Of a DNA stretch of 64,000 bases, positions 1 to 64,000 are shown piece after piece. How positions within the stretch are numbered: position 1 is the stretch's first letter; each line of letters opens with the position of its first letter. Location: contig JBQTIG010000038.1 of NCBI GenBank assembly GCA_052388375.1, forward strand, positions 927 to 64,926. The letters are read 5' to 3'. Both the position numbers and the translations under genes were made by a program. The stretch comes from Planctomycetaceae bacterium (lineage in GTDB: Bacteria; Planctomycetota; PLA2). Below the pieces are notes generated by a model. It was not told the origin of the DNA. It did no database searches and saw only the letters and a program-made list of their open reading frames with translations.

Positions 1-522
1 GGCAAGTCCGAAGGGGTGGAGAGCGCCTCGGAGCAGACGTTCACGGAGCGGCTGGAGCGTGCGATCTCCGAGAAGGCGTCGCTCTTCCAGGAGTTCTATG
101 TCGAGCACGACGAACGCGAGCAGTTGGACTATCGGCTCCAGTTCACCGTCGGCTACCGGCGCAAGCTCGTGGAGAAGGAGAACTTCGTCCTCCACGGCGA
201 GGCGGGCGGCGGCGTCCTGCACGAGGAGTTCCGCACCGGCCCCGAGACGGAGGGCATCGCGCAGGTCGGCTTCGACTTCGTCTGGAAGATCGGCAAGAAC
301 CTCACCTTCACCCAGCGCGTGGTGATCTTTCCGAGCCTCTCCGAAACCGGCGAATTCCGCATCCTCTCCGAGTCGGTCTTCACGACGCCTCTGGGCGAGC
401 GGCTCGACCTCCGGTTCGCGATCATCGACAAGTTCGACTCCAATGCACCCGCGGGGGTGAAGGAGAACGACCTCCTCGTCACCCTCTCGCTGCAGATCCG
501 CTTCACCGGGAAAGGCGGGTAG
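1..522 (+). CDS. DUF481-like outer-membrane beta-barrel protein, 5'-truncated by the window edge
   Basis: The ORF runs in from the window start with high GC3. Its alternating amphipathic beta-strand pattern (LQFTVGYRRKL, FDFVWKIGKNLTF, LTLSLQIRF) and C-terminal aromatic residue are typical of the DUF481/YdiY family. Confidence 0.55.
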   Translation, partial: GKSEGVESASEQTFTERLERAISEKASLFQEFYVEHDEREQLDYRLQFTVGYRRKLVEKENFVLHGEAGGGVLHEEFRTGPETEGIAQVGFDFVWKIGKNLTFTQRVVIFPSLSETGEFRILSESVFTTPLGERLDLRFAIIDKFDSNAPAGVKENDLLVTLSLQIRFTGKGG

Positions 523-540
523 TCGCCGGACGCACCGCGC

Positions 541-1218
541 TCAGAACGGGAAGAGGATCCCCCGCTCCTTGAGCAGATTGGGGCGGGAGGGCGAGAGCCG
601 GTAGAGCTTGGCCGGACGGTGAGCGCCCTCGCGGCGGGCGCCGCGGGTCTCCACCACCGCCCCCAGCGCGAGCATCTTCTTCCGGAAGTTGCGCTTGTCC
701 AGGGGGCGCTCGAGGAGCACTTCGTAGACCTGCTGGAGCTCCGTGAGGGTGAAGGGCTCGTCGAGGAGGCGCAGCGGGACGGTGCTGTACTCCGTCTTGG
801 TGCGCAAACGGTCCACCGCCTTGGCGAGGATGGCGGCGTGGTCGAACGCGAGGGGCGGCGCGTCGTGCGCGGGATGGAAGGCGGCGCCCGCCGCATCGCT
901 CCCCGCGACGGGCAGCGCCTTGGAAGGCGGCACCACGGCAAAGTAGGCTACGCCGATGACGCGGCCGCGCGGATCGCGCCGCGGATCGCCGAAGCTGAAG
1001 AGCTGCTCGAGGTAGAGGCCCGACAACCCGGTCTCTTCCGCCAATTCGCGCCGCGCCGCCTCCTCGAGCCCCTCGTCGGGGAGCACGAAGCCGCCGGGCA
1101 ACGCCCACTTGCCCTTGAAGGGCGGGCTGCCGCGCCGGATGAGGAGCGCTTCCAGGCGGCCTCCGCGGATCGCGAAGACCACCAGATCGACGGCGACGGA
1201 GGCCTCAGAGCCCGCCAT
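541..1218 (-). CDS. nrtR: NUDIX hydrolase with C-terminal winged-helix domain (NrtR-like regulator of NAD metabolism)
   Basis: It carries a Nudix box (GKWALPGGFVLPDEGLEEAARRELAEETGL) and a C-terminal DNA-binding-like region. It overlaps the nadE stop by 14 nt, in the nadE-nrtR arrangement known from NrtR regulons. Confidence 0.6.
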   Translation of the reverse strand: MAGSEASVAVDLVVFAIRGGRLEALLIRRGSPPFKGKWALPGGFVLPDEGLEEAARRELAEETGLSGLYLEQLFSFGDPRRDPRGRVIGVAYFAVVPPSKALPVAGSDAAGAAFHPAHDAPPLAFDHAAILAKAVDRLRTKTEYSTVPLRLLDEPFTLTELQQVYEVLLERPLDKRNFRKKMLALGAVVETRGARREGAHRPAKLYRLSPSRPNLLKERGILFPF

Positions 1219-2791
1219 GAAACCCCTGGGCGATAGGGCGGCGGCGGCCCAGCCCGAAGGCGCGGGGCGAGACCTTGAGGACCACGGCCCCCTGCTGTCG
1301 CTTGTACTCCGCCAGCGCGACCCCTCGCACCACCTGGCGCACCACGGCCTCGGGCACTCCGGCGGCGACGATCTCGCCGGGCGTCCGTCCCTCCTCGAGA
1401 TGAAGCCGCAGGGCGCGGTCGAGCAGCTCGTAGGGCGGCAGGGTGTCCTGGTCGGTCTGTCCCGGCCGCAGCTCCGCCGTTGGCGCGCGCGCGAAGCTGC
1501 GCGGGGGGATGGCGCCGGCGTAGGAGCGCGCGAATTCGTAGACCTGCCCCTTGTAGAGGTCGGCGATGGGCGCGAGCGCCCCCACCATGTCGCCGTGGAG
1601 CGTGCAGTAGCCCATCGCCAATTCGCTCTTGTTGGAGGGCACCAGGACCAGCGAGCGCTCTTTGTTGGCCATCGACATCAGGATCACGCCGCGCAGCCGC
1701 GCCTGGAGGTTCTCCTCCGCGGTGTCGAAGGGGCGCTCGCCCCAGAGGCGACGCAAGCCCTGCTCCAGGAGCGTGTAGCCCTCCCCGATGGGCGCCACGC
1801 GGAAGCGGATCCCAAGCGCCGCGGCAAGGGCGGCCGCGTCCTGCTCGCTCTCCGGCGCGCTGAAGGGCCCCGGCATGGCGATGCCGGTGACGCGGGCGGG
1901 CGAAAGCGCCTCCGCGGCGAGGCAGGCAACGAGGGAGGAGTCGATTCCCCCGCTCATGCCGACCAGCGCGGTGGAAAACCCGGTCTTGCGGAAGTAGTCC
2001 CGGATGCCCAGCAGGAGCGCCGCGCGGAGATCGTCGGTCCCCTCCGGCTCGGCGACGGCGGCGCGCAGGTCGGTCACCACGACGCCCTCGCGGAACGGGC
2101 CGGCGCGGGCGACGAGCCGCCCCGAGGCATCGATGGCGAAGGAGTTCCCGTCGAAGATGAGCTGGTCGTTGCCCCCCACCAGGTTGCAGAGCGCCGCGGG
2201 GATGCGGTGCCGCGCGGCGTGGGCCTGGAGGATCCGTCGGCGGAGCGCGGGCTTGCCGCGTTCGTAGGGCGACGCGCTGATGTTGACGATCAGCTCCGCC
2301 CCCGCGCGCCGGAGGTCGGCCACCGGATCCTCCTCGTAGAGCCCGCCGGTCCAGACGTCCTCGCAGATGGTCACCCCCACCGCGACGCCGCCGCAGGCGA
2401 TCGGAAGCGAGGGCGGCCCGGGCTGGAAGTACCGGCGCTCGTCGAAGACGTCGTAGCTCGGGAGCAGCCGCTTGGCGACCATCTCGGTCCGCCCCCCGCG
2501 GATCAGCACCGCCGCGTTGAAGAGCGGCTTGCCGGGGCCGGGGGCGGGGAGGGGGCAGCCCACCAGGAGGGGCGGGAGCGTCGCATCGGCCGCGAGCTCG
2601 CCCAGCGCGCGCGCGCAGGCCTGGAGGAAGGAGGAGTCCTCGAGCAGGTCGCGCGGCATGTACCCGCAGACCGCCAGCTCCGGGAAGAGCACCAGATCCG
2701 CCTCGAGCCCCGTTGCGGCGCGGCGGATGCGCTCCAGGTTTCCCGGGAAGTCCCCGACCGTGGCGTTGATCTGCGCGAGGGCGAGCCGCAC
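1205..2791 (-). CDS. nadE: Glutamine-dependent NAD+ synthetase (nitrilase domain + NAD synthase domain)
   Basis: The N-terminal CN-hydrolase domain (MRLALAQINATVGDF, FPELAVCGY) is followed by an NAD-synthetase PP-loop (GMSGGIDSSLVA). The 528-aa length fits two-domain NadE. Confidence 0.9.
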   Translation of the reverse strand: MRLALAQINATVGDFPGNLERIRRAATGLEADLVLFPELAVCGYMPRDLLEDSSFLQACARALGELAADATLPPLLVGCPLPAPGPGKPLFNAAVLIRGGRTEMVAKRLLPSYDVFDERRYFQPGPPSLPIACGGVAVGVTICEDVWTGGLYEEDPVADLRRAGAELIVNISASPYERGKPALRRRILQAHAARHRIPAALCNLVGGNDQLIFDGNSFAIDASGRLVARAGPFREGVVVTDLRAAVAEPEGTDDLRAALLLGIRDYFRKTGFSTALVGMSGGIDSSLVACLAAEALSPARVTGIAMPGPFSAPESEQDAAALAAALGIRFRVAPIGEGYTLLEQGLRRLWGERPFDTAEENLQARLRGVILMSMANKERSLVLVPSNKSELAMGYCTLHGDMVGALAPIADLYKGQVYEFARSYAGAIPPRSFARAPTAELRPGQTDQDTLPPYELLDRALRLHLEEGRTPGEIVAAGVPEAVVRQVVRGVALAEYKRQQGAVVLKVSPRAFGLGRRRPIAQGFHGGL

Positions 2792-2859
2792 TCTAAGTGT
2801 GCATACTACACGAAGAGCGCCCCCGCCCCCCTTTTTGGCCTCGCGTGTAGAGTGCCTGG

Positions 2860-3360
2860 ATGCTCCCCCTCGGCGCCTGGCTCGACCACCCGCAGTTCGG
2901 CAGGGGACGGGTCACCGGCCACAACGACACCCGCTACATCTGCACCTTTCCGGGCATCGGCCTCCGGGAATTCGACTCCCACGAGGCGGGGGTCAAGCCG
3001 GCCCCCACGCCGCCCCAGGGCGATCCCCTCAAGACCGCCCTGCGCGAAGTGCTGGACGAATACGGCTTCGGCGGCGTGTCGGAGATCCTGCCGCGGTTCG
3101 AAGGCGGCGAGATCGTCGTGCGGCCGAGCAAGGAGGGGACGAAGGAGATCCACCTTCCCGTGGACGCGCTCTTCCACAAGGTGGTGATGGTGCGCGACCG
3201 GCTGCGCGTGCTGGAGCAGAAGCTCAACGCCCACCCCAAGCTCACCGACGTGGAGAAGGTGGAGATGCAGCAGTACGTGACACGCTGCTACGGCAGCCTC
3301 ACCAGCTTCAACGTCCTCTTCAAGCGCGACGAGGACAAGTTCCGCGGTTCGGGAAGCTAG
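2860..3360 (+). CDS. Hypothetical cytoplasmic protein
   Basis: High GC3, balanced amino-acid composition, diverges from the nadE promoter region. I recognised no domain. Confidence 0.45.
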   Translation: MLPLGAWLDHPQFGRGRVTGHNDTRYICTFPGIGLREFDSHEAGVKPAPTPPQGDPLKTALREVLDEYGFGGVSEILPRFEGGEIVVRPSKEGTKEIHLPVDALFHKVVMVRDRLRVLEQKLNAHPKLTDVEKVEMQQYVTRCYGSLTSFNVLFKRDEDKFRGSGS

Positions 3361-3363
3361 CCG

Positions 3364-3882
3364 GTGTCCGCGGAGGACCGGGAGCGCTGGGAGGCGCGGT
3401 ACGCGGCGGGCTCGCACGCGGGAGAGGAGGCCGACCCCTTCGTGATCGAGGCGCTCCTCCATGCGCCGCGCGGCGGGCGCGCCCTCGACGTGGCGTGCGG
3501 GGCGGGCCGGCACGCCATCGCGCTCGCGCGGCGCGGCTACGCGGTGGACGCCCTCGACGTCTCCCCCGCCGCGATCGCGATGGCCCGCTCGCGCGCGGGC
3601 GGCCTGGCGGTGCGCTGGGCGGAGCGCGATCTGGACGACGCGGCGATCGAGGAGGGCGTCTACGCGGCGGTCGTCTGCGTCCACTACACCGACGAGCGGC
3701 TCGTGCCCCGGCTCGTGGGCGCCCTCGCGCCGGGCGGCCTGCTCGTCTTCGTCGCGCGCCCGCGCGCCCTCTGCCGCTTCGGGCCCCCGCCGGGCGCGAC
3801 GGCGCGCTGGTTCGCCTCCCTCGAGCCGCTCCTCGTCCGGGAAGGGGAGTCGCGCGTGCTCTTCGCCGGGAGGCGCCCGTGA
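3364..3882 (+). CDS. Class I SAM-dependent methyltransferase
   Basis: Motif I reads LDVACGAGRHAIALARRGYAVDALDVS and the acidic post-I residue is present. The stop overlaps the next start as GTGA. Confidence 0.75.
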   Translation: MSAEDRERWEARYAAGSHAGEEADPFVIEALLHAPRGGRALDVACGAGRHAIALARRGYAVDALDVSPAAIAMARSRAGGLAVRWAERDLDDAAIEEGVYAAVVCVHYTDERLVPRLVGALAPGGLLVFVARPRALCRFGPPPGATARWFASLEPLLVREGESRVLFAGRRP

Positions 3883-4580
3883 GATCGATCCTCATCGTCC
3901 CGCTCGTCCTCGCCTGGGTCGTGCTCTGCGCGTCGGTTGCGCTCCTCCTATGGCCCCTCTCCCGCTGGACGAGGTTCGGCGACGCCTGCGCGCGCTGGAT
4001 GGGGCGGGGCGTGCTCTTCCTCGGAGGGGTGCGCCGGCGCGTGATCTGCGGCGAACAGATGCGGGGAGGGCCCCGCGTCATCGTTGCGAATCACGCCTCG
4101 ATGCTCGACATCTGCGCGCTGTTCGCCACCCTGCCCCCGCCTTTCCGCTTCGTGTCGCGACCGTTCTACTTCTTCGTGCCGCTCCTCGGGTGGGCGATGT
4201 TCGTCCAGGGCCACCTCGCTCTCGACCCGTTGCGCCCGCGCAAGGCCGCCGCGGCCTTCGCCCGCATGGCGGACCGGCTGCGCCGCGGGATCAGCCTTGC
4301 GCTCTTCCCCGAAGGGGCGCGCAGCCCGGACGGGGCGGTGCATCGCTACAAGCGCGGGCCGTTCCTCGTGGCCATCGAGAACGGCGTGCCGATCCTCCCG
4401 GTGCGCCTGCGCGGGGCCTATCGCGCGCTGCCCCGCGGGACGTGGCGCATCCGCGCCGGGGAGATCACGGTGGAGTGCGGCGAGCCGATCCCCACGGCCG
4501 GATTGTCGCGGGAAGAGGCGCGCGAGCTGGCGGCGCGGGTGGAGGCGTGGACGCAGGGGGAGGGGGGCGGGGAGGAGTGA
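3879..4580 (+). CDS. plsC: 1-acyl-sn-glycerol-3-phosphate acyltransferase (LPLAT/PlsC family)
   Basis: It has an N-terminal TM helix, an HX4D-type motif (VANHASMLD) and an FPEGARS motif. The GTG start at 3879 overlaps the upstream stop. Confidence 0.75.
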   Translation: MRSILIVPLVLAWVVLCASVALLLWPLSRWTRFGDACARWMGRGVLFLGGVRRRVICGEQMRGGPRVIVANHASMLDICALFATLPPPFRFVSRPFYFFVPLLGWAMFVQGHLALDPLRPRKAAAAFARMADRLRRGISLALFPEGARSPDGAVHRYKRGPFLVAIENGVPILPVRLRGAYRALPRGTWRIRAGEITVECGEPIPTAGLSREEARELAARVEAWTQGEGGGEE

Positions 4581-5333
4581 TCAGTCCTCTTCCATCGCGG
4601 CGAGGACTTCGAGGGGGGACTTCCCGTCGTAGTTGGAGCCGCGCAGGGCGGCGAGGCGCTCCCGCTCGTCGAGACGAAGCATGCTCTCGAAGAGCACTTC
4701 GCTCGGCTGGATCAGGAAGTGGTTGAACCAATCGGAGGGGACGCAGCCGGGCAGGAAGAAGAAGGTCCCGACGGGGAAGTGGACCAGCGAGCAGCAGATC
4801 CCCACGATCTGGACGCGCAGGGAGTCCCAGAGCTGCTCCTGGGTGATGTGGCCGGCGTCGCGCATCCGCACGCCGAACCGGCGCGGATCGTCCAAGGCCT
4901 CGACCGTCGCGATCTGTTCGCGCGTCACGAGGCCGAGGCGCAGGAGCACGTTGCCCAGCCGTTCCGAGGCGTCCGTCGTGCCGGAAAAGACGATCTGGCC
5001 GCGCTTGAAGAAGACCACCTTGGTGAGCGGCCCCGTCGTCACGCAGAGCATCCCGTTCTGGCGGTTGTTCGCGAAGTAGAGAAACAGGTTGTTGAGGATG
5101 TCGTTGTGAAACGTCCCCATCATCGAGACGGGCAGCAGGACCGGGCGGGTGACCCCTTCGCCGCGGAACACCAGCGAGTCGCCCTCGACCGCGATGCGCG
5201 AAAAGCCACCATCCGCAAGACCGAGCGTCTTGCGTGCGATCTTCGGCATCATGACCGAGATCGTGTTGGTGGTCTGGTTCACCCGTGAGTCTCCCGATGC
5301 CCAAGCCAGTATCGGCCCGGCAGCGCGGGCCAC
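4581..5333 (-). CDS. DUF4388 domain protein
   Basis: The segment KVVFFKRGQIVFSGTTDASERLGNVLLRLGLVTREQ is characteristic of DUF4388. The start is uncertain: ATG 5333, a GTG near 5280 with a GGGAGA Shine-Dalgarno, or ATG 5252. Confidence 0.55.
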   Translation of the reverse strand: MARAAGPILAWASGDSRVNQTTNTISVMMPKIARKTLGLADGGFSRIAVEGDSLVFRGEGVTRPVLLPVSMMGTFHNDILNNLFLYFANNRQNGMLCVTTGPLTKVVFFKRGQIVFSGTTDASERLGNVLLRLGLVTREQIATVEALDDPRRFGVRMRDAGHITQEQLWDSLRVQIVGICCSLVHFPVGTFFFLPGCVPSDWFNHFLIQPSEVLFESMLRLDERERLAALRGSNYDGKSPLEVLAAMEED

Positions 5334-5398
5334 TTGAGCCTCCCCCGCCCGGGGGGCCCGGGCTCAGGGGGAGGGGGGGCGAGGGCCGATAGGGGAGC

Positions 5399-7813
5399 AT
5401 GCCGCGCGCCTCCCTTCTCCTGGGCCTTTTCCTCGTGGTCTCCTGCGCCGACCTCACGCAGGTCCCCCCGCCCCCGGTCCGGCTCTCGCTCCTCGACCAC
5501 CGACTCGCCGGGGTCGACGACGACGGACTGCCGACCCTGGCGGCCGCGGACACCCTGCGCCTCCTGCGAGCGGCCCCGTCCGGGGCGCTCGTGACGTTCC
5601 ACGTGCCGGACGTCGCCTCGGCTGGGCGGCGCATCCAGAAAACCGCGCTCTACCGCATCCTGACGAGCCGCGAGATCCGGCAGCTCTTCTCCTCCCTCAC
5701 CGCGTCGCTCCCGTTGCGCTTCCCGGCCTCGGGCCCGGTGTCCGGCGCGGCGGGCGGGGACACCGAGCCGCTGGACCTCCTCTCCTCGCTCCGGGGCGAG
5801 GTGGTGGTGAGCATCGAGGATCTGCCCATCGGCGAGGCAGGCGCGCCGGGCATGCCGCGCCTGCTGTTCATGGCGAACATCCTCGGCGCGGAGCAGGCGG
5901 CGGAGTCCCTCATCGAGGGGATCGGCGTCATGGCGGCGACGGATCGGGCGGTCAAGGTGGAGCGCGGCAGCGCGGGCGGTTCGCGCTTCGTGCGGGTGGT
6001 GCTCCGAAAGCCGATGGATGCCGTCCTCGAAATGGCGGTCCATCGCGGCGCCATCCTGCTCGGGCTCGGCCGCGAGATCGTCACCGAGGCGATGGAGCGG
6101 GCGGAGCGCGACGGGTCCTCCGCCGCGATCGACGCGGGATTCCAGCGCTGCCTCGAGGTGTGCGGCGATCCCCGCGACGCCTTCCGGCTGCACCTCGACG
6201 TCACCGCCTGGCTGCGGAGGTTCGGATCGAGGATCCCGGAGGAGACCCGCCGCGTGCTCACCGAACTCGGCCTCGACCGCGTACGCGGCCTCGCCTTCTC
6301 GCTTCGGCCCGAGGGGGACAACTTCGTGGTCTCGACCTTCCTCGATTCGCCCGGGGGCGAGGACAGCCTCACGCATCTCCTCAAGCGACACGCGGTGGAC
6401 CGGCAGTTCCTCGACCTCCTGCCCAGCGACACGATCGCCTTCTCCGTGTTCGCCCTGGACGGCCGGGCGATCCTGCGCACGCTGCGCACCGCCCTGCCCG
6501 ACGCCGGAGCCGCGGGGCTGGAGGGGTGGATCGGCGAGCTGGGCCGCATGGGAATCGATCTCGAGGGCGATCTCCTCGAAGTCTTCGGGCCCCGCTGCTC
6601 GCTGGTGACGCTTCCGGTGGAGCGCTCCGGCGCCGACGGCCTCGACGCGCTCTGGAAGCGGTTCCAGGGGCTGGTCCTCGTGACGGAGGTGCAGGACGCG
6701 GCGCGCGCGCACAAGGTGTTGGGCCGCCTGCCGCAGGGCACTGGGACGGTGCGCCGCGCCACCCGCACGGTCGGCTCGCACACGGTCCACGACTACCGGT
6801 TCGTGGCCGGCCAGCTCCCTCCGGGATTCTCGCTCTCGTACGCGCTCACCGATGCGCACCTCTTCGTCGCGCTCTCGGAGGATGCGATGACCCGGATGCT
6901 CTCCGTGGAACCCGGGCGGTTCGGCACGCGCTTCCGGGAGGCGGTCAAGGCCGCCCCGGAGACCGTCGCGAGCCTCTCGTACGAGGACGTGCGTTCCGGC
7001 GTCGAGACCCTCGTCGGGCTCTGGTCCTCCCCCACCACCTCGGCACCGGCGACCCCGGAGAAGGAGACCTCGGACGCGGGTTCCCTCGCCTCGCTCCTCC
7101 GCGGGCTCGAGCCCACGGTCTCCTACACGGTGGCGGACGACTCGGGGCTGCTGAGCGTGACCCGCTCCCCCACCGCCGGCTTCGGAGGCATGAACAGCCC
7201 CCTCTCGCTGCTGGTGGTCGCCTCGATCGCGATTCCCAACATGACCCAGGCGCGCATCCAGACCAACGAGTCCACCGCCCTCGTCACCCTGCGCTCCATC
7301 GAAGCCGGGCAGTCCGCGTTTCGCGCGCGGAGGCTGCTCGACTCCGACAACGATGGGGAGGGCGAGTTCGGCACCCTCGAGGAGCTGGCTGGCGACACGC
7401 CCCTGCGTTCCGGCCGCGCCGTCCCCCGCGACCTGACCCCGCTGCCGGGGCTCGTCCGCAACGCCTCCGGGGTCTACGAACGGAACGGCTACCTCTTCCG
7501 CGTCTTCCTGCCCGCCGAGGACGGGTCGCCCGTGGGCGTCGTCGGCTCCCAGCGCCGCGCCCCGGTGGACGGGGATCTCGCCGAGGCGATCTGCATCACC
7601 GTCGCCTGGCCGGTGGAACGCGATCGCACGGGACGGAACTGCTTTCTCCTCGACGCCAGCGGCGTGATCTACGCCTGCACCGATGGGGTCTACGAGGGAG
7701 CCAACCCGCCCCCGCCGGACGTGCTCTCCAGTCAGGCCAACAACATCGCGGCGGCGCCGCTCCCGGCCGGGCAGCCCGGCCGCGACGGCTGTTCCTGGAC
7801 CCGCGTGCGCTGA
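5399..7813 (+). CDS. Large lipoprotein with C-terminal type II secretion pseudopilin / type IV pilin-like domain
   Basis: The signal peptide plus lipobox (LFLVVSC) is preceded by a GGGGAG Shine-Dalgarno 4 nt upstream. The segment PLSLLVVASIAIPNMTQARIQTNESTALVTLRSIEAGQSAF matches the pilin alpha1 helix but lies about 600 aa into the protein, without a G-F/M-x-x-x-E prepilin cleavage site. Confidence 0.7.
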   Translation: MPRASLLLGLFLVVSCADLTQVPPPPVRLSLLDHRLAGVDDDGLPTLAAADTLRLLRAAPSGALVTFHVPDVASAGRRIQKTALYRILTSREIRQLFSSLTASLPLRFPASGPVSGAAGGDTEPLDLLSSLRGEVVVSIEDLPIGEAGAPGMPRLLFMANILGAEQAAESLIEGIGVMAATDRAVKVERGSAGGSRFVRVVLRKPMDAVLEMAVHRGAILLGLGREIVTEAMERAERDGSSAAIDAGFQRCLEVCGDPRDAFRLHLDVTAWLRRFGSRIPEETRRVLTELGLDRVRGLAFSLRPEGDNFVVSTFLDSPGGEDSLTHLLKRHAVDRQFLDLLPSDTIAFSVFALDGRAILRTLRTALPDAGAAGLEGWIGELGRMGIDLEGDLLEVFGPRCSLVTLPVERSGADGLDALWKRFQGLVLVTEVQDAARAHKVLGRLPQGTGTVRRATRTVGSHTVHDYRFVAGQLPPGFSLSYALTDAHLFVALSEDAMTRMLSVEPGRFGTRFREAVKAAPETVASLSYEDVRSGVETLVGLWSSPTTSAPATPEKETSDAGSLASLLRGLEPTVSYTVADDSGLLSVTRSPTAGFGGMNSPLSLLVVASIAIPNMTQARIQTNESTALVTLRSIEAGQSAFRARRLLDSDNDGEGEFGTLEELAGDTPLRSGRAVPRDLTPLPGLVRNASGVYERNGYLFRVFLPAEDGSPVGVVGSQRRAPVDGDLAEAICITVAWPVERDRTGRNCFLLDASGVIYACTDGVYEGANPPPPDVLSSQANNIAAAPLPAGQPGRDGCSWTRVR

Positions 7814-7981
7814 TCAGCTGGCGCGCCGCTGCGTCTCCGCCTGCCCCGGCTCGGGGCGCACGTCCAGGCGCCTCCCGCAATCGACGCAGTAGAGATAGGA
7901 GTGGGTCTCGAGGCGCACGTAGAGGTGCCGGGTCGTCTTCCGGCAGCGTTCGCCCGCGCAGTAGTAGTTGGTGCCCGTCAT
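7814..7981 (-). CDS. Small zinc-ribbon protein (CxxC-N18-CxxC), 55 aa
   Basis: MTGTNYYCAGERCRK...YCVDCGRRL has very high GC3, unlike the 171-aa extension upstream in the same frame, which is low-complexity. Confidence 0.45.
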   Translation of the reverse strand: MTGTNYYCAGERCRKTTRHLYVRLETHSYLYCVDCGRRLDVRPEPGQAETQRRAS

Positions 7982-8108
7982 GGTGTTGCTCGCTGTACGA
8001 TTCCTGGGTGCTGTATCGACTGGACGAAGGCGGAGAGTAAAGCGCATCGGCTTGGACTTCCCGATGCCGCCCCGGCGCCGGCGGCGTCGTGGCGGCGTTC
8101 GCGCATCC

Positions 8109-8753
8109 TCAATACGAAAGCCGTGCCGAAACCGCGATCCGTTTGGGAAACGAGGGATAGAGCAGCGAGGGCAGGGCGCCCTGCCGTTCGGCGATTCCCG
8201 CCAGGATCCGCGCATAGTGCGGGACGATGCGGGCCGCGCGCCGATCCGCCTCCAGCTCGGTCGCCCTCGCGAGGGGAACGGCGAGTACCAGAATAGGACA
8301 CAAGGGGATCGCGAAGGGGGGGAGAGCACGCAGGAGCGGCATCAGGAGACGCGCCGGACCGTCGGTGAAGGGCTCCCAGAAGAGGTCCCCGGCGGCCGCG
8401 TGAGCGATCTCATGCGCAAGAATCGCACGCCGTTCGCTTTCGCCCACCGCGGCGCCGAGGAGGAGTCCATACCCGCGGCCCGCGCGCACGCTCGCCGCGG
8501 TCCATCCGGGGAGCAGACGCACGAAGCGTGGCGCCGGGGCGCCGAGGAGTTCCGCAAGGGTAACGGCCTCGGCGAGGAGCGCGTCGCCGCCCTCCAGCGC
8601 GCGGGGCGCCCGCCCGCAGCCCCACCGGGAGAGCGCGGCGCAGGCAACGATGCATGCCGCGCCGGCGGGCCAGGGGAAGCCGAGCAGCCAGGGCAGGGCT
8701 GCCGCCGCGCCCGCGTTGAGCAGGAGCGCGCCGGCGCGGAGCAGGGGGATCAT
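8109..8753 (-). CDS. Integral-membrane zinc metalloprotease (HExxH; M48/M50-like)
   Basis: It has several TM helices and an HEIAH motif (AILAHEIAHAAAGD). Its ATG 8753 overlaps the pcm stop as ATGA. Confidence 0.55.
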   Translation of the reverse strand: MIPLLRAGALLLNAGAAAALPWLLGFPWPAGAACIVACAALSRWGCGRAPRALEGGDALLAEAVTLAELLGAPAPRFVRLLPGWTAASVRAGRGYGLLLGAAVGESERRAILAHEIAHAAAGDLFWEPFTDGPARLLMPLLRALPPFAIPLCPILVLAVPLARATELEADRRAARIVPHYARILAGIAERQGALPSLLYPSFPKRIAVSARLSY

Positions 8754-9409
8754 CGCGGATCGCCGGTGAGGGGAACGAAGCGGACCGCGGCCACGTCGCG
8801 GTGTTCCACCTTGCCCGCGCGCTTCTCGTAGACCCGCAGGACCTGCTCCACCCCCCCCACCGGCGCGACGAGTCGCCCCCCTTCGCGCAGCTGCGCGAAG
8901 AGCGCCTCGGGCACCGCGCGCTCCGGCGCCGCCGTCACCACGATGGCGTCGTAGGGCGCGAGGGGCGGCCAACCTTCCCTTCCATCCGCGAACCGGCAGA
9001 TCACGTTGGCGTAACGGAGGCGGAGCAGGGTGGCGGCGGCGGTGCGGGCCAGCGGCTCCACGTTCTCCAGGGTCACGACGCGGCCCGCGATCTCGGCGAG
9101 GACCGCCGCCTGGTAGCCCGACCCCGTGCCCACCTCCAGCACCGATTCCCCCCCGCGGAGTGCGCAGAGCTCGGTCATGAGGGCCACGATGTAGGGCTGG
9201 CTGATGGTCTGGCCGAACCCTAGCGGGAGGGGCCGATCGGCGTAGGCGTCGGCGCGCTCCTCCACGGGCACGAATTCGTGCCGCGGAACCGTTCGGAGCG
9301 CGGCGAGAACGAGGCTGTCCCGGATCCCGCGACGCTCGATCTGGCGGCGCACCATCTCGAGGCGCTCCGCGCGCGGATCGGAGAGCGAAGAGCTATAAAG
9401 ACGCGCCAT
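8750..9409 (-). CDS. pcm: Protein-L-isoaspartate O-methyltransferase
   Basis: QTISQPYIVALM and LEVGTGSGYQAA are the canonical PCMT motifs. Confidence 0.85.
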   Translation of the reverse strand: MARLYSSSLSDPRAERLEMVRRQIERRGIRDSLVLAALRTVPRHEFVPVEERADAYADRPLPLGFGQTISQPYIVALMTELCALRGGESVLEVGTGSGYQAAVLAEIAGRVVTLENVEPLARTAAATLLRLRYANVICRFADGREGWPPLAPYDAIVVTAAPERAVPEALFAQLREGGRLVAPVGGVEQVLRVYEKRAGKVEHRDVAAVRFVPLTGDPR

Positions 9410-9481
9410 GGATGCCGCTTCCCTCAAGGGTAGCCTACCGAAGTCACGCGACCAAGACTCCAGAGCGCAAGGGCGCGCGCG

Positions 9482-10615
9482 ATGAGCGCCCTCGACTGGG
9501 CTGCGCTCGTCGCGGGGGGGGTCGCGCTGCTGCGGCATGCGGCGGCACTGCCGCGCCTCGTCCTCTATCTGCGGAGGGCGCGCATCCGCTCCATTCCGCG
9601 AGGGGAAACGCCGCCGCTGACGCTCCTGAAGCCGCTCTTCGGCGACGAGCCCGATCTGGCCGAGAATCTCGAGGCGACCCTGCGCCAGAACTACCCCTCG
9701 TTCGAGGTGCTCTTCCTGCACGAGCGGCCCGGCGACGCCGCCCTTCCGGCCGCGCACGCCGCCGCCGCGAAGGTGCCCGACGTCCCCGTGCGCTTCCTCG
9801 AGGGGCGGGATCCCGCCGCGACCAACCCCAAGGCGGCGGTGCTCATCCTCGGGGAACTCGCGGCGCGGCATGCCATCCTCGTCGCCTCGGATTCCGACGT
9901 GCGCCCCGACCCGCTCTATCTCCGGGACGCGGCCAACGCGCTGGCGGGCCGGGACGTCGCGGTCTTCCCGCCGGTCCTCTTCGGAATGCGGACCCTGGGA
10001 GCCCGTCTCCTGGGACTTCTGGTGAACACCGAGGGATTCCTGTCGGTCCTCCTCGCCGCGGGGCGGTTCACGCCGGGCGCGACCATCGCGGTGCGCGTAC
10101 CGGCGCTCCGCGCCGCGGGAGGCTGGCGCGCGGTGTCCGGCCACATGGCCGACGATTTGGCGCTGGGCCGGGCGCTGCGGGCGTGCGGGCATCCGGCGGC
10201 GCTCGCTCGACGTGCCGTCCGCTGCCGCGCGCCGGACGCGGCCTTCGCCGCCGCCGCTCGCCACATCACGCGCTGGATGCGCACGGTGCGCCATGCCGCA
10301 CCCCTCCTCTTCCTCTCCGCGCTGCTCCCCGTATGCGCCCCCCTCCTGCTCCTCGCCGCGGGCCTCTTCGGCGCGCATCGCGGACCCGCGCTGGCGGCGC
10401 TCGGGCTGCTCACCCTAACCCGCGTCGCGGTCGCGATCGCCGTCGAGTTCCGCTTCTGCTGGGACCGGTCCCTCCTGCGCGCCCTTCCCCTCCTGCCCCT
10501 CCTCTGGTTCGTCGAGCCGCTCGCCTGGACGGCGGGCGCGCTCCCGGGCCGCGTCGAGTGGCGGGGACGCCGGTACCGGGTCCGGGGCGGCCGTGCTACG
10601 CTTGCGGACGGATGA
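9482..10615 (+). CDS. Glycosyltransferase family 2/21 (ceramide-glucosyltransferase-like), membrane bound
   Basis: The N-terminal TM helix is followed by LTLLKPLFGDEPDLAENLEATLRQNYPSFEVLFL, a D..D region and a C-terminal TM bundle. Its stop overlaps the trpS start as ATGA. Confidence 0.7.
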   Translation: MSALDWAALVAGGVALLRHAAALPRLVLYLRRARIRSIPRGETPPLTLLKPLFGDEPDLAENLEATLRQNYPSFEVLFLHERPGDAALPAAHAAAAKVPDVPVRFLEGRDPAATNPKAAVLILGELAARHAILVASDSDVRPDPLYLRDAANALAGRDVAVFPPVLFGMRTLGARLLGLLVNTEGFLSVLLAAGRFTPGATIAVRVPALRAAGGWRAVSGHMADDLALGRALRACGHPAALARRAVRCRAPDAAFAAAARHITRWMRTVRHAAPLLFLSALLPVCAPLLLLAAGLFGAHRGPALAALGLLTLTRVAVAIAVEFRFCWDRSLLRALPLLPLLWFVEPLAWTAGALPGRVEWRGRRYRVRGGRATLADG

Positions 10616-11589
10616 GCCGGAAGACCGTTCTCTCGCTCATGCGCGCGACCGGCGTCCTGCACCTGGGCAACTACCTGGGGGCCGCCCGGGACTTCGCCGC
10701 GCTCTCCACCGATCCCGCATACGACTGCTTGTTCGGCATCGCCGACCTGCACGCGCTTACCTCCCTGGGGGATCCCGAGGCGCTCCGCGCCTCGACCCGG
10801 GCGGTCGCCCGGGACTACCTCGCCGCCGGGGTCGATCCCGCGCGCGCCCTGCTCTTCCGGCAGTCGGCCATCCCCGAGACTTCCGAGCTCTTCTGGCTCC
10901 TCTGCAACGTGACGAGCGCGGGCGAGCTGCAGCGCTCGAAGACGTTTCAGGAGATGAGCCGCAAGCAGCCCGAAAACGTGAACGCCGGCCTGCTCACCTA
11001 TCCGGTGCTGATGGCGGCCGACATCCTGGGGCCGCGCGCGGATCTGGTGCCGGTGGGAGAGGACCAGATGGCGCATCTCGAGATGGCGCGCAACATCGCC
11101 CAGCGCTTCAACCATCGGTTCGGGGAGACCTTTCCCCTTCCCGAGGCCTTCCGCAAGAGCGCGATCCGGGTGCCGGGCCTGGATGGCCTGGGCAAGATGA
11201 GCAAGAGCGACGGCAACGGCTTCGCCATCGCGGAGACTCCCGAGCGGATCTGGGAACTGCTGAGGACGGCGATGACCGATCCGGCGCGCCAGCGTCGCAC
11301 CGATCCCGGCAACCCCGAGCTCTGCCCCATCGGGCAGATCCATCGCTACGTATCCCCCGCGGAGGACGTGGCGCGCACGGAGGAGGGGTGCCGCACCGCG
11401 GGAATCGGATGCATCGATTGCAAGAAGGTGTTGCACAGGAACGTCGTGACGATGCTCGCGCCCGTTCGCGAGCGGAGCGCCAAGCTCGCGGACGCCCGGG
11501 TCGAGGAGGTGCTCGCGGCGGGCGCCGTCCGCGCGCGGGAGCGCATCGCCGACACCCTCGCCGCGGCGAAGGAGAGGATGGGGCTGTGA
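10612..11589 (+). CDS. trpS: Tryptophanyl-tRNA synthetase
   Basis: It has the HIGH-like region (GVLHLGNYLG) and KMSKS itself (GLGKMSKSDGN). The length fits class I TrpRS. Confidence 0.9.
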   Translation: MSRKTVLSLMRATGVLHLGNYLGAARDFAALSTDPAYDCLFGIADLHALTSLGDPEALRASTRAVARDYLAAGVDPARALLFRQSAIPETSELFWLLCNVTSAGELQRSKTFQEMSRKQPENVNAGLLTYPVLMAADILGPRADLVPVGEDQMAHLEMARNIAQRFNHRFGETFPLPEAFRKSAIRVPGLDGLGKMSKSDGNGFAIAETPERIWELLRTAMTDPARQRRTDPGNPELCPIGQIHRYVSPAEDVARTEEGCRTAGIGCIDCKKVLHRNVVTMLAPVRERSAKLADARVEEVLAAGAVRARERIADTLAAAKERMGL

Positions 11590-12635
11590 GCGGCGGGGCG
11601 GGCGGCAACCTCACCTACGGGCAGTACCTCAACCTCGACCGGTTGCTCGCGTTGCAGAATCCTCCGGGGCCGGACGGCGGCGCGAGGACGCACCTGCATC
11701 ACGACGAAATGCTCTTCGTCGTCATCCACCAGGTGTTCGAGCTCTGGTTCAAGCAGATCCTTCACGAGCTGGTGCTGGCCCGCGACCTGCTCGCGGCGCC
11801 CGAGGTGCCGGAGCCGGACATGCCGCGCGTCGTCGCGGCGCTGGGCCGGGTGCACGAGATCCAGACGGTGTTGCTGGCGCAGTTCGACGTACTCGAGACG
11901 ATGACGCCGCTCGACTTCCTGGCGTTCCGCGGCGGACTCGGCTCGGCGTCGGGCTTCCAGTCGGCTCAGTTCCGCGAGCTGGAGATCGTCGCGGGGCTCC
12001 CCGAGACGCTGCGCATGGAGTACGACGGCGCCTCCTACGAGCGGTTCTTCGGCGCCGAGGCGCTCCGGCGCTTCCAGGCGCGCCGGGCCGAGCCGACCCT
12101 GCGCGACGCCATGCACGGCTGGCTCGCTCGCACGCCGATCGAGAGCGCGTTCGTGCGCAACTACCTCGCCTCGCTGGAGCGCTACGTCGCGGGGCAGCTG
12201 GCGCTGCACCGCGGGAATCCGCGCCTGGCGCCGGAGGAGCGCGCCGCCATCGAGCGCCGCCTCGAGGTCTACCGCGCGGATGGGCGCGACTTCCTCGAGG
12301 GGAAGGACGCGCCGGTCCATCGCGCCTGCCTCTTCATCCTCGCGCACCGCGACCAGCCGCTGCTCCACTGGCCGAACCGCCTCCTCGACGCGATCTGCGA
12401 GTTCGAGGAGTACTTCCGGCTCTGGCGCTTCCGCCACGCACGCATGGTGGAACGCCTCATCGGGCTGCGGGTCGGGACGGGCGGGTCGAGCGGCGTGGAC
12501 TACCTCGACGCCACGGCCATGCGCTACCGGCTCTACCCCGAACTCTTCCGCGCGCGCTCCTTCCTCGTGCCGCGCGCGCTCCTGCCGGACCTGGAGAACC
12601 CGGGTCGTTACGGCTTCGCCAAGGACGCCCGGTAG
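11586..12635 (+). CDS. kynA: Tryptophan 2,3-dioxygenase
   Basis: LTYGQYLNLDRLLALQ, HHDEMLFVVIHQVFELWFKQILHE and GGSSGVDYL are TDO signatures. Its GTG start overlaps the trpS stop as GTGA. Confidence 0.85.
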   Translation: MSGGAGGNLTYGQYLNLDRLLALQNPPGPDGGARTHLHHDEMLFVVIHQVFELWFKQILHELVLARDLLAAPEVPEPDMPRVVAALGRVHEIQTVLLAQFDVLETMTPLDFLAFRGGLGSASGFQSAQFRELEIVAGLPETLRMEYDGASYERFFGAEALRRFQARRAEPTLRDAMHGWLARTPIESAFVRNYLASLERYVAGQLALHRGNPRLAPEERAAIERRLEVYRADGRDFLEGKDAPVHRACLFILAHRDQPLLHWPNRLLDAICEFEEYFRLWRFRHARMVERLIGLRVGTGGSSGVDYLDATAMRYRLYPELFRARSFLVPRALLPDLENPGRYGFAKDAR

Positions 12636-13543
12636 TACTCGGCCGCGCGGCGGATCCCCTCCTCGAAGCGGACGCGAGGCGTCCAACGAAGCTCCTCGCG
12701 GGCCCGCGTGGCCTCCAGCGCGATGCAGTCGACCTCGCCCGGCCGCTTGGGGGCGAACTCCGGCTCCACGCGGCTGCCGAACTGGGCTGCGCATGCGCGG
12801 TACATCTCGAGATCGCTCACCTGGCGGCCCCAGCCGAGGTTGTAGATGCGATTCCTGGGGCAGCGCAGCGCCAGCCGGTTCGCCTCCACGATGTCGGCCA
12901 CGAAGAGGTAGTCGCGCGTCTTCGTGCCGTCGCCGAAGATGGTGCAGCGGCGCCCCGCGATGAGGTTTTCCATGAAGATGGAGACCACCCCCGCCTCGGA
13001 GCGCGGGGTCTGGCGGGGGCCGAAGACGTTGGGGTAGCGCAGCGCGACGAACTCCAAGGGCCCGGTGCTGGCGAACTGGAGGCCGTAGAGTTCGCCCGCG
13101 CGCTTGCCCACCCCGTAGGGCGAGAGCGGCTGGACCGGGAAGCTCTCGTCGAGCGGCAAGCGCTCCTTGGGCGGGTCGCCGTAGACCGCCCCCCCCGAGG
13201 AGGCGAAGAGGACACGCCGCGCGCCGCAATCGACGGCTGCCTGGAGCACCTGGATGGTCCCGAGGATGTTGATGCGGGCGTCCCGGATGGGATCCTCCAT
13301 GGAGGAGCGGACGTTGATCTGTGCCGCGTGGTGGCAGATTACCTCGGGCTGGAAGGCACGAACGAACTTGGCGAAGGCGGGGGTCGTGACGTCGACCTCC
13401 ACGAACTCTGCCGCCGCCGGGACGAATTCCGCCAGCCCGGTGGTGAGGTTGTCGGCGATGCCCACGTCGTGGCCGTCCGCCAGGAAGGCGTCGGCCACGT
13501 TCGAGCCGATGAAGCCGGCTCCGCCGGTCACTAGGATGCGCAT
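12608..13543 (-). CDS. NAD-dependent epimerase/dehydratase (UDP-glucose 4-epimerase family)
   Basis: It has the Rossmann motif MRILVTGGAGFIGSN and a YxxxK catalytic motif (SPYGVGK). Confidence 0.85.
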   Translation of the reverse strand: MRILVTGGAGFIGSNVADAFLADGHDVGIADNLTTGLAEFVPAAAEFVEVDVTTPAFAKFVRAFQPEVICHHAAQINVRSSMEDPIRDARINILGTIQVLQAAVDCGARRVLFASSGGAVYGDPPKERLPLDESFPVQPLSPYGVGKRAGELYGLQFASTGPLEFVALRYPNVFGPRQTPRSEAGVVSIFMENLIAGRRCTIFGDGTKTRDYLFVADIVEANRLALRCPRNRIYNLGWGRQVSDLEMYRACAAQFGSRVEPEFAPKRPGEVDCIALEATRAREELRWTPRVRFEEGIRRAAEYYRASLAKP

Positions 13544-13757
13544 CCGAAAGGTCCTCCAGGCACCTCTCTCTTTTCGGATCTATCGGGGAGCGGCCCAAAT
13601 CGTCCACGGCGGGTGCGCGGGGACGACGAAACCCGTTGTATCAGGGGGGTTTAGGTTTGGCGCCCCAGGAGCCGATTCCTTGGGGACGAGGCCTGTATCC
13701 CGTTCGCCCGCCCGGGGCGGCGGGGGTACGGGCCGGCACTTCGAGAGGAGCGATGCG

Positions 13758-14483
13758 ATGACCGGCACGAACATCCGAACCCTGGTCCTTATCCTGGCGG
13801 CGGCGGGCTTGGCCGGCTGCCGTACCCAGGCGGAGATGAACGCGGTCTTCGCGAAGGCGATCGCCTTGCGCACGGCCCCGGAATACACGATCGGCGAGAG
13901 CGACACGGTCACCATCCGCGTCCTCGACGACGCGACCGAGACCCTCGCCGTCTCGACGATCGTGCGTCCCGACGGCAAGATCTCCTTCCCCGAGCATGGC
14001 GACATCGACGTCTTGAACAAGACCGCGGCGCAGCTGCGCTCCGAGCTCGAGTCGCAGTTCCAGAAGACGCTCGGCCTCAAGGCCCCCAAGGTGTTCGTCG
14101 CGGTGACCGCCTTCGACTCCAAGACGGTGACCGTGCTGGGCGAGGTGAGGCTCCCGGGCCGCTACCCCTACACGGGCCAGATGCGGGTGACCGACCTGCT
14201 TGGCCTCACGCGCGGCGTCGTCGAGACCGGCTCGCCCAACCGCGCCCTCCTGTTCCGCGAGGTCGAGGGGGAGATGAAGGTCTACCACGTCAAGCTGAAG
14301 GACTTCCTGTGGAAGGCCGACTTCTCCACGAACTACTACGTCCGCCCCGGCGACCTGCTCTACGTGCCCCAGAACGGCTTCTCCCTCGTGGCCGAAAAGA
14401 TCCGGGTGGGCGTCTCCCCCCTCACCGCCCTGCTGAGCTTCCTCTCCTTCGGCACCGCGACGACCTCCTTCTTCGTCCCGTAG
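13758..14483 (+). CDS. Polysaccharide export lipoprotein (Wza/SLBB family)
   Basis: A GAGAGGAG Shine-Dalgarno lies upstream of the ATG. It has a lipobox (LAGC), a PES motif region (IGESDTVTIRV) and an SLBB-like segment. Confidence 0.75.
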   Translation: MTGTNIRTLVLILAAAGLAGCRTQAEMNAVFAKAIALRTAPEYTIGESDTVTIRVLDDATETLAVSTIVRPDGKISFPEHGDIDVLNKTAAQLRSELESQFQKTLGLKAPKVFVAVTAFDSKTVTVLGEVRLPGRYPYTGQMRVTDLLGLTRGVVETGSPNRALLFREVEGEMKVYHVKLKDFLWKADFSTNYYVRPGDLLYVPQNGFSLVAEKIRVGVSPLTALLSFLSFGTATTSFFVP

Positions 14484-14530
14484 CGCCTCCTTCGGCACCG
14501 CGACGACCTCCTTCTTCGTCCCGTAGCGCC
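14445..14530. repeat. Perfect 43-bp tandem duplication (2 units) spanning the stop codon of the Wza-like gene
   Basis: Unit tccttcggcaccgcgacgacctccttcttcgtcccgtagcgcc sits at 14445-14487 and again at 14488-14530, 100% identical. Confidence 0.9.
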
Positions 14531-14575
14531 TGCCCCCCACTCAAGTGGGCGGGCCGGCGGGGTCGAAGAGACGGT

Positions 14576-16276
14576 ATGACCGCACCCGCCGTGCGCGGCG
14601 GCTCCGCCGTCTCCGGCGGAGCCCGCTCCGAGAGGGTTCGCGCCGGAGCTCTCGAGGTGGACCGCCACCCGGTCACGAACGGGCGGTACGCCGCTTTCGT
14701 CGAGGAGACGGGCCACCGCCCCCCCTGCTACTGGCCCGGGGGCCGGCTGCCCGCGAGCCTCGTGAACCACCCGGTGGTGGGCGTCGACCTCTTCGACGCC
14801 TTGGCCTTCGCACGCTGGGCCGGCGGGGCGATCCCGACCGAGGAAGAGTGGCGGCTTGCGGCGGGGCCGGTCGCGCCCGGGGCCTACGCCTGGGGAGACC
14901 GTTTCGAAGGAGGCCGCTGCAATACGGTGCGCAGCGGACACAAGGGCACGACGCCGGTGGACGCCTTTCCCGGCGGGGCGGCGCCGAGCGGCTGCCTCGA
15001 TCTCTGCGGCAACGTCTGGGAGCTGACCGTGACGCCCTATCCGGGGGATGCCGAGGCGATCGTCGTCAAGGGAGGCTCCTGGTACGACTATCCGGTCCAC
15101 GCGCGGCTCGATTCCCGGTTCCGCGCGCCGATCGCGCGCGGGGGCCCCACCACTGGACTCCGCCTCGTCTACGGCCGCCCCTGGGCCGCGCCGGCGTGCA
15201 TCCCGGCGGAGCTCGTCGAGGAGTGCATGCGCTTCCGCAAGCGGAAGGAGGGGGAGCGCGAGGGGGAGGAGGCGGGGGCCCAGGAGTTCGCGGCCACCCT
15301 GCAAGCGCTCCAGCGGGAGGTGGAGGCGCGGATCGTCGACCTGGACGAGGCCGCCGCCGATGCGGGCCTCGACGTGGTCGCCGCGCTGGACCGTTTGGAG
15401 GAGGTGCTCGAGGCGGCGCCACCCGAGGAGCCTGGCGCCCCGGCGCTTCCCGTGCCCGCGCCGCCCTCTCCCCCGCCCCGGAACTCCACCCTCCTGCAAG
15501 CATCCCCCTCGCGATTTCGCGCGCATCCCCTGGCGGTCGCCGGCATACTCGCGTCCGCGCTCCTGCTCGTGGGGTGGCTCGTGGTTTCCGTGAGCGCCAC
15601 GCGCGGCGCGGGCCGCGTTCCCTCGCGGGAGCGCGCCACGGAGGAGGCAAGAACTCCTACGCCGGAGGTGTCGCGGTCCGCCGCCCCCCCCGACCGCGCC
15701 GCGGTCCGGGAGGCGCTGCGGGCCCTCGCGGAGGGTTCCGACCGCAAATGGGCGGAGGCGGAGACCCGCCTCCTCGCGCTCGGCGCCTCGGTGCGTCCGG
15801 ATCTCGAGGAGGCCCTCGCGAAGGGGCCAAACCCCAAGACCGAGTCCTCCCTCCGCTACCTCATCGCGCTGATCGAGGAGGCGGCCGAGCCGTCGGGGAA
15901 GCCGCCTCGCGCGGCGGAGGGGCGGCTGCGACCGGGGCTCCTCTTCTGCTTCGCCTTCCTCGACCAGGGCACGATGGCGGAGGCGCGCAAGGTGCGCCTC
16001 ACCGCCGCGGCGGAAGGGGTGCCCTTCCTCGCGCTCTACAACGGCCCCGCCCCCGCGTCCGAGGTGCTCCAGTCGACCGCCGCCGCCCTGCGCGGGTCCG
16101 AGGTCGCCTTCGACGCCGACGGCTCGCTCTCCGCGCTCCTCCGCGCCCAGAGATCGCCCCATATCGCCGCGCTGGGACAGGATCTCCAGCCCTACGCCAC
16201 GCACACCGGCCCGATCGGTCGGGCGGCTATCGCGGAGATGGCGCGCACGCTCCGCACCATCCTGCGCGGATGGTGA
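14576..16276 (+). CDS. Membrane protein with N-terminal FGE/SUMF1 domain, one TM helix and a C-terminal helical domain
   Basis: DRHPVTNGRYAAFVEETGH, GNVWELT and GGSWYD are formylglycine-generating-enzyme-fold signatures. A TM helix (AVAGILASALLLVGWLVVSV) lies around residue 320. Confidence 0.75.
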   Translation: MTAPAVRGGSAVSGGARSERVRAGALEVDRHPVTNGRYAAFVEETGHRPPCYWPGGRLPASLVNHPVVGVDLFDALAFARWAGGAIPTEEEWRLAAGPVAPGAYAWGDRFEGGRCNTVRSGHKGTTPVDAFPGGAAPSGCLDLCGNVWELTVTPYPGDAEAIVVKGGSWYDYPVHARLDSRFRAPIARGGPTTGLRLVYGRPWAAPACIPAELVEECMRFRKRKEGEREGEEAGAQEFAATLQALQREVEARIVDLDEAAADAGLDVVAALDRLEEVLEAAPPEEPGAPALPVPAPPSPPPRNSTLLQASPSRFRAHPLAVAGILASALLLVGWLVVSVSATRGAGRVPSRERATEEARTPTPEVSRSAAPPDRAAVREALRALAEGSDRKWAEAETRLLALGASVRPDLEEALAKGPNPKTESSLRYLIALIEEAAEPSGKPPRAAEGRLRPGLLFCFAFLDQGTMAEARKVRLTAAAEGVPFLALYNGPAPASEVLQSTAAALRGSEVAFDADGSLSALLRAQRSPHIAALGQDLQPYATHTGPIGRAAIAEMARTLRTILRGW

Positions 16277-16281
16277 GGCGG

Positions 16282-16444
16282 CTAGGGCCTGTCTGAATGC
16301 TCCATCGTCCGCCCGAGCCCGAGCGAGCGGGCTGCCGGCGAGCCGCGAGTCCGAAGCCGTATTGACCCCAAACAGGGCGATGGACGAGCGGCGAAGCCAG
16401 CGGCCCGCGCAGCCGGGCGAAGCCAGCTGGAGTGTTCAGACAGA
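16282..16444. mobile_element. MITE-like repeat copy 1 (163 bp, imperfect terminal inverted repeats)
   Basis: It is 95% identical (8 mismatches) to 49614-49776. The ends GTCTGAAT(G/A)CTCCATC and revcomp GTCTGA(A/C)(C/T)ACTCCA(G/T)C form terminal inverted repeats. It starts 6 nt after a stop codon. Confidence 0.8.
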
Positions 16445-16457
16445 TGGGATGAGAAGG

Positions 16458-16531
16458 CCGGTCTCCCTAGCGCAGTACCGTGAGGTCTGCATCAGTGTTG
16501 CGGGCTCAACGGCCCAGAAGGAGACCGGCCA
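16458..16531 (+). promoter_or_regulatory. Long-range 11-bp perfect stem (GGCCGGTCTCC ... GGAGACCGGCC) that sequesters the Shine-Dalgarno of the IS110-like remnant
   Basis: The 3' arm contains aAGGAGAccggcc immediately before ATG 16531, so the stem would occlude the ribosome-binding site. This is the translational control pattern common in IS transposase leaders. Confidence 0.5.
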
Positions 16532-16629
16532 TGACGCAGGATAGCACCTTGACCGTGGGCGTTTATGCCGGCGACGAGCACAGCCACCTGTGCGTGCTGG
16601 ACGGGGGCGGACAGGTCCTAGACCGCGAG
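16531..16629 (+). pseudogene. IS110-family transposase N-terminal remnant (about 33 codons)
   Basis: MTQDSTLTVGVYAGDEHSHLCVLDGGGQVLDRE follows the IS110 pattern V-G-[IV]-D-x-[GA]-K-x-x-H-x-x-C-V-L-D (K replaced by D here). The similarity ends where the frame runs antisense into the convergent DUF92 gene. Confidence 0.55.
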
Positions 16630-17283
16630 CGCGCCGAGCAGCGCCCCGGCACAGGTCGCGACGACGTTGCACCAGTCGTTGCCGCGCGCTCCGAGGCGCG
16701 GCTGCACGAACAGCCCGAAGAGGCTGTCGGCGAGGTTGCCTCCCATTCCCGCGGCGGCGACGCGCAGGGCCGTCGCCGCGTCGGGCAGCGCGTCGAGGAG
16801 GAGCGCGAGAAAGGGGACGATGGCCGCCGCGACGATCCCCGCCCCCGTTCCGAACGGCGTCATCCCGCCGTCCGCGCCCCGGACGACGCGGGGCCCGACG
16901 AGGAGCGCGCGCGGGACGCCGCCGAACCGCTTCCCCAATTCCCCGGAGAGCGTGTCGGAAAGCGCCGCCGCCAGAGCGCCGGTGGAGGCGGCCGCGCCCC
17001 AGACGAGGCCGCATCCTGACGCAAGCGCGGCCAGCGCCGCCGCGCCGCCGTTGCTTGCGACCTGACACCAGTCGCGCCGCCGTCCGGAGGCCGGCGAGCA
17101 GAGCGTGCCCAGCACGAGAAGAGCCGCGAGCACGGCGACCCCGGCCCAGCCGAGTCCGAGGGCCATGCCGCCCCCCACCAGGGCTCCCGCCAGCGCGCCG
17201 CGAAGGTCCACGGCTTCCTTCGCCAAGGCGAGCGCCGCGATGGCGGGAACCGCGGCGACCGGCCAGATGCCGTCGGGCGCCAT
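16618..17283 (-). CDS. DUF92 / VTE6-like polytopic membrane protein (putative prenyl-phosphate kinase)
   Basis: It has several TM helices and a conserved GGNLADSLFG motif. The longer 403-aa ORF in this frame is low-complexity upstream of Met 17283. Confidence 0.5.
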   Translation of the reverse strand: MAPDGIWPVAAVPAIAALALAKEAVDLRGALAGALVGGGMALGLGWAGVAVLAALLVLGTLCSPASGRRRDWCQVASNGGAAALAALASGCGLVWGAAASTGALAAALSDTLSGELGKRFGGVPRALLVGPRVVRGADGGMTPFGTGAGIVAAAIVPFLALLLDALPDAATALRVAAAGMGGNLADSLFGLFVQPRLGARGNDWCNVVATCAGALLGALAV

Positions 17284-17287
17284 GGAC

Positions 17288-17824
17288 TCATCCCAGCCAG
17301 GGCGCAAGCGCGAGCGCCGCTGCACCAGCGACGGGCAGATTGTCGTCGATCGGAAGCGGGAGCGATTCGACCGCCGCGCCCGCGGCGCCTGCGGCGAGCG
17401 CCATCGTCCAGGGGTGCGCCGTCCACGCATGCCCCAGCACGAGTGCGCAGGCGGCGGCGCCGGCGAGCGTCGCGGCGAGGGTCCCCGCCAGCGACTTGCG
17501 CGCGTTCCACGGAACGCGCGGACGCCGGAGCCGCTGGCCCACCGCAGCCGCGGTCGGATCTCCCACCGCAAGAACCACCCAGGCGCCGGCGGCGATCGGC
17601 AGAGGCGCGAGGAGGAGGAGCAGCAGCACGGCGAGAGGGTAGGTGGTGAGTCCGCCGAAGTGGCCCTCCTCGGGGCGACGGTAGGCGCGATCGAGACCGA
17701 AGTGCGGCGCGAGGAATGCGTTGTAGAGGAGCGCGCACGACGCGATGCCCGCTCCCCACGTTGCGCCGAGGCTCGGGAGCAGGAGCGCCGGGGCGCCAAA
17801 CGCGAGATGCACGAGGCGCCGCAC
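17288..17824 (-). CDS. CTP-dependent prenol kinase family protein (dolichol/phytol kinase-like)
   Basis: VGDPTAAAVGQRLRRPRVPWNARKSLAGTLAATLAG matches the VGD...VG.RFG...KT.EGS motif of COG0170 kinases. The GTG 17824 start has a GGGGAG Shine-Dalgarno 7 nt upstream. Confidence 0.5.
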   Translation of the reverse strand: MRRLVHLAFGAPALLLPSLGATWGAGIASCALLYNAFLAPHFGLDRAYRRPEEGHFGGLTTYPLAVLLLLLLAPLPIAAGAWVVLAVGDPTAAAVGQRLRRPRVPWNARKSLAGTLAATLAGAAACALVLGHAWTAHPWTMALAAGAAGAAVESLPLPIDDNLPVAGAAALALAPWLG

Positions 17825-17931
17825 GCCATCTCTCCCCTTTTTCGTTGACAAAGCGCCGTCCCCGCCCAAGAATCGCTCCTTTTGCGAGATCATAACCCTT
17901 TTCCTGACCGAGGGTTCGGAGGATCGGAGCG

Positions 17932-19146
17932 ATGAGCCAGAGCGCGACGTCTCCCCAGGGGGTGCTGCGCGCCCCGCGGGTGCTCTTCGACCTCAAGTGC
18001 CTGCTGCTCGCCCTTGCGGGTTTCGTGGTCCTCTATCTCGTCAACCTCGGGCTGGAGAAGTGGTTCGGCCAGGGGAATCCGATCGGGCAGATGGTCACCC
18101 TTCTCGCGACCGAGATCGGTCGCGTGGCGTTCCTCGGTGACGGCTTCCGGCGTGCCATGGACGGAGTCTGGGGCCTGCAGCCGCACGCCTTGAACTGGTG
18201 GCAGGGGCTCGTGACCGCCTTCCTCTTTTTCGCGACGTGGGCGGTCTTCGGGGGAGCTCTCCTGCGCACCTGCGCGCTGCGGCTCACCCGTGACGAGCCG
18301 ATCTCCCTCTCGCAGGCGCTCGTGTTTTCCGGAAGGAACCTTCGGGCGTTCCTCATCGCGCCGGTGCTGGTCGCCGTCGTGGCGGGGTTCTTCCTCGTCT
18401 GCATCGCCGCGGCCGGCTTCGTGATCAGCCTCCCGTTCATCGGCTCGTGGATCCTGGTCCTCCTGCTCTGGCCCTTGAGCCTCCTCGCGGCGCTGCTGGC
18501 GATCCTGACCCTGGTGGCCGGGCTCTTCGGCCTTCCGCTCATGTGGGCCGGCATCGCCTTCGAGCGGAACGGCGCGCTCGAGGCGCTCTCCCGCGCCTTT
18601 TCCTACATCTTCGCTCGCCCGCTGCAGTTCTTCTTCGGCTACCTGCTCATCTTCGTGTTCATGAGCGTCGTGATCCTGGTGGGCGACTCCTTCGAGGACA
18701 CGGCCAAGGAGTCGGTGCGGGTCTGGGGCGTGCGGGAGTCCTTCAAGGACATCGTCGCCTACCGGATCCCGGACAATGTCGGCGCCCTCGAGCCCGCCCT
18801 TCGGCGGACGATGGAGCAGCGCACCCGCGGCATCGCCGACCTGGACAACATCAGGCACGCCGGCGTGAAGGATTACGTCGCCTTCGCCTGGATGTGGCTC
18901 TTCCTGAGCCTCTTCCTGCTCGCCTTCAAGGCCTACGCGCTCTACGTCTTCCTCGGAGGGACCGCCTCGCTCTATCTCATCCTGCGGCGCGATGTGGACG
19001 GCACGGACGAGGAGGAGGTCTATCTGCCCGACGAGGAGGTCTCCGTCCCGACCCCCGCCGAGCAGCCTCGGTGGGTGGGAGGAGAGAAGCCGGCGGATCC
19101 CGGACCGGGCGGGGCCGGCGCGAGTCCGGGCGATCCGAAGCAGTGA
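17932..19146 (+). CDS. Polytopic membrane protein of unknown function
   Basis: It has at least 7 predicted TM helices, high GC3 and an acidic C-terminal tail. Confidence 0.55.
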   Translation: MSQSATSPQGVLRAPRVLFDLKCLLLALAGFVVLYLVNLGLEKWFGQGNPIGQMVTLLATEIGRVAFLGDGFRRAMDGVWGLQPHALNWWQGLVTAFLFFATWAVFGGALLRTCALRLTRDEPISLSQALVFSGRNLRAFLIAPVLVAVVAGFFLVCIAAAGFVISLPFIGSWILVLLLWPLSLLAALLAILTLVAGLFGLPLMWAGIAFERNGALEALSRAFSYIFARPLQFFFGYLLIFVFMSVVILVGDSFEDTAKESVRVWGVRESFKDIVAYRIPDNVGALEPALRRTMEQRTRGIADLDNIRHAGVKDYVAFAWMWLFLSLFLLAFKAYALYVFLGGTASLYLILRRDVDGTDEEEVYLPDEEVSVPTPAEQPRWVGGEKPADPGPGGAGASPGDPKQ

Positions 19147-20471
19147 AGAGGGGCGCGGTGCGGCTTGGTCCGGACGTGCTCGCGCGTGCCCGCGTCCATC
19201 TGGCGCGCACGGAGGAGGATCTCGCCCGGGCCATCGAGTTCTTCGGCACGTCGCGCGCCCGGGAAATCGTGGAGGGCCATCCGGAGGAGCGCGGATGCAT
19301 CCGGATGCTGGAGTTGGAAGGGACCATCCTCGCGGCGCTCCTCTTCGATCCCCGGCCGCTCGCGATCCGCGGCGCGCCGGTGCCCTGCGCGCGCATCGTC
19401 GAGACCGCGGGCGAGGATGGCCGGCGCCACTTCCGTGAGACCGGGGAATGCGAGCCGTTCGAGTTCCTGCTGGAAGAGCTGCTCGGCTATCTCTGGGCGC
19501 GCTCCTATCCTCTGGTCTACGCCCACGGCGAGGTCGCGCTCTATGCCCGCAAGGGATTCGTCCCCACGTTCCTGCACCCCCGGGCCTACGTGGACGTGGC
19601 GGCGGCCCTGCGCCTCCCCGCCCCCTACCGCGTCCGCCGGCTGAAAACCGACGACATCCGCCGCATCCCGGAGTTGCGGGTGCCCGGCGCCGCCGAGCAG
19701 CCCTCCGTCCTCGCCTCGGGGGTGCCGGCGTTCCACCACTTCTGCGTGGAGAGCCCGGCGCACGGCCTGCGCGGCTGGTTCAGCCTCGAAGTGTCTGCCG
19801 CCTCCCCATGGCACCCCAAGGTGTTCGTGCCCGAAGTGGAGCTCCTGGATCGCGAAGCCGCCTGCACGGTCCTGCGCCACTGCGCCGCGGAGGCGGCACG
19901 ACTCGACCTGACGGAAATCCACTTCAACGTCGGTGCCGGCCATCCCCTCGGCCGGCTCTGTCTCGAGCTGGGCGGGCGCGCCGTGGTCCGCGGCGCCAGC
20001 GCCGACGCGGGGAAGAGCGAGGAGATGCTCTGCCAGGTGGCGCGCGGGCCCCTCCTGAAGGCGCTCCTGCCGGGCATGGGTCAGCGCCTCGCGCGCTCCG
20101 CCTACGCCGAGGAGAACCGCAAGCTGGCGCTGGCTTCGGAGCGCGGCGCCATCCTGCTCGATCTGCGCCGAGGGACGATCCACGCGTCGGCAACCGAGCC
20201 CCCCGCCCCCGACCACGCCCTGATCCTCCCGGATTGGCAGCTCACGCAGCTGCTCGCCGGATATCGCGGAATCCGCGAGGTGGAGTGGCCCACCTCCCCG
20301 GTCGAGGTGGACATCCTGGACGTGCTCTTGCCCAAGGCGCCGCTCTACTCCCTTCCCGACCCCGACCACTGGGACGCGGTCCCTCCGCGGCAACCGCGCT
20401 CGAGCGAGGCAGAGGCGGTGGTGCGCGCTACGACCCTGCCGTGGGCCGCCGTTCCGCCACCAGGATCCTGA
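19143..20471 (+). CDS. GNAT-family acetyltransferase with C-terminal extension (Eis-like)
   Basis: Its GTG start overlaps the upstream stop as GTGA. An acetyl-CoA binding region follows (VYAHGEVALYARKGF). Confidence 0.5.
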   Translation: MKRGAVRLGPDVLARARVHLARTEEDLARAIEFFGTSRAREIVEGHPEERGCIRMLELEGTILAALLFDPRPLAIRGAPVPCARIVETAGEDGRRHFRETGECEPFEFLLEELLGYLWARSYPLVYAHGEVALYARKGFVPTFLHPRAYVDVAAALRLPAPYRVRRLKTDDIRRIPELRVPGAAEQPSVLASGVPAFHHFCVESPAHGLRGWFSLEVSAASPWHPKVFVPEVELLDREAACTVLRHCAAEAARLDLTEIHFNVGAGHPLGRLCLELGGRAVVRGASADAGKSEEMLCQVARGPLLKALLPGMGQRLARSAYAEENRKLALASERGAILLDLRRGTIHASATEPPAPDHALILPDWQLTQLLAGYRGIREVEWPTSPVEVDILDVLLPKAPLYSLPDPDHWDAVPPRQPRSSEAEAVVRATTLPWAAVPPPGS

Positions 20472-21087
20472 GGGAGTGCACGAGAGGGAAGCGCGCGAGA
20501 TCGGCCACGGCTCGAAAGCCGCACCGCGCGAAGCGCGCGGCCATCGCCGCCGGGGTCTCGGGGTGCTTGCCCGGCGCTCGGCCGCGGCGACGCGCCTGCC
20601 AGGCGCGCTTCCTGCAGGTGAAGGATCGCGCATCGAGGTAGGAGGCGAGGACAAAGCGCCCCGCGATGCGGCAGAGCTCGCGGGCGACGCGGTCGCGGAG
20701 CTCCTCGCTCGGGAAGTGGTGGAAGAGGCGGAAGCAGAAGACGGCATCGAAGGCGCGGTCGGCGTACCCGCTCGCCTCGAGGTCGCGCGCCTCCGCGGAG
20801 ATCGCGAGCCCCTCCGCGACGAACCGGGCGCGCGCCAGTTCCACCATGGCGGGCGAGACGTCGGCGGCGGCCACGCGATAGCCCATGAGGGCGAGCTTCG
20901 CGCTCAGGCGTCCCGACCCGCAGGGCGCGTCGAGGACGGTCGCGCCGGCGGGCACATGGCGGAACGCGCGCGCCACCAGCGCCCGCTCGGCTCGGTTCGC
21001 GCGGGTGGGTCGGTCCTTCGTGGCGGCGTACCGCGCGGCGCGATCGGCGTCGTAGTGCTTGCGGTAGGGCTCGACGGGTTGCTGCAC
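20428..21087 (-). CDS. Class I SAM-dependent methyltransferase
   Basis: Motif I reads VLDAPCGSGRLSAKLALMGYRVAAADVS. The 3' end overlaps the convergent GNAT gene by 44 nt. Confidence 0.75.
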   Translation of the reverse strand: MQQPVEPYRKHYDADRAARYAATKDRPTRANRAERALVARAFRHVPAGATVLDAPCGSGRLSAKLALMGYRVAAADVSPAMVELARARFVAEGLAISAEARDLEASGYADRAFDAVFCFRLFHHFPSEELRDRVARELCRIAGRFVLASYLDARSFTCRKRAWQARRRGRAPGKHPETPAAMAARFARCGFRAVADLARFPLVHSLRILVAERRPTAGS

Positions 21088-21149
21088 GGGCAGCGCGGAT
21101 CCTAGCCGCCCCGCCCCCGATCCGACAAATCTCCCCGTACAATCGCGCC

Positions 21150-23363
21150 ATGCGCCTGCTGGCCGCCCTCCTCGCGTTCGCCCTCCCCGCCCTCGCGCAG
21201 GGCCTTCCCCCGGCGAGCCGTATCGACGGCTGGACTTCCCAGAAGACGCAGCAGCGTCTGCGCCTCGAATGGGACTCGGTTCCCGACGCCACGCCGATCA
21301 AGCTCCCCGACGGGACCACCGAGCCCGCGCAGTCGCCCTGGCCGTTCCTGCTCTACGTCCAGAATCTCGACACCAAGTCGAGCGAGAAGATCGACGCCAA
21401 CATCCTCTCGGACACCCGCTTCTCCCTCGCTTCGCGAGTCTGCCGGATCATCCGCATCTCCCCCACCAAGGCGATCGACTTGCCCTACCTCGCCGTGGTG
21501 GAGGGCATCAAGGACCCTTCCATCGTCGTGTTCGACCGCGACTTCACCGTGGTCGGCGTTCTCAACGAGCAAAAGGAGTTCACCGCCGACCGCTGCCTGG
21601 GGCTCATGGCGAAGGCGATCGACGCGGCCTGCACGCGGCCCCTGGGGCCGTGGCTGAAGGAGTACGTCACGCTGCTCCAGGACGCGGAGAAGCTCTGGAA
21701 GGAGGAGCGGCGCATCGAGGACCTCGCGTCGCGCTCGGGCGACAAGAGCGAGGCGGACCGCCAGAAGGGGTTCCGGGAGGTAGAGGAGCTGGAACAGGCG
21801 CTCAAGGCGGAGGAGGAGAAGCTGCTCGATCGCGAGGAGGCGCTCAAGGCTTCCATGGCGGTGAAGGCCGAGGAGGCGGCGGCGCTCCCGACGACCACCG
21901 GGAAGGGCCGGGACAAGCGCGCCTTGACGCCGCAGGAGATGGAGGCCATGGGGGCCTTCCGTCGCTTCGCCCGCGACAAGAACCCGCTCGTGCGCGCCGC
22001 CGCGGTGGAGGATCTCGGATCCGTCGATTCGGCCCCCATCGTCGACTTGATCCTCACCGCCGCCAACGACGTCGATGTGCGCGTGATCCGCGCCGCGGGG
22101 GTGGCACTCGGGAAGATGCGCGCTCCCGAATCCCTCGATGCCATGACCGCGGCCCTGGCGGCGGGCAAGTCCTCCACCCGCGAGGCTGCGCTGCTCGGCT
22201 TCGCCCACGGCGTGCCCCACGCCGCCGCGGTGGCCGGCATCGTGGCCTGCCTCGAGAGCGGGAGCGACGACCAGCGCCGCTACGCGATGGAGGCGCTCGC
22301 GCGCCAGCGCGATCCCGCCGCGGTGGAGCCCCTGATCCGCGGGGTGCAGCGCGGACTACCCGCGCTGCGGGTTCTGGCCGCCACCGCCCTGGGCGAGATC
22401 CGCGCGCCGGCGGCGGCGGCCGCTCTGCTCGCCTGCCTCGCAGAGAGCGATTGGTCGCTCAAGAAGGCGGCGGCGGAGGCCCTCGGCAAGATACGCGTGA
22501 GGGAGGCGATCGAACCCCTTCTGGCGCGGCTCGAAGCGGAAGAGGGGCTCATGCTGGAGGTGATCCAGGCGGCGCTCGTCTCCACGACCGGCCAGGACTT
22601 CGGGTACAAGATCGAGAACTGGAAGCGCTGGTGGGTCATGGCCGGTCCCACCTTTCGCGTACCCACCGACGCGGAAGTCTTGAAGGCGAGGGCGCTGGCC
22701 GAGAAGGCGCTCGAGGGCTACGCCAAGCCGGACAAGCGCAAGTACCACAAGATCGAGACCCTCTCGCGCAAGATGGTGTTCATCATCGACATCTCCTCCT
22801 CCATGGGGGACAAGATCATCATCCCGCCGGACGCGCCGGCCTCCGCGGCGGAGGAGTTCCCCGACCGCATCAAGATGGAGATCGCGAAACGGGAGCTGAT
22901 CGAGATCCTCGCGACGCTGGACGGCAACGTCTACTTCAACATCATCGTGTTCGCGGGCCGCGCGAAGCTCTGGCAGGACACTCTGGTGCCGGGCTCGATG
23001 CGCACGGCGGCGATCAAGTTCGTGGCGGACCTGAAGCCGATCGCGCAGGGCGGCCGCAAGTCGGGCGGCGACGAGCAGAAGACCAACACCTACGGCGCCC
23101 TGGCCGCCGCCTTCGAGCAGAGCGACGCCGCCATACCCAACTGGAAGTCGCGGTCGCAGGTGGACACCATCTTCCTCGTGACCGACGGGCTCCCCACGAT
23201 CGGGGACATCGTCGATGTGCCCAAGCTCATCGACGCGGTGACCGAGTGGAACCGCACCCGCGGCGTGGTCATCCACGTCATCTGCTTCAACAAGCAGGAC
23301 GGCCAGCGCCTCGCGCCCTTGGCCACGCGCAACGGCGGGAAGTACGTGCTGCGGGGGTTCTGA
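21150..23363 (+). CDS. Secreted HEAT-repeat + von Willebrand factor A domain protein (paralog 1)
   Basis: A signal peptide is followed by a coiled-coil region, PBS-lyase-type HEAT repeats (LVRAAAVEDLG, VRVIRAAGVALG), a GQDFGYKIENWKRWW motif and a VWA domain with an imperfect MIDAS (FIIDISSSMGD; the canonical DxSxS has I at the second position). Confidence 0.8.
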   Translation: MRLLAALLAFALPALAQGLPPASRIDGWTSQKTQQRLRLEWDSVPDATPIKLPDGTTEPAQSPWPFLLYVQNLDTKSSEKIDANILSDTRFSLASRVCRIIRISPTKAIDLPYLAVVEGIKDPSIVVFDRDFTVVGVLNEQKEFTADRCLGLMAKAIDAACTRPLGPWLKEYVTLLQDAEKLWKEERRIEDLASRSGDKSEADRQKGFREVEELEQALKAEEEKLLDREEALKASMAVKAEEAAALPTTTGKGRDKRALTPQEMEAMGAFRRFARDKNPLVRAAAVEDLGSVDSAPIVDLILTAANDVDVRVIRAAGVALGKMRAPESLDAMTAALAAGKSSTREAALLGFAHGVPHAAAVAGIVACLESGSDDQRRYAMEALARQRDPAAVEPLIRGVQRGLPALRVLAATALGEIRAPAAAAALLACLAESDWSLKKAAAEALGKIRVREAIEPLLARLEAEEGLMLEVIQAALVSTTGQDFGYKIENWKRWWVMAGPTFRVPTDAEVLKARALAEKALEGYAKPDKRKYHKIETLSRKMVFIIDISSSMGDKIIIPPDAPASAAEEFPDRIKMEIAKRELIEILATLDGNVYFNIIVFAGRAKLWQDTLVPGSMRTAAIKFVADLKPIAQGGRKSGGDEQKTNTYGALAAAFEQSDAAIPNWKSRSQVDTIFLVTDGLPTIGDIVDVPKLIDAVTEWNRTRGVVIHVICFNKQDGQRLAPLATRNGGKYVLRGF

Positions 23364-23369
23364 CGCGGC

Positions 23370-24002
23370 CTACGGCAAGGGCCGGTAGGCGAGCGATCCG
23401 GCGTGGTAGCGGTTGGGGGGCAGGGCGCCGTAGTAGTCGTCCACCACATCGGGAAACGCGTCGGGATCCTCCGCGTAGCGTCCGGAACCGACGCTCGCCA
23501 GCAGGCCGTCCCCATCATCGAAGAGGGGAGGAGGGTCGATGGCGAGATCCCCGTGGACGTTTGCGTTGCGGTCGAGGTTCCCGGCGGGATACCCCACCAC
23601 GATCGTCCCCTCGAATCCGGCCTCCAGGAGCACCGGCGCGGCAAGGTCGACGTAGCGGAACCCCCCCTGCAGCGTGCCCCCGCCGGCGGGCAGGTCGACC
23701 GAAGCGACCATCACGCCGGTGCGGTCGTAGATGCGGACGGTGTGGTCGGAGGCGAGCCCGTCCTCCTGCCAGTCGAAGACGCCCAGGGAGGTCACCTCGA
23801 TGTCTCCCTGCAGGACGTCGAAGTCCAGGCCGAGGGAGAATCCCGCCAGGAGCTGGTCCGGCTCGAAGCCGGGCTCGACGGCGTCGAGGTTGGACGAGAA
23901 TGCGTAGACGAGCGGCGCCGGCGGGGCCCCGCTCCCGTTGCAAGCCGCGGCAAGGGAAAGCGCCGACGCGGCCACCGTCTTGAGGATCCATCGGAGTTGC
24001 AT
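23370..24002 (-). CDS. Lipoprotein of unknown function
   Basis: It has a signal peptide with lipobox (LAAACNG) and high GC3. Confidence 0.5.
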   Translation of the reverse strand: MQLRWILKTVAASALSLAAACNGSGAPPAPLVYAFSSNLDAVEPGFEPDQLLAGFSLGLDFDVLQGDIEVTSLGVFDWQEDGLASDHTVRIYDRTGVMVASVDLPAGGGTLQGGFRYVDLAAPVLLEAGFEGTIVVGYPAGNLDRNANVHGDLAIDPPPLFDDGDGLLASVGSGRYAEDPDAFPDVVDDYYGALPPNRYHAGSLAYRPLP

Positions 24003-24307
24003 GCCCGTCTCCTTGCGCCTCGTCGCGACAGCCCGCCATCCGCGCCGGCCCTGCCGCGACCCGAGGTCTTCTCGCGAAACCCTATGCCAGGGCGCGGGGG
24101 CGGCAACCGCCGAATCCCGTCGCCGGCTCGAAGTGAGACAGCCGAGAGACGCCTCACCCGGGTCCTCCTCGTCCTATCCCTGCGCCGGCACGCGGCGGGA
24201 CGCTTCGCGGACATCCCGCCGGGTTGCGCCGCGCGCCCCACGCGCTGGGGCGCAGGGCGGGACGGCCTTGGGCACGGGAGGCCCCCGCCCCCCTCCTGCG
24301 CATCCCC

Positions 24308-25000
24308 TTACGCCCGCTGCGTCCGGAACGCGAGGCGGCGTTGCATGGTCGAGCCCAGGGCGGCGAGGCGCGCCCGCACCGCCCCCGCCACTTCGCGCGC
24401 GGGCGGAAGGGCGTCGCCCGCGACCACCACACGATTGAAGTATCCCCTTACCTCGATGCAGACGGCGCGAGGAAAGGGCGCGGCAACGGCGCGCAGCAGC
24501 TCCGGCCACGTGCGGCCCGGATGCGGCAGGAGGTTGGTCGCCGCGACTCCGCCGGGCAGGAGCGCGTCGCGCACCATCGCGGGGAGTTCCCCAAAGCTCG
24601 CCTCCGGCTTCGTCGTGCCCGCGACGCCCGTCACCGTGAGGTCCTCGACGATCGCGTGGTAGCTCCCCGGCCTGCCGCGCAGCCAGGCGCCGGCCTCGTT
24701 GCGCGCCAGCCGCACCTCTCCCGCCCAGCCCGCGGCGAGCTCCCGGAACAGCGCTTCCCCTTCGCGCGAGAGATCCACCGCTTCGAGGGCGTGCCCGTAG
24801 CCCATCGCGCGCAGGGGAGCGACGATGCCTCCGCCCGCGAATCCCAGGAGCGCGCAGCGCGGTCCGGGGGCGAGAGCCGCGACGCACGCGGCGAGCAGGT
24901 CGCCGAGGCAGTGCGTGGGGCCCGGCCGGTCGAGGACTTCGCTCAGGATGGCGTCCCCCTCGAGCAGTCGGGCTCCGGTGGCGGTGCGGACGACTCTCAT
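24308..25000 (-). CDS. Spermidine-synthase-like / class I methyltransferase-fold protein
   Basis: A glycine-rich loop (LGFAGGGIVAPL) precedes an acidic residue. The start is ambiguous between ATG 25000 and GTG 25039. Confidence 0.4.
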   Translation of the reverse strand: MRVVRTATGARLLEGDAILSEVLDRPGPTHCLGDLLAACVAALAPGPRCALLGFAGGGIVAPLRAMGYGHALEAVDLSREGEALFRELAAGWAGEVRLARNEAGAWLRGRPGSYHAIVEDLTVTGVAGTTKPEASFGELPAMVRDALLPGGVAATNLLPHPGRTWPELLRAVAAPFPRAVCIEVRGYFNRVVVAGDALPPAREVAGAVRARLAALGSTMQRRLAFRTQRA

Positions 25001-25070
25001 GCGCGCCCGCCACTCTATCCCCGCGCCCGCGACGAGCACGCATTCGCGTCATCCCGTAGGGTGGAGCCGC

Positions 25071-26513
25071 ATGAAGGCGTACGATCTGATCATCCTGGGC
25101 GGCGGCGGCGCGTCCGCGCTGGCGCGCCGGGCCGGCAAGGCGGGCCTGAAGACGGCGCTCCTCGACCCGGGCCCCCTCGGGGGAACTTGTCCCAACCGCG
25201 GCTGCATCCCGTCCAAGCTGCTGCTCCAGCACGCCACGCTCGCGCAATCCATCCGCAGGGCGAAGCGGTTCCACATCGCCGCAAGCCTCGGCCGCATCGA
25301 CACGCGAGCCATCCTTGCGAGGATGCGCGCCACCATCGGCGGCACGCACGACGCCATCCGCCGCTCCCTGGGACGCGGCGTGCGGCACCTGCCCCACGCG
25401 GGGGAGTTCGAGGACGCGCGCACGATCCGCGCCGGCGGCGAGCGGCTCACCGCCGGGCGCATCGTCATCGCCACCGGGACGCGGCCGGCGCGCCCCCGCG
25501 GCATCGACGCGCCCTACGTCGTGAGCGACGACCTGTTCCTGCTCGATCAGGCGCCGCGATCGCTGATTCTCGTGGGCGGCGGATTCATCGCCTGCGAGTT
25601 CGCCCACTTCTTCGCGGGGGTGGGCACGCGGGTCACGGTTCTCGAGCGCGGGCCGGAGCTGCTCGCGCACGAGGACGCGGATGTGCGGCGCGCGTTCGCG
25701 AAGGCGTTCGCCCCGCGGATCGATCTGCGCACGGAGAGAGCGGTGGAACGGGTCTCCTTCGCGCGCGGGAGGTTCCGGGTCGAGCTCTCGGGAGGGGGGC
25801 GGGGGCGCATCCCCGCGAAGAACGGCCGGCGAGGCGCCAGGCCTTCGCGTGCGCACGCCCGGGGGCTGGAGACGGTCACCGCCGACGCGCTGGTGTACGC
25901 CATCGGGCGCGTACCCAACAGCGACACGCTGCGTCTCGATCGCGCCGGTGTCGCCACCGACGAGCGCGGCTACGTGAGGGTGAACGGCTACCTCGAGACG
26001 AGCGTCCCTGGAATCTGGGCCTGCGGCGACGCCAACGGCCGGCACCTCTTCACGCACGCCGCCACGGCCCAGGTGGAGTACCTGGGAGACCGGCTGGTGG
26101 ACCGCCACCCGCGCCTTCCGCTCGACCACGGGCCGATGCCGCACGCCGTCTTCACCGACCCGGAGATCGGTTCGGTGGGCGAGACGGAGGACCAGCTCCT
26201 GGCGCGCGGCGCGCGGTACGTGAAATCGGTTGTCGGCTACGCGGACGTGCCGAAGGGCACCGCGCTCCAGGAAGAGCATGGCCTCGCCAAGCTCCTCGCC
26301 TCGCCGCGCGGCGAGATCCTGGGATTCCACGTCGTGGGACCGGAGGCCTCGATCCTCCTCCACCAGGTGGTGCCGGTGATGCGCTGGCGCAACCACGTCT
26401 CCTCGCTCACCGGCGCCGTCACGGTCCACCCCTCGCTCAACGAACTGGTCGCCGCGGCCGCCTGGGATCTCCTCGACAGGCTGCCCCGATCGGCGCGGCG
26501 GGGACCGACCTGA
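25071..26513 (+). CDS. Pyridine nucleotide-disulfide oxidoreductase, class I (dihydrolipoyl dehydrogenase / mercuric-reductase-like)
   Basis: It has an FAD-binding GGG motif, the redox disulfide GGTCPNRGCIPSK, an NAD-binding GGGFIACEF and a C-terminal dimerisation domain with the HP motif. Confidence 0.8.
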   Translation: MKAYDLIILGGGGASALARRAGKAGLKTALLDPGPLGGTCPNRGCIPSKLLLQHATLAQSIRRAKRFHIAASLGRIDTRAILARMRATIGGTHDAIRRSLGRGVRHLPHAGEFEDARTIRAGGERLTAGRIVIATGTRPARPRGIDAPYVVSDDLFLLDQAPRSLILVGGGFIACEFAHFFAGVGTRVTVLERGPELLAHEDADVRRAFAKAFAPRIDLRTERAVERVSFARGRFRVELSGGGRGRIPAKNGRRGARPSRAHARGLETVTADALVYAIGRVPNSDTLRLDRAGVATDERGYVRVNGYLETSVPGIWACGDANGRHLFTHAATAQVEYLGDRLVDRHPRLPLDHGPMPHAVFTDPEIGSVGETEDQLLARGARYVKSVVGYADVPKGTALQEEHGLAKLLASPRGEILGFHVVGPEASILLHQVVPVMRWRNHVSSLTGAVTVHPSLNELVAAAAWDLLDRLPRSARRGPT

Positions 26514-26590
26514 CCCACGCCGGGTGCGCCGGCCGTGGCGTACCCCACCGCCGCAATCCCATTTCCGACAAGCACTTATGCGCTTCCCGG

Positions 26591-26605
26591 ACTTGCAGTG
26601 CAAGT
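26591..26605. other. Perfect palindrome ACTTGCA-G-TGCAAGT between convergent genes
   Basis: A 7-bp inverted repeat with a 1-nt spacer, sitting in the 104-nt gap between the oxidoreductase and the secreted-protein gene. There is no U-tract. Confidence 0.4.
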
Positions 26606-26617
26606 CTGAGCGAGGGG

Positions 26618-27790
26618 CTACTTCTTGGCGTATTGGGTGCGGACGTACTCTTGCCAGCGGGCATGGAGGACGTTGGGGGTGACGCCGAAGGCGTACTCGA
26701 TGCATTGCGCGGCGGTGGGCTTCTCCACGGTGTCGTCGATCTTGTCGAAGATCTTCGCGAATCGGATCGGGTCGGTGGCGATCATCCACTCCACGATCGA
26801 CCAGCTGAGCCCCTGCTCCTCGCCGGACAGTTCGCCGGGTTGGAGCTTCTCGCACCACTGGCCCAGCGGCGCGTCCTTGCCGCGGCGGACGATGTTGAGG
26901 ATGGTCGATTTCCATTCGGGCTTCTGGAACATCGTGGGCGCCTTTCCCTCGGACCAGCAGAAGGTGTTCGGCGAGGTCGCCTCGCGCCGCTCGTAGTAGT
27001 GCGCCAGGCCCTCCTCGAGCCAGGCCGGCGTCTCGCGGTAGTAGTTGCCGGCGCCGTCGGCGAGGTTGTGCGCCACGTTGTGGAAGATCGTGTTGTTCAG
27101 CTGGCGGTCCCCCCCGGGAACCTGCTGGGCCGCGTGGGTGAACATCATGAAGTTCGGCTCGCCCCGGTTGTGGTGCTGGATGCCCGCCTTGTCGTTGGAC
27201 TTGCCGATGAACTGGTCCACGAGGGAGTGGTGGTCGGCGTACTTCTCGAACAGGTAGAGCTCGTAGGGAGCCCCCATGCCGAGGTAGGGCTTGGCGATCG
27301 CCGTGAGCGCGGCGAAGTGGGCGTAGAGCCGCTCCATGCGCACATGGTAGAGGTGCGCCCGCTCGTGGGGGTCGAGCATCGTGCCCTGCAGGCCCGCCGT
27401 GATCTTGGGGAAGATCGCCTTCAGCCGCTCGAAGTCGCTCCAGTAGAAGACGCTGTCGGACGGCTTCACCTTCTCGCCGTGGAGGGTGCTCAGGATCTTG
27501 AAGTGGGGCGTCTGGATGGCGATCCACTTCCCCTCCACCTGGAGCTTCTGCACCAACTCCCCCACCGGCACGCGCATCATGGAGATGGGCTTTCCCTCCT
27601 CCGCCGGCAGTATCCCCTCCTCGATGCACCGGGTGCAGGTCCAGGGGGTGAAGAGGATCTCCAGGGGCGTCCCCGGCGTGCGCGGATGGGACTCATCCAC
27701 GCGATCGGATCCCGCCGCCGCGGGACTCGCGACGGCTACGAACGCCAGGCTGGCGACGAAGGCGACGGACAGGGGGGTGGCCCGCTTCAT
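26618..27790 (-). CDS. Secreted protein of unknown function, in a locally low-GC region
   Basis: It has a signal peptide (MKRATPLSVAFVASLAFVAVASPAAAG). The first ATG is at 27790. GC is about 62% against a flank of about 72%, and the protein is rich in K/N/Y/W/H. Confidence 0.6.
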   Translation of the reverse strand: MKRATPLSVAFVASLAFVAVASPAAAGSDRVDESHPRTPGTPLEILFTPWTCTRCIEEGILPAEEGKPISMMRVPVGELVQKLQVEGKWIAIQTPHFKILSTLHGEKVKPSDSVFYWSDFERLKAIFPKITAGLQGTMLDPHERAHLYHVRMERLYAHFAALTAIAKPYLGMGAPYELYLFEKYADHHSLVDQFIGKSNDKAGIQHHNRGEPNFMMFTHAAQQVPGGDRQLNNTIFHNVAHNLADGAGNYYRETPAWLEEGLAHYYERREATSPNTFCWSEGKAPTMFQKPEWKSTILNIVRRGKDAPLGQWCEKLQPGELSGEEQGLSWSIVEWMIATDPIRFAKIFDKIDDTVEKPTAAQCIEYAFGVTPNVLHARWQEYVRTQYAKK

Positions 27791-27863
27791 GCCCGATCGA
27801 TTATGCAATGAAACGGGCCCTTCCGCTCCCGGAAGGGCCCGCCCGACTGCCGGTTCCCTACGC

Positions 27864-28640
27864 TCAGGCCGGGAAGAGGTCGCAGCGCACCTCGGTCAGC
27901 ATGGTCTTGAGCTTCTCGATGACGCGGGAGTGGATCTGGCAGACGCGCGACTCCGTGAGGCTCAGCACCTTCGCGATCTCCTTCATGGAGAGCTCCTCGA
28001 AGTAGTAGAGCGTCACGACGATCTGCTCCTTCCGGTTGAGGTGCTTGCAGGCGAGGTCGCGCAGGTCGCTCTTGTGCACCGCCCGCGTGGGGTCGTCGCC
28101 GCCTTGGTCCTTGACCAGATCGAGGATGCGGTTGGAACCCTCCTCCGACCCGTCGGAGTTGTCGTCGCTCAGGCTGAGCATGGAGACGGGCTTGCTGTCC
28201 TTCTCGATGCGCATGTACTCCCCGACGCTGCATTTCAGGGCGTCGGCCATCTCGAACACCGTCGCCTCGCGCCCGAGGCGGGTCTGGAGCTTGCCGCAGG
28301 TGCGGTCCACCGTCGTCGCCTTGTGGCGGACCAGGCGCGGCACCCAGTCGAGGGCGCGCAGCTCGTCGAGGATGGCGCCGCGGATGCGGTTCACGCAGTA
28401 GGTCTTGAAGAGGACGCCGCGGTCGATGTCGAACCGGTCGATCGCCTCCAGCAGACCGAAGGTGCCCATGCTGACCAGGTCGTCCAGCTCGACCGACGCG
28501 GGAAGCGTCATGAGCATCCGCTCCGCCACGTACTTCACCAGCGGCAGGTAGGTCTCGATGAGCTTGTTCTTGTAGATCTTCCTGCGCGTGCGCTTGTACT
28601 TCACCCAGACGTCTCGTACCGCGCGATCGTCGATCCGCAT
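27864..28640 (-). CDS. RNA polymerase sigma factor, sigma-28 (FliA/WhiG) family
   Basis: It has region 2 (LIETYLPLVKYVAERM, DLVSMGTFGLLEAIDRFD), region 3 and a region 4 helix-turn-helix (LSMKEIAKVLSLTESRVCQIHS). Confidence 0.85.
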   Translation of the reverse strand: MRIDDRAVRDVWVKYKRTRRKIYKNKLIETYLPLVKYVAERMLMTLPASVELDDLVSMGTFGLLEAIDRFDIDRGVLFKTYCVNRIRGAILDELRALDWVPRLVRHKATTVDRTCGKLQTRLGREATVFEMADALKCSVGEYMRIEKDSKPVSMLSLSDDNSDGSEEGSNRILDLVKDQGGDDPTRAVHKSDLRDLACKHLNRKEQIVVTLYYFEELSMKEIAKVLSLTESRVCQIHSRVIEKLKTMLTEVRCDLFPA

Positions 28641-29059
28641 GGCTCAGCCTCCTCGTCTCCGTCCGCCCGTCGTGGCGCAGGCCTGCCGAACGGCTCCCGG
28701 CGAGGGGCAAGGGGGCGCAAAACGCCGAGCGCCCGGAGCCATGGCGGCATCCGGGCGCGCGGGGTGCGCGGTCCAGACCCGTGTGGCAGCTGGCTGCCTT
28801 GCCGCGCGCGGGCGCGGTTTAGGCCCTCTAGCTTTGCGCCGCCGGCTTTCGCCGACTTTGCCCTTTCAGCCGAGTTCCGACCGATACAGTCTGCTCGAAA
28901 AGAACCAAGTCCTTTTGGGACCGCGAGAAGACTAGCCCGCCGATGTCGCGAGGCAAGCGCAACCCACAATTATTTTAGACATTTTCTCAACCCTTTATGC
29001 GGCAACGGGTTGCGATCGGACCGCCGCGGGCGGCCGCGCATGCGCGTCGTATGTCCGGA

Positions 29060-30619
29060 TCAATCCACCCAGTCCCGGACCACGCGGAACCCGATGTCCA
29101 GCGCCCGCGACGCGGGGTCGGCGTGGTCGCGCCACTGGAGCGCGAGGGTCGCCGGATCGCTTTCATAGGAGCCCCCCCTCACGACACGGTGGCCGCCTTC
29201 GGCGGGTCCTTGGGGGTCGACCCGGGAAGAGCGCATGTACCAGCGCGGCTCGAAGCGATCGAGGCACCACTCGCGCACGTTGCCGCTCGTGTGCAAGAGC
29301 GAAAACGGGCCTTCGCCCTCCGGCAGGGAGTCCGCGGGCGCCGGGCCCACGGACTTGGTCACGCAGAGCGTGGAATCGAGGGTCGCTCCCCACGGGTAGG
29401 CGAGTCCGTCGGGCCCCGCCGCGGCCCGCTCCCACTCCGCCTCGGTAGGCAGGCGTCCACCCACCCAGCGGGCGTAGGAGAAGGCCGCGTACCAGGAGAG
29501 ACCGCGCACGGGATAGGTCTCGGTCCCGGCCGGTGCAGAGTCGCTGGTCCATCCCGCAGGCCGCAGATTCACGCCGGGGTCCTCGGGATGCCGGACCGCG
29601 GCGTCGTTCATTCGCCTCATGTAGGCCAGGAACTCCTCGTACTGGCCCGCGGTCACCTCGCTGCGGTCGATGAGGTAGGGCCTCAAGAACATGAGGTGCG
29701 CGGGCCCCAGAGGGGGCTTGTCCCCCGCCCCCCTCATGCCGATCCCCGCGGGGATCAGCACCATCTCCTGCCCGTCGGCGGCACGGAGAAGCGTGCGTTG
29801 GCCCCGGGCGGTCGTTCGCAGGTAGGTCAGGCCGGGGGGCGCCCGAAAGAGCGTGAACTGGGACTCGCCGATCCGCACGCGATTCTCGATGTCGCGCAGG
29901 TCGAGGTCGGCGTGCGGCGCAAGATTCCGCGCCATCGAGGTGTCGAACCGCAGCCGAACCACGCGCGCATGCACGGTCTCGCAGTCCGCGTGGCTGCGCA
30001 CCGGGGAGGGCACGGCCGCGGGGGGCATGGCCGACAGGGGGATTTCGACATCGAGCCGGGCGCGCTTGCCGTCGAGCCCTTCCGCCACCGCCTCCACGCG
30101 TGCCCCGACTTCATGCAGGACGCAGACGAATCGGTCCCCCGCCGGGGAGAGCGCCGCCGGCTGACCCGCGACGAGCACGCGCACGACGCCGCGCGGAGCG
30201 CAGGTTCCGCTCACTCGGATCGAGTCGGCGTCCACCTCCACGCCGGTGACGGCGAACCCCTCGGAAGGGCTGGAAGCTTCGAACGCGTCGGGGGGGCCCA
30301 GGAAGATGCTGCGCGCCGCGGGGGCGTCGGCTTCCGGCAGCTCGCCCTCCTCCCAGAATGGGCTCCGGGAGCCGCTCCTGGGGATCGCGAAAAAAGCCAC
30401 GAGGCCGAGCGCCGCCACGCCAACCAGGAGGATCATGGGACGGGCGCGGAGGCCTCGGCGGAACCTGAGCGCCGGCGGCTGGACGCCGCCGGCACGGGCG
30501 CTCCGCGCGGGAGTCGCGAGGATGGGCGCCGTGCCCACGCGCTGGGGGGAGTCCCCGCAATGGGGACAGCGGCGCATGTGGTCCGGATAGACCTCGGAAC
30601 AGTCGAGACACTTCGGCAT
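29060..30619 (-). CDS. Membrane protein: N-terminal zinc ribbon, one TM helix and a C-terminal FGE/SUMF1 domain
   Basis: The zinc ribbon reads CLDCSEVYPDHMRRCPHCG and the TM helix MILLVGVAALGLVAFFAI. DRSEVTAGQYEEFLAY, GNVREW and RGGSYESD are FGE-fold motifs. It is the last gene of the ECF sigma operon. Confidence 0.75.
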   Translation of the reverse strand: MPKCLDCSEVYPDHMRRCPHCGDSPQRVGTAPILATPARSARAGGVQPPALRFRRGLRARPMILLVGVAALGLVAFFAIPRSGSRSPFWEEGELPEADAPAARSIFLGPPDAFEASSPSEGFAVTGVEVDADSIRVSGTCAPRGVVRVLVAGQPAALSPAGDRFVCVLHEVGARVEAVAEGLDGKRARLDVEIPLSAMPPAAVPSPVRSHADCETVHARVVRLRFDTSMARNLAPHADLDLRDIENRVRIGESQFTLFRAPPGLTYLRTTARGQRTLLRAADGQEMVLIPAGIGMRGAGDKPPLGPAHLMFLRPYLIDRSEVTAGQYEEFLAYMRRMNDAAVRHPEDPGVNLRPAGWTSDSAPAGTETYPVRGLSWYAAFSYARWVGGRLPTEAEWERAAAGPDGLAYPWGATLDSTLCVTKSVGPAPADSLPEGEGPFSLLHTSGNVREWCLDRFEPRWYMRSSRVDPQGPAEGGHRVVRGGSYESDPATLALQWRDHADPASRALDIGFRVVRDWVD

Positions 30620-30657
30620 GGACTCAGTCCCCTATCGGCAGGGGGGCCGTGCCGGAC

Positions 30658-31692
30658 TTACCCCCCCGAACCTGGGCGGGGCCGGGGCGGGCGGACGCCG
30701 CGGATGGCCTGCAGCGCCCTGAAGAAGTCCTCCGGCGTCTCGCAGGAGGCGAGGTGGAGGAGCATTTCGCGAGGCAGGCTCATCCGGTCGAGGAGGTCGA
30801 GGCGCGCCAGACCCCGCGAATCGCGCTCCCAGGCGCGACGTTCCGCCGGGTCGGTGGGGGCGGGGCCCATGAGGGCCGCGATCCCGGGATCGAGGAACGG
30901 GCAGTCCTCGGGGCGGAACGCATAGCGGACCAGCTCGCGCTCGCGCGGAGTGAGGAAGACGCTCGGGCCCTCCACGAGGTAGTAGAGCTCGCGCTCCAGG
31001 TCCGCCTGGATCCGTCTCGTCTCCCCCCCCCGCACCTGCAGAAGCTGCGCGCGAATCAGATCGACGGCGGCGCGCTCCTCCTCGTGTGCGCTCTTCTCGA
31101 CGACCTCGGCGGCGGCGGCGCGCCTCTCCTCCTCGGTGAACTCGCGCCCCGCCTTGCGCTCCGCCTCCTGCACGAGCGCCAACACATGCCAGGCGACGAT
31201 CCCCCTCGTGCGGGCGCGCAGGGCCTCGTGCGCCTCACGCGCCGCAGCCGCGTCGAAGGGCTCGGGAAACAGGCGCAGGAACGTCGCGCGGCGCTCCTCG
31301 AGGTCGGGGAGGCGACGCAGCGCAAAGTCGAGCTGGATCTGGCGCCAGCGCATCAGGACCAACCGCCCCGCGAGCGGTCGAGCCTCGGGGGGGAGCGCCG
31401 CCAGCGCCTCGCGCAGCTCCCGGGGCACGAGTTCGTCCGCCCGCTCGCGGGGCGCACGCAGGAGCATCTCCCGCAGCTGGCCCTCCTTCAGCGCATCGCG
31501 CTTTTCCGGAGCCATCGCCCGATAGCGGCGATAGCGCTCCAGCACCATGCGCTGGCGCCAGAGCGGCAGCTGCCCCCACTCCCCCTCCCCGATCAGCCGG
31601 GCGACGGTGGCGGTCTCCTCGGGCGTGGCCGGTTCGTCCTCCCCGGCGCAGAGCGGGGCGGCGGCCAACAGGAGGATGAGCAGTCGAAGCAT
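30658..31692 (-). CDS. Periplasmic alpha-helical protein of unknown function
   Basis: It has a signal peptide (MLRLLILLLAAAPLCAG), is rich in R/E and has high GC3. Confidence 0.55.
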   Translation of the reverse strand: MLRLLILLLAAAPLCAGEDEPATPEETATVARLIGEGEWGQLPLWRQRMVLERYRRYRAMAPEKRDALKEGQLREMLLRAPRERADELVPRELREALAALPPEARPLAGRLVLMRWRQIQLDFALRRLPDLEERRATFLRLFPEPFDAAAAREAHEALRARTRGIVAWHVLALVQEAERKAGREFTEEERRAAAAEVVEKSAHEEERAAVDLIRAQLLQVRGGETRRIQADLERELYYLVEGPSVFLTPRERELVRYAFRPEDCPFLDPGIAALMGPAPTDPAERRAWERDSRGLARLDLLDRMSLPREMLLHLASCETPEDFFRALQAIRGVRPPRPRPGSGG

Positions 31693-31695
31693 GCT

Positions 31696-32115
31696 TCAGG
31701 AAGCGTCCAGCTCCGCGAGGACCTCCTGCTTGAGATCGCGCAGAGCGAGGCTGCCGTACGTGTCCACATCAGCCTCCCAGAAGTACTCCTGGGGCTCTTC
31801 CGTCGCGACCGGCTCGCTGGGCCCCGTTTCGCCGAGCGGCGGGAGGAGGGCGAGAAGGAGCGCCGCGGCGGCGGCCGCAAGCGGCAGAACGAGGCGAAGG
31901 AGGGGGGCGGGGCTGCGCGCGCGCCTCAGCACCCGCGCCGCGAAATCGGCGCGAGCCGTGGCGCCCGGGAGCGCCTCCAGCGCCTTGTCGACCGCCGCGA
32001 GGGCAAGCAGTTCGCGCCGGGCGGCGGGATCGGCCTCGATCTGCGCGCGAACGCGAGCCGCCTCGTCGGAGGGCAGCTCGCCGTCGAAGACGGCGTTCAA
32101 GGTATCGCGGTTCAT
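31696..32115 (-). CDS. Anti-sigma factor (single TM helix)
   Basis: It overlaps the sigma-gene stop as ATGA. It has an N-terminal anti-sigma domain and the TM helix LLRLVLPLAAAAAALLLALL. Confidence 0.6.
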   Translation of the reverse strand: MNRDTLNAVFDGELPSDEAARVRAQIEADPAARRELLALAAVDKALEALPGATARADFAARVLRRARSPAPLLRLVLPLAAAAAALLLALLPPLGETGPSEPVATEEPQEYFWEADVDTYGSLALRDLKQEVLAELDAS

Positions 32116-32732
32116 ACCGGCTCACTCCGGGCGGCCTTCGCAGGGCGCGCCGCGTGCAAATAGGGCTCGATCCGCGCGCGCACGTTTTCCCGCGCGCGGG
32201 TAAGCAGGCTCTTCACCGCCGGGACGGAGAGCTCAAGGGTCTGGGCGAGCTCCTCGTAGCCAAGGCCGTGGAACTTGTTCATGAGCAATGCCAACCGCTG
32301 CCGCTCGGGGAGCGCGTCCACCGCGGCACGGACCTGACCGCGCAGCTCTTCGCGGGCGAGCGCCTCGACGGGTCCGGCGCCAGCATCCCCCGTCGCGGCC
32401 GGCGCGGCGCCCTCCTCTTCACCCGCCTCCCGCAGGGGAGAAGCGCCGTGGGTCGCGCGCGTCTTGCGCCTCCGCATCTCGTTCAGGCAGGCGTTGGCGG
32501 CGACCCTGTAGAGCCAGGTGGTGAACTTCGCCTCGGGGCGATAGCGCTTGCGGGCGCGATAGATCCGGAGGAATACCTCCTGGGAGAGATCCTCGGCGTC
32601 GGCGCGGTTTCCCAGGTAGCGGTAGGTGAGGCTCATGACGCTGTTTTCGTGGCGCTGCACGAGGACCGAGTAGGCCGACTCGTCGCCCGCCTGGAAAGCG
32701 AGCATGAGATCCACGTCGGACCGCTCGGTCAT
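32112..32732 (-). CDS. ECF-subfamily RNA polymerase sigma-70 factor
   Basis: It has region 2 (DLSQEVFLRIYRARKRY, FTTWLYRVAANACLN) and a region 4 helix-turn-helix (GLGYEELAQTLELSVPAVKSLLTRAR). Confidence 0.85.
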   Translation of the reverse strand: MTERSDVDLMLAFQAGDESAYSVLVQRHENSVMSLTYRYLGNRADAEDLSQEVFLRIYRARKRYRPEAKFTTWLYRVAANACLNEMRRRKTRATHGASPLREAGEEEGAAPAATGDAGAGPVEALAREELRGQVRAAVDALPERQRLALLMNKFHGLGYEELAQTLELSVPAVKSLLTRARENVRARIEPYLHAARPAKAARSEPV

Positions 32733-32823
32733 CGGGAGCTTGCCATTCCTGGAACCCGCAGGGGAGGGGCCGGTTTCGCCCCGCCCTAACCCGGGAATTG
32801 CCATGATGTTAGCCTTACTCCAC

Positions 32824-33369
32824 ATGAAGAACCGGTGGAAACTCCTGAGGAGCGAGCTGGTCTACGACGCCGGCGTCGTCCGCCTCCTCAGGGAGGCCTA
32901 CGAGCACGCGGGCGCTCCCATCCACGATTTCTACCTGCTCGACGCCCCCGTCTGGGTCAACGTAGTCGCGCTCACGGCCGCCAGGCAGGTGGTTCTCGTG
33001 CGGCAGTACCGCCACGGCATCAAGGAGGTGACCCTGGAGGTTCCCGGCGGTGTGATGGACCCGAGCGACTCCGATCCGGGAGCCGCCGCCGCCCGCGAGC
33101 TCCTCGAGGAGACGGGGTATGGCAGCGAACCCCTCGTCCCGCTCGGCGCCATCACCTGCAACCCCGCCATCCTCGCGAATCGGACCTACTCCTTCTTCGC
33201 ACCCAACGCGCGGCGCGTCGCCGAGCCCTGTCCGGACGCGCACGAGGACATCGAGATGGAATTGTGCCCCCTCGAGGCGATCCCGCGCCTGCTTCGCGAA
33301 GGGGCCATCCACCACGCCCTGAGCGTGAGTGCCCTGGCGCTCCTGCTCCTGCGCGAGGCGCCTACCTAG
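32824..33369 (+). CDS. NUDIX hydrolase (ADP-ribose pyrophosphatase-like)
   Basis: The Nudix box reads GGVMDPSDSDPGAAAARELLEETGY. Codon usage favours the ATG at 32824 over 32803. Confidence 0.75.
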   Translation: MKNRWKLLRSELVYDAGVVRLLREAYEHAGAPIHDFYLLDAPVWVNVVALTAARQVVLVRQYRHGIKEVTLEVPGGVMDPSDSDPGAAAARELLEETGYGSEPLVPLGAITCNPAILANRTYSFFAPNARRVAEPCPDAHEDIEMELCPLEAIPRLLREGAIHHALSVSALALLLLREAPT

Positions 33370-33790
33370 CCAACTCCAGCATAGGTGCGGATTCAATACT
33401 CGCGCGCTCTCAAGCCATTGCAGGGAAAGCACTAACGTCGGATTTCCTGGTTGACGGATTCGCGCCTTGGGATAGCGTTTCGAGGCATCGGAGTGTGGAA
33501 GAGATGGAGTCGCGGAAGCCCCTGACCAACCCTTGCGACAGCACGCGGGAACCGTGCAGGGATACGGCTCCGTCCGGTCCTGATGTGGCTGGAGAGCGCT
33601 CGCCCGGGAGGGCGCGGTGGCCGATGGGCCGACCGGCGTACCGTCCGCAGGGATGCGCTCACACCCTCCTCGATTCATCGAACTCCACTCCCGGCGGCGG
33701 ACCTGACAAACCCTCTCTTACCGAATCCACTTAGCCCAGGTCCGTCCGCCACGCCCCGGCTGCGGTGACGCTTTCCGGGGAATCGAGCCA

Positions 33791-33820
33791 AGGGGCCGCC
33801 TTCGGGCGGCCCCTCTTTTT
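33791..33820 (+). terminator. Rho-independent terminator (10-bp GC stem AGGGGCCGCC-TTCG-GGCGGCCCCT followed by CTTTTT)
   Basis: It has a perfect stem, a GNRA-like tetraloop and a T-tract. It is oriented for plus-strand transcripts, but the nearest upstream plus-strand CDS ends 420 nt away. Confidence 0.65.
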
Positions 33821-33831
33821 CCCCCCCCCCC
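33821..33831 (+). repeat. Homopolymeric C tract (11 nt) in the promoter/leader region of the cysteine protease gene
   Basis: The cccccccccccgcggg run lies 52-62 nt upstream of ATG 33883. Confidence 0.85.
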
Positions 33832-33882
33832 GCGGGCCCCCGTTGCCCGTTGCGTGCAACTTGCCTCATAATCTCCTCCACG

Positions 33883-35322
33883 ATGGCTTTCTTGAAACCG
33901 CTGCCCCTTCTCCTCCTCTTCCTTCTCCTCACCTCCTGCCAGGACAAGGACCCCGCACCGGCAGCCCCTGGCGGAGGCGAGTCCCGGACGCTGGGCCTCG
34001 TGCTGGCCAAGCCGGAGCAGCTGCGCGGCATCCCCCTTGCGACCGCCCCTTATTCGGGGGACGAGCTGCCCTCCAAGGTGGATCTCTCCGAGAAGATGCC
34101 GCCGCCCGGGTTCCAGGGGAAGCAGAGCTCCTGCGTCGGCTTCTCGGTGGCCTACGCGCTCAAGAGCTACCAGGAGCTCCTCGAGGAGGGAAAGCCTCGG
34201 TCGGCCGGCGGCGGGCGCGCCGACCCGACGCGGGTCTTCAGCCCGGCCTTCGTCTACAACCAGATCAACAACGGTCGTGACGGGGGCGCCACCTTCATCG
34301 ACGCGCTCAACCTGCTCAGCCAGCAGGGTGCGACGCCTCTGGCCGAGATGCCTTATGACGAGAACGACTTCACGCGCCCGCCCTCCGGCCGGGCTGCCGC
34401 CGCGGCGCGCCGCTACCGCATCGATTACTGGCGCCAGGTGAACGTTGCGGACGTCAAGGAGGTGAAGGCGCACCTCAACGCCGGGTACCCCGTGATGATC
34501 GGGGGCCCAGTGGACGACGGCTTCCTCGCCATGCAGCGCGGAGGGGTATGGCGGTCGCCGAGCGGGCAGGTGAAGGGCGGCCACGCGATGCTCCTGGTCG
34601 GCTACGACGACGCGAAGAACGCCTTCCGTCTCATCAATTCGTGGGGCCCGGGCTGGGCCGACGACGGGTTCGGCTGGATCGACTACAACTACTTCCGCAC
34701 CGTCATCGTCGAGGCCTACGTCGCCAAAGACGCTCATAACGGGCGCGCCTCCGACGAGCGCCCCGATCCGACCCCCGATCCGACTCCGGATCCGACTCCC
34801 GATCCCACGCCGGATCCCACGCCGGATCCCACGCCCGATCCCACGCCCGATCCGCAGCCGTTCACGCCCCCCGAGGTGAGCTTCGCCATCACCAGCGTGC
34901 AGCACAACACGCAGTTCCCCGATCAGGAGGAACTGGGCTACTTCATGCGCTTCGACGGCACTCTCCAGATCCCGCCCGGAGCCGGCCGCGTGGACCAGAT
35001 CGTCGTGTTCTTCTATTACGACGCGGGCAAGGGCAACAAGGGCAAGGCGGTGCGCGGCTTGGACAAGCACTACGCGACCGTGGATGGAAGCGCCGCCTGC
35101 GGCACCGCCCCCTATGAGATCCCTCCCGAGGGGTTCGACACGACGTGGGCCTGCTGGATCCCGTACGCGGCGATGGATCTGCCCGCCGGGGTCTGGCGGC
35201 AGACGCCCCAGGGGCCGATCTACGCGCCGGCCACCACCGCCCTGGTCGCGGAGCCGGTGCTCTTCATCGACAAATTCGCCGTCCGCTCCGGCGGCGTGGT
35301 GCAGTTCCTCGTGACGAAGTAG
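33883..35322 (+). CDS. Papain-family (C1) cysteine peptidase lipoprotein with (PDPT)n linker and C-terminal domain
   Basis: It has a lipobox (LLTSCQD), the catalytic Cys context QGKQSSCVGFSVAYA, His in GGHAMLLVGYDD and Asn in NSWGPGWADDG. Confidence 0.8.
   Translation: MAFLKPLPLLLLFLLLTSCQDKDPAPAAPGGGESRTLGLVLAKPEQLRGIPLATAPYSGDELPSKVDLSEKMPPPGFQGKQSSCVGFSVAYALKSYQELLEEGKPRSAGGGRADPTRVFSPAFVYNQINNGRDGGATFIDALNLLSQQGATPLAEMPYDENDFTRPPSGRAAAAARRYRIDYWRQVNVADVKEVKAHLNAGYPVMIGGPVDDGFLAMQRGGVWRSPSGQVKGGHAMLLVGYDDAKNAFRLINSWGPGWADDGFGWIDYNYFRTVIVEAYVAKDAHNGRASDERPDPTPDPTPDPTPDPTPDPTPDPTPDPTPDPQPFTPPEVSFAITSVQHNTQFPDQEELGYFMRFDGTLQIPPGAGRVDQIVVFFYYDAGKGNKGKAVRGLDKHYATVDGSAACGTAPYEIPPEGFDTTWACWIPYAAMDLPAGVWRQTPQGPIYAPATTALVAEPVLFIDKFAVRSGGVVQFLVTK
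34762..34857 (+). repeat. In-frame 12-nt tandem repeat (8x) encoding (PDPT)8 linker, PDPT PDPT ... PDPQP
   Basis: ccgatccgactcc / ccgatcccacgcc units. The repeat could expand or contract by slippage. Confidence 0.85.
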
Positions 35323-35328
35323 CCCGCT

Positions 35329-36852
35329 CTAGTCGAGGCTTCGGATTCGGGAGAACGGCCACGCCACGAAGAAGGCGCGACCCAGGACGGCGCGCGTCTC
35401 CACCGGCCCGAAGTGGCGGGAGTCGCGGCTGTGCGGGCTGTTGTCGCCCAGCAGGAAGAGCTCGTCCTTGCGCAGGACGACAGTGGATCCGGGGGCGGTG
35501 GGCGACTGCTCATAGTAGACATCCCGCGCCGCCTCGAGCCCTTCGACCTCGGCCCTCTGGCCGCTGGCTTCGAGAGAGCAGCGCGCAGCCGGCCCGTACG
35601 TTTCGAGGGGGGCGCTCGCCACCTCCACCCCGTCCAGTTCGACGCGCAGGAGGTGGTCGGCATTGCTGATCCAGACCTCCCGCCAGACTCCGGGCTCCAG
35701 CAGGAAGGATTCGCCCGTAGCGATCTCGCGGCCGCCGGTCGAGACGCCCATGCCCGGCCCCGACGTGCGCAGCACGACGGTGTGCGTGTTGCGCCCGCCA
35801 GGGCTGCCCTCGTCGAGGACGAGGGTGATCGTGCAAGGTCGGGCGGTCGCGCGCACCCGGGCCCGCACCACGGCTTCCGGAGTCGGCGCCCCCGCCTCCC
35901 CCTCCACGCTCCCGTCGGCATGGCGCCTCCCGCGATGCAGCGGCGCGGGCTGCTCCCAGCGGTCGGGGCGCCCGGTGAGTCGAAAGTCGGCCTGCCCGAA
36001 GAGCGGGACGCGGAGGCGGTCCAGCAGCGCACGCTCCTTCACGAGCCGCTTGCCGTTCACGTGCAGATCGCCGCCCCCGATCCCCAGCGTCTCCCCGGGA
36101 AGCCCCATCGCGCGCTTCACGTAGCTCCCTCCTCCCTCCGGGGGCCGGAAGACGACGATGTCACCGCGCCGCGGCCGGCGTGAGTCGTAGGCGCGAAGCC
36201 AGACCAGGACCCAGGCGTCGCCGCCCTCGTCGGCGGGCTCGAGGGCGGGCGCCATGGAACTCCACTGCACCGCGTAGACGCCGATCAGGAAGAGGCGCAC
36301 CGCGGCGAGGGCGAGGCCGCACGCCAGGAGCGCGGCGACGATGCGCCCGCGCGGCTTGCGCATGGAGAGCCGCACCGCCGTCCCCCGCTCCGCCGCGCGG
36401 AGCATCCGGCGCACCGGGACCGGGTGCCCCAATTCGCGCAGCGCCAGTTCGGCGGCGCGGGGCTGCCGTTCGCCGTGAAAGACGCGACGGTCGGCGTCGG
36501 CGATCACGACGCGGCGCAGCTCCTCGAAGAAGTGGGGCGCCAGACCGATCGTGATGCGCGCGAGCGCCCCGTCGAGGAACGCCCGTTCGGCCGGGCCAAA
36601 CGAGAAGGAGGGCGGAGGGCCGGGGGGGCGCGGGGGGGGCGGGGGGACCGCCGCATCGACGCCCCAGATCTCCTCGCCCTCCGCGCGCAGGAGAGGGAGC
36701 GCCGTGCCGCGGGCGCGCAGGTTTGCCAGGGCGCCGTAGACCAGCGCCGCCCTGCCGCGCAGTCCCGCAACGCCCTCCGCCTGCAACCGCTCGAGGATGC
36801 GGCCCCCGGACGCGGGCCCCTGGAGCAGAGCCTTGTGCACCTCGCGTTCCAT
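35329..36852 (-). CDS. lepB: Signal peptidase I (S26) with about 120-aa N-terminal cytoplasmic winged-helix-like extension
   Basis: It has box B (SMAPAL), box C/D (RGDIVVF, YVKRAMGLPGET) and box E (GDNSPHSRDSRHFGPV). Its ATG 36852 overlaps the upstream stop as ATGA. Confidence 0.7.
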   Translation of the reverse strand: MEREVHKALLQGPASGGRILERLQAEGVAGLRGRAALVYGALANLRARGTALPLLRAEGEEIWGVDAAVPPPPPRPPGPPPSFSFGPAERAFLDGALARITIGLAPHFFEELRRVVIADADRRVFHGERQPRAAELALRELGHPVPVRRMLRAAERGTAVRLSMRKPRGRIVAALLACGLALAAVRLFLIGVYAVQWSSMAPALEPADEGGDAWVLVWLRAYDSRRPRRGDIVVFRPPEGGGSYVKRAMGLPGETLGIGGGDLHVNGKRLVKERALLDRLRVPLFGQADFRLTGRPDRWEQPAPLHRGRRHADGSVEGEAGAPTPEAVVRARVRATARPCTITLVLDEGSPGGRNTHTVVLRTSGPGMGVSTGGREIATGESFLLEPGVWREVWISNADHLLRVELDGVEVASAPLETYGPAARCSLEASGQRAEVEGLEAARDVYYEQSPTAPGSTVVLRKDELFLLGDNSPHSRDSRHFGPVETRAVLGRAFFVAWPFSRIRSLD

Positions 36853-36854
36853 CA

Positions 36855-37295
36855 GCGGGCTCTCACCAGCGCGAAGGGAAGTTCGGCGAGGGTCCGGGCA
36901 AAGGCGGGACTCGCGGTGGCGGCGGCGAGAAAGAGCCCGCCGGAGAGCGCCGCCGCGATGGCCACGAGCAGGACCATGCGCGGCCCCTTGAGGCGGAAGG
37001 CGCGCCAGGCGCAGGGAAACGCGATGACGAGGGTGCCCCACAGGTGGAGATCCCGGTAGAGCGTGCTGCGTGGATCGATGGGTTCAAGATGGAGGCTCCG
37101 CCCCGCCACGAGGATGCAGAGCAAGCAGATGGAATAGAAGAAATGGCGCATGGAGCAGGCGAGCGCGCTCAAGACGCGCCGGTACTCGGCGCGCACCAGG
37201 TTGGCGGCGATCCACCACGGGAAGGTGCTGGCCGTCGCGAGGAGCAGGAGCACGCCGACGTAGTGGAGGACTCGCTCGACCGGATCGAGGGGCAC
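36855..37295 (-). CDS. Small 4-TM membrane protein
   Basis: High GC3 and 4 hydrophobic helices. It is translationally coupled to the LepB-like gene. Confidence 0.5.
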
Positions 37296-37301
37296 CGGCC
37301 C

Positions 37302-38561
37302 ATGCTACCCGCGCGCAAGCTACAATCCCCGCGCTTGGACCGCCGCACCATCCGGTCGTGGGCGCTCTACGACTTCGGCAACTCGGCCTTTGCGGCGCTT
37401 TTCCCCTTTGTCTTCGGCGTCTACTACACCCAACATGTCGTCGGGAACGCCGACGGCCGCGGAGACGCCTGGTGGGGCCGGATCAGCTCAGCCTCCATGC
37501 TGCTGGTGGCGCTCTCCTCCCCGCTCCTGGGAGGCATCGCCGACCATGCGGGCATCCGCAAGCGGATGCTCGCGCTCTACACCGCCGCCGGCGTCGCCGC
37601 GGTGCTCGCCTTTTCCGGGGTAGGTCCTGGCATGGTCCTGGCGGGCTTTTTCGTGGGCGTCCTCGCGAACTTCGCCTTCGAGGGGGGCAACGTCTTCTAC
37701 AACGCGTTCCTGCCCGAAATTGCGCCGCCCACCCACCAGGGGCGCATCTCGGGCCTCGGGTTCGGCGTCGGGTACGCGGGCTCGCTGGTGGCGATCGGCG
37801 GGGCGGTCCTCGTTCTGGCGCAAGACGGCCCGCTCACGGCCATCTGGATCCTGCTGGCCTGCCAGTGGGCGTTTTTCGCCCTGCCCGCCCTCCGCAACCT
37901 CCCCCGGGACCGGAGCAGCGGGATCGGCGTGGTCTCTGCGGCGCGCGTGGGGGTCGCGCAGACCCTCGCGACGATCCGGGACGTGCTCGGGATGCGCGAC
38001 CTGCGCCGGTTCCTCCTCGCCTACTTCTTCTACGAGGACGGCGTCAACACGGTGATCATCTTCTCGTCGGTCTACGCCACGACGTCCCTCGGCTTCACCA
38101 TGAGCGAGGCACTCGGCCTGCTGGCCCTCGTGCAGGTCTCCGCCCTCGCGGGATCGTTCGCGATGGCGGGCCCGACCGATCGCGTCGGCCCCAAACGGAT
38201 CGTGCGCGGGGTGCTGCTCTGGTGGATCGTAGTGGTGACGGCGGCCTTTTTCGCGCAGACCAAGCTCTCCTTCACCTGCGTGGCCGCCCTGGCGGGCCTG
38301 GGGCTGGGAAGCATCCAGGCGGCCTCCCGCGCCTTCATGGCCCGACTGGTGCCGGCGGGGCGCGAGGCGGAGATGTTCGGGTTCTACGCCCTTTGCGGGA
38401 AGTCGGGCGCGATCCTGGGGCCGCTTCTCTTCGGGGAACTCTCCCCGCGCATCGGCCAGCGCGGGGCGATCCTGAGCGTGGCGGTCTTCTACGCGATCGG
38501 CTACCTGCTGCTCCGCCGCGTCAGTCTTCCAGCTCCGTGTTCCAGTAGCGATCCGAGATGA
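37302..38561 (+). CDS. MFS transporter (UMF1/Atg22-like family)
   Basis: The N-terminal motif is RSWALYDFGNSAF, and it has 12 TM helices. Confidence 0.75.
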   Translation: MLPARKLQSPRLDRRTIRSWALYDFGNSAFAALFPFVFGVYYTQHVVGNADGRGDAWWGRISSASMLLVALSSPLLGGIADHAGIRKRMLALYTAAGVAAVLAFSGVGPGMVLAGFFVGVLANFAFEGGNVFYNAFLPEIAPPTHQGRISGLGFGVGYAGSLVAIGGAVLVLAQDGPLTAIWILLACQWAFFALPALRNLPRDRSSGIGVVSAARVGVAQTLATIRDVLGMRDLRRFLLAYFFYEDGVNTVIIFSSVYATTSLGFTMSEALGLLALVQVSALAGSFAMAGPTDRVGPKRIVRGVLLWWIVVVTAAFFAQTKLSFTCVAALAGLGLGSIQAASRAFMARLVPAGREAEMFGFYALCGKSGAILGPLLFGELSPRIGQRGAILSVAVFYAIGYLLLRRVSLPAPCSSSDPR

Positions 38562-39126
38562 AGTTCTCCCAGGAGGCCTTCCGCCTCCCGATCGCGATCT
38601 CCACGTCGCTCGACCAGCGCGGAATGCGCGGCACGCGGAGCAACCGCATCCCCGCATCCACCGGCGTGCGGTTGGACTTGCGTTTGTTGCACTCCACGCA
38701 GGCCAGCGCGCAGTTCTCCCAGGTGGTGCGGCCCCCGCGGGAGCGGGGGAGGATGTGGTCGATGGAGAGTTCTTCGCTGCCCGGACGGCAGCCGCAGTAC
38801 TGGCAGGTGAACTGGTCGCGCCGGTAAAGATTGCGGCGGCTGAAGGCCACCTTCCTGCTCGGGTAGCCGTCGTAGAGCGCGAGAACGATCACCTCCGGCA
38901 CCCGGATGTTGAGCGAGACCGTGCGGATCTGCGGCTCGTCCCGGGCCACCGCGAGGGAGGACCAGGAGTCGAAATCGTGCGTCTCGTAGGTGTCGGGACA
39001 GATCACCCGGGCCACCCGCTGGTAGACCAGGCATAGAGCGTGGCGGACGGATGTGGTTGTGATGGCCGCCCAGGAGCGGTTGAGCACCAGGGTCCGGTCG
39101 TCGAGGGTGGAGAAGGTGGCATCCAT
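38521..39126 (-). CDS. HNH endonuclease (standalone)
   Basis: The HNH-type zinc finger reads CQYCGC...HILPRSRGG...WENCALACVECNKRKSN. Confidence 0.8.
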   Translation of the reverse strand: MDATFSTLDDRTLVLNRSWAAITTTSVRHALCLVYQRVARVICPDTYETHDFDSWSSLAVARDEPQIRTVSLNIRVPEVIVLALYDGYPSRKVAFSRRNLYRRDQFTCQYCGCRPGSEELSIDHILPRSRGGRTTWENCALACVECNKRKSNRTPVDAGMRLLRVPRIPRWSSDVEIAIGRRKASWENFISDRYWNTELED

Positions 39127-39272
39127 GGGCGAGCGCCGAGGGATTGTACCCTTGAGAGGCGCGCCGGAAACTACCCCCTTGCGCGGCGACCCGGCTCGCC
39201 GCTAGGATTCCTGTTCGACAGGAGGGCACCCGGCTCGATTCCAGCGGGAACGTCGGGCAATAGGGAGGCGCC

Positions 39273-39300
39273 GAGGCCGGTCCTCTCGGGGACCGGCCTC
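39273..39300. other. Perfect 11-bp GC hairpin (GAGGCCGGTCC-TCTCGG-GGACCGGCCTC)
   Basis: It is followed on the plus strand by CGCCGTTTTCC. It sits in the 210-nt gap between two minus-strand genes. Confidence 0.5.
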
Positions 39301-39336
39301 CGCCGTTTTCCGGGGAGACGCGTGAGCCCGATCGGG

Positions 39337-39990
39337 TCAGCGCCAGATGACGTAGTCGCCGGTGGCCTTGGCCCGCAGCTCCCTGAGCTGCAGCGCCGTG
39401 AGGGAACTCGCCTTGAGGACGCGCATCGGCGCCCGACCCGTAGCGCTGGCGCCCGCCGGGCGATCGCCCGCCGCGGCAAACCCCTCGGGAGATACCGCTA
39501 CACAAGCGGCGTCGGCCGCGCGGGGATCCTTCTCGTCCACCACCTCGAGGACCTTCAGCCCCGGCTTCCAGGAGGCAGCTGATGCCGCCGTGGTGCCGGA
39601 GCCGGGCCCGTAGACCAGGAGCCCCTCGAGTTGCAGCATCAGCACCAGCTCGCGCGCCCGGGCGAGCTCCATGCTCGCCGGAAGCCAACCCCACACCTTG
39701 AAGCGGCGCTTCTGCACCCGCTCCAGCTGCTCTTTCCAGAACGCCGCTTCGCCGCCGGGAGCGCCCTGGAGTTCGAGCGCGAGGAAGCTGTAGCCATCCC
39801 CGGCGAGGAGGTCCGCCAGCCGGTCGGAAAACCTGCTGAAGCTCTCCACGTAGCCGCGCCGCTCTTTGACTCGGATCTCGATGGGCGCCGGCGGTATCGC
39901 GAAGGCGATCGCTCCGAGGAAGAGGACCGCAAGGCCCGCGATCACCCGCGACGCCCCCTTCGGCAGGGGATCCCGTACGGCGAAGGTCAT
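39337..39990 (-). CDS. Membrane-anchored protein of unknown function
   Basis: An N-terminal TM helix (VIAGLAVLFLGAIAFAI) is followed by a soluble domain. The upstream 110 codons of the ORF are low-complexity. Confidence 0.45.
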   Translation of the reverse strand: MTFAVRDPLPKGASRVIAGLAVLFLGAIAFAIPPAPIEIRVKERRGYVESFSRFSDRLADLLAGDGYSFLALELQGAPGGEAAFWKEQLERVQKRRFKVWGWLPASMELARARELVLMLQLEGLLVYGPGSGTTAASAASWKPGLKVLEVVDEKDPRAADAACVAVSPEGFAAAGDRPAGASATGRAPMRVLKASSLTALQLRELRAKATGDYVIWR

Positions 39991-40152
39991 AGCGCGCGAT
40001 TCTAGCAGCCCCCCCCAAGCTCCCGGCGGCGCGGGCCGGCCAACCCTCGCCGATGGCGAGGACGGCGCCGAGGCGCCGAGGCGAGAGTCGCGGCTCGCGG
40101 CCCGCTCGCGCCACGCTGCGGCAAGGCCCGTCGAGGATAGAATGAGTCCGTC

Positions 40153-40362
40153 GTGACCGAGCGCTCCCGCAGAATCGTCGTGAACGTCGCACGCAGCCAC
40201 GAGGAGGCGGAAGCTTGGGACCTCCGATTCTGGCACGATCTCGGTCCGACGGCGCGGCTCGAGGCGATGTGGGACATGGTTGTCGAGAGCGGCATGTGGA
40301 AAGGCGGCGATGGCAGTCAACCCCGACTTCAGAGATCTCTTTGCCGCCTTGAACGCCGCTGA
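40153..40362 (+). CDS. Small protein (69 aa) upstream of and overlapping the nucleotidyltransferase-fold gene
   Basis: It has a GTG start and high GC3. It overlaps the next gene by 53 nt in a different frame. Confidence 0.35.
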   Translation: MTERSRRIVVNVARSHEEAEAWDLRFWHDLGPTARLEAMWDMVVESGMWKGGDGSQPRLQRSLCRLERR

Positions 40363-40762
40363 GGCGCGCTACCTCGTCGTCGGGGCGCACGCCGTGGGCT
40401 TCCACGCGCGGCCGCGATTCACGAAGGATCTCGATCTCTGGGTGGAGCCCGCGCCCGCGAACGTGGGTCGCGTCCTCACGGCCCTCGCGACGTTCGGCGC
40501 GCCCCTTCGCTCGCTCACCGCGGCGGACCTGTCCGACCCGCGGACGGTGTTCCAGATCGGCGTGGCGCCGAACCGCATCGACATCCTGACGGCGCTGGAA
40601 GGGCTCACCTTCGCCGGTGCGTGGGAGCGGCGCGTCGAAGGGCGGTACGGCGACTGCACGATCCACGTTCTCGCGCGGGACGACCTCATCCGGAACAAGC
40701 GCGCGGTGGGTCGCCCCCAAGACCTCGAGGACGTGCGGGCTCTCGGGGGCGGCGCCGGGTAG
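40310..40762 (+). CDS. Minimal nucleotidyltransferase-fold protein (pol-beta superfamily; AbiEii/MNT-like)
   Basis: The segment GAHAVGFHARPRFTKDLDLWVEP matches the GS-x9-13-DhD nucleotidyltransferase motif. The C-terminus carries DDLIRNKRAVGRPQDLEDVRAL. Confidence 0.5.
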   Translation: MAVNPDFRDLFAALNAAEARYLVVGAHAVGFHARPRFTKDLDLWVEPAPANVGRVLTALATFGAPLRSLTAADLSDPRTVFQIGVAPNRIDILTALEGLTFAGAWERRVEGRYGDCTIHVLARDDLIRNKRAVGRPQDLEDVRALGGGAG

Positions 40763-41076
40763 CGGAGCGCCAGGCGCGAGGGGCTGCCGGCGTCCCGCAG
40801 CCGGAGGGGACTGCCCGCACCGGCCTCGCCAGGACCCTCCCCGTTCCCAGGGGGTGCCCTCGGCGCAGACCCCCGTACGCTGCTTGGGACGACCTCGCCT
40901 CGCTGCGCGCGATCTCGTGCGTACGCGATCTGGCGACGGCACGGCGATGCGCAGCGGAGGCGCCATGGCGCACCACGCTCACGGGGGAGCTCCAGCGCAA
41001 GAGGTCTGCCGGAGGCTGGAGACTGCGGCCAGAAGTCGTCCCCCCCGGGCTTCCGCCTTGCGCCTCCCGATCCCCC

Positions 41077-42144
41077 CTACGCCCCCTTCCCCCCCATCGC
41101 CCGCGCAAGGAGCGTCACCGGATGCAACACCTCCACGCGCACGCGGCGTCGGGCCAGGCCGCGGGCGAGCCAGAGCATGCAGCCGGGATTGCCGCTGGCC
41201 ACGATGGCGGCGCCGGAAGCTTCCACGGCGTCGAGCGTCGTCTCGCGCACGGCGCGCGCGAGACGGCCCTGGAGCGACATGTAGAGGCCGCCGGCGCCGC
41301 AACAGTTGCCCGCGCCGGCAAGCGGCACGCGCACCAGCCCTTCGATGCGGTCGAGCAGCGCCGTCGCGTCCACCTGCTGCGCGTGGCGCAGATGGCAGGG
41401 CGCGTGGTACGCAACAACCACGCCGGGCAGCGACGCGCCGGGGATCGGACCCTGGTCGAGCAGGAACTTCGTGAGATCGGTGAGGCCGGGGGTGGTGCTG
41501 CAGCCCGCCGCGGCGGAGAGAACCACGTCGTAGCCGCGCAGCGCGCGCGCGTTCGTCTCGCGCAGCGCGTCGTCGCGCAGACCGGCGTGGCGGTGGAGCG
41601 CACCGCAGCAGACCTGGCCCGGCGGCGCCTCCACCGCGTAGCCGAGGCGCGTGAGGACGACCGCCGCTTCGGCGGCAAGGTGCGGATAGAGCGCTGGCGT
41701 GACGCATCCCGCATGCAGCGCCACGCGCGCTTTCGGGCGCGCGGGAGGCGTGGGCCATGCCGGGGAGGGGGGCGGGGAGGGAAGCCGCCCGAGCCAGCGG
41801 CCCACGCGGGTCAGCGCGCCGAGGAGCCTCGGGCGCGGGAGCAGATGGCGCAAGAAGAGGCGCGCGCGCAGGCCGGGGCCGCCCAAGCGGGCGCGCCCCT
41901 CCTCCAGGAGCTCGCCGTAACGCACCCCGGAGGGGCAGACCGACTCGCAGGCGCGGCAGCCGATGCAACGGTCGATGTGGAGCCGTACGTCGGCGGCGTC
42001 GGCGCGTCCCGCGTCGAACGCCTCCAGGAGCGCGATGCGCCCGCGAGGGGAATCGGCCTCCTCGCGCAGCACCGCATAGGTGGGGCAAGCGGGGAGGCAG
42101 AGTCCGCAGTGCACGCAGGAGCGGGAGAGGTCGGCGATGCTCAC
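41077..42144 (-). CDS. glcF: Glycolate oxidase iron-sulfur subunit
   Basis: It has two 4Fe-4S ferredoxin motifs (CVHCGLCLPACP, CIGCRACESVCP) followed by two CCG domains. Its GTG start overlaps the glcE stop. Confidence 0.75.
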   Translation of the reverse strand: MSIADLSRSCVHCGLCLPACPTYAVLREEADSPRGRIALLEAFDAGRADAADVRLHIDRCIGCRACESVCPSGVRYGELLEEGRARLGGPGLRARLFLRHLLPRPRLLGALTRVGRWLGRLPSPPPSPAWPTPPARPKARVALHAGCVTPALYPHLAAEAAVVLTRLGYAVEAPPGQVCCGALHRHAGLRDDALRETNARALRGYDVVLSAAAGCSTTPGLTDLTKFLLDQGPIPGASLPGVVVAYHAPCHLRHAQQVDATALLDRIEGLVRVPLAGAGNCCGAGGLYMSLQGRLARAVRETTLDAVEASGAAIVASGNPGCMLWLARGLARRRVRVEVLHPVTLLARAMGGKGA

Positions 42145-42797
42145 GGCGCAAACGCGGCGCAGAGCCGCCGGAACAGGGGATCGCTGCGCTCGGGCGCATC
42201 CGCTTCGCTGCCCACGATGCGCGGGGTCGCGAGCAGGATGCCCGGGGCGGGGCCAGCGGGGAGAAACGACCGGACGCGGCTCCAGGCGGGGCGGAGCGCG
42301 GCACGCGCCTCGATCGGATCGCACTCTTCGTAGCCCTCCGGCGTCGGCTCGCCGCGGCGCAGCCAGCGCACCGTGGCCCCGCTCCAAACCGCGCTCCCCG
42401 GCCCCCTCTCCGCATCCTCCCGGACGGTTCCCTCCAGGCGCGCGGCGCGCCAGCCGCGGGGAGGCGGGCGCACGCGCAGGTGCGCTTCCAGGATGCGACC
42501 CAGTCGGCCGCGCGCGCCCGCGAAGGCGCGGGCGAGGTCGTAGCCGGCGACGTTCTTCACCACGGTGCCGCCGAAGCGGACCACGCTCCCGTCCTGCAGC
42601 CGCGCTCGGATGCCGAGCACTTGCGCCCGCGTCGGCCCGAGCAGCCCCCAGAGCAGATCGCCGCCGCCGCGGTCGATCCACTGCGCAACCGTCAGGTCGG
42701 GACGGTCGGACGCGAAGAGCCACGGGCGCACCCGCTCCTCCACCTCGGCGCAGGGCGCGTCGCCCGAAACGGTGACCACGCCGTCAGGAAACGACAC
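42141..42797 (-). CDS. glcE: Glycolate oxidase FAD-binding subunit (N-terminally short)
   Basis: GGTVVKNVAGYDL is the GlcE hallmark. The start is uncertain: GTG 42797 would overlap the glcD stop by 14 nt, while GTG 42779 or 42776 follows it. Confidence 0.6.
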   Translation of the reverse strand: MSFPDGVVTVSGDAPCAEVEERVRPWLFASDRPDLTVAQWIDRGGGDLLWGLLGPTRAQVLGIRARLQDGSVVRFGGTVVKNVAGYDLARAFAGARGRLGRILEAHLRVRPPPRGWRAARLEGTVREDAERGPGSAVWSGATVRWLRRGEPTPEGYEECDPIEARAALRPAWSRVRSFLPAGPAPGILLATPRIVGSEADAPERSDPLFRRLCAAFAP

Positions 42798-44169
42798 GGA
42801 ACGCCTCCTCGCGCCGGAGCGCCTCCGCGCACGCCTTGGGGCCGGGAAGCACTTTGCCGGGATTGAGGATGCGGCGCGGGTCGAAGGCGGCGCGCACGCG
42901 CTCCATCGCCTTGAGGGAGGCCGTGTCGAAGAGGAGCGGCATGAGATCGCGCTTTTCGACGCCGATGCCGTGCTCGCCGGTGAGCGAGCCGCCGGCGCGC
43001 AGGCAGATCTCGGCGATCTCTTTCCCGGCCGCTTCGACGTTTTCGGCCTCGTCGCGCCGGTGGGCGAGGAGCGGGTGCAGGTTGCCGTCGCCGGCATGGA
43101 AGACATGGACGAGCGTGAGGCCGCGACGCTCCGCCGCCGCGTCGATGGCGCCGACCGCCTCGCCCATGCGGGAGCGCGGCACCACGCAGTCCATCACGGT
43201 GCACTCCTCCGCGAGCCGACCCATGGCGCCGAACGCCCCCTTGCGCCCTTTCCAGAAGCGCCTCCGTTCCGCTTCGTCTTTCGCGCGGCGCAGAGGCCAG
43301 CGCGCGGCGATCCACTGGAACGCCTCCTCCACCTCTTCGGGGAACCCCTCCAGCTCCGCGAGAAGCACCGCCCCGGCGTCGCGCGGATAGCCGGCGGCGA
43401 AGACCGAATCCTCCACCGCCGCCACCGCGCGCCGGTCGAGGACCTCGAGCGCGGCCGGCAGGAGCCCTTCGCCGAGGATCTCCTGCACCGCGTCGCAGGC
43501 CTCCTGCATCCGCGCGAAGGGCAGGAGCAGCGTGGCGGTCGCCGCCGGGAGCGGGAGGAGGCGGAGCGTCGCCTCGGTGACGATGCCCAGGGTGCCTTCG
43601 CTCCCGATGAGGAGGGAGAGGACGCACTCGTCGTCGGTCTCGTGGACCGTTCCCTCCGCATCGATCAGCGTGATCGCGGCGACGTGGTCGGTCATGGTGC
43701 CGTGGCGCAAGCAGTGCGGCCCCCCCGACCCGCAGGCGACGTTGCCGCCGATCGTGCAGGCGGGTTGGCTCGAGGGGTCGGGCGCGAAAAAGAGGCCGTG
43801 GGGGGCGGCGGCTTCGCTCACGCGCAAATTGACGACACCCGCCTGGACCCGCGCGGTGCGCGAGGGAGGATCGAGGGCGAGGATGCGGTCCATCTTGGCC
43901 AGATCGAGGAGGACGCCGCCCGCGCAGGGGCGCGCCCCCCCGGCCAGGCCGGTCCCCGCACCGCGCGCCACGATGGGGATGCCCGCGCGCGCCAGCACGC
44001 GCACGCAGGCCGCCACTTCGCCGGTGTCGAGAGGGTAGGCCACCGCGTCGGGCAGTTCCCGATAGAGCCGCAGGCCGTCGCACTCGTGCACGAGAAGCGT
44101 CGCGCGGTCGTCGCGCACCCGGTCCGCGGGCAGGACGCGACGCAACAGCTTGGCGGCCGCGACGCTCAC
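42784..44169 (-). CDS. glcD: Glycolate oxidase subunit GlcD (FAD-linked oxidase)
   Basis: It has the FAD-binding PCMH domain (GAGTGLAGGA) and a C-terminal oxidase domain (GHAGDGNLHP, GEHGIG). Its GTG start overlaps the upstream stop as GTGA. Confidence 0.85.
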   Translation of the reverse strand: MSVAAAKLLRRVLPADRVRDDRATLLVHECDGLRLYRELPDAVAYPLDTGEVAACVRVLARAGIPIVARGAGTGLAGGARPCAGGVLLDLAKMDRILALDPPSRTARVQAGVVNLRVSEAAAPHGLFFAPDPSSQPACTIGGNVACGSGGPHCLRHGTMTDHVAAITLIDAEGTVHETDDECVLSLLIGSEGTLGIVTEATLRLLPLPAATATLLLPFARMQEACDAVQEILGEGLLPAALEVLDRRAVAAVEDSVFAAGYPRDAGAVLLAELEGFPEEVEEAFQWIAARWPLRRAKDEAERRRFWKGRKGAFGAMGRLAEECTVMDCVVPRSRMGEAVGAIDAAAERRGLTLVHVFHAGDGNLHPLLAHRRDEAENVEAAGKEIAEICLRAGGSLTGEHGIGVEKRDLMPLLFDTASLKAMERVRAAFDPRRILNPGKVLPGPKACAEALRREEAFRVVS

Positions 44170-46616
44170 CGCGACGCCTCGGACGCGGTCCAGGCGGGCC
44201 ACAAGACGCCCGCCATGCGGCGCGGGATCTCGGCGCCCTTTTCGCCCGCCGCCCGCAGCAGGCGCGCGTGGGCGAGATCGAGGAAGCGGGTGTCGGCCTC
44301 CATGCCCGACTGCGCGCAGGCGAGCAGCGTGAGCGCATCGAGCCAGGCGAGTCGCAGCGCGCCGGCGCGGCAGCGCTTCTCCAGGGCGTCGAGGAGCGCG
44401 CCGAGCTGCGGTTCGGGAATCCCCTTGCCGGGATCTTCCGGTCCCAGAATGCCCGCGATCAGCCCCGCGATGAGCTTCTCGGAGGCGCGCCCCTCCTCGA
44501 TCTCGCCGCGATAGTGCTCCGCGAACTCCACGGGCCGCACTTCGCGCCGCCCGAGATAGAGCCGCTGGTGGTCGCGGCGCAGGGCGCGCACCCGATCGGG
44601 ATCGCGGAACGCGAGTGCGAGCCAGGCTCCATACTGCCGCCAAATCGGCCGCTCCTCGCGCTCGCCGAAGGCCTCCATCGCGGCGGCGCATAGCCGCGCC
44701 GCATCCGGCCCCACCCGCAGATCGGCGCGAAGGCTTCCCGCCACCGGGCTGAGCCGCAACGCCAAGGCGGTGCCTGCGACGCGCGCGTAGCCATCCTTGC
44801 GTTGCAGAAGCGCCATCACCCCCGTGCCGTCCCCCTGGGCGAGAAGTGTCTGCGCCGCGAGGACGGCGACGGCGAGGGATCGTTCGGCGCACAGGCGGTA
44901 GGCGGCCGCGAGATTCGCTTCGTTCCCCTCGCGGGTCGCGGCCACGAGCACGCGCTCCAGCGCCTCCACGCGCAGCAGCTCCGCATGCTCCAGGAGAGTC
45001 TGCAGGGGAAGCGCGCGCCCGCGCTCGGCCCAGGGCAGGAGCTCCGCGAGCGTCTCGGGCGTGCGGGCGTGGAGCGCCGCGAGCCGTTCCGCCGGTTCCG
45101 AGCCCATGCGCGCGAGGAAGCGCACGAGGTCGCGCCGCTCCTCCTCCTCCTGCGTGCGCGCCAGCCGCGCGGCGACGAGATCCAGCACGTGGCCCAGGGT
45201 CGCCCCGCGCGCCGGCACCGGCTCGGAGCCGTCCTCGGGCAACGCCGCAACCAGCTCGATCTCCTCTTCGCGCGAACCGAAGAAGGTCACGGCAAGGCGC
45301 TCCAGCCGGAGCGGGCGGCGCAGGAGGCGGTTGTCGCGTCCCGCCGAACCGGGGGAGGGGCCCACGAAATCGGGGTAGTCCTGGGAGCGCGAGGGGAGGA
45401 GGACGCCGAGGAAGAGCTTTCCTCCCGCGCCGTCCTCCGTCGTGCAGGACCAGAAGAGCGGCAGATCGAGGCGCACCACCCGGGCGACCATCGGCGTCGC
45501 CTCCGGCGTCGCCCGCTGGAGGAGGACGTGGAGGAGCCGGAAGCGGCGGGCGTCCGCGGTCGTTTCCGGCGCGGGCATGGCGACGTCGCGCGACGCCGCG
45601 AACTCCGCGAGCGGGCGGGGCGGCTCGCCGTGGCCGGCGGCCAGCAGCAGTTCGCAGGTCTCCCGGAGCGGCGGGAGCGGCGCCAGGCGATCGAGCACGA
45701 GATCCATGAGGAGGCGCCTCTCGCGCGCGGGGAGCGCGGGCTCGCAGAGCAGCTCGAGGAGCAGCGGGGGCGCGCCGGCCACGAAGGCGGCGTCCTCGCG
45801 TCCCTGGGCGTCGACGCTGCGCGAGAGCGCCAAGAGCCCCTCGCCGTCGAGGGACCGCCGGCGGTAGGCGCGCAGGAGCGGGGCGCGGGCGTGCACGCCC
45901 CCCGCGAGGGGAGCCAATTGCGCCTGGGAGTCGTCGTCGAGCAGGGCCGGGAGGCAGAGGATGGAGGCCCCCTCGGCGAGAGAGTCATGGGCGGCCGGAT
46001 CCGCGCGGGTGCGGCGGTCGAGGGCGAGCAGCGAGGGAAGGAGCCTTTCACGGACGAGCCAGGCGGTGCGCGCATCGGGGCGCACCCGGCCCTCCAGCAC
46101 CTGGACGCAGCGCACCGCCTCGAGGAAGAAGCGCAACCGCACCGCGTCGGTCAGGGCCGGAGCGTCGAGCGCCGAGGCCGCGTGGGCCAGGAGGAGGTTG
46201 AGCGTTCCCGAGCCGACCGGTTGGGGCGCGCGGTAGGCGCCTTGGAGCGCGGCGAGCCCTTCCAGCGCCGCGCGGTGCTCGTCGCGCAGGCCGAGGCCCG
46301 ACTCCGGGCCGCGCAGCGGCGGCAGTTCGAGCGCAGGCTCCAGCACACCGACGAAGAGCTCGGCGAGCGGGAGCAGCCTGCCACCGGTTTCGACCAGGAC
46401 ACAGGGCGCGTCCACGAACCGGCGCGCCCGCTCGATTTCCTCGAGGGCCGCCTCCATCCTGCGCCGCTCTTCGGGTCCCGCGTCAGGCCAGCGCCGAAGC
46501 ATCTCCGCCTCCTCGGCGCGGCCGCCGCGGTAGGGACCGGCCACGAGGGGGGCCGCGAGGAAAACGAGGAAGAGCGCGAGGCGCCGCACGTTCCCCCACT
46601 CTACGCCTTCAGGCAT
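44166..46616 (-). CDS. Large (816 aa) secreted alpha-helical protein of unknown function
   Basis: It has a signal peptide (LALFLVFLAAPLVAG), uniformly high GC3 and is leucine/arginine-rich and helical. It is coupled upstream to the GT2 gene and downstream to glcD. Confidence 0.55.
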   Translation of the reverse strand: MPEGVEWGNVRRLALFLVFLAAPLVAGPYRGGRAEEAEMLRRWPDAGPEERRRMEAALEEIERARRFVDAPCVLVETGGRLLPLAELFVGVLEPALELPPLRGPESGLGLRDEHRAALEGLAALQGAYRAPQPVGSGTLNLLLAHAASALDAPALTDAVRLRFFLEAVRCVQVLEGRVRPDARTAWLVRERLLPSLLALDRRTRADPAAHDSLAEGASILCLPALLDDDSQAQLAPLAGGVHARAPLLRAYRRRSLDGEGLLALSRSVDAQGREDAAFVAGAPPLLLELLCEPALPARERRLLMDLVLDRLAPLPPLRETCELLLAAGHGEPPRPLAEFAASRDVAMPAPETTADARRFRLLHVLLQRATPEATPMVARVVRLDLPLFWSCTTEDGAGGKLFLGVLLPSRSQDYPDFVGPSPGSAGRDNRLLRRPLRLERLAVTFFGSREEEIELVAALPEDGSEPVPARGATLGHVLDLVAARLARTQEEEERRDLVRFLARMGSEPAERLAALHARTPETLAELLPWAERGRALPLQTLLEHAELLRVEALERVLVAATREGNEANLAAAYRLCAERSLAVAVLAAQTLLAQGDGTGVMALLQRKDGYARVAGTALALRLSPVAGSLRADLRVGPDAARLCAAAMEAFGEREERPIWRQYGAWLALAFRDPDRVRALRRDHQRLYLGRREVRPVEFAEHYRGEIEEGRASEKLIAGLIAGILGPEDPGKGIPEPQLGALLDALEKRCRAGALRLAWLDALTLLACAQSGMEADTRFLDLAHARLLRAAGEKGAEIPRRMAGVLWPAWTASEASR

Positions 46617-47205
46617 CCTTGCCCTCGCGGAAGCGAAAGCCCTCCTTGCGGCCTTTCTCCACCAAGCCGTGATAGAGCCTCCGGCGCTCCTCGAGAAGGG
46701 CGGGTGTGCGCAGCGCCTCCTTCTGGTGGTGGATCACGCAGGAGTCGCTGAAACGCCGCTGGAAGCCGCGGGCCAGCTCGTGGACGGGCCGTTCGAACCT
46801 CAGTTCGGGGACGTTGGGAAACAGCCGCCCCTGCCGGTCGGGGTAGAACCGGTCGTCGGGTGCGGGGCGGGTGCGCTCTAGGTCGAGCCAGTGGCGTCGC
46901 GGGAACTCCCAGATGCAGCTCCGCGCGAGGAGCGGCCGCGGATCGCCCTCAAGGACCTCGTCGGCGTCGAGCATCAGGACCCAGTCGGCGCTGGCGCCGC
47001 GGAGCGCCTCGTTGCGCATCTGGGCGAAGTCCTCGAACGCCACGTCGAACACGCGCGCCCCGCCGGCGACCTCCCGGGTGCGATCCCGGGTCCGGGAATC
47101 GACCGCCACCACGACTTCGTCCACGACCCCCTGCACCGAGGCAAGCGTGAGCGGGAGGCCGACTTCCTCATCGCGGGCGATCACCACAAGGGCCAGACTC
47201 GGCAC
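46609..47205 (-). CDS. Glycosyltransferase family 2 (short form)
   Basis: It has an N-terminal GT-A fold motif (LALVVIARDEE) and the DxD motif MLDADEV. Confidence 0.65.
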   Translation of the reverse strand: MPSLALVVIARDEEVGLPLTLASVQGVVDEVVVAVDSRTRDRTREVAGGARVFDVAFEDFAQMRNEALRGASADWVLMLDADEVLEGDPRPLLARSCIWEFPRRHWLDLERTRPAPDDRFYPDRQGRLFPNVPELRFERPVHELARGFQRRFSDSCVIHHQKEALRTPALLEERRRLYHGLVEKGRKEGFRFREGKDA

Positions 47206-47252
47206 GGAGCAAGCCTATCAAGTTCCCGCCGGGGGATGGCCGAGGGGGAAGT

Positions 47253-47708
47253 GTGAAGAAAGGCGTCGCCGCCGTCGTCGGTTTGGCCATCGTGGGGATG
47301 GCCGCGATCGTCATTGGACGGCACATGCTCAAGCCCGCCGCCGAGAAACAGGAGCGGAGCCGCACGGTGCTCACCGGTCTCACCGAGCCGCGCCTCGCCC
47401 GCTGCCGCATCCTGGAGGACAGCGAGGTGCCCGAAGGGGTCGAGGCGCCGCGGGTCGGCGAAGCGGTCGTCTACCTGGCAGTGGAGATCCTCTACCCGGC
47501 CGCCGCGCGGGTCCCCGAACATGCCGGGATGTTCCTCTCCCGCGTGAACGGGGCCAGCGGCCGCGACCTGGAGCCCGTCCACACCGAGACCGACAGCGAC
47601 GAGGATGGGGCCTACCTCTACCTGGTATTCAAGGTGGAGGAGGAGTTCCAGTACGCCCAGATCCGTCGCGAGGACAAGGTGGTCCTCGCGCGCGTCTCCC
47701 CCGAGTAG
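47253..47708 (+). CDS. Membrane-anchored protein of unknown function
   Basis: A GAGGGGGAAG Shine-Dalgarno precedes GTG 47253. It has an N-terminal TM helix. Confidence 0.45.
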   Translation: MKKGVAAVVGLAIVGMAAIVIGRHMLKPAAEKQERSRTVLTGLTEPRLARCRILEDSEVPEGVEAPRVGEAVVYLAVEILYPAAARVPEHAGMFLSRVNGASGRDLEPVHTETDSDEDGAYLYLVFKVEEEFQYAQIRREDKVVLARVSPE

Positions 47709-47718
47709 ACTCCGTGGC

Positions 47719-48888
47719 GTGACGAGTCGCGCCCTCGCTCCCTTCGGAACCTCCGTCTTCACCGTCATGTCCGCACTGGCGCGCAGCCATGGCGCCGTCA
47801 ACCTCGCCCAGGGGTTTCCAGACTTCGACGGGCCCTCCTGGCTCTACGACGCGGCCATGGATGCCATGCGGCGCGGCATCAACCAGTACTCCATCAGCCA
47901 TGGGGCGACGGCGCTGCGCCGGGCCATCGCGGAGGACGTCGAGCGGCTCTACGGCATTGCCTACGACGCGGAGCGCGAGATCACCGTCACCTGCGGCGCG
48001 ACCGAAGGGATCGCGGCGGCGATTCTCGGACTCCTCGACCCCGGCGACGAGCTGCTCACGTTCGAACCCTTCTACGACTCCTACGCGGCCTGCGCGGCGC
48101 TGGCCGGCGCGCGGCTTCGCGCGGTCCCCCTGCGCCCCCCCCACTTCGCCTTCGACGAGCGCGAATTGGAGGCGGCCTTCGGCCCCCGCACGAGGCTGTT
48201 CCTGCTCAACACGCCGCACAACCCCACCGGCAAGGTCTTCCGCGAAGCGGAGTGCGCGGTGCTCCTCGATCTTTGCAGACGGAACGACTGCCTCCTCGTG
48301 GCGGACGAGGTCTACGAGCACCTCACCTTCGAGGGCGCGCGCCACATCTCCCCCGCCGCCCTCGACCGAGAACGGGTCCTGCGCCTCGGGAGCGCCTCCA
48401 AGACCTTTTCGGTGACCGGCTGGAAGATCGGATGGGCCTGCGGACCCGAGGCGGCCACCGAGGGGGTGCGGCGCGCGCATCAATTCCTCACGTTCTGCGC
48501 CGCCTCGCCGCTCCAGGAGGCGGTGGCGCAGGCGCTGCGCGAGGCGCCCGGGCGCGGGTACTACGAGACGTTCCGCGCCGACTACGCGCTGCGCCGCGCC
48601 GCGGTTCTGGAGGCCCTGGCCAGCGCGGGCCTGCGCGCCTTCCCCCCCGACGGCACCTACTTCGTGATGGCCGACTACCGCGCCCTCAGCGACGAGGGGG
48701 ATACCGCGTTCGCGCAAAGGCTCGTGCGCGAACGCGGGGTCGCCGCCATACCCCCCCGCTCGTTCTACGAGCACCCCGAGCATGGCCGCCACCTCCTGCG
48801 CTTCGCGTTCTGCAAGTCGGTGGAGACTCTCCGGGAGGCGGGGCAGCGGCTGGCGGGCGGGGCGGGGCATGCGATTCCTGGATCTTGA
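47719..48888 (+). CDS. Class I/II PLP-dependent aminotransferase (kynurenine/methionine aminotransferase-like)
   Basis: The N-terminus (FGTSVFTVMSALA) is typical. The PLP lysine region is SASKTFSVTGWKIG and an NPTG motif is present. Confidence 0.85.
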   Translation: MTSRALAPFGTSVFTVMSALARSHGAVNLAQGFPDFDGPSWLYDAAMDAMRRGINQYSISHGATALRRAIAEDVERLYGIAYDAEREITVTCGATEGIAAAILGLLDPGDELLTFEPFYDSYAACAALAGARLRAVPLRPPHFAFDERELEAAFGPRTRLFLLNTPHNPTGKVFREAECAVLLDLCRRNDCLLVADEVYEHLTFEGARHISPAALDRERVLRLGSASKTFSVTGWKIGWACGPEAATEGVRRAHQFLTFCAASPLQEAVAQALREAPGRGYYETFRADYALRRAAVLEALASAGLRAFPPDGTYFVMADYRALSDEGDTAFAQRLVRERGVAAIPPRSFYEHPEHGRHLLRFAFCKSVETLREAGQRLAGGAGHAIPGS

Positions 48889-48928
48889 GAACCATTCTCA
48901 TAAACTCCCGGGCATGGCCTCCCCTCCC

Positions 48929-49135
48929 ATGACCCGCTGCGAGTGCGCCGCCCTCGCCTTCAAGGAGGTGGCGCTCATTGCGGAGCGGGAGGGGTTGGGC
49001 GAGTTCGAACTGCTCTGCGCCCGGAGCGGTTGCGCCGTCACCTGCACCGCCTGCAAGCCCGACCTGCGCGCGTTTCTCCAGGCGCGCGCCGCCGGCGCCG
49101 CCCGCCTTGGCGCGGCGCGTATCATGGCGTCATGA
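48929..49135 (+). CDS. bfd: Bacterioferritin-associated ferredoxin (BFD-like [2Fe-2S] domain)
   Basis: The 2Fe-2S ligands are C-x-C ... C-x-x-C (MTRCECAAL ... CAVTCTAC). Its stop overlaps the bfr start as ATGA. It could alternatively start at ATG 48914. Confidence 0.65.
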   Translation: MTRCECAALAFKEVALIAEREGLGEFELLCARSGCAVTCTACKPDLRAFLQARAAGAARLGAARIMAS

Positions 49136-49617
49136 AGGGCAACCCCGAAGTCATCGACGTCCTCGGCGAGGTCTTGTGCGCCGAGTTGACCGCCATCAAC
49201 CAGTACTTCATCCACGCCAAGATGTGCGCGGACTGGGGCTACCACGCGCTGGCCACCTACGGTCGCGCCGAGTCCATCGACGAGATGAAGCACGCCGAGA
49301 TAGTCATCGAGCGCATCCTCTTCCTCGAGGGCGTGCCCAACATGCAGAAGTACATGAAGGTGAAGGTGGGCAAGACGGTTCCGGAGCAGTTCCAGAACGA
49401 CGTCGAGCTTGAGTACGGCGCGGTGGAACGGCTCAACCGCGGCATCGCGATCTGCGTGGAGAAGAAGGACAACACCACGCGGGAGCTGCTCGAGACCATC
49501 CTCGCCGAGGAGGAGCACCACATCGACTGGCTCGAGACCCAGCTCCATCTCGTGAAGACGATCGGGGTCGAGCGCTACCTGTCCATGAAGCTCGGGGAGG
49601 AGAAGGCCGGACACTAG
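49132..49617 (+). CDS. bfr: Bacterioferritin
   Basis: MKGNPEVIDVLGEVLCAELTAINQYFIHAKM has the ferroxidase Glu/His ligands and the heme-axial Met. It is 161 aa. Confidence 0.9.
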   Translation: MKGNPEVIDVLGEVLCAELTAINQYFIHAKMCADWGYHALATYGRAESIDEMKHAEIVIERILFLEGVPNMQKYMKVKVGKTVPEQFQNDVELEYGAVERLNRGIAICVEKKDNTTRELLETILAEEEHHIDWLETQLHLVKTIGVERYLSMKLGEEKAGH

Positions 49618-49782
49618 GGCCTGTCTGAATACTCCATCGTCGGCCCGAGCCCGAGCGAGCGGGCTGCTGGCGAGCCGCAAGTCCGAAGCCGTATTGACCC
49701 CAAACACGGCGATGGACGAGCGGCGAAGCGAGCGGCCCGCGCAGCCGGGCGAAGCCAGATGGAGTAGTCAGACAGACCCTAG
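49614..49782. mobile_element. MITE-like repeat copy 2 (169 bp with 25-bp terminal inverted repeats)
   Basis: The terminal inverted repeats are CTAGGGCCTGTCTGAATACTCCATC and revcomp CTAGGGTCTGTCTGACTACTCCATC. The bfr TAG stop is the first 3 nt of the element. Confidence 0.8.
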
Positions 49783-49785
49783 CCC

Positions 49786-51300
49786 GTGCTCCGCGCCGCC
49801 GCGCTCCTGGCCCTCGCGCTGCTCGCCCGCGCGGAGGGCTGGCCCTTCGGCGGCGAGGGGATGCTGGGGCGGCGCGATCTCTACAACCTGGGGCCGCTGG
49901 GCCTCAAGGCTTCCGACGCCGACGGCCCGCCCCCCGATCCCTCCGGCCCGCCCCAGGGGCGCCGCAGCGTGCGGATCGATCCCGGCGCGGGGGATGACTA
50001 TCCCGCGCGACTCAAGGTCGAACTGCTCTTCCCGGATGGCCCGGCGGCGCAGGCGGGGCTCGCGCCGGGAGACATCCTCACCGGCGCGGAGGGGGCGCGG
50101 TTCCAGGACGGTGTCGCCGACGCCGTTGCGAAGGTGATTCTCCGTGCCCAGGCGGGGAAGGGGCTCGTCACGCTCCCGGTGGTCCCCGCCGCCGGCGGCG
50201 AGCCGCGCAAGGTGCGCGTGACGATTCCGGCGCTCGGCAAGGAGGCGCTGGATCCGACTCGCGGCGGCGCGCGGGGCCGAGCCGTGGAGGAGGCGCTCGC
50301 CTGGCTGGCCGGAAAGCAACTCGAGACCGGCGGGTTCGCCGAAACGCTCTCGGGGCATAACGGCGCCGTCGTGCTCACCGCCATGGCGGGACTCGCGTGG
50401 TCGGGGGCGGGGGGTGGGCTCTCCAAGGGACCCTACGGTGAGAATCTGCGCCGCCCCGCGGCGTTTCTCTGCGAGTCCGTCAAGACCCTCTCCGGCGGCA
50501 CGGCCGCGCAGAAGGCACAGGGAGCGGTCCTCAACCAGTGCAACTGGGGCTGCGAGCACGCCGGGCTCTTCCTGGGCGAACTCCAGGCGCATACCCCCGA
50601 CGACGCGGTGAAGGAGGCGCGCTTCTTCTGCGGGAGGCGGCTCCTGGAGACGCAGGAGAGTTCGGGTGGCTGGGCGCACGGGCCCGGCGGCCCGAACCCC
50701 CTCGGCTACGTGGAGCTCAACATCGTGCCCGGCCTCGCCCTCGGCGCGCTCGGGATGGCGAAGCAGGCGGGCATCGAGGTCGCTCCCCAGGCCCTGGAGA
50801 GAGCGATCGCCTATCTGAAAGCGAGCGGCGGCGACGACGGGGGCGTCGGCTACTCCACCGAGCCCGGACAGAAGGGCATCGGCAACATCGGCCGCACCGC
50901 GGCCGCCTGGCTCGCCCAGGAGTGCCTCGGCCTCGGCCGAGAGGCGGGGGCGAAGAAGGCCGGCAAGCATGTCGAGGCCCATGCGAGCGAGATGTTCGGC
51001 GGCCATGCGAGCCTGATGCAGCACTTCCTCCTCGCCGGAGTGGCGGCGCAGACGCTGGGCGGGGAGGCGCGCAAGCGCTACTGGAGCGTGGCCCAGCGCG
51101 AGCTGCTCCTGGCGCGCGCGCCGGACGGCTCGTTCCAGCCGCGGCCCTGGCACGAGAGCCTGGCCATGCAGAGCAACAGCGACGTCTCCTTCGGCGAGGT
51201 CTGGACGACCGCGGCTTGGACCGTGGTCCTCCTCGCCGACGCCGGACCGAAGGACGCGCACCGCGGCTTCCCCGCCTGGACCGGGCATCCGGGCAGGTGA
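49786..51300 (+). CDS. Secreted PDZ-domain + prenyltransferase/squalene-oxidase-repeat (alpha/alpha toroid) protein
   Basis: It has a GTG start, a signal peptide, a PDZ domain (GLAPGDILTGAEG) and then QxxxGGW-type repeats (LETQESSGGWAHG, KQLETGGFAE). Confidence 0.65.
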   Translation: MLRAAALLALALLARAEGWPFGGEGMLGRRDLYNLGPLGLKASDADGPPPDPSGPPQGRRSVRIDPGAGDDYPARLKVELLFPDGPAAQAGLAPGDILTGAEGARFQDGVADAVAKVILRAQAGKGLVTLPVVPAAGGEPRKVRVTIPALGKEALDPTRGGARGRAVEEALAWLAGKQLETGGFAETLSGHNGAVVLTAMAGLAWSGAGGGLSKGPYGENLRRPAAFLCESVKTLSGGTAAQKAQGAVLNQCNWGCEHAGLFLGELQAHTPDDAVKEARFFCGRRLLETQESSGGWAHGPGGPNPLGYVELNIVPGLALGALGMAKQAGIEVAPQALERAIAYLKASGGDDGGVGYSTEPGQKGIGNIGRTAAAWLAQECLGLGREAGAKKAGKHVEAHASEMFGGHASLMQHFLLAGVAAQTLGGEARKRYWSVAQRELLLARAPDGSFQPRPWHESLAMQSNSDVSFGEVWTTAAWTVVLLADAGPKDAHRGFPAWTGHPGR

Positions 51301-51496
51301 GGCCGCCTACTTCGATTCCTGCGCCTCAGGCAGGATGTCGAGGCCGTTGGGCAGCACGAGGTCGAGACCGCCGTCCTGCGCGCGCACCAGGAAACGGCGC
51401 ACGCGGTCGCCCGCGGTGAGATAGGTTACCCGCGACTTTCCGGTACAGACTACGGCGCGGGCACGTCGAAAAGTGCCCCCGCGAGGGCAGCGCGGG

Positions 51497-51829
51497 TTAG
51501 CCCCTGGTAGAGGATCCCGACGCCTCCTTCGCACGATGAGCCAACACATGATTGACCAGCCGACGAATGGTCGCGTCCGTTGTGCGAAGGCGGACTGTCG
51601 CGCGGAATCGCTTCAGGCCTAGGTTGAGGAGCAGGCGCCCGAGGCACTCGTCGGCAAAGCTCGGGGTGATGGCTTCGATCCCCTCAAAATCCACCAGGAT
51701 CTTCTCACGCCCTCCAAGGCGCCCGACGGCTTCGACCAGTCGCTTGCGAACCATGGCCCCCTGATCGCGGGTGAGGAGGGAGTCGCCCCACGTCACCAGC
51801 CTGATCGGATGCTCACTAGTCGCCACCAA
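51497..51829 (-). CDS. STAS-like domain protein (DUF4325-type anti-sigma antagonist-like)
   Basis: KILVDFEGIEAITPSFADECLGRLL is the DUF4325 pattern. It overlaps the GHKL gene end by 14 nt. Confidence 0.55.
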   Translation of the reverse strand: MVATSEHPIRLVTWGDSLLTRDQGAMVRKRLVEAVGRLGGREKILVDFEGIEAITPSFADECLGRLLLNLGLKRFRATVRLRTTDATIRRLVNHVLAHRAKEASGSSTRG

Positions 51830-53162
51830 AGAAATCCTCCATTTCGAATCCCTGAGGGGCGGGCAGCGAAGCGTACACGTCGCTCATGGGAAGCAGATTC
51901 TCAAGATCGAAGAGAATCGCCACAATCGTACCCTTCCATGCTTTGTGGGATACGGTTTCGGTCCGCCGTCTCCCCATCTTCCGGAACGCGCAAAGGCTCT
52001 TCTCCCCTGAAGTCAGCAGAAAAGTGCCGCCGTTTCGCACGGCGATCTCGCTCACGACGTACAGCCCGTAGCCGGCATGGCCCGGATCGTCGCCGATCCG
52101 TACCGGCCGGCTCGTCACGAGGGGTAGCGTCGCCAGCCTCAGCGGGTCTTCCCCGGCTCGGATTCGGTCTTTTGCGACGCTATTGGTTCCCGCGAGAAAG
52201 CTCAAGTGGATGCCGAAACCCGTATCGACGACTGTTGCGGTCAGTTTCTTCCGCGCCGGGTAGTACTGTGCCGACACGAGCGCCGTCCGCTCGATCCCTG
52301 CATGCCGCTGAACGTTTTCGATGAGTTCCGCAAAGGCCACGAGGAGCGCATTGTGATCCGCCTTGCCGACGAATCCCCGCCGGTCGCAGATGCCGACGAT
52401 CTCCGCGGCAAGGAGATCCGCGCTCGATGCTCTGTCTATCGGAGCGATCGCGACCCGCCAGCCGCCGTCGGCACCCCGGTCCACGTAGAGCTTTCCCTCG
52501 AGCACGTCGTGGAAGCCGATGCGCTGGAGGTAATGCTCCGTCGCGGCGGAGGCACCCTCCAGTTGCGGACGCACGGATCGCTCGATACACCAAGCAGCAA
52601 GGAGGGTCAGCCCCGTCACGTACAGGTGATCCACGTCCGTCAGGTCCAACACGAGCCCGCCGGACGCATCCACCTCCGCCAAGGCGTCCACCAAGACCCG
52701 GATGCCATTGAGGCTTGTGGACTGAGTGGTCAGACCGATACGCGCTGGAGCCTTGCGCTTGCGCACGGAGACCTCCAGAGACTTCGGCGTCTTGGATCCT
52801 CGCAAGACTTCGTCCCCCTCTTCGATAGGGGTCGCACGGCTAGCGAACGGACTTGAACTTCCGCCCTTCATCGCCTGGAGAACCGCGGCACGCAGGTTCT
52901 TGGGGCAGCGTCCCTGACGCGCGATGCTCTTGACGACCACGCGATTCCACCGGTCGTCGCGCATCGCAAGGGATCCGAGGAGGGGAGGGATCGTGCGAAT
53001 CGCGATCGCCGTCGGATGTGATCTCAGGATCTCGAACAGCCGCGCCGCAGCCGGCGCAACGGGGAGAGCCAGGAACTCCGTGGCGAGACTGGGGGGGATC
53101 GGGCCGGCCATTCGTTCATCGAGGAGATCCTGCACGAGCGCGTCAAGGTCGCGGGAAGTCAT
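51816..53162 (-). CDS. GHKL-family ATPase (RsbW/SpoIIAB-like serine kinase fold) with about 280-aa N-terminal extension containing a second STAS-like segment
   Basis: The C-terminus has an N box (FAELIENVQRHAG), G1 (VVDTGFGI) and G2 (GYGLYVV). The mid-region IRVLVDALAEVDASGGLVLDLTDVDHLYVTGLTLL is STAS-like. Confidence 0.6.
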   Translation of the reverse strand: MTSRDLDALVQDLLDERMAGPIPPSLATEFLALPVAPAAARLFEILRSHPTAIAIRTIPPLLGSLAMRDDRWNRVVVKSIARQGRCPKNLRAAVLQAMKGGSSSPFASRATPIEEGDEVLRGSKTPKSLEVSVRKRKAPARIGLTTQSTSLNGIRVLVDALAEVDASGGLVLDLTDVDHLYVTGLTLLAAWCIERSVRPQLEGASAATEHYLQRIGFHDVLEGKLYVDRGADGGWRVAIAPIDRASSADLLAAEIVGICDRRGFVGKADHNALLVAFAELIENVQRHAGIERTALVSAQYYPARKKLTATVVDTGFGIHLSFLAGTNSVAKDRIRAGEDPLRLATLPLVTSRPVRIGDDPGHAGYGLYVVSEIAVRNGGTFLLTSGEKSLCAFRKMGRRRTETVSHKAWKGTIVAILFDLENLLPMSDVYASLPAPQGFEMEDFFGGD

Positions 53163-53421
53163 CGAGACACGCGGATTATAGCGCAATGGCGTTCGCGGGC
53201 TGCGCGGAGAACATTCGCAACATCGCCTATCACGGGTTCTCGTTCGCGCGCAGCGCCTGTGGCCTTGGCCGGGCCCGGCACCAAGCTGCAACCAGCCTCA
53301 GGGGAGGGGCAACGAGGTGGAGCGTCGATCGTCGGCCGCGAGGGAGCTGCCGCGGAGCGATGGCTGGACAGCGGAACAAGCGGTCTGCGCAAGCGGAGGA
53401 TCGCCAACGCGCGCACCTCGG

Positions 53422-55017
53422 TCAGTCGCTGCCCAGGGGCTTGGGCTTGCGGATGTCGACGCAACTGCCGCCGTTCTGCTCGGCCAGAGCGCGCATGAAG
53501 TCGGCCATCTCGTCGGGGTCCTCGTACTTGTCCGCCTTCTCGATGGCGGGCCGCCCCATGACCAGCGCGATGCAGTGGATGATGACCCGTCGGAAACGGT
53601 TGCAAGCGCGCACCTTCGCCAGGATCTCCTCCGGCACGATGGTCCGCCCGGTGGAGGGCATCCCGTCGCTCAGGAAGTAGATCGTGTCCACCAGCGGGTT
53701 GTCTTCGAAGGCCTGCATCAAGGTGTCGTGGGTGTTGGTGCCGCCCCGCGGCAGGAGCTGCGCCTCGCTCCAGGAGAGCGCGTCCGCCACGTTCTTCGGC
53801 GAGGCGACCACCTCCCCCTTCTTCTGCCAAATGCTCGGCGCCCCGGCGAAGGTCATGACATTGAAGTAGGTCTTCTCGTCGAGGCTGCGGATCGCCTTGT
53901 AGAGCTCCTTCCGAGCCGTTTCGATGCGGTTGGGGTGGTACTCGGGCCAGGCCATCGAGCCGGAGACGTCCACGATGAAGAGCACGCGGTCGGAGAGGAT
54001 CTTGAAATCGAAGAAGCTGGCCACGCTGATGCTCTCGCCCGCGGCGAGCTTGCCCTCCTCGGTGAGGCGGCCCGTCTCCTTGTCGCGCCACCATTTCTCC
54101 CAGACCTCAGGGGCGTAGCGGAAGTCCTGCCCGCTGATTGCCTTGAGCGCGCCGTAGGCCTTCTCCTTCGCGCGCAGGTTGCCCTCCCGCAGGAGCAGCG
54201 TCAATTCGGGGAAGAGCGCCTCGGCCTTTCGTGCGCCCGCAGCGACCGCCGCCGCCTCGCGCACGATGGGCACCTCGTCCTGGAACAGGGCGCGCATCGC
54301 ATCGAGGAGATCGGGGGCGCTTCCCAGGCCGAGGAGCACGTCGGCGGCGGCGAGGCGCAGCCTCCAGTCCGCGGAACCCGCAGCGGCGCGCAGCAGCGCC
54401 TCCGCGCCCGGCCCGCCGATCCGCCCCAGGGCGACGTGGATCTCGAAGAGAAGCGCCATGTCGGGTCGCTCGCGCTTGAGCGCCCGGGCGAGCAGCGCGG
54501 TGAGCGGCTCGCTGGCCTCCTTCGTGCCGAGCACGCCGAGCGCCTGCACGCAGCCGAGCTGGATCTCGTCCACAGGGCTCGAGAGGAGCTTCTCCACGAG
54601 CCACGGGCCCACCTGCGGGTCGGAGGAGAGCGCGAGGGCGCCGCCGACGTAGGATGCGAGCACGGTCCGGGACTCCCGTTGGACGGTCGCCACCATGCGC
54701 TTGACCGCGGCCAGATCCCCGATGCCGCCGATCGAGACCATGGCGTTGATGCGCGCACGGATGTCGGCGTCCTGGTCGAGGATCGCCTGCAGGCGCTTGC
54801 AGGTCTCTTCGTGGCGCACGCCGGCCAGTTCGCGGGCGATCTCGCGGCGCCGGCGCCGTTGCCTCACGTCCTGGTTGCGGGCCAGATCCTGGTACTCCGC
54901 CCACAACTCCTCCAGGCGCTCGTTCGCCGCGCGCGGGTCGGGGGCGCCTTCCTCCTCGGCGGAGAGCAAGGCGGGCGCGAGCATCAGGAGCAGGCTGGCC
55001 GCGACGCGGGCGCGCAT
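53422..55017 (-). CDS. Secreted HEAT-repeat + VWA domain protein (paralog 2)
   Basis: It has a signal peptide, HEAT repeats, a GQDFRYAPEVWEKWW motif and a VWA domain with a DxSxS MIDAS (FIVDVSGSMAW). It shares architecture with 21150-23363. Confidence 0.8.
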   Translation of the reverse strand: MRARVAASLLLMLAPALLSAEEEGAPDPRAANERLEELWAEYQDLARNQDVRQRRRRREIARELAGVRHEETCKRLQAILDQDADIRARINAMVSIGGIGDLAAVKRMVATVQRESRTVLASYVGGALALSSDPQVGPWLVEKLLSSPVDEIQLGCVQALGVLGTKEASEPLTALLARALKRERPDMALLFEIHVALGRIGGPGAEALLRAAAGSADWRLRLAAADVLLGLGSAPDLLDAMRALFQDEVPIVREAAAVAAGARKAEALFPELTLLLREGNLRAKEKAYGALKAISGQDFRYAPEVWEKWWRDKETGRLTEEGKLAAGESISVASFFDFKILSDRVLFIVDVSGSMAWPEYHPNRIETARKELYKAIRSLDEKTYFNVMTFAGAPSIWQKKGEVVASPKNVADALSWSEAQLLPRGGTNTHDTLMQAFEDNPLVDTIYFLSDGMPSTGRTIVPEEILAKVRACNRFRRVIIHCIALVMGRPAIEKADKYEDPDEMADFMRALAEQNGGSCVDIRKPKPLGSD

Positions 55018-55075
55018 GCGAGCATCCTACTCTTTGGGCCGGAGCAGGGGGACTCCCCGTCGTATACTTGGCGCC

Positions 55076-55807
55076 GTGAAAGTCGCCTTGGTGGAGACGG
55101 ACACCGTCTGGGAGGACGAGAAGGCCAACCGCAGGGCGGTCGAGGAGGCGCTCCCGCCGGCGGACCTAGCCGTCTATCCCGAACTCACGTTCAGCGGGTT
55201 CACCATGAATCCGCGCGTGGACGCGCGGGCGGAACCGTTCCTGCGCGAGTTGGCCGGCCGCACCGGAACCTACGTCGCGGCGGGCTACGTGGCGAAGGGA
55301 CCTGCCAACACGGCGGGCATGGCGGCGCCGGACGGCACCATCCTGGCGCGCTATTCCAAGTTGCACCCGTTCCGTGTCGCGGGGGAGCACGAGCACTACG
55401 TCCGGGGGGACGAGATGCCGGTCATCCCTGTGCGCGGCTTCCAGATCGCGATGCTCATCTGCTACGACCTGCGCTTTCCCGAGGCGTTCCGTGACGCGGC
55501 GCTGCGCGGCGCCGACCTCTTCCTCGTCCTGGCGAACTGGCCCGCGGAGCGTATCGCGCACTGGAGCACGCTCCTGCGCGCCCGCGCCATCGAGAACCAA
55601 GCCTACGTGGTCGGCGTCAACCGCGTGGGCAAGGACCCCGCGCATTCCTACCCGGGTCTCTCCCTCGCGGTGGATCCGCTGGGGGAAGTCCTGCGGGAGG
55701 GGGCGGGGACCGTGGAGCTGGATCCGCTCAAGCCCACGAGGCTGCGCAACAAGTTCCCCGCCCTCAAGGACGTGCGCACCGACCGCTACCGCCTCGGCCC
55801 GGCCTGA
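55076..55807 (+). CDS. Carbon-nitrogen hydrolase (nitrilase superfamily, Nit/omega-amidase-like)
   Basis: The catalytic triad context is E (VYPELTF), K (RYSKLHPF) and C (AMLICYDLRFPE). It has a GTG start. Confidence 0.8.
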   Translation: MKVALVETDTVWEDEKANRRAVEEALPPADLAVYPELTFSGFTMNPRVDARAEPFLRELAGRTGTYVAAGYVAKGPANTAGMAAPDGTILARYSKLHPFRVAGEHEHYVRGDEMPVIPVRGFQIAMLICYDLRFPEAFRDAALRGADLFLVLANWPAERIAHWSTLLRARAIENQAYVVGVNRVGKDPAHSYPGLSLAVDPLGEVLREGAGTVELDPLKPTRLRNKFPALKDVRTDRYRLGPA

Positions 55808-55813
55808 ACGGCG

Positions 55814-56701
55814 TCAGCGCCGCGGGTCGTTCTCGTGGCAGTCCTGGCAGACGACGACCTTGGTCAGCTGATCGCGCGCCTCGCGGTTCAGCTTTTCGAC
55901 CCACTTCTCCATCAGGTCCACCATGAAGACCTTGTCGTCGGCGAGGCGAGGCGGGCGGGGAAGGTCGCGGGCTCCGAGGACGTTCTTGTCCATCGCCGCG
56001 CCGAACTCGTCCTTGTGGCAGCTGGAGCAGCGTACGGTGCCGGGCTCCTTGAGGAGCGGCTGCCAGCGCGCGGCGGGGCCGCGATTCGTCGCGGGCTTCT
56101 CCTCCAGGGCGCGGAGGAAGGTGGTCATGAAGTAGGAGTAGTCCTGCGCGCGCTGCTGCCGCTCCGCCATGCCGCCGGAAGGGTCGTCGGCGTGACAGGT
56201 GGTGCAGGTCACGGCGGTCTCGAGCCGGTCCCCATGCTCGCGGTTGAGCCGCTCCACCCAGTTCATCATGAGCATGATCATGAACCGCTTGTTCTGGCGG
56301 TAGGACTGGACGGCCTCCGCGCCCGGATCCATCTGCTTCATCCCCTCGATGTTGAAGCGCGTCGGGTCGTGGCAGTCCTGGCACGAGATGGGGTTGGACG
56401 GATCGAGGAGCGGCGAGGACCAGGCGGCGTTGGGCTTGGCGTTCTTGGGGAGCGAGACTAGGGCGGCCACGAACTTCTTCATGAAGTGCGCCTTGGCCGC
56501 GGACTCCGCCGCCCGGTCCCCCTGGGCGGGCGGGGCGTCATGAGGGTCGACGTCGCGGGACCGCGGCCGGGGCGCGGGTTGGGGACCCGGCACCGACGCG
56601 CGCTCGGCTTCGGAGAGGCTCTTGAGGAAGTAGCCGAGGAGCAGGCCGAAGAAGAGCCCGACGACGAGCATCGGAGCGGAACGCTGGGTCTGGGCGGCCA
56701 T
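55814..56701 (-). CDS. Membrane-anchored tetraheme cytochrome c (photosynthetic-reaction-centre cytochrome c subunit-like repeats)
   Basis: It has four CxxCH motifs (CQDCH, CTTCH, CSSCH, CQDCH), each preceded by a Met-containing helix (FMIMLMMNWVERLNRE, VFMVDLMEKWVEKLNRE). It has an N-terminal TM anchor. TATAAT lies 9 nt upstream of the ATG. Confidence 0.7.
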   Translation of the reverse strand: MAAQTQRSAPMLVVGLFFGLLLGYFLKSLSEAERASVPGPQPAPRPRSRDVDPHDAPPAQGDRAAESAAKAHFMKKFVAALVSLPKNAKPNAAWSSPLLDPSNPISCQDCHDPTRFNIEGMKQMDPGAEAVQSYRQNKRFMIMLMMNWVERLNREHGDRLETAVTCTTCHADDPSGGMAERQQRAQDYSYFMTTFLRALEEKPATNRGPAARWQPLLKEPGTVRCSSCHKDEFGAAMDKNVLGARDLPRPPRLADDKVFMVDLMEKWVEKLNREARDQLTKVVVCQDCHENDPRR

Positions 56702-56738
56702 CGCGGACGGATTATAGGGCCGCTCGCAAGCCGCGCCG

Positions 56739-58232
56739 TCACCGCCAGTGCGGCTGGAGCGTCGTTTCCAGCGCGTCGGGGCGCCGCTGGACCGCCTCGA
56801 TGACGACCTCGCTGGCACGGGCGCCCTCGATCACGAGATAGCCGTCGAAGGAGACGATCCTCCGGCGCGCAAACACCGTAGAGAGCAGCACCCGGGCGCG
56901 CCGCCCGGACGCAAGCGTGCCGGGATACTGGTCCACTAGGCGGCCGTCCCCGTCGTAGAACTTGAAGACGAGGCGCGCCTCCCGCTGCCCGAGATTGAGC
57001 GTGAACAGTTCGGCATCGATGGCGCGGCGCACCTCCATCTCCAGCCGCGGGAAGACTGCTCTGCCGGCCTCCGCACCGGGCTCGGGCCGGAAGATGTCGG
57101 CCTCCGAGTCCGGCTCGGGGTCGGGGTCGGTCCGGTCGCGGGGCGCCGCGGCGTCCCCCGGAATGCGCAGGAAGTAGACCGAGCCGCCATCGGCGCGGGC
57201 GGCAAGGGACCAGCCTGCCCTCGTCGGGTTGACCACGAGTTCCCGGATGGCGCCGCCCGCCAGGATGGTCTCGTGCAAGAGCCGCCCCCGGTTGGCGTCG
57301 ATCACCCCGATCCAGGCCTTGCCGTCCCGCATGCCGGCGACGGCCACGGAGTCCTCCCCAAGCGCCGAGATGCAGGTAAGCTCGCCCTTTCCGAACACCG
57401 CGGCCCAGACCGGATCGCGCTTGCCCGTGGCATCGTCCTTGAAGATGTCCTTGAACTTGTGGACCGAGGGACGCGCATCGGGATCGAGGAGGAAGACCGC
57501 CGCATCGTCGCCCCTCCGCCCCGCCACCCAGATCCTGCCCGGCGTGGCGACAACGGCCGAAGGCACGAATCCGTCCGCCTTGTACGGATAGTCCTGGGTC
57601 AGGTCCCATCCGCCTCCCTCCCTCCCGCCGAAGCGGAGAAGCGAGGGACCTTCGGCCGCGACGAAGAAGTCGGGCTTGCCGTCCCTGTCGACATCGCAGG
57701 AGCAGCGCGTCGCCGCGAGGAACTTGCGGCCGGGGCGAGCGAGGAAATCGACGCGACCTACCCCAGCCTCGTTCCAGACGGCGAGATAGAGGTTGGCCCC
57801 CTCGGCGAGGCAGAGGAGCGCCTCGGAGTCGTCGCCGCCGAAGCCGAGGAGCCGGTACTCCCCGCCGCTCCCCACCGCGAGACCGCGGCTGTCCGCGGTC
57901 CAGCCGCGCCCCTGGGGCCAGGTACGGTGCAGAAGCGTCGTCGCCCCCCGGCGTTCGAACGCCAGGAGCCGCTCGCCCTGGCTGCAGAGGCCCCCGGCCG
58001 CTCCGGCGATCGTCGAGACGGCGACGGACCGCGCGGCCGTGTCGACGATCCAGAACTCCGTGCGCGCTCCGCGGGAAACCAGGGCGGCGAGCGTGTGGCT
58101 CTCCCCGCGGCGCAGCGCCGTGAGGCCGACGATGGTGCCGTCGAGGTCCTTCTTCGAGACCACCACCAGCGGGTCGGCGGCGGCCGGCGTGGAGAGCAGT
58201 GCGAGGAGGGCGGGCAGGGCGAGGAATCGCAT
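56739..58232 (-). CDS. Secreted protein of unknown function (FG-GAP/beta-propeller-like)
   Basis: It has a signal peptide (MRFLALPALLALLSTPAAA) and DxDGxxD-like segments (CDVDRDGKPDFF). The upstream 650 codons of the 1154-aa ORF are antisense to the radical SAM gene and low-complexity. Confidence 0.5.
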   Translation of the reverse strand: MRFLALPALLALLSTPAAADPLVVVSKKDLDGTIVGLTALRRGESHTLAALVSRGARTEFWIVDTAARSVAVSTIAGAAGGLCSQGERLLAFERRGATTLLHRTWPQGRGWTADSRGLAVGSGGEYRLLGFGGDDSEALLCLAEGANLYLAVWNEAGVGRVDFLARPGRKFLAATRCSCDVDRDGKPDFFVAAEGPSLLRFGGREGGGWDLTQDYPYKADGFVPSAVVATPGRIWVAGRRGDDAAVFLLDPDARPSVHKFKDIFKDDATGKRDPVWAAVFGKGELTCISALGEDSVAVAGMRDGKAWIGVIDANRGRLLHETILAGGAIRELVVNPTRAGWSLAARADGGSVYFLRIPGDAAAPRDRTDPDPEPDSEADIFRPEPGAEAGRAVFPRLEMEVRRAIDAELFTLNLGQREARLVFKFYDGDGRLVDQYPGTLASGRRARVLLSTVFARRRIVSFDGYLVIEGARASEVVIEAVQRRPDALETTLQPHWR

Positions 58233-58298
58233 CCTCCAAGGGTACCCTTTTCCAGCCGACAGAAGGAGGGGAGTAGAATCTCTCACTCCGGCCTCCCC

Positions 58299-59882
58299 AT
58301 GCGCGTCCTGTTCGTCTATCCCAACATCGACTGCCCCCCGGGCATCAACCACGGGCTGGCGGCGATGTCGGGCGTTCTCAAGTCCCGCGGACACGCCGTG
58401 GATCTCGTCCACGTCTGCGACAACCTCTGGGAACTCCCCACCACCGGGCAGGTGCTCGATCGCATCGACGCCTTCCGCCCCGACATCGTCGGCTTCTCGG
58501 TCATGTCGCAGCAATTCCCCTGGTCGTGCGGCATCAGCCGGGCCCTGCGGGCGCGGCATCCTGCGCTTCCGCAGGCGGTGGGCGGCGTTCACTGCACGAT
58601 GGTGCCGGAGGAGGTCGTCGCCTGCGCGCTGTTCGACTACGTCTTCCTGGGGGAGTGCGACCTCGCCTTCGCCGAACTGGTGGACCGGATGCGCGACGGC
58701 GGGGATCTCGCCTCGGTGCCCAATTCCCGCATCCCGGCCCGGTTCTCCCCGACCGGCGTGGAGATCCGCAACGCCGTGGGGCCGTTCCCCGACCTCGCGG
58801 CCCTGCCCGAGACCGACTACGACCTGTTCGACATCGAGCACATCGTGGAGCGGAAGAACGGGTGGATGGGCCTCATCACCTCGCGCGGCTGCCCCTACAA
58901 GTGCACCTACTGCTTCAACAAGGAGATCGTCGACCTCTACAAGGAGGAGGGCGGGGCGACCACGGTGAAGGAGTACCTGCGCGCCTACCCCGTGGAGCGG
59001 ATGATCGAGGAGATCGCCGCCTTGAAGCGGCGGCATCCGGGCATCAAGACCCTCATCATCGATGACGACCTCTTCACCCTGAACAAGCCCTACGTCCATC
59101 GCTGGACCCAGGCCTACCGGGAGAGCGGCATCGGCCTCCCCTTCGTCGTGAACGCCCATGTGCAGTGCTTCGACGACACCATGGCGAAGGCGCTCGCGGA
59201 CGCCGGGTGCCGCATCGTGAAGTACGGCCTGGAATCGGGGTCGGACCGGGTTCGCAAGGAGGTCTTGTGGCGGTTCATGACGAACCGGCAAATCGCCGAG
59301 ACCACCGCGGCGGCGCACCGGCACGGGCTCCACACGAGCGCCTTCATCATGTTCGGCCTCCCCCACGAGTCTCGGGAGGAGATCTTCGAGACCCTGCGGC
59401 TCTGCGCCGAAGTCAAGATGGGGCGCTTCCGCTGGGCGATCTTCTTCCCGTTCCCGGGCACGGCGGGCTATACCATCGCGAAGGAGGCGGCCCTCATCGA
59501 CTGGAGCCGCTGGGAGAACATGGGCAACTACTTCGACGCGAGCTGCCTCAAGTTCGGCGAGGCGCACGACCTCTTCCTCGAGAAGCTCGGCGCGCTCTGC
59601 CCCTGGTACGTGAACGCGCTCACCGACTGGCCCAGCGCGAAGACCTACACCGAGCTGGTGCGCGAGGTGGAGGCGATGGACCGCGAGACCTTCCGCCGGC
59701 GCCGCACCGAACTCATCGCCTACGATCGGGAACTGTCGGAGCAGCTCCTGCGCCTCGATCTCCCCCACTACTCGCTCCGTTACGCCCACGTGATGGGGGT
59801 GCGATCCGACTTCGTGCGCTGGGAGCGGCGCCTGGAGCAGTCCAGCCGCGAAGAGCAGGCGGTGGTCTACACCCTGGATTGA
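58299..59882 (+). CDS. B12-binding-domain radical SAM protein (class B)
   Basis: An N-terminal cobalamin-binding Rossmann domain (MRVLFVYPNID, DIVGFSV) precedes the radical SAM CxxxCxxC box (SRGCPYKCTYCFN). Confidence 0.85.
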   Translation: MRVLFVYPNIDCPPGINHGLAAMSGVLKSRGHAVDLVHVCDNLWELPTTGQVLDRIDAFRPDIVGFSVMSQQFPWSCGISRALRARHPALPQAVGGVHCTMVPEEVVACALFDYVFLGECDLAFAELVDRMRDGGDLASVPNSRIPARFSPTGVEIRNAVGPFPDLAALPETDYDLFDIEHIVERKNGWMGLITSRGCPYKCTYCFNKEIVDLYKEEGGATTVKEYLRAYPVERMIEEIAALKRRHPGIKTLIIDDDLFTLNKPYVHRWTQAYRESGIGLPFVVNAHVQCFDDTMAKALADAGCRIVKYGLESGSDRVRKEVLWRFMTNRQIAETTAAAHRHGLHTSAFIMFGLPHESREEIFETLRLCAEVKMGRFRWAIFFPFPGTAGYTIAKEAALIDWSRWENMGNYFDASCLKFGEAHDLFLEKLGALCPWYVNALTDWPSAKTYTELVREVEAMDRETFRRRRTELIAYDRELSEQLLRLDLPHYSLRYAHVMGVRSDFVRWERRLEQSSREEQAVVYTLD

Positions 59883-60847
59883 CGTCCCAGCAGCCGGAGG
59901 GCCGCGACGCGCAGGCCGCTGATCTCGATGCGGAAGATGTCGAGATCGTGGTGGATCCCGATCGAGAACCGGCGCAGTTCGAGGGGATCGCTTCCGGGCG
60001 GGTTGCTCCCGCGACGGCAGCTCACGGCACTCTCGACACCCGCTTCCCGGAGCGCCGCCTTGTCCGCCTCGTCGAAGTCCCCCGGCTGTCCGTTCGGGTA
60101 GCTGAAGAGCCGCTCGCGCGCCCCGGTCCACTCCCGCGCCAGCTGGACCGAGCGCCGGATCTCCTCGTTCCGGCGCTCCCGGGACTCGTTCCGGAGAATG
60201 CAATGGCGGTGGGTGTGCGCCCCAAAGGAGAGGAGGGAGGAGTCGAAGCGCCCCAATTCGTCGCGGCGCAGCGGGCGGAGAGTCTCGCGCTGGATTTTGG
60301 TCGGCTCCGCCCCCGCCTCCCGCCAGTCGCGGTCGATCAGGGCCTCGACCTCGTCGAGAGGACGCGTCAGGTAGTCCTTCATCGCGCAGGCGCCGGGCCT
60401 CTCCGGAAGGCCGCTCCGGCGCCAGAAGTCGCGCAGGAGGCGGATGCGGTCGTAGGGGAAGAGCGCGCCGGTCTCCACGTAGTGGGTGGCCAGGTAGATG
60501 GTGGCGGGGATCGCGTGCTCCGCGAGAATGGGAAGCGCCTCATGCAGGTTGTTGGCGTAGCCGTCGTCGAAGGTGACCGCGACCGCACCGGGCGGAAGCG
60601 TTCCCTGCCGGAGACGGTGCACCGCCTCCCCGAGGGGAAGAGGCCGGAGGCGCCGGCGGAGATAGCCCATCTGCTCGCGGAAGCGCGATGCGGAGACGAA
60701 ATAGGCGGGCACCCACGGTTCCCGGGCCAAGGCATCCGGGCAGACGCCGTGGTACTCGAGAACGCGCAGTCGCCTGCGGCCGGCCGCCAGGACCGCCGCG
60801 GGGATCCCCGAAATCACCGCGGCGCGCATGAGAGCCCGCTTCATCAT
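59867..60847 (-). CDS. Polysaccharide deacetylase (CE4 / NodB homology)
   Basis: It has the TFDDGY motif and His motifs (HTHRH). Confidence 0.75.
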   Translation of the reverse strand: MMKRALMRAAVISGIPAAVLAAGRRRLRVLEYHGVCPDALAREPWVPAYFVSASRFREQMGYLRRRLRPLPLGEAVHRLRQGTLPPGAVAVTFDDGYANNLHEALPILAEHAIPATIYLATHYVETGALFPYDRIRLLRDFWRRSGLPERPGACAMKDYLTRPLDEVEALIDRDWREAGAEPTKIQRETLRPLRRDELGRFDSSLLSFGAHTHRHCILRNESRERRNEEIRRSVQLAREWTGARERLFSYPNGQPGDFDEADKAALREAGVESAVSCRRGSNPPGSDPLELRRFSIGIHHDLDIFRIEISGLRVAALRLLGRQSRV

Positions 60848-60918
60848 TTCGCTGCGCCTAGTATCGGCCCGTTCCCCGGGATGCGCGAGCCCGCGCCGCG
60901 CCGCGCCGGGGGCGAACG

Positions 60919-61506
60919 ATGACTCCGCATCGCGCCGCCTTCTTCGATCTCGACGACACGCTCATCGACACCAGGCGCCTGCTCCTGCCGGACGCGCTGC
61001 GCCGCACCGCGGCGGCGCTCGGCGTCGAGGCGTCGCGGCTCGATCCGGGGGGCAAGAGGATCGGCGAGGTGGTAGCCCCGCTGGGCCCCCTCCCCCCCGA
61101 CCTCCTGGCCGCGGCGGCCGCCGCGTGGCACGCCCCCGAGGTGCCCGCATTGGAGCCGCTCCCCGGGGCGCGCGCGATGCTCGCCCGTCTCCGCGGCCGC
61201 CTCCCGCTCTTCCTCGTGACGCGCGGAAACCTCATGCGGCAGGCGCGAAAGCTGGAGCGCTGCGGACTCGGCCCCAGCTTCGACCGCATCGTGATCCGCC
61301 CCATCGAGGCGCCGGGAAGCAAGGCCGACGACTTCCGGCGTCTCCTGCTCGAGCATGGCTTGGCGCCCGGGGATTGCGTCGTGGTGGGCGACGATCCGCG
61401 CGACGAATTAGCCCATGGCGCGGCCCTCGGCTGCGCGATCCTGCAGGTGCCGGCGACGCCGTTCGACAGGATCGCCGACCGGCTCCTGGGCGAGCAGGCG
61501 GGCTGA
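60919..61506 (+). CDS. HAD-superfamily hydrolase
   Basis: Motif I reads FFDLDDTL and motif IV VVGDDPRDE. Confidence 0.75.
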   Translation: MTPHRAAFFDLDDTLIDTRRLLLPDALRRTAAALGVEASRLDPGGKRIGEVVAPLGPLPPDLLAAAAAAWHAPEVPALEPLPGARAMLARLRGRLPLFLVTRGNLMRQARKLERCGLGPSFDRIVIRPIEAPGSKADDFRRLLLEHGLAPGDCVVVGDDPRDELAHGAALGCAILQVPATPFDRIADRLLGEQAG

Positions 61507-61515
61507 GGGCGGCCT

Positions 61516-62571
61516 TCAGGCGCGGGCGGACGACGGCGCCCGGAGATGCGCCCGGATATCGGGGCAGTACTTCACCTTCCAGATGCGTGCGTCCACGACG
61601 AAGTGCACCCCCGTCATCGTGTAGGCCAAAGGGACGAGCAGATCGACCCGCTGCAACCCGACCACGATCGCACCGTAGATGATGCCCGTTGCGAAGTAGA
61701 GCCAGCGCCAGCGCTTCTGCACGAGCCGGCTCGTGACGGGGTTCTCGGGGGAGAATCCTTCGGCGTACTTGTTGCGGTTGTAGAGCCAGGTGATCGCAAT
61801 GTACTGGGTGGCGTGGAACGAGGTGATCGCGACGAGGATCACGATCAACTCCGTGGCCAGGGCTGCCGCGGCCAGGACGAGACCGGAGGCCATGACGATG
61901 ACCAGGCACTTCTGCCACGCGATCTCCCCGAATCGCCAGTGGCGGTAGATCTCGCGGAACGCCATGGCAAGAAAGCCCACGGCCACCACGCCCATGACCG
62001 CCATCGCCCAGGGGACCGGCACGTGAGGCGTCAGGAGCCTGCGATCCACCTCGCCGAGATCCTGGAGCCGGAAGATGTAGAGGACGGGGGAGAAGATCCC
62101 GCCGAAGAGGCAGAAGTTGTCGATCCAGGTGTCCCACGCTCCCAGGCTTGAGGCGGGACGCCTCCGGTCGTAGAGCTTCACGAATCCGTAGTGCTGCTTG
62201 GCTTGGTGCCAGGCGGACGCGTAGAGGATGAGCGACAGGGCGTAGCCCATGCCCAGCAGCGCGGCCCCGGTGAAGGTGAGGAAGACGACGACCGCGGTGA
62301 GGACGTAGAAGCGGCGCGCGCGCCCGAATTCGGTCCGGTCGAGGTAGGTCCGGGTGAAGGTGTGGAAGACATGGACCTGGTCGAGGCAGATGGAGATCAG
62401 GGCGCAGAGGAGGAGCGTGGCGTAGGCGGGGATGAGCGCGCGCACGCCCAGCACGAGGAAGCCCAGCAGCCCGCTCCCAATGAAAAACGTCAGGTCGAAC
62501 CGAGGACCGACGATCCAGGGGGAGGGGGCTTGGCGCGCGGCGGCGGGGGCGGCGCAGGTGGCGGTGGTCAT
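61516..62571 (-). CDS. Polytopic membrane protein of unknown function
   Basis: It has about 9 TM helices from Met 62571. The upstream 117 codons of the ORF are low-complexity. Confidence 0.5.
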   Translation of the reverse strand: MTTATCAAPAAARQAPSPWIVGPRFDLTFFIGSGLLGFLVLGVRALIPAYATLLLCALISICLDQVHVFHTFTRTYLDRTEFGRARRFYVLTAVVVFLTFTGAALLGMGYALSLILYASAWHQAKQHYGFVKLYDRRRPASSLGAWDTWIDNFCLFGGIFSPVLYIFRLQDLGEVDRRLLTPHVPVPWAMAVMGVVAVGFLAMAFREIYRHWRFGEIAWQKCLVIVMASGLVLAAAALATELIVILVAITSFHATQYIAITWLYNRNKYAEGFSPENPVTSRLVQKRWRWLYFATGIIYGAIVVGLQRVDLLVPLAYTMTGVHFVVDARIWKVKYCPDIRAHLRAPSSARA

Positions 62572-62641
62572 TCCAGCGTGGCGTAAGGATAAGGGCGGCC
62601 GGGGACCTTGGCAACGAGGGCTTGCGCCCCGCCCCCCTTCC

Positions 62642-63973
62642 ATGATTCCCTTTCCGCCCATGGCGTCTCTCCGGATCGTCGTCTTTCTCCTCGCCGCCGC
62701 CGCGGCCGCCGCGTCGGAGGAGGACCTGGCGACCGAGAACGCCCGGCTGCGGGGAGAGCTCGCGACGTTGAAGGGGGCGGATCCGGATGCCGCCACACGG
62801 CGGGTGATCGAGCAGTACCTCGAGGATTCCCGGCCGGCGGGGGGCGCGCAAGCGGCGACCTGCGGCTTCGACCACGGCTTCTTCCTCGCCGCCGCCGACG
62901 GGCTCCACCTCCTGCGTTTCAACCTCGTCGCGCAGTTCGGCTGGTTCGCCAGCCGCGACTACAGCGACACGCACAGCCAGGCGCAGTCGGTGTTCGAGCT
63001 GGAGTCGCTCCGGCTGCGCCTCTCGGGGCACGCCTTCACCGAGCGTCTCACCTTCTTCGTGGACCTCGAATTGGCCCCGGCGGCGCGCCGCTTCCAAACG
63101 ACCGCCGACACGATCTCGGAGGGGTACTTCGTCTACCACCGCCGCCCCTGGGAGCACCTCCGCTTCAAGGGGGGGCGCTTCCGCCCCCGGTTCACCTCCG
63201 GGGAGGAGGCGGCGGACCACGCGCTGATGTTCGCCGCCCGCAGCCTGGTGAACGAGTTCTTCACGGTCGGGCGGACCGAGGGCATCGCCATCGTGGTGGA
63301 GAACCTGCGCGGAGGCCGCTCCGCCGTGGAGCTTGCCATCACGAACGGCTCCGAGCGCTTCAACCCCGACGCCCCCGTGATCGCGGACGACTCCCGCGCG
63401 GTCGTGAGCTTTCGCTGGGCGCGCACCCTGATCGGCGAGGGGGTGCCCTGGACCCACGCGGCGTTCGAGGGCGATCCGGGACAGAGCGCGGAGCCGGTCC
63501 TCGTGCTGGGGATAGGAGTGCACTTCGAGGACACGGTGATCGGGTCCATGGCGCAGGTTCAGTACAGGCAGATGACCGTCGACCTGATGTGGCGCCGGGA
63601 GGGGATGTGGGCCACCCTCAATCTATTCGGGCGCTTCCATAAGGAGGGGCTCGCAGGTGGGGGCGGGGAGGACTTCGGCGCCCATGCCGCCTTCGCGCGG
63701 TACCTGGTTCCCGGGCGCATCGCCCTCGCCTTTCGCGCCGGCTGGATCGAGTATGCCGCCGTCTCGGGCGGAGGCAGCGATCTCCTCGAGGCCACCTTCA
63801 GCTTCATCTTTTCTTGGCGCGACGAGGCTGGGAGCGTGCCCGGAGACCGGCTGAAGGTGAACCTCGACCTGGGATACGTCCAGAACGTGGCCCTGGGCTC
63901 GATGACCGCCGAGTTGCCCGCTGGATTCGTACAGGGGCTGGTCTTTCGCGCCCTGCTGACGGTCATCTTCTGA
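62642..63973 (+). CDS. Outer-membrane porin (phosphate-selective OprO/OprP-like)
   Basis: A signal peptide and coiled-coil N-terminus are followed by amphipathic beta strands that end in a terminal Phe (LLTVIF). Confidence 0.5.
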   Translation: MIPFPPMASLRIVVFLLAAAAAAASEEDLATENARLRGELATLKGADPDAATRRVIEQYLEDSRPAGGAQAATCGFDHGFFLAAADGLHLLRFNLVAQFGWFASRDYSDTHSQAQSVFELESLRLRLSGHAFTERLTFFVDLELAPAARRFQTTADTISEGYFVYHRRPWEHLRFKGGRFRPRFTSGEEAADHALMFAARSLVNEFFTVGRTEGIAIVVENLRGGRSAVELAITNGSERFNPDAPVIADDSRAVVSFRWARTLIGEGVPWTHAAFEGDPGQSAEPVLVLGIGVHFEDTVIGSMAQVQYRQMTVDLMWRREGMWATLNLFGRFHKEGLAGGGGEDFGAHAAFARYLVPGRIALAFRAGWIEYAAVSGGGSDLLEATFSFIFSWRDEAGSVPGDRLKVNLDLGYVQNVALGSMTAELPAGFVQGLVFRALLTVIF

Positions 63974-64000
63974 GCTTGCTCCCCTCCGGGCGGCCGCAGG

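Follow-up and report, generated by a model that had tools for sequence, protein, structure and literature searches.

Type IV pilins are defined by a class III signal peptide, and a C-terminal disulfide-bonded D-region is typical of the type IVa pilins, though not universal. To our knowledge, the pilin fold is normally discussed as a filament subunit only. In the modular pilins, such as S. sanguinis PilB and PilC, CofB, GspK and ComZ, an N-terminal IPR012902 pilin module with a class III signal peptide polymerises, and a C-terminal extra module is displayed (PMC8179133). The 804-aa lipoprotein described here, encoded in a 64-kb window (the whole stretch of Planctomycetaceae DNA that was analysed), likewise combines a pilin-fold module and a large non-pilin module in one polypeptide. 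Unlike in the modular pilins, the order of the two is reversed, the pilin module being C-terminal, leaderless and presumably non-polymerising and the other module bearing the predicted membrane anchor; the reversed order and the absence of the N_methyl motif place the protein outside the modular-pilin definition. Compared with the type IVa major pilins (Thermus thermophilus PilA4, PDB 6xxd; Myxococcus xanthus PilA, 8tj2; Geobacter PilA-N), the head lacks the class III signal peptide, Gly-1/Phe1, Glu5 and the strongly hydrophobic alpha1-N, is C-terminal in a lipoprotein probably exported by Sec, and is not co-encoded with pilus machinery. The alpha-beta loop is the most conserved part of this head, whereas it is the most variable part of type IVa major pilins. 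The only proteins to come up in a literature search for "pilin-like domain" together with lipoprotein were CpaL and CpaD of the Tad system, neither of them comparable.

The open reading frame (Table 1) starts with ATG and, from the ORF list and its translation, is a real gene. GGGGAG sits 5 nt 5' of the ATG, and the GC3 of 0.93 matches that of real genes in this window of 72% GC, a composition in which a promoter and terminator scan gave nothing usable. The product is identical to the NCBI entry 'MAG: hypothetical protein ACT4PV_05515 [Planctomycetaceae bacterium]'. The two stretches singled out in the first-pass annotation, PLSLLVVASIAIPNMTQARIQTNESTALVTLRSIEAGQSAFRA and DSDNDGEGE, were found in this product at residues 601-643 and 648-656. 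A search with the full-length protein yielded 33 homologs, 31 of them 766-811 aa long and two shorter, and returned this family only. All 33 come from Planctomycetota MAGs or metagenomes and follow one common layout, and the lipoprotein family is specific to one Planctomycetota clade.

Table 1. Features of the lipoprotein gene and its divergent neighbour, in positions of the window.
Feature	Position	Strand	Basis
Whole gene, DUF3352-like domain then leaderless DUF2950 pilin head	5399..7813	+	ORF list, translation, GC3, homologs
Stop codon of the 804-aa lipoprotein gene	7811-7813	+	
Predicted lipoprotein signal peptide, residues 1-16, MPRASLLLGLFLVVS/C, lipobox VVSC	5399..5446	+	fits [LVI][ASTVI][GAS]C
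Pro-rich tether, residues 17-50 (DLTQVPPPPVRLS...), predicted disordered	5447..5548	+	pLDDT, conserved PPPPV
N-terminal alpha/beta domain, residues ~51-590, divergent DUF3352, predicted TP0453-like / Mog1-PsbP-like fold	5549..7168	+	
Vestigial alpha1-N, residues 591-612 (PTAGFGGMNSPLSLLVVASIAI)	7169..7234	+	aligns with GFTLIELMIV... of prepilins
Pilin alpha1 helix, residues 601-643, AIPN (P613 = pilin Pro22), R619...N623-E624	7199..7327	+	AlphaFold2, family profile
Acidic DxDxDG loop, residues 648-662 (D648-S-D650-N-D652-G-E-G-E656 ... E662), putative Ca2+ site, alpha-beta loop	7340..7384	+	
Beta-sheet head of pilin fold, residues ~690-804; GYxFRxxLP, VDGDLAE, AWP, Cys760	7466..7810	+	
DUF4388 / PatA_N (PATAN) neighbour, divergent, cytoplasmic	4581..5333	-	Pfam PF14332 E 7e-13

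All features of a lipoprotein signal are present in the target sequence (positive n-region, hydrophobic h-region and lipobox), and the lipobox Cys16 occurs in 30 of the 31 aligned members, the odd one out being truncated at its N-terminus; lipidation at Cys16 is predicted on these grounds. Residues 1-50 have a pLDDT below 50 in the full-length AlphaFold2 model, and the PPPPV motif of the tether is conserved across the family alignment. The N-terminal domain of ~540 aa appears DUF3352-like: the target alone has no Pfam match to DUF3352 (PF11832, gathering threshold 26.8 bits), and the profile matches 10 of the 31 orthologs (best E 6.2e-10) and the distant relative P0072 at 33.2 bits. Its modelled fold is nearest to that of the T. 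pallidum lipoprotein TP0453 (PDB 3k8g) and also resembles the PknH sensor, LpqN, TiME and DcrB, all Mog1/PsbP-like lipoprotein or sensor domains. Compared with TP0453-type domains it is twice as large, with undetectable sequence similarity, and as the likeness is at the level of fold only, function is not transferable. No paper was found in a literature search on DUF3352.

The final ~200 residues form a true type IV pilin head that derives from, or shares an ancestor with, the T4P-operon prepilins of the same phylum, and several lines of evidence uphold the resemblance to pilins first proposed from the sequence. With phmmer, 68-89% of the domain (residues 590-804) aligned to 220-aa prepilins that carry a GFTLIE leader (PF07963), at E 1e-19 to 1e-29; these matches (P0044-P0050) bear PF07963 and PF11453 together. 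Composition-adjusted BLASTP against one prepilin gave E 1e-31 at 33% identity, continuing for ~190 residues past the helix. As this alignment begins at P613, beyond the hydrophobic stretch, and still reaches such an E value, the likeness is not one of composition, which disposes of the hydrophobic-helix artefact that the first-pass annotation had named as a possible refutation. In addition, a profile of the lipoprotein family only, built without the prepilins, matched solely solved type IV pilins in the PDB, and its positions 15-65 align with mature residues 13-63 of M. xanthus PilA (8tj2), a register that equates P613 with Pro22. AlphaFold2, which had been suggested as a check on the full protein, modelled the helix at residues 12-54 of the domain and 601-643 of the full-length model, and the head combines alpha1-C packed on an antiparallel beta-sheet with the helix-kinking Pro22, as in the pilin fold. 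The target alone had no significant match in Pfam, NCBIfam or PDB sequences, the pilin signal emerging only through family alignments and homolog searches and not through single-sequence searches. The suggested Foldseek comparison also gave no significant match in the PDB, the best being ComP at E 0.036.

The prepilins with a DUF2950 head (P0044-P0050) share 33-36% identity with the lipoprotein over the whole head, as well as the DxDxDGxGE loop, GYxFRxxLP, DGDLAE and AWP; unlike the lipoprotein, they are ~220 aa long and have an MxxxxGFTLIELMIV leader, an alpha1-N (PF07963) and a place in T4P operons. At the P0047 locus, a prepilin peptidase, PilT, PilB, PilC and two tandem pilins are clustered. 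In the MAG with this cluster, CAZMXP01, there is also a lipoprotein ortholog, whose head is 36% and 32% identical to the two pilins. The head is 35% identical to its nearest prepilins and 36-37% to the nearest other leaderless forms, figures from which no direction of descent can be read and which do not support derivation from a specific prepilin clade.

DUF2950 (PF11453) scores 11.8 bits (E 0.13) in the target, against a gathering threshold of 20.2 bits. It matches 25 of the 31 orthologs at E <0.1 (best 1.4e-7), and four close homologs (P0034, P0035, P0040 and P0041) carry a precomputed PF11453 annotation; the target is treated here as a divergent DUF2950 member. The family is very large (21,725 cluster representatives), and about half of its best 150 proteins by score are prepilins, the rest being leaderless. 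Leaderless heads follow Sec signals, coiled coils, ECF sigma factors or DUF3352-like domains, and tandem copies also occur. Many DUF2950 proteins are equally leaderless; the head studied here is fused behind a DUF3352-like lipoprotein domain. The first-pass annotation had called this a non-standard architecture, which overstated its rarity, as DUF2950 is common without a prepilin leader and in many architectures. Leaderless heads in several architectures also back a general role as an extracytoplasmic module. Positions ~104-250 of the Pfam profile correspond to alpha1-C and the head. The present analysis points to DUF2950 as the pilin head proper, and not as a module grafted onto a pilin. A literature search found nothing on DUF2950 function, the name occurring in a single unrelated paper. 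We take DUF2950 to be InterPro IPR021556, which Raynaud et al. 2021 are said to have placed among the extra modules of "modular pilins".

What the head retains of a complete pilin is alpha1 from near mature residue 13 onwards, Pro22 included, together with the beta-sheet and the DxDxDG loop; the leader with its Gly-1/Phe1 junction, Glu5 and the strongly hydrophobic alpha1-N are gone. PF07963 matches the prepilin relatives and not the target, whose N-terminus is a lipoprotein signal peptide and whose pilin-like region begins only at about residue 595; the internal position of the head and the missing prepilin peptidase site had been recognised correctly in the first-pass annotation. Where a type IV pilin has an alpha1-N of ~21 strongly hydrophobic residues with Glu5, residues 591-612 are rich in Gly and Ser and bear no charge; a Gly-1/Phe1 cleavage context, Glu5 and any other acidic residue are missing, and pLDDT is low here in both the domain and the full-length models. 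The highest Kyte-Doolittle mean over 19 residues is 1.49 in the target and 1.66 in the family, compared with 2.94 in 70 prepilins. An uncharged stretch of ~24 residues ending in AIPN is found in every DUF3352-linked form and is absent from other leaderless forms, and some orthologs are hydrophobic enough here (up to 1.98) to come up to the classical transmembrane threshold. This conservation suggests that the stretch still does something, for example docking into a groove, a membrane or a fibre.

The acidic loop is the strongest conserved element of the head: D648, D650, D652, G655 and E656 are invariant in the 31 orthologs and the same in the prepilin relatives, and of the 215 domain instances, taken over all architectures, 192 have the DxDxDG motif. 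The likewise invariant D648-x-D650-x-D652-G653...E656 has the layout of a DxDxDG-type calcium loop (Asp/Asn at positions 1, 3 and 5, Gly at 6, an acidic ligand further on), and this motif suggests that the loop may bind Ca2+. The DxDxDG..E, VDGDLAE and AWP motifs are common to all head architectures, and we read them, from sequence conservation, as a probable conserved site and not as the variable surface of a pilin. Cys760 occurs in 29 of 31 members, with varying candidate partners (C480 in 21, C798 in 6, C748 in 2). A D-region disulfide C748-C760, proposed from CFLLDASGVIYAC, was dropped as a family feature, Cys748 being present in only 2 of 31.

The reading that we favour, and hold to be reasonably probable, is that a non-polymerising, membrane-tethered and probably Ca2+-stabilised pilin head serves as a static binding module of an envelope lipoprotein and is presented by the DUF3352 domain. 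A signal peptide of the Sec/Lsp type would export the protein, through Sec and not by prepilin insertion, and the lipobox Cys16 would anchor the mature form, in which the Pro-rich tether, the DUF3352-like domain of ~540 aa, an uncharged Gly-rich hinge and the DUF2950 domain of ~205 aa would follow one another. Prepilin peptidase would be unable to cut this protein, and a hydrophobic fibre core should be impossible; with neither cleavage nor core, the head would be a static binding module in the periplasm or envelope and not a filament subunit. The cellular location is a prediction from sequence, and the conserved Cys255 and Cys400 of the N-terminal domain and the faster divergence of the lipoprotein gene (37-44% identity, compared with 56-70% for its syntenic neighbours) are consistent with an extracytoplasmic one.

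A simple binding module leaves the conserved AIPN-ending stretch unexplained. The same stub is also found in the distant DUF3352-linked P0085, P0119, P0153, P0160, P0162 and P0188, a recurrence that speaks for a T4P accessory, which we regard as unlikely, in which stub and head would dock onto a DUF2950-pilin fibre or the assembly platform. Such a protein could serve at the base of the fibre as a lipid-anchored terminator or anchor subunit, or act on pilins in the periplasm as a receptor or chaperone; the DUF3352 domain would shield the hydrophobic stub. One MAG has both an ortholog and, in a T4P cluster, two pilins of the same head family, which favours this idea, as does the joint recurrence of DUF3352 and DUF2950, also in the other order (P0072). 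Glu5, whose absence together with that of Phe1 counts against docking, is likewise missing from the tip-capping subunit of the minor-pilin complex (PMC10191384). Against an accessory, the 590 preceding residues block the N-terminus of alpha1, and the hydrophobicity of the stub falls well short of that of alpha1-N. The genomic context argues in the same direction, as T4P, T2SS and Tad genes were found neither in the 64-kb window nor in 17 related loci, so that the synteny with T2SS or tight-adherence genes suggested as a check did not materialise; tblastn queries with Planctomycetota PilB, PilC, PilT and A24 peptidase had no match in the window, and Pfam scans of its other genes detected no T4F machinery.

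The conserved neighbour has also been counted in favour of an accessory, as PATAN regulators in Synechocystis are reported, in what one preprint states, to bind the T4P motor (bioRxiv 10.1101/2021.06.11.447907). The Pfam match confirms the DUF4388 neighbour noted at first pass, with a probable true start at 5252 (M28) giving 223 aa, and in each of the 12 close-clade loci that include an upstream flank a DUF4388 gene lies directly beside the lipoprotein gene, in divergent orientation. Its conservation does not extend beyond the close clade, as it is absent beside the distant relatives P0085 and P0160, and the linkage may be mere inherited gene order. With the whole region syntenic and the linkage gone in distant relatives, it is no evidence of a functional coupling between the two genes.

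Some orthologs are hydrophobic enough for residues ~594-613 to be considered a second membrane segment, an explanation that we find highly improbable. A stop-transfer transmembrane helix would put the head across the membrane from the lipoprotein domain, and a monotopic anchor would give the protein two pinning points. In most orthologs, 24-29 residues in a row are uncharged at this point, with a maximum 19-residue hydropathy of 1.4-2.0 that straddles the classical threshold of 1.6. For TP0453, whose structure comes nearest to the N-domain, insertion into membranes by way of amphipathic helices has been described (Luthra et al. 2011, cited in PMC3406077). In the target itself, however, the segment includes Asn and Pro, counts no more than 14 uncharged residues and scores 1.49 in hydropathy, the segment is Gly-rich with residues 591-600 modelled as coil by AlphaFold2, and neither flank has a positive-inside bias. 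As the relatives of the head are all exported pilins or Sec-signal proteins, and as the head carries a Ca2+-type loop, a cytoplasmic head is implausible. An artefact, whether a biased hydrophobic helix or a mis-assembly or frameshift fusing a lipoprotein gene to a prepilin gene, has a negligible probability in spite of the absent single-sequence and Foldseek matches and is refuted by the composition-adjusted BLASTP and by the family layout, with 31 independent assemblies sharing an uninterrupted protein of ~800 aa, the conserved junction TRSPTGGxG and no prepilin leader.

On our favoured reading of a static binding module, the protein is a pilin head minus its assembly half, reused at the C-terminus of what would be a Sec-exported lipoprotein. 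More speculatively, and with considerable doubt, it may stand for a new T4F accessory class of non-polymerising pilin paralogues that dock, through the head and the retained stub (mature residues ~13-22 plus alpha1-C), at the base or side of a fibre of same-family pilins and, more broadly, DUF2950 may be a large family of "domesticated" leaderless heads. If this were true, the lipid anchor would tether or terminate the fibre, or the lipoprotein would hold unassembled pilins in the periplasm, and DUF2950 heads would be reused extracytoplasmic sensor or binding domains, including those in ECF sigma-factor fusions. "Type IV pilin protein" as an automated name on 800-aa lipoproteins calls for caution, and "modular pilins" of the DUF2950 type may need re-reading, as what is called their "extra module" would in fact be the pilin head. 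The uncharacterised DUF2950 is shown here as a pilin head, found in thousands of proteins with or without a prepilin leader, and these lipoproteins provide a testable set for a role of the pilin head outside the pilus.

The lipoprotein gene (window 5399-7813, + strand) comprises 804 codons with an ATG start and a Shine-Dalgarno-like GGGGAG motif 5 nt upstream. At a window GC content of ~72%, spurious open reading frames are plentiful in all frames; the GC1/2/3 values of this one (0.72/0.52/0.93) follow the codon-position pattern of real genes, and no overlapping antisense ORF passed the codon-position filter. The product is identical to the NCBI entry [quoted passage not shown] and has 32 further homologs, all from Planctomycetota MAGs or metagenomes, with 37-83% identity over their full length (30 of 766-811 aa, two shorter). 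NCBI already calls one ortholog, P0011, a "type IV pilin protein", and the NCBIfam typeIV_PilA_Myxo model gave weak matches in 15 of 31 orthologs. Every feature quoted in the first-pass annotation was located in its expected place, and the lipobox Cys is conserved in all 30 members whose N-terminus is in the alignment.

Coordinates of features of the lipoprotein, its neighbourhood and its relatives
Feature	Position	Strand or remark
Lipoprotein signal peptide	residues 1-16	lipobox Cys
Lipobox VVSC	Cys at residue 16	
Pro-rich tether, predicted disordered	residues 17-50	
Helix segment	residues 601-643	
Acidic loop DSDNDGEGE	residues 648-656	
Cys pair of CFLLDASGVIYAC	residues 748 and 760	
Cys480, Cys760, Cys798, Cys748	window ~6836, 7676, 7790, 7640	
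Junction with uncharged hydrophobic stub ending AIPN(L)	window 7169-7237	equivalent junctions in P0085, P0119, P0153, P0160, P0162, P0188
DUF4388/PatA_N gene	window 4581-5333	-
Type IV pilus cluster L004	contig CAZMXP010000014.1	
Lipoprotein ortholog L009	contig CAZMXP010000003.1	

The C-terminal domain, hereafter the head, had been likened to a pilin, and sequence searches together with an AlphaFold2 model bear this out. With residues 590-804 alone as the query, the homolog search returned fragments of the same family and seven proteins, 218-231 aa long, whose N-terminus reads MxxxxGFTLIELMIVIAIIAIIAAIAIPNLLAARLSANETAAIATLR; in the precomputed Pfam annotation all seven carry PF07963 (N_methyl) and five carry PF11453 (DUF2950). 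These prepilins matched 68-89% of the query with E-values from 1e-19 to 1e-29, the alignment spanning the whole globular part and DxDxDGxGE, GYxFRxxLP, DGDLAE and AWP in common. Composition-adjusted BLASTP against one prepilin gave an alignment (E 1e-31, 33% identity) that starts at P613, past the hydrophobic stretch, and therefore excludes a hydrophobic-helix artefact. A profile built from the lipoprotein family alone, with the prepilins left out, had no PDB match up to E 0.05 other than solved structures of type IV pilins (M. xanthus PilA 8tj2, Geobacter PilA-N and Thermus PilA4); the single further match has an E of 1.6. Profile positions 15-65 aligned to residues 13-63 of mature pilins, which identifies the invariant P613 as pilin Pro22. 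AlphaFold2 modeling of the head from an 18-sequence alignment (pLDDT 86.7, pTM 0.82) gave a 43-residue helix, then a loop, then an antiparallel sheet. The protein contains a true pilin-fold domain of pilin ancestry, homologous to real pilins.

The prepilin P0047 resides in a textbook type IV pilus cluster containing an A24 prepilin peptidase, PilT, PilB, PilC, a TPR protein and two tandem N_methyl+DUF2950 pilins, and a lipoprotein ortholog is encoded on a different contig of that MAG (WGS prefix CAZMXP01). The head of this ortholog shares 36% and 32% identity with the two pilins; the C-terminal domain is therefore a paralogue of true pilins from this phylum. In this Planctomycetaceae MAG the pilus cluster looks complete, and glycosyltransferase and polysaccharide-export genes come after it.

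Prepilins carry a leader, Gly-1, Phe1, Glu5 and ~21 very hydrophobic residues at a position where the lipoprotein family has TRSPTGGFGSxGGLxGLxxxAAIAIPNL, an uncharged, Gly/Ser-rich stub of usually 24-29 residues with no acidic residue. The maximum 19-residue Kyte-Doolittle mean of this stub is 1.66 in the lipoprotein family (range 1.39-1.98; target 1.49) versus 2.94 (2.33-3.24) in 70 prepilins. In the T4F fibre, alpha1-N forms the hydrophobic core and Glu5 of one subunit pairs with the N-terminal amine of the next (PMC10191384), and the defining feature of pilins is the class III signal peptide (PMC8179133); all three are absent from the head, whose helix N-terminus is blocked by 590 residues. 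From these differences we infer that the domain would not be cleaved by prepilin peptidase and would not polymerise. The first-pass interpretation is partly supported. By definition this protein is not a type IV pilin, because it has no class III signal peptide, no alpha1-N or Glu5 and no linkage to the pilus machinery in the window or the related loci. All DUF3352-linked heads retain the uncharged hydrophobic stub ending AIPN(L) (pilin residues ~13-24), which is gone from the leaderless heads of other architectures; those start at about R-x-x-A-N-E.

The lipoprotein gene is monocistronic. As previously noted, a DUF4388/PatA_N gene (Pfam E 7e-13) lies upstream in divergent orientation, with an MTase, a hypothetical gene, NadE and NrtR further upstream; an M48-like gene and PCMT lie downstream, convergent. 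All close-clade loci preserve this gene order, with DUF4388 the immediate neighbour in 12 of the 12 that include the upstream flank. The whole region is syntenic, however, and a different gene adjoins the homolog in the distant relatives P0085 and P0160, so adjacency does not demonstrate functional coupling of DUF4388 to the lipoprotein. Across related loci (from the set L001-L017), identity is 37-44% for the lipoprotein versus 56-70% for its neighbours, DUF4388/PatA_N among them; lower conservation than neighbours is usual for envelope proteins. No PilB, PilC, PilT or peptidase homologs were found within the 64-kb window, and the other genes scanned there are housekeeping or miscellaneous. 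In Synechocystis, PATAN-domain regulators bind the T4P motor (bioRxiv 10.1101/2021.06.11.447907), which is no more than a lead.

The DUF4388 ORF is listed with a GTG start at 5333, which probably lies too far upstream; counted from Met28 (5252) the protein has 223 aa, similar in length to three homologs called at 225, 233 and 235 aa. Two further ORFs are typical high-GC over-extensions, much longer than the genes inside them: the PCMT domain covers only residues 341-539 of the 542-aa ORF at 8750-10378 (-), PCMT genes in homolog loci being 213-220 aa, and Trp 2,3-dioxygenase covers residues 330-658 of the 680-aa ORF at 10593-12635 (+). The window also encodes two proteins that combine HEAT repeats with a vWA domain (21150-23363, +; 53422-55017, -), and at the P0005 locus HEAT-repeat genes are inserted directly downstream of the lipoprotein ortholog.

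Within the head, D648, D650, D652, G655 and E656 are invariant in the lipoprotein family and its prepilin relatives, and 192 of 215 domain instances, spanning all architectures, contain a DxDxDG..E motif. By likeness to DxDxDG calcium loops, we take D648-E656, in the alpha-beta loop, to be probably a Ca2+ site. As this loop is variable in ordinary major pilins, its conservation here points to a putative functional site. The proposed C748-C760 disulfide did not hold up as a family feature, with Cys748 in 2 and Cys760 in 29 of 31 members. Possible Cys760 partners vary (C480, which lies in the N-domain, in 21 members, C798 in 6 and C748 in 2), a pattern hinting that most orthologs may form an interdomain disulfide and the window's protein an intradomain replacement.

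The fusion had been described as a non-standard architecture, which overstates its rarity: the same head occurs leaderless in many architectures, and the DUF3352-linked layout recurs. A profile search against 1.84 billion cluster representatives matched 21,725 proteins at E<=1e-3 (708 at E<=1e-30), and architectures were surveyed in the best 150 of the 21,725. About half of these 150 are ordinary 220-250-aa prepilins; the set also includes heads that follow a Sec signal peptide or membrane anchor plus coiled coil, proteins with two or three heads in tandem, C-terminal heads in ECF sigma-factor fusions (Sigma70_r2/r4 confirmed by Pfam in P0073 and P0120), and heads behind DUF3352-like domains, both in the target's family and in P0085, P0119, P0160 and P0162, which are more distant. 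The tandem proteins are P0052, P0053, P0054, P0055, P0057 and P0058; some have an ordinary Sec signal peptide, followed in P0055 immediately by R-I-S-A-N-E, and in P0053 the heads follow a prepilin-like leader. Inspection of N-termini indicated ECF sigma fusions also in P0078, P0089, P0096, P0133 and P0187, the fusion proteins being 494-800 aa with a leaderless head. This suggests that sigma/anti-sigma fusions can use the pilin head as their extracytoplasmic sensor. The low-GC relative P0072 (1041 aa) has one head in its N-terminal third (260-467), a DUF3352 match at 529-737 and a second, C-terminal head, and this co-occurrence in another order argues for a functional association of DUF3352 with DUF2950. 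When Pfam DUF2950 is placed on a prepilin, its positions ~104-250 fall on alpha1-C and the head; therefore DUF2950 is the pilin head, and Pfam built its family from leaderless members. The target, a divergent member that alone falls below both Pfam thresholds, is assigned to two uncharacterised families, DUF3352 and DUF2950, in a recurring architecture.

A role as a pilus-associated docking or anchor protein is rather unlikely: an ortholog and pilins of the same family co-occur in one MAG and the stub is conserved, but synteny with pilus genes is completely absent from the window and 17 related loci. It is less probable still that the stub is a second membrane segment. That the pilin resemblance is an artefact is scarcely credible, and we regard this reading as refuted. 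We infer a protein that would be exported by Sec and lipid-anchored, in the periplasm or on the envelope, with a head that, like those of many other leaderless DUF2950 proteins, is most likely a static, probably Ca2+-stabilised binding module and not a filament subunit.

What the first reader, a model, noticed from the sequence alone, without database searches (positions are those of the whole stretch)
16282..49782. Two 95%-identical MITE-like elements with terminal inverted repeats, 33 kb apart, each abutting a stop codon
Copies at 16282-16444 and 49614-49782 share 155 of 163 positions. Both carry imperfect terminal inverted repeats of 16-25 bp (CTAGGGCCTGTCTGAAT.CTCCATC and its reverse complement). 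Copy 2 supplies the TAG stop of bfr. Each copy reads through as a spurious ORF (MTPNRAMDERR...), but neither has coding capacity for a transposase. This is a non-autonomous element family, and the two direct copies bracket the 33 kb accessory-rich interval.
Basis: seen in the sequence. Interest (0 to 1): 0.6.

Follow-up and report, generated by a model that had tools for sequence, protein, structure and literature searches.

The report
Small hairpin transposon inserted at CTAG sites
Two copies of a 169-bp non-coding, hairpin-forming mobile element (a MITE) sit at CTAG sites at gene ends in an uncultivated planctomycete; a close relative lacks both, so they are real insertions, but this is an ordinary kind of element and it does not mark a mobile 33-kb island.

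Summary
The repeat is real. Window 16282-16444 and 49614-49776 are 154/163 identical (E about 1e-68), and copy 2 has 25-nt terminal inverted repeats. The whole 169 nt folds end to end as one hairpin (-115 kcal/mol, z = -12).

Two contigs from a related metagenomic planctomycete (86-90% identical flanks) carry both orthologous sites empty, each with a single CTAG. In the window each insertion is flanked by CTAG on both sides. This is a target-site duplication of CTAG, or of the TA within it.

The CTAG targets already contained TAG stop codons: bfr on the + strand and a DUF92 gene on the - strand. The element did not supply the stop.

Copy 1 really spans 16282-16621. Its right inverted repeat is split by an unrelated 166-bp insert flanked by a 5-bp GACAG repeat.

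The 33-kb interval is collinear with the MITE-less relative at both ends. It holds ordinary chromosomal genes and no transposase, so the idea of a bracketed accessory island is not supported.

No other copy was found in the metagenome contigs, viral contigs, plasmids or protein databases searched. Genome-wide copy number and the parent element remain unknown. An IS5-family origin is tentatively favoured. Verdict: a new member of a known kind, of low to moderate interest.

The parts
16282..16285 (.). Left CTAG of copy 1 (duplicated target)
   Evidence: The relative's empty site has one CTAG; the window has CTAG at 16282 and at 16618.
16286..16443 (+). MITE copy 1: first 158 of the 161 body positions (element positions 5-162), ending in GACAG (16439-16443)
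   Evidence: The shared 163-nt block 16282-16444 (which includes the left CTAG) is 154/163 identical to copy 2. The same sequence is present in independent Logan contigs L105 and L106.
16444..16609 (.). Nested 166-bp insert of unknown origin that splits copy 1's right terminal inverted repeat
   Evidence: Absent from copy 2 and from the relative. Present identically in Logan contig L106. No inverted-repeat termini, no special fold (z about -1), no Rfam, Pfam or NCBIfam match.
16610..16614 (.). Second GACAG, a 5-bp direct repeat flanking the nested insert
   Evidence: Read directly from the sequence. Removing 16444-16614 restores a 169-nt element with a complete right terminus, which folds at -108 kcal/mol in the near-identical reconstruction.
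16615..16617 (+). Last 3 nt (GTC) of copy 1's right terminal inverted repeat
   Evidence: GACAG|GTC|CTAG matches the reverse complement of the left terminus, GACAGGCCCTAG, at 11 of 12 positions.
16618..16621 (.). Right CTAG of copy 1; 16618-16620 is the TAG stop of the minus-strand DUF92 gene
49614..49617 (.). Left CTAG of copy 2; 49615-49617 is the TAG stop of bfr
49618..49778 (+). MITE copy 2 body, 161 bp, intact, a near-perfect palindrome
   Evidence: Absent from the orthologous site in L103.
49779..49782 (.). Right CTAG of copy 2 (duplicated target), 3 nt before the GTG start of the DUF6288 gene at 49786

Best explanation
This is a miniature inverted-repeat transposable element (MITE). It has a 161-bp non-coding body with roughly 21-25-nt terminal inverted repeats, and its two halves are nearly reverse-complementary. 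A DDE transposase encoded elsewhere in the genome mobilises it in trans.

It integrates at the rare tetranucleotide CTAG and duplicates it (4 bp, IS5-like), or duplicates the central TA (IS630-like). In this 71% G+C genome CTAG is scarce and often lies at TAG stop codons. That is why both insertions sit exactly at gene 3' ends.

Copy 2 (49614-49782) is intact. It now puts a 165-bp hairpin between bfr and the DUF6288 gene, which are only 4 nt apart in the relative.

Copy 1 (16282-16621) lies between two convergent genes. It is an older, decaying copy: a 166-bp insertion with a 5-bp duplication has split its right inverted repeat.

Shown: the repeat, the inverted repeats, the hairpin, absence from orthologous sites, and the flanking CTAG duplication. 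Inferred: transposition in trans, the transposase family (IS5 group tentatively preferred), and any effect on expression of the neighbouring genes.
For: - Two copies, 94.5% identical, in unrelated contexts.
- Terminal inverted repeats occur far more often than chance.
- The whole element folds as one hairpin, z about -12.
- No coding capacity. The translations have no homologue among 5.8 billion proteins or 1.84 billion representatives.
- Empty site for copy 2: L103 reads ...GGGCACTAG-AGCC-GTG, while the window reads ...GGACACTAG[161 bp]CTAG-CCC-GTG.
- Empty site for copy 1: L104 reads TGGTGAGGATGCG-CTAG-AGCGCGAGC, while the window reads TGGTGAGGCGG-CTAG[332 bp]CTAG-ACCGCGAGC.
- Flanking DNA is otherwise 86-90% identical and collinear.
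- CTAG occurs only 23 times in 64 kb, against 171 expected from base composition and 81 from a Markov estimate. Several of these are TAG stops.
- Directly after the CTAG, the left repeat GGCCTGTCTGAATACTCC matches the repeat of MITEPsy1 (GGAAGGTCTGAAAAAGCC) at 12 of 18 positions in register. MITEPsy1 is a Pseudomonas syringae MITE from an IS5-family element, and it duplicates CTAG/YTAA by 4 nt. Only 11 of 63,982 window 18-mers match as well.
- At all six paired positions where the copies differ, copy 2 pairs and copy 1 has a mismatch or wobble. This fits neutral decay of copy 1 from a palindromic master.
Against: - Only two copies were seen. Genome-wide copy number is unknown.
- No autonomous element with matching ends and no transposase gene is present in the window.
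- No related sequence was found in JGI metagenome contigs, IMG/VR contigs or PLSDB plasmids.
- CTAG is itself palindromic. A 4-bp duplication, a TA duplication, or a CTAG that belongs to the element cannot be told apart from two insertions.
- Similarity of the inverted repeat to E. coli IS5 itself is not significant (9/16).
Confidence: 0.82

Rival explanations
1. A REPIN- or PATE-like palindromic element moved as single-stranded DNA by a tyrosine HUH transposase (RAYT or IS200/IS605 type). It would insert next to a specific tetranucleotide (here CTAG) without a true duplication, the second CTAG being part of the element.
For: The whole element is one long hairpin, which suits single-strand transposition. 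CTAG is palindromic, so a terminal CTAG could belong to the element. Insertion is strictly next to one tetranucleotide.
Against: REP units are 20-40 nt, and REPINs are usually shorter than this element. No RAYT or IS200-like gene is in the window. The in-register similarity to an IS5-type inverted repeat and the symmetric CTAG...CTAG arrangement fit staggered-cut DDE integration more simply.
Confidence: 0.08
2. A local segmental duplication, or a composite transposon in which two direct copies mobilise the 33 kb between them.
For: Two copies lie in the same orientation 33.3 kb apart. A few small lineage-specific indels exist inside and near the interval.
Against: - Homology stops exactly at the element ends, and each copy has its own pair of CTAGs.
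- The interval's first 6.7 kb and last 1.4 kb are collinear with a relative that lacks both copies.
- Contig-length arithmetic puts the end of the relative's 38.5-kb contig within about 170 bp of the start of its next contig, as expected if the whole interval is conserved.
- G+C content is uniform.
- The genes are ordinary chromosomal ones.
Confidence: 0.02
3. A functional structured RNA or DNA element (transcription terminator, insulator, mRNA stabiliser or small RNA) kept at gene ends by selection, with mobility only incidental.
For: An extremely stable hairpin on both strands. Both copies lie immediately after stop codons, one of them between convergent genes.
Against: - No Rfam family matches.
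- No U-tract terminator or sigma-70 promoter pattern is present.
- The relative functions without it at both loci.
- The differences between copies are not compensatory; they simply weaken copy 1's stem.
- The position at stop codons is explained by the CTAG target.
Confidence: 0.08

Closest known systems
MITEPsy1 of Pseudomonas syringae pv. phaseolicola (derived from ISPsy2, IS5 family; PMC3189936)
   Same: It is small and non-coding with terminal inverted repeats. It inserts at CTAG (or YTAA) with a 4-nt duplication. Its repeat starts with GG directly after the duplication and shares the GTCTGAA core, matching 12 of 18 positions in register.
   Different: It is 100 nt rather than 169 nt (161-bp body). 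It is not described as a full-length palindrome. The host phylum and G+C content differ. Its parent IS is known, whereas no parent is known here. There is no similarity outside the inverted repeat.
IS630/Tc1-mariner-derived bacterial MITEs (for example Correia elements of Neisseria and RUP of Streptococcus pneumoniae; recalled from memory) and IS630 itself
   Same: IS630 integrates at TA within CTAG and duplicates the TA (Tenzen & Ohtsubo 1991, as cited in PMC2170065). This would give exactly the CTAG...CTAG arrangement seen here. These MITEs are 100-160 bp, have inverted repeats and are often intergenic.
   Different: No similarity of the inverted repeat to an IS630-family end was shown. The element would have to begin with G and end with C to recreate CTAG on both sides.
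ERIC/IRU and REPIN-type palindromic repeats (recalled from memory)
   Same: They are imperfect palindromes of about 100-130 bp in intergenic, transcribed regions, and they form long hairpins.
   Different: Those families have no defined target duplication, and REPINs depend on a RAYT gene. Here a flanking duplication of the target is seen at both loci.

Membership tests
MITE (bacterial non-autonomous transposon with terminal inverted repeats) | Small size and no transposase coding capacity | tested here: met
   169 bp including both CTAGs. Only read-through ORFs are present, and they have no homologues.
MITE (bacterial non-autonomous transposon with terminal inverted repeats) | Terminal inverted repeats | tested here: met
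   23/25 matches in copy 2. Copy 1's repeat becomes complete once the nested insert is removed.
MITE (bacterial non-autonomous transposon with terminal inverted repeats) | Target-site duplication shown against an empty site | tested here: met
   Relatives L103 and L104 each have a single CTAG where the window has CTAG-element-CTAG.
MITE (bacterial non-autonomous transposon with terminal inverted repeats) | Multiple dispersed copies in one genome | tested here: inconclusive
   Two copies lie in the 64-kb window. The rest of the MAG could not be read. Both Logan contigs around copy 1 end inside the element, although copies 1 and 2 share no 29-mer or 31-mer. One of them carries three variant bases. 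This is a hint of further copies, not a count.
MITE (bacterial non-autonomous transposon with terminal inverted repeats) | A cognate autonomous IS with the same ends | not testable with these tools
   No transposase is in the window.
IS5 family (IS5 group) derivative | 4-bp duplication of CTAG/YTAR | tested here: inconclusive
   CTAG lies on both sides at both loci. The same picture would arise from a TA duplication if the element's ends were G...C.
IS5 family (IS5 group) derivative | Inverted repeats resembling IS5-group ends | tested here: inconclusive
   12/18 in register with the MITEPsy1/ISPsy2 repeat, an empirical frequency of 1.7e-4 among window 18-mers. Only 9/16 with E. coli IS5, which is not significant.
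IS630/Tc1-mariner derivative | TA duplication, often within CTAG | tested here: inconclusive
   Compatible with both insertions, but not distinguishable from a 4-bp duplication.
REP/REPIN (mobilised by a RAYT) | No target duplication; an associated RAYT gene; 20-40-nt REP units | tested here: not met
   A flanking duplication is present, there is no RAYT-like gene in the window, and the unit is a 169-nt hairpin.
Composite transposon or MITE-bracketed island | The interval between the copies is absent from, or relocated in, relatives, with one shared outer duplication | tested here: not met
   Each copy has its own duplication. Both ends of the interval are collinear with the MITE-less relative.
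IS110-family remnant (considered for the nested 166-bp insert) | Recognisable DEDD transposase N-terminus | tested here: not met
   No Pfam or NCBIfam hit at E <= 10. tblastn against plasmids gave E = 1-8.
Any Rfam RNA family | Covariance-model match | tested here: not met
   Nothing on either element at the gathering threshold or at E <= 1. The only hit, sul1 at E = 0.33, is chance.

The most novel reading that the evidence does not exclude
The nested 166-bp piece in copy 1 may be a second kind of miniature mobile element. It has no terminal inverted repeats and may specifically target the inverted repeat of the first element, as IS110/IS1111-type recombinases target REPs and transposon ends. 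That would make this locus a record of one mobile element parasitising another in an uncultivated planctomycete. Alternatively, the 169-nt hairpin family may be RAYT/HUH-mobilised, with CTAG acting as a guide-recognised site.
Probability: 0.07. Interest if true: 0.55.

Novelty: new member of a known kind. Interest (0 to 1): 0.27.

Why it matters
- It documents recent transposition in an uncultivated, high-G+C Planctomycetaceae lineage. It also gives a clean, comparison-backed example of a CTAG-targeting MITE.
- It explains why such elements appear glued to stop codons in G+C-rich genomes: TAG stops are among the few places where the target exists.
- Copy 2 separates bfr from a downstream gene that is only 4 nt away in the relative, and places a very stable hairpin 3 nt before that gene's start codon. 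It may therefore alter expression (inferred, not shown).
- For annotation, the read-through ORFs are spurious, and the element should not be read as the boundary of a genomic island.
- None of this changes current understanding of MITEs.

Tried and rejected
1. Genome-collection scan with CTGTCTGAMYRCTCCAKC. The pattern was too degenerate: it gave 100 chance hits and none was related. Genome-wide copy number is therefore unknown.
2. Metagenome scan with GGGYCTGTCTGAMYRCTCCAKC gave two hits, both chance. The viral contig scan gave none.
3. A concatenated six-frame translation of the element against 5.8 billion proteins gave nothing. The frame +2 peptide against 1.84 billion representatives also gave nothing.
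4. blastn against plasmids gave only chance hits.
5. I suspected the nested insert was the 5' end of an IS110-family element, because of the peptide MTQDSTLTVGVYAGDEHSHLCVLDGG. This was not supported. In addition, the last residues of the peptide I first judged by eye (GQVLDRE...) are encoded by the MITE terminus and the flank. The insert shows no special fold and only weak codon periodicity.
6. Exact protein look-ups for bfr, the 404-aa ORF and the DUF6288 protein found no contig.
7. A literature search for the inverted-repeat strings returned only unrelated primers.
8. nhmmer with a two-copy profile found no degenerate copies in the window or in the relative's contigs.
Full report
**Observation.** blastn gives E about 1e-68. 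The 17-nt terminus is found three times in the window against 0.07 expected. Copy 2 has 25-nt terminal inverted repeats matching at 23/25: CTAGGGCCTGTCTGAATACTCCATC and the reverse complement of GATGGAGTAGTCAGACAGACCCTAG.

The symmetry extends well beyond the ends. The full 169 nt folds end to end as one hairpin on either strand. As RNA it gives -115.2 and -111.9 kcal/mol, with z = -12 and -10. As DNA it gives -62.3 kcal/mol, z = -9.7.

**Source and context.** The window is about 71% G+C with a uniform profile. Two of its proteins are 100% identical to NCBI entries MGQ0613187.1 and MGQ0613220.1, both named 'MAG... [Planctomycetaceae bacterium]', on an 81,104-bp contig.
- Copy 1 lies between a formylglycine-generating-enzyme family gene (+ strand, TGA stop at 16274-16276) and a convergent DUF92 membrane-protein gene (- strand, stop at 16618-16620).
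- Copy 2 lies between bacterioferritin (49132-49617) and a DUF6288/PDZ gene that starts with GTG at 49786.

**The decisive comparison.** A related organism in JGI metagenome 3300019487 has orthologues of the two flanking proteins used as queries at 88% (DUF6288) and 79% (FGE) identity. Its two contigs (L103, L104) are 86-90% identical to the window in DNA and collinear with it. Both sites are empty there.
- Copy 2 site: L103 reads ...GGGCA-CTAG-AGCC-GTG. The window reads ...GGACA-CTAG-[161 bp]-CTAG-CCC-GTG.
- Copy 1 site: L104 reads TGGTGA-GGATGCG-CTAG-AGCGCGAGC. The window reads TGGTGA-GGCGG-CTAG-[332 bp]-CTAG-ACCGCGAGC.

The duplication is present.

**Stop codons.** The TAG of bfr already exists in the uninserted CTAG of the relative, so the element did not supply it. 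At the other locus the target CTAG contained the TAG stop of the minus-strand DUF92 gene. That gene remains intact in the window.

CTAG is very rare here: 23 occurrences in 64 kb against 171 expected from base composition and 81 from a Markov estimate. Four of the 23 flank the two elements, and several others are TAG stops. A CTAG-specific integrase in a 71% G+C genome will therefore land at gene ends by default. That accounts for the 'abutting a stop codon' pattern.

**Anatomy of copy 1.** The insertion at this locus is 332 bp between the two CTAGs, not 161 bp. Its first 158 nt are the MITE body up to ...TCAGACAG. Then come 166 unrelated nucleotides (16444-16609), a second GACAG (16610-16614), and finally GTC followed by CTAG. 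Removing the 166-bp piece and one GACAG restores a 169-nt element. Its right terminus, GACAGGTCCTAG, matches the complement of the left terminus at 11 of 12 positions. So a second insertion, with a 5-bp direct repeat, has split the right inverted repeat.

The nested piece has no terminal inverted repeats. It folds no better than shuffled sequence (z about -1) and matches no Rfam, Pfam or NCBIfam family. I suspected an IS110-type left end because of a short peptide resemblance. tblastn E-values of 1-8 and the absence of HMM hits do not support that. Its origin is unknown.

The composite is not an assembly artefact. An independent Logan contig from run SRR34758881 carries the nested piece and the adjoining MITE arm identically.

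**Relation between the copies.** Six of the nine differences fall at paired positions of the hairpin. At all six, copy 2 forms a Watson-Crick pair and copy 1 has a mismatch or a G-T. There are no compensatory double changes. This is what neutral decay of copy 1 from a palindromic master predicts. It gives no evidence that the structure is under selection.

**The 33-kb interval.**
- Each copy carries its own duplication.
- The first 6.7 kb after copy 1 (16618-23361) and the 1.4 kb before copy 2 (48212-49621) are collinear with the relative.
- If the rest is collinear too, the relative's 38.5-kb contig would end near window position 48,380, and its next contig starts at 48,212. This arithmetic fits a conserved interval, though it is an inference.
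- Pfam annotation shows methyltransferase, HEAT/VWA, pyridine-nucleotide oxidoreductase, sigma factors, NUDIX, peptidases, an MFS transporter and glycolate-oxidase-like subunits, among others. No transposase or integrase is found anywhere in the window.

The claim of a bracketed accessory island is not supported. Recombination between the copies would also be inefficient, since they share no identical stretch of 29 nt or more.

**Family and distribution.** No other copy was found in the window or in the relative's contigs, in JGI metagenome contigs, in IMG/VR or in PLSDB plasmids. Neither protein database search with translations of the element found anything.

There is a weak hint of more copies. 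Both Logan contigs flanking copy 1 stop inside the element, at positions 99 and 116. One of them ends with three bases (C83, T92, C94) that match neither window copy. Yet copies 1 and 2 share no 31-mer that could break a k = 31 graph. That Logan uses k = 31 is from my own knowledge. Poor coverage across a strong hairpin is an alternative cause.

**Which transposase?** Two known families give this footprint.
- IS5-group elements duplicate 4 bp at CTAG/YTAR.
- IS630 integrates at the TA within CTAG (cited in PMC2170065).

Directly after the CTAG, the left repeat GGCCTGTCTGAATACTCC matches GGAAGGTCTGAAAAAGCC at 12 of 18 positions in register. The latter is the repeat of MITEPsy1, an actively transposing 100-nt MITE of Pseudomonas syringae. 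MITEPsy1 derives from the IS5-family element ISPsy2 and duplicates CTAG/YTAA (PMC3189936). Only 11 of 63,982 window 18-mers match as well. Similarity to E. coli IS5 itself is not significant. I therefore prefer an IS5-group parent, with modest confidence.

**Likely consequences (inferred).** In the relative, bfr and the DUF6288 gene are 4 nt apart, an arrangement that suggests coupled expression. In the window a hairpin of -115 kcal/mol ends 3 nt before the GTG start, which could attenuate read-through or hide the initiation region. Copy 1 sits between convergent genes, where an insertion does little harm. No sigma-70 promoter or U-tract terminator pattern is present.

**Verdict.** This is a genuine MITE with a target duplication demonstrated by comparison. 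It probably represents a previously undescribed family in an uncultivated planctomycete. One copy is intact and the other is disrupted by a nested insertion. It is a new member of a well-known kind. The island interpretation and the 'supplies the stop codon' reading should be dropped.

Noticed in passing
window 28782-28872 (-): A c-di-GMP-I riboswitch (Rfam RF01051, 66.7 bits, E = 7e-11) lies about 140 nt upstream of a minus-strand sigma-70-family gene (27864-28640; Sigma70_r2/r3/r4). A c-di-GMP riboswitch controlling a sigma factor in a planctomycete may be worth a look.
   Followed up: partly
window 14444-14529: A perfect 43-bp tandem duplication spans the TAG stop of the polysaccharide-export gene (13758-14483). 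The relative L104 has a single copy, so this is a recent lineage-specific duplication.
   Followed up: yes
window 51441-53422: A roughly 2-kb segment of lower G+C (65%) replaces about 660 bp of the relative and truncates a conserved 147-aa gene. It encodes a DUF4325 (STAS-like) protein and a 448-aa HATPase_c/STAS protein. Both give weak PADLOC matches to parts of the DISARM DrmA model. It may be a small defence or accessory insertion with no recognisable mobile-element ends.
   Followed up: partly
window 23361-24207 versus L104 11184-14296: An indel inside the interval. The relative carries a 591-aa gene and an HNH_2 gene (3.1 kb) where the window has a 210-aa DUF4082 gene.
   Followed up: partly
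window 16444-16609: A 166-bp insert of unknown origin lies within the MITE's right inverted repeat, flanked by a 5-bp GACAG repeat. It contains a perfect 11-bp stem (GGCCGGTCTCC / GGAGACCGGCC). No family was matched.
   Followed up: partly
window 34750-34869: A 12-nt-period tandem array (CCCGATCCGACN and similar, about 10 units) lies within the Peptidase_C1-domain gene 33883-35322. It encodes a Pro/Asp/Thr-rich linker.
   Followed up: no
window 38521-39126 (-) and 40310-40762 (+): An HNH endonuclease gene (PADLOC PtuB-like, E = 1.6e-10) and a weak DUF6036 nucleotidyltransferase match lie in the middle of the interval. They may form a small accessory patch.
   Followed up: no
L105 1863-1879 (Logan SRR34758881): The contig that carries the 100% identical FGE gene ends inside the MITE. 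Its last bases carry three differences from the window (T83C, C92T, G94C), and these make the hairpin tip more perfect. This is either another copy or a strain variant.
   Followed up: partly

Follow-up and report, generated by a model that had tools for sequence, protein, structure and literature searches.

The window analysed here, meaning the whole stretch of 64,000 nucleotides, belongs to a Planctomycetaceae MAG and has a GC content of 70.7%. Two convergent genes in it are separated by a gap that holds the sequence of interest. The first, on the forward strand, encodes an FGE-sulfatase domain and ends at 16276; the second, on the reverse strand (16618–17283), encodes a DUF92 membrane protein (Pfam PF01940, 3.4e-27) that is 100% identical to NCBI MGQ0613188.1 (221 aa, Planctomycetaceae MAG) and lies outside the insertion sequence described below. 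An orthologue of this DUF92 protein, P0122, shares 87% identity with it. A scan of 16200–16750 for sigma-70 promoters and terminators found none.

The gap contains one copy of a short (171-bp) non-coding sequence with 23-nt terminal repeats, present in two copies in the window and on these grounds classed as a MITE. Copy 2 (49614–49784, forward strand) is uninterrupted, with left terminal repeat CTAGGGCCTGTCTGAATACTCCA and full right terminal repeat TGGAGTAGTCAGACAGACCCTAG, and serves as the empty-site reference for the target. Copy 1, which is 94.5% identical to it over 163 nt, consists of the left terminal repeat, the body and the first 14 nt of the right terminal repeat (16282–16441, forward strand). 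Alignment with copy 2 shows that the right repeat of copy 1 is split, with TGGAGTGTTCAGAC running up to 16441 and the last 9 nt, AGGTCCTAG, following only at 16613–16621 (forward strand). This right flank matches the reverse complement of the left repeat (16282–16293) at 11 of 12 positions and also matches the end of copy 2, GACAGACCCTAG; we read the repeat end GACAGGTCCTAG at 16610–16621 as MITE-derived. The TAG stop codon of the DUF92 gene (16618–16620) falls within the terminal CTAG of the MITE. When a 20-mer from the MITE was searched against the GTDB representative genomes, the sole match, in a Lachnospiraceae MAG, was due to chance.

The segment between the two half-repeats is absent from MITE copy 2. 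It therefore lies inside the right terminal inverted repeat of copy 1, 7–9 bp from the repeat tip, and not immediately downstream of the copy, where the first-pass annotation had placed it. The dinucleotide AG borders the segment on both sides (16442–3 and 16613–4), and the MITE repeat is otherwise restored exactly. We considered whether GACAG (16439–43 and 16610–14) might be a 5-bp target duplication and rejected this, since the family identified below makes none and only the AG is shared.

From its sequence, we identify 16442–16612 (forward strand, 171 bp) as the dead left-end stub of an element of the IS1111 group within the IS110 superfamily of DEDD recombinases; the origin from the IS110 superfamily is secure. 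The stub comprises a complete left end of about 90 nt and about 27 transposase codons. It opens with a 7-bp left terminal extension, AGATGGG (16442–16448, forward strand), whose first two bases are the AG crossover dinucleotide, and continues with a left subterminal inverted repeat, ATGAGAAGGCC (16449–16459, forward strand), whose inverse partner is found at the right ends of related elements. The first-pass annotation had proposed a 5' remnant of an IS110-family transposase, and this is borne out, the IS1111 group being the more precise assignment: the leader is homologous to those of genuine elements, and the coding part is recognised by a profile of the family.

The link to genuine elements came through the leader DNA. 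A metagenome scan with the 20-mer leader query AGAAGGAGACCGGCCATGAC returned 17 loci, 16 of which were chance matches to a ribosome-binding site plus ATG. At locus L005, both arms of the leader stem described below are unchanged and enclose a different loop, and a 367-aa open reading frame follows that contains both the N-terminal DEDD/RuvC-like domain PF01548 (1.2e-11) and the C-terminal Transposase_20 domain PF02371 (4.4e-20), to which the catalytic Ser belongs. This protein retrieved 120 homologues, every one of which carries the same two domains, and the DNA of 10 further distinct relatives was then examined. A covariance model (R1) built from the left ends of 10 relatives, with the window left out, matches 16442–16536 over model positions 1–98 of 98, with 88.6 bits and E ~1e-18, and has no second match anywhere in the window. 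In blastn comparisons of full elements against the window, L024 aligns over 172 nt (E 4e-12) and L019 over 190 nt (E 2e-9).

These relatives show what the stub was part of. They are elements of about 1.45–1.65 kb with a gene of 350–367 aa, preceded by a left non-coding end of about 90 nt and followed by a right non-coding region of 270–550 nt with conserved motifs. The 11 distinct left ends share the beginning (A/T)GATGG(G/A)ATGAGA(A/C/G)GGC..., an inner variable region and, at the start codon, the 3' arm of a stem that includes GGAG; all 10 relatives that reach the end of the element open with (A/T)GATGG(G/A). Their terminal extensions measure 7 bp on the left and 3 bp on the right (GGA/AGA). 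The subterminal repeat reads ATGAGA(A/C/G)GGCC.. and its inverse at the right end reads GGCCTTCTCAT, followed by GGA, or by AGA in L044; both repeats are present in L019, L023, L024, L044, L046, L058, L059 and L060. A TTGAC(A/C/T) box stands in the right ends at a constant 7–8 nt from the right repeat.

The right non-coding region also contains a copy of each element's own left target flank plus AG(AT), directly before a conserved GCAGC motif. The copies are GGGACTGATGG in L024, AGGATAGATGG in L019, GCCTCAGAT in L034 and GCCGTAGAGAT in L044, with lengths of 11 nt in L019, L024 and L044 and of 9 nt in L034. In L005 and L019, the right-region segments CCAGAT and AGGATAGATGG were considered as right ends of the elements and rejected: they are target-flank copies within the non-coding region, and the true ends lie 130–400 nt beyond, at the subterminal repeat. 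From its sequence features, we regard this region as a putative guide (seek/bridge) RNA region. The left end was likewise considered as an IS621-type bridge RNA and rejected, being too short and having the target-matching segment on the other side of the gene.

The coding part of the stub is a truncated transposase frame, MTQDSTLTVGVYAGDEHSHLCVLDGGG(Q), at 16531–16612 on the forward strand. The ATG at 16531–16533 opens the peptide MTQDSTLTVGVYAGDEHSHLCVLDGGGQVL, as the first-pass annotation had it. A family N-terminal HMM, built from the N-termini of the relatives with the window left out and run over six reading frames, gives a single match at 16543–16632 (19.2 bits, E 1.4e-5), the next best scoring 3.8 bits. 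In the alignment, which covers residues 5–30 with 19–22 bits, the model reads sewtiGiDLGDRkShyCrLdetGeiv against STLTVGVYAGDEHSHLCVLDGGGQVL, and tblastn with the family protein P0070 also finds the frame (E 3e-7). The first catalytic Asp of the GxDxG motif has been replaced by Tyr (TAT, 16564–16566). The similarity to the family stops at about codon 27–30, earlier than the roughly 33 codons first estimated, and the last four residues of the peptide, GQVL, are encoded by the MITE repeat.

Could the peptide be a chance likeness to the GxDxG...CVLD β-hairpin of RNase H-like or sugar-kinase folds, in a region that is ordinary intergenic DNA or MITE? The GxDxG...CVLD..G motif also occurs in other RNase H-like folds, so that the likeness of the peptide alone is weak evidence, and high-GC DNA yields long spurious open reading frames. 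Searches with the peptide were, moreover, uniformly empty. Pfam and NCBIfam profiles gave no IS110 match to the 26–30-aa peptide, PF01548 included; a word-indexed protein search yielded no candidate for a 40-aa query extended into the leader; among plasmids, tblastn gave the peptide one unannotated match (E=8); an exhaustive phmmer search against 1.84e9 representative proteins gave 0 hits at E<=1e-3; and a degenerate EHSHLCVLD pattern had 0 matches in the GTDB representative genomes. Against this, the left ends of 10 genuine elements are homologous to the non-coding leader from end to end (88.6 bits), the family HMM match is unique in six frames, and MITE copy 2 lacks the segment. Chance likeness is thereby refuted, and we give it practically no weight. 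Remnants of this kind escape protein-domain searches altogether; the present one was connected to its family through leader DNA.

The forward frame stays open to 17019, and the tblastn alignments of several family proteins reach 16689–16749, with gaps. These observations might suggest that the transposase gene continues past 16620, in frame or frameshifted, and overlaps the DUF92 gene. There is, however, no gain in profile score beyond residue 30–37, and the end of the MITE repeat intervenes at 16610–16621. The DNA beyond 16620 encodes, on its opposite strand, the DUF92 C-terminus LGARGNDWCNVVATCAGALLGALAV, which is conserved in 15 homologues. None of the six frames of the window shows similarity to Transposase_20 (PF02371), and beyond the stub the transposase has no further match in any of them. 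An intact gene continuing in another frame, which had been named in advance as one of the outcomes that would speak against a remnant, is thus refuted as an explanation and can be given hardly any credence.

The other parts of the element are likewise missing. The right subterminal repeat is missing from the window, in which CCTTCTCAT does not occur elsewhere, and no right GGA extension is identifiable in the window copy, where GCGGAC precedes AG. The conserved motifs of the downstream non-coding region are absent beside the stub; farther off in the window, short patterns from them match at scattered places only. Rfam found no relevant family in the window region or at the loci of four relatives. 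The stub is present once in the 64 kb, the metagenome scan yielded no second copy, and neither that leader scan nor the exhaustive phmmer search found a full-length copy with this exact leader or N-terminus. Without recombinase, guide RNA or right end, the stub is immobile and almost certainly functionless.

The IS1111 family is defined by 11–13-bp subterminal repeats, 7- and 3-bp terminal extensions, a downstream seek/bridge RNA region and insertion with no added bases (PMC11187229; PMC11208160). The stub agrees with members of the group such as ISEc11, IS4321/IS5075 and IS1111 in its 7-bp left extension, followed by an 11–13-bp subterminal repeat and a left end of about 90 nt. Its relatives, too, resemble the group, with DEDD and Transposase_20 domains, a downstream non-coding region that holds a target-flank copy, a 3-bp right extension and no target duplication. 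The window copy differs from these elements in keeping the left 171 bp only. Insertion into repeats is also shared with the group, the target here being the terminal inverted repeat of another transposable element; it is a MITE repeat, however, rather than a Tn21 repeat, an attC site or a REP sequence. IS4321/IS5075 reportedly insert into the terminal repeat of Tn21.

Elements of the IS110 superfamily are without terminal inverted repeats, produce no real target duplication and cross over at a short core present in both element and target, a pattern to which the stub conforms. The stub was inserted at the AG crossover of its family, the AG of the right flank being the target crossover dinucleotide. 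The proposal that elements of this kind target repeated or palindromic sequences holds more strongly than it was put, since a terminal inverted repeat harbours the insertion here and all the relatives examined likewise lie in REP-like, MITE-like or tandem repeats. The 10 contexts L024–L033, the 10 contexts L034–L043 and L060 are all REP-like repeats with the same flank. Empty target units beside L024 (CCCCGGGGAC|GGTCCTGC) and L060 (GACGAGTG|AGCGCAGC) have a single AG and no target duplication.

These observations suggest the following history. A full-length IS1111-group element of about 1.45–1.65 kb inserted into the right terminal inverted repeat of the 171-bp MITE, in an orientation- and sequence-specific manner at TTCAGAC|AGGTCCTAG and with no target duplication. 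Besides its subterminal inverted repeats, this ancestral element would have possessed a DEDD recombinase and, 3' of the gene, a region for a guide (seek/bridge) RNA. A later loss of about 1.3–1.5 kb removed everything from about transposase codon 27 onwards and stopped exactly at the right end of the element. At the position where the window has ...GCGGACAGGTCCTAGA, the genes of L058 and L019 have ...GCGGGGAGGTCGTCGA and ..GCGGCACGGTCGTCGA, respectively. The parent gene probably held AGGTC.T.GA, which resembles both the right junction, GGA|AGGTCCTAGAC, and the element's own target. The deletion most likely occurred by recombination across such AGGTC-type short homology, or at a pseudo-target, between codons 27–30 and the right junction of element and target; it might have proceeded by slippage or through the element's guided recombinase acting on the pseudo-target. 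Recombination at short homology would account for the exact junction observed and for the apparent continuation of the frame into the MITE as GQVL. The mechanism is read from one junction and the consensus of the relatives.

A different origin for the 171-bp piece would be arrival as a left-end-only module, that is, as a mini-circle that arose by aberrant excision at an internal pseudo-site and was integrated with the help, in trans, of a full copy. In favour of this, the two junctions are exact and each carries AG, and several partial circles of ISPpu9 account for the solo modules in its genome (PMC12288879). Two parts that are invariant in the family, the 3-bp right extension and the right subterminal repeat, are, however, missing from the piece, which is a solitary copy in 64 kb with no second found in the metagenome scan. 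The short homology between the relatives' gene and the right flank, moreover, makes deletion in situ the simpler account. We therefore consider arrival as a module improbable and prefer insertion of a full-length element with later deletion.

Within that preferred history, the exactness of the right junction may conceivably record an RNA-guided self-truncation. In that event, an intragenic pseudo-target, GCGGAC-AG-GTC.., which resembles the real target TTCAGAC-AG-GTCC, would have been used by the guide RNA and recombinase of the element itself. Recombination between this pseudo-target and the right junction would have released a circle that carried the gene, the guide-RNA region and the right end, and the left-end stub would have stayed behind. 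In a related reading, the stem of the leader may couple translation to the state of the element (circle or integrated) by pairing with right-end RNA, in which case it would be more than a constitutive brake. We regard these two ideas, taken jointly, as speculative and rather doubtful.

The leader of the stub contains a perfect 11-bp inverted repeat with a 53-nt loop. Its 5' arm is GGCCGGTCTCC (16456–16466, forward strand) and its 3' arm GGAGACCGGCC (16520–16530, forward strand), which holds GGAG and ends one base before the ATG. The first-pass annotation was right that the repeat is perfect, but its positions for the arms, 16458–16468 and 16521–16531, are off by 1–2 nt; it also saw correctly that the Shine–Dalgarno sequence, AAGGAGA (16518–16524), is placed within the stem, being largely in the 3' arm. 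In the predicted fold, on which the minimum free energy (MFE) and centroid structures agree, the long-range stem closes a multiloop with two small hairpins. Inner hairpin 1, GCAGUACC GUGA GGUCUGC, spans 16472–16490 and inner hairpin 2, GGGCU CAAC GGCCC, spans 16502–16515 (both forward strand, MFE fold); a GGGCTCRA motif of hairpin 2 is common to L058, L019, L024 and L059. The folding energy of the leader, −42 kcal/mol, is only modestly better than that of shuffled sequences (z −2.2). In first-order Markov simulations, about 10 perfect inverted repeats of 11 bp whose loops measure <=100 nt arise per 64 kb, and the window has 15 k-mer matches, which correspond to about 9 distinct repeats. By itself, then, the 11-bp stem is not beyond chance, and its significance comes only through comparison with the family.

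That comparison is clear. RNAalifold, applied to the 11 aligned left ends, predicts the long-range helix independently. Across these leaders, 90.9% of the cells are paired and 6 of the 11 pairs change on both sides, values that 0 of 500 shuffles reach; sliding the partner strand gives only 30–54% pairing. Among the changes are five replacements of G-C by A-U at one pair as well as U-A to C-G and C-G to U-A, and the covarying positions lie between the Shine–Dalgarno sequence and the start codon. The arms occur as GGCCGGTCTCC/GGAGACCGGCC, GGCCAGCCTCC/GGAGGCTGACC, GGCTGGTC/GACCAGCC and GGCCATTCCT/AGGAATGGCC, and in the variant GGCCACCC/GGGTGGCC the helix covers a GTG start; in L044 the register is shifted, with the helix over the GTG start. 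Inner hairpin 1 (helix 2) also shows double changes in the relatives, at 4 of its 5 outer pairs, with only 74.5% of cells paired. The stem is thus, as judged from the aligned sequences, a selected and conserved left-end feature of the subfamily and not a peculiarity of the window copy. It joins the sequence at the inner edge of the left subterminal repeat to the Shine–Dalgarno sequence, the spacer and the last base ahead of the start codon.

What purpose would such a stem serve? Its conservation together with covariation implies selection for the structure, whose role is most simply read as hiding the ribosome-binding site. In live elements it would most likely keep translation of the transposase low on transcripts that carry the whole left end, including those that read through from the host. 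The suggestion of a translational-control structure is accordingly strengthened as regards the stem, through the 6 of 11 compensatory pairs in 11 leaders, while inhibition of translation itself is what we infer from that structure. From the TTGAC(A) box we predict a promoter at the junction of the circular form, with a −10 element spanning GA-AG-AT and a start a few bases upstream of the 5' arm. A transcript from this predicted promoter would keep the stem, so that a logic in which only read-through transcripts are blocked is not obviously applicable. On the sequence features, the stem looks like a constitutive brake rather than a filter for read-through only.

The 5' arm has 4–6 nt in common with the left subterminal repeat, and part of its conservation thus has a different cause. 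The conserved stem might be mainly a recombination element that occludes the Shine–Dalgarno sequence only incidentally: an extension of the subterminal repeat, a binding site of the recombinase or a portion of an RNA that works together with the downstream guide RNA. End recognition in IS1111 involves the subterminal repeats (PMC11187229), and retention of the stem in the predicted junction-promoter transcript would also be in keeping with such a role. On the other hand, the 3' arm always holds GGAG and always ends at the start codon, the covarying positions fall between the Shine–Dalgarno sequence and that codon, and the shift of register in L044 over a GTG start is as expected for a translation element. 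Derivatives of ISEc11 in which cargo takes the place of the central portion and the ends alone are intact remain mobile, moreover, if transposase and guide RNA are provided in trans (PMC11187229). A primarily recombinational role is in our view unlikely, although it deserves more than passing consideration, and we favour occlusion of the ribosome-binding site. The explanation as a whole, namely insertion of an IS1111-group element into a MITE repeat, a later deletion, and a conserved stem that occludes the Shine–Dalgarno sequence, is the best available and we hold it to be highly probable.

Control of this general kind is known from other insertion sequences. In IS10, IS50 and IS200, the transposase mRNA folds back so that an inverted repeat near the element end is paired with its ribosome-binding site. 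Transcription from the promoters of IS10 and IS50 themselves begins within this repeat, which confines the block to read-through transcripts. In contrast to IS10 and IS50, the predicted start of the junction promoter here lies upstream of the 5' arm, which would place the stem on all transcripts; the transposase families of IS10, IS50 and IS200 are, in addition, unrelated to that of the stub. Another parallel is ISPpu9, an IS110-group element of Pseudomonas putida with an AG crossover, in which a structure in the 5'-UTR of the tnp mRNA inhibits translation (PMC12288879). It resembles the present case in having AG at both junctions, inserting into REP repeats and leaving partial modules in the genome (PMC12288879). 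It differs in having no subterminal repeats and in its regulatory RNAs, Asr9 and Ssr9, to which nothing visible corresponds here. In contrast to the long and complex UTR of ISPpu9, the leader described here has one long-range stem that closes a multiloop of 53 nt. IS621, also of the IS110 group, shares the recombinase superfamily, the guide-RNA logic and the core, CT being AG on the other strand (PMC11208160). In IS621, however, the guide RNA fills the left end, whereas here the left end has about 90 nt and the target-matching segment lies in the right region of the relatives.

Insertion into the terminal repeat of a transposon, an AG crossover and a leader that limits translation are thus themes already established for IS110/IS1111 elements. 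What is new, in a small way, is the finding that this subfamily has a covarying stem over its ribosome-binding site, which makes it a second IS110/IS1111 line, after ISPpu9, in which leader structure probably limits translation of the transposase. The subfamily appears to be uncharacterised; the members recovered here come only from metagenomes and MAGs of Acidobacteriota and Thermoanaerobaculia, with the Planctomycetaceae represented by the source MAG. For the host genome, the stub is a neutral fossil, which records that an IS1111-type element once landed in the terminal repeat of a MITE. The left-end signature (A/T)GATGG(G/A)-ATGAGAAGGCC, used together with covariance model R1, allows further copies and remnants to be annotated, and the target-flank copies of the relatives form a ready data set for guide/target pairs of IS1111-type elements.

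The right non-coding region of the full-length relatives, the stretch downstream of the transposase gene that presumably encodes the guide RNA, contains a 9-11-nt copy of each element's own left target flank, together with AG(AT), which includes the crossover dinucleotide AG. In four of the metagenome loci this copy lies directly before a conserved GCAGC motif: at about 2270-2300 in L019, about 2880-2905 in L024, and about 2700-2720 in both L034 and L044. For L005 and L023 the match to the target flank is weaker (GTTCCAGAT versus GTACCAGAT). A target-flank copy placed before GCAGC has the appearance expected of a seek/bridge RNA's left-target guide.

The closest relative of the stub's leader, L058 (the element encoding protein P0064), carries a 55-bp direct tandem duplication at about 180-290, within the first 40 codons of the transposase gene; this breaks the reading frame, and the gene caller therefore began the protein at a later TTG. 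In the element encoding P0077, two of the ten copies (L034 and L043) lack the last ~25 nt (GGCCTTCTCATGGAAGCACACAGAA), unlike L035-L042, and their right ends read ..TTGACACAGGCCGTGGCCCGGAGCG instead. The right subterminal repeat is lost from both, making them a further type of end-damaged copy. The IS is common to L019 and L020, as is a right flank of at least 450 bp; their left flanks differ. The common right flank (L020 2331-2777, beyond the IS's right end) runs into an ORF whose N-terminus looks ParB-like to the eye. One possible reading is that the assembly was joined across a repeated IS; another is that a larger mobile element has the IS at its edge.

Both copies of the MITE in the window adjoin gene ends. 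The terminal CTAG of copy 1, the copy split by the stub, supplies the TAG stop of the minus-strand DUF92 gene (window 16618-16621), and the terminal CTAG of copy 2 (49614-49617) forms the TAG stop of the upstream plus-strand gene, whose product ends ...GEEKAGH*. Because gene ends are found beside both copies, this suggests that the MITE inserts at CTAG or TA sites that overlap stop codons.

The highest off-target score in the window for the covariance model built from the relatives' left ends (13 bits, E 0.2) falls on a short GC-rich hairpin at 39269-39308, GAGGCCGGTCC / 6-nt loop / GGACCGGCCTC. Its likeness to the arms of the stub's Shine-Dalgarno-hiding stem is weak and is probably due to chance.

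Two further repeats were seen in the window. At 14444-14529 there is a perfect 43-bp tandem duplication, two copies of CTCCTTCGGCACCGCGACGACCTCCTTCTTCGTCCCGTAGCGC, located at the end of the plus-strand ORF 13254-14483 and close to the start of an FGE-sulfatase gene; recent slippage may account for it, or an artefact of the assembly. At 34750-34869, a 12-nt repeat array of about 10 units (CCCGATCCGACT and variants) would, if the region is coding, specify a PDPT-type proline-rich linker.
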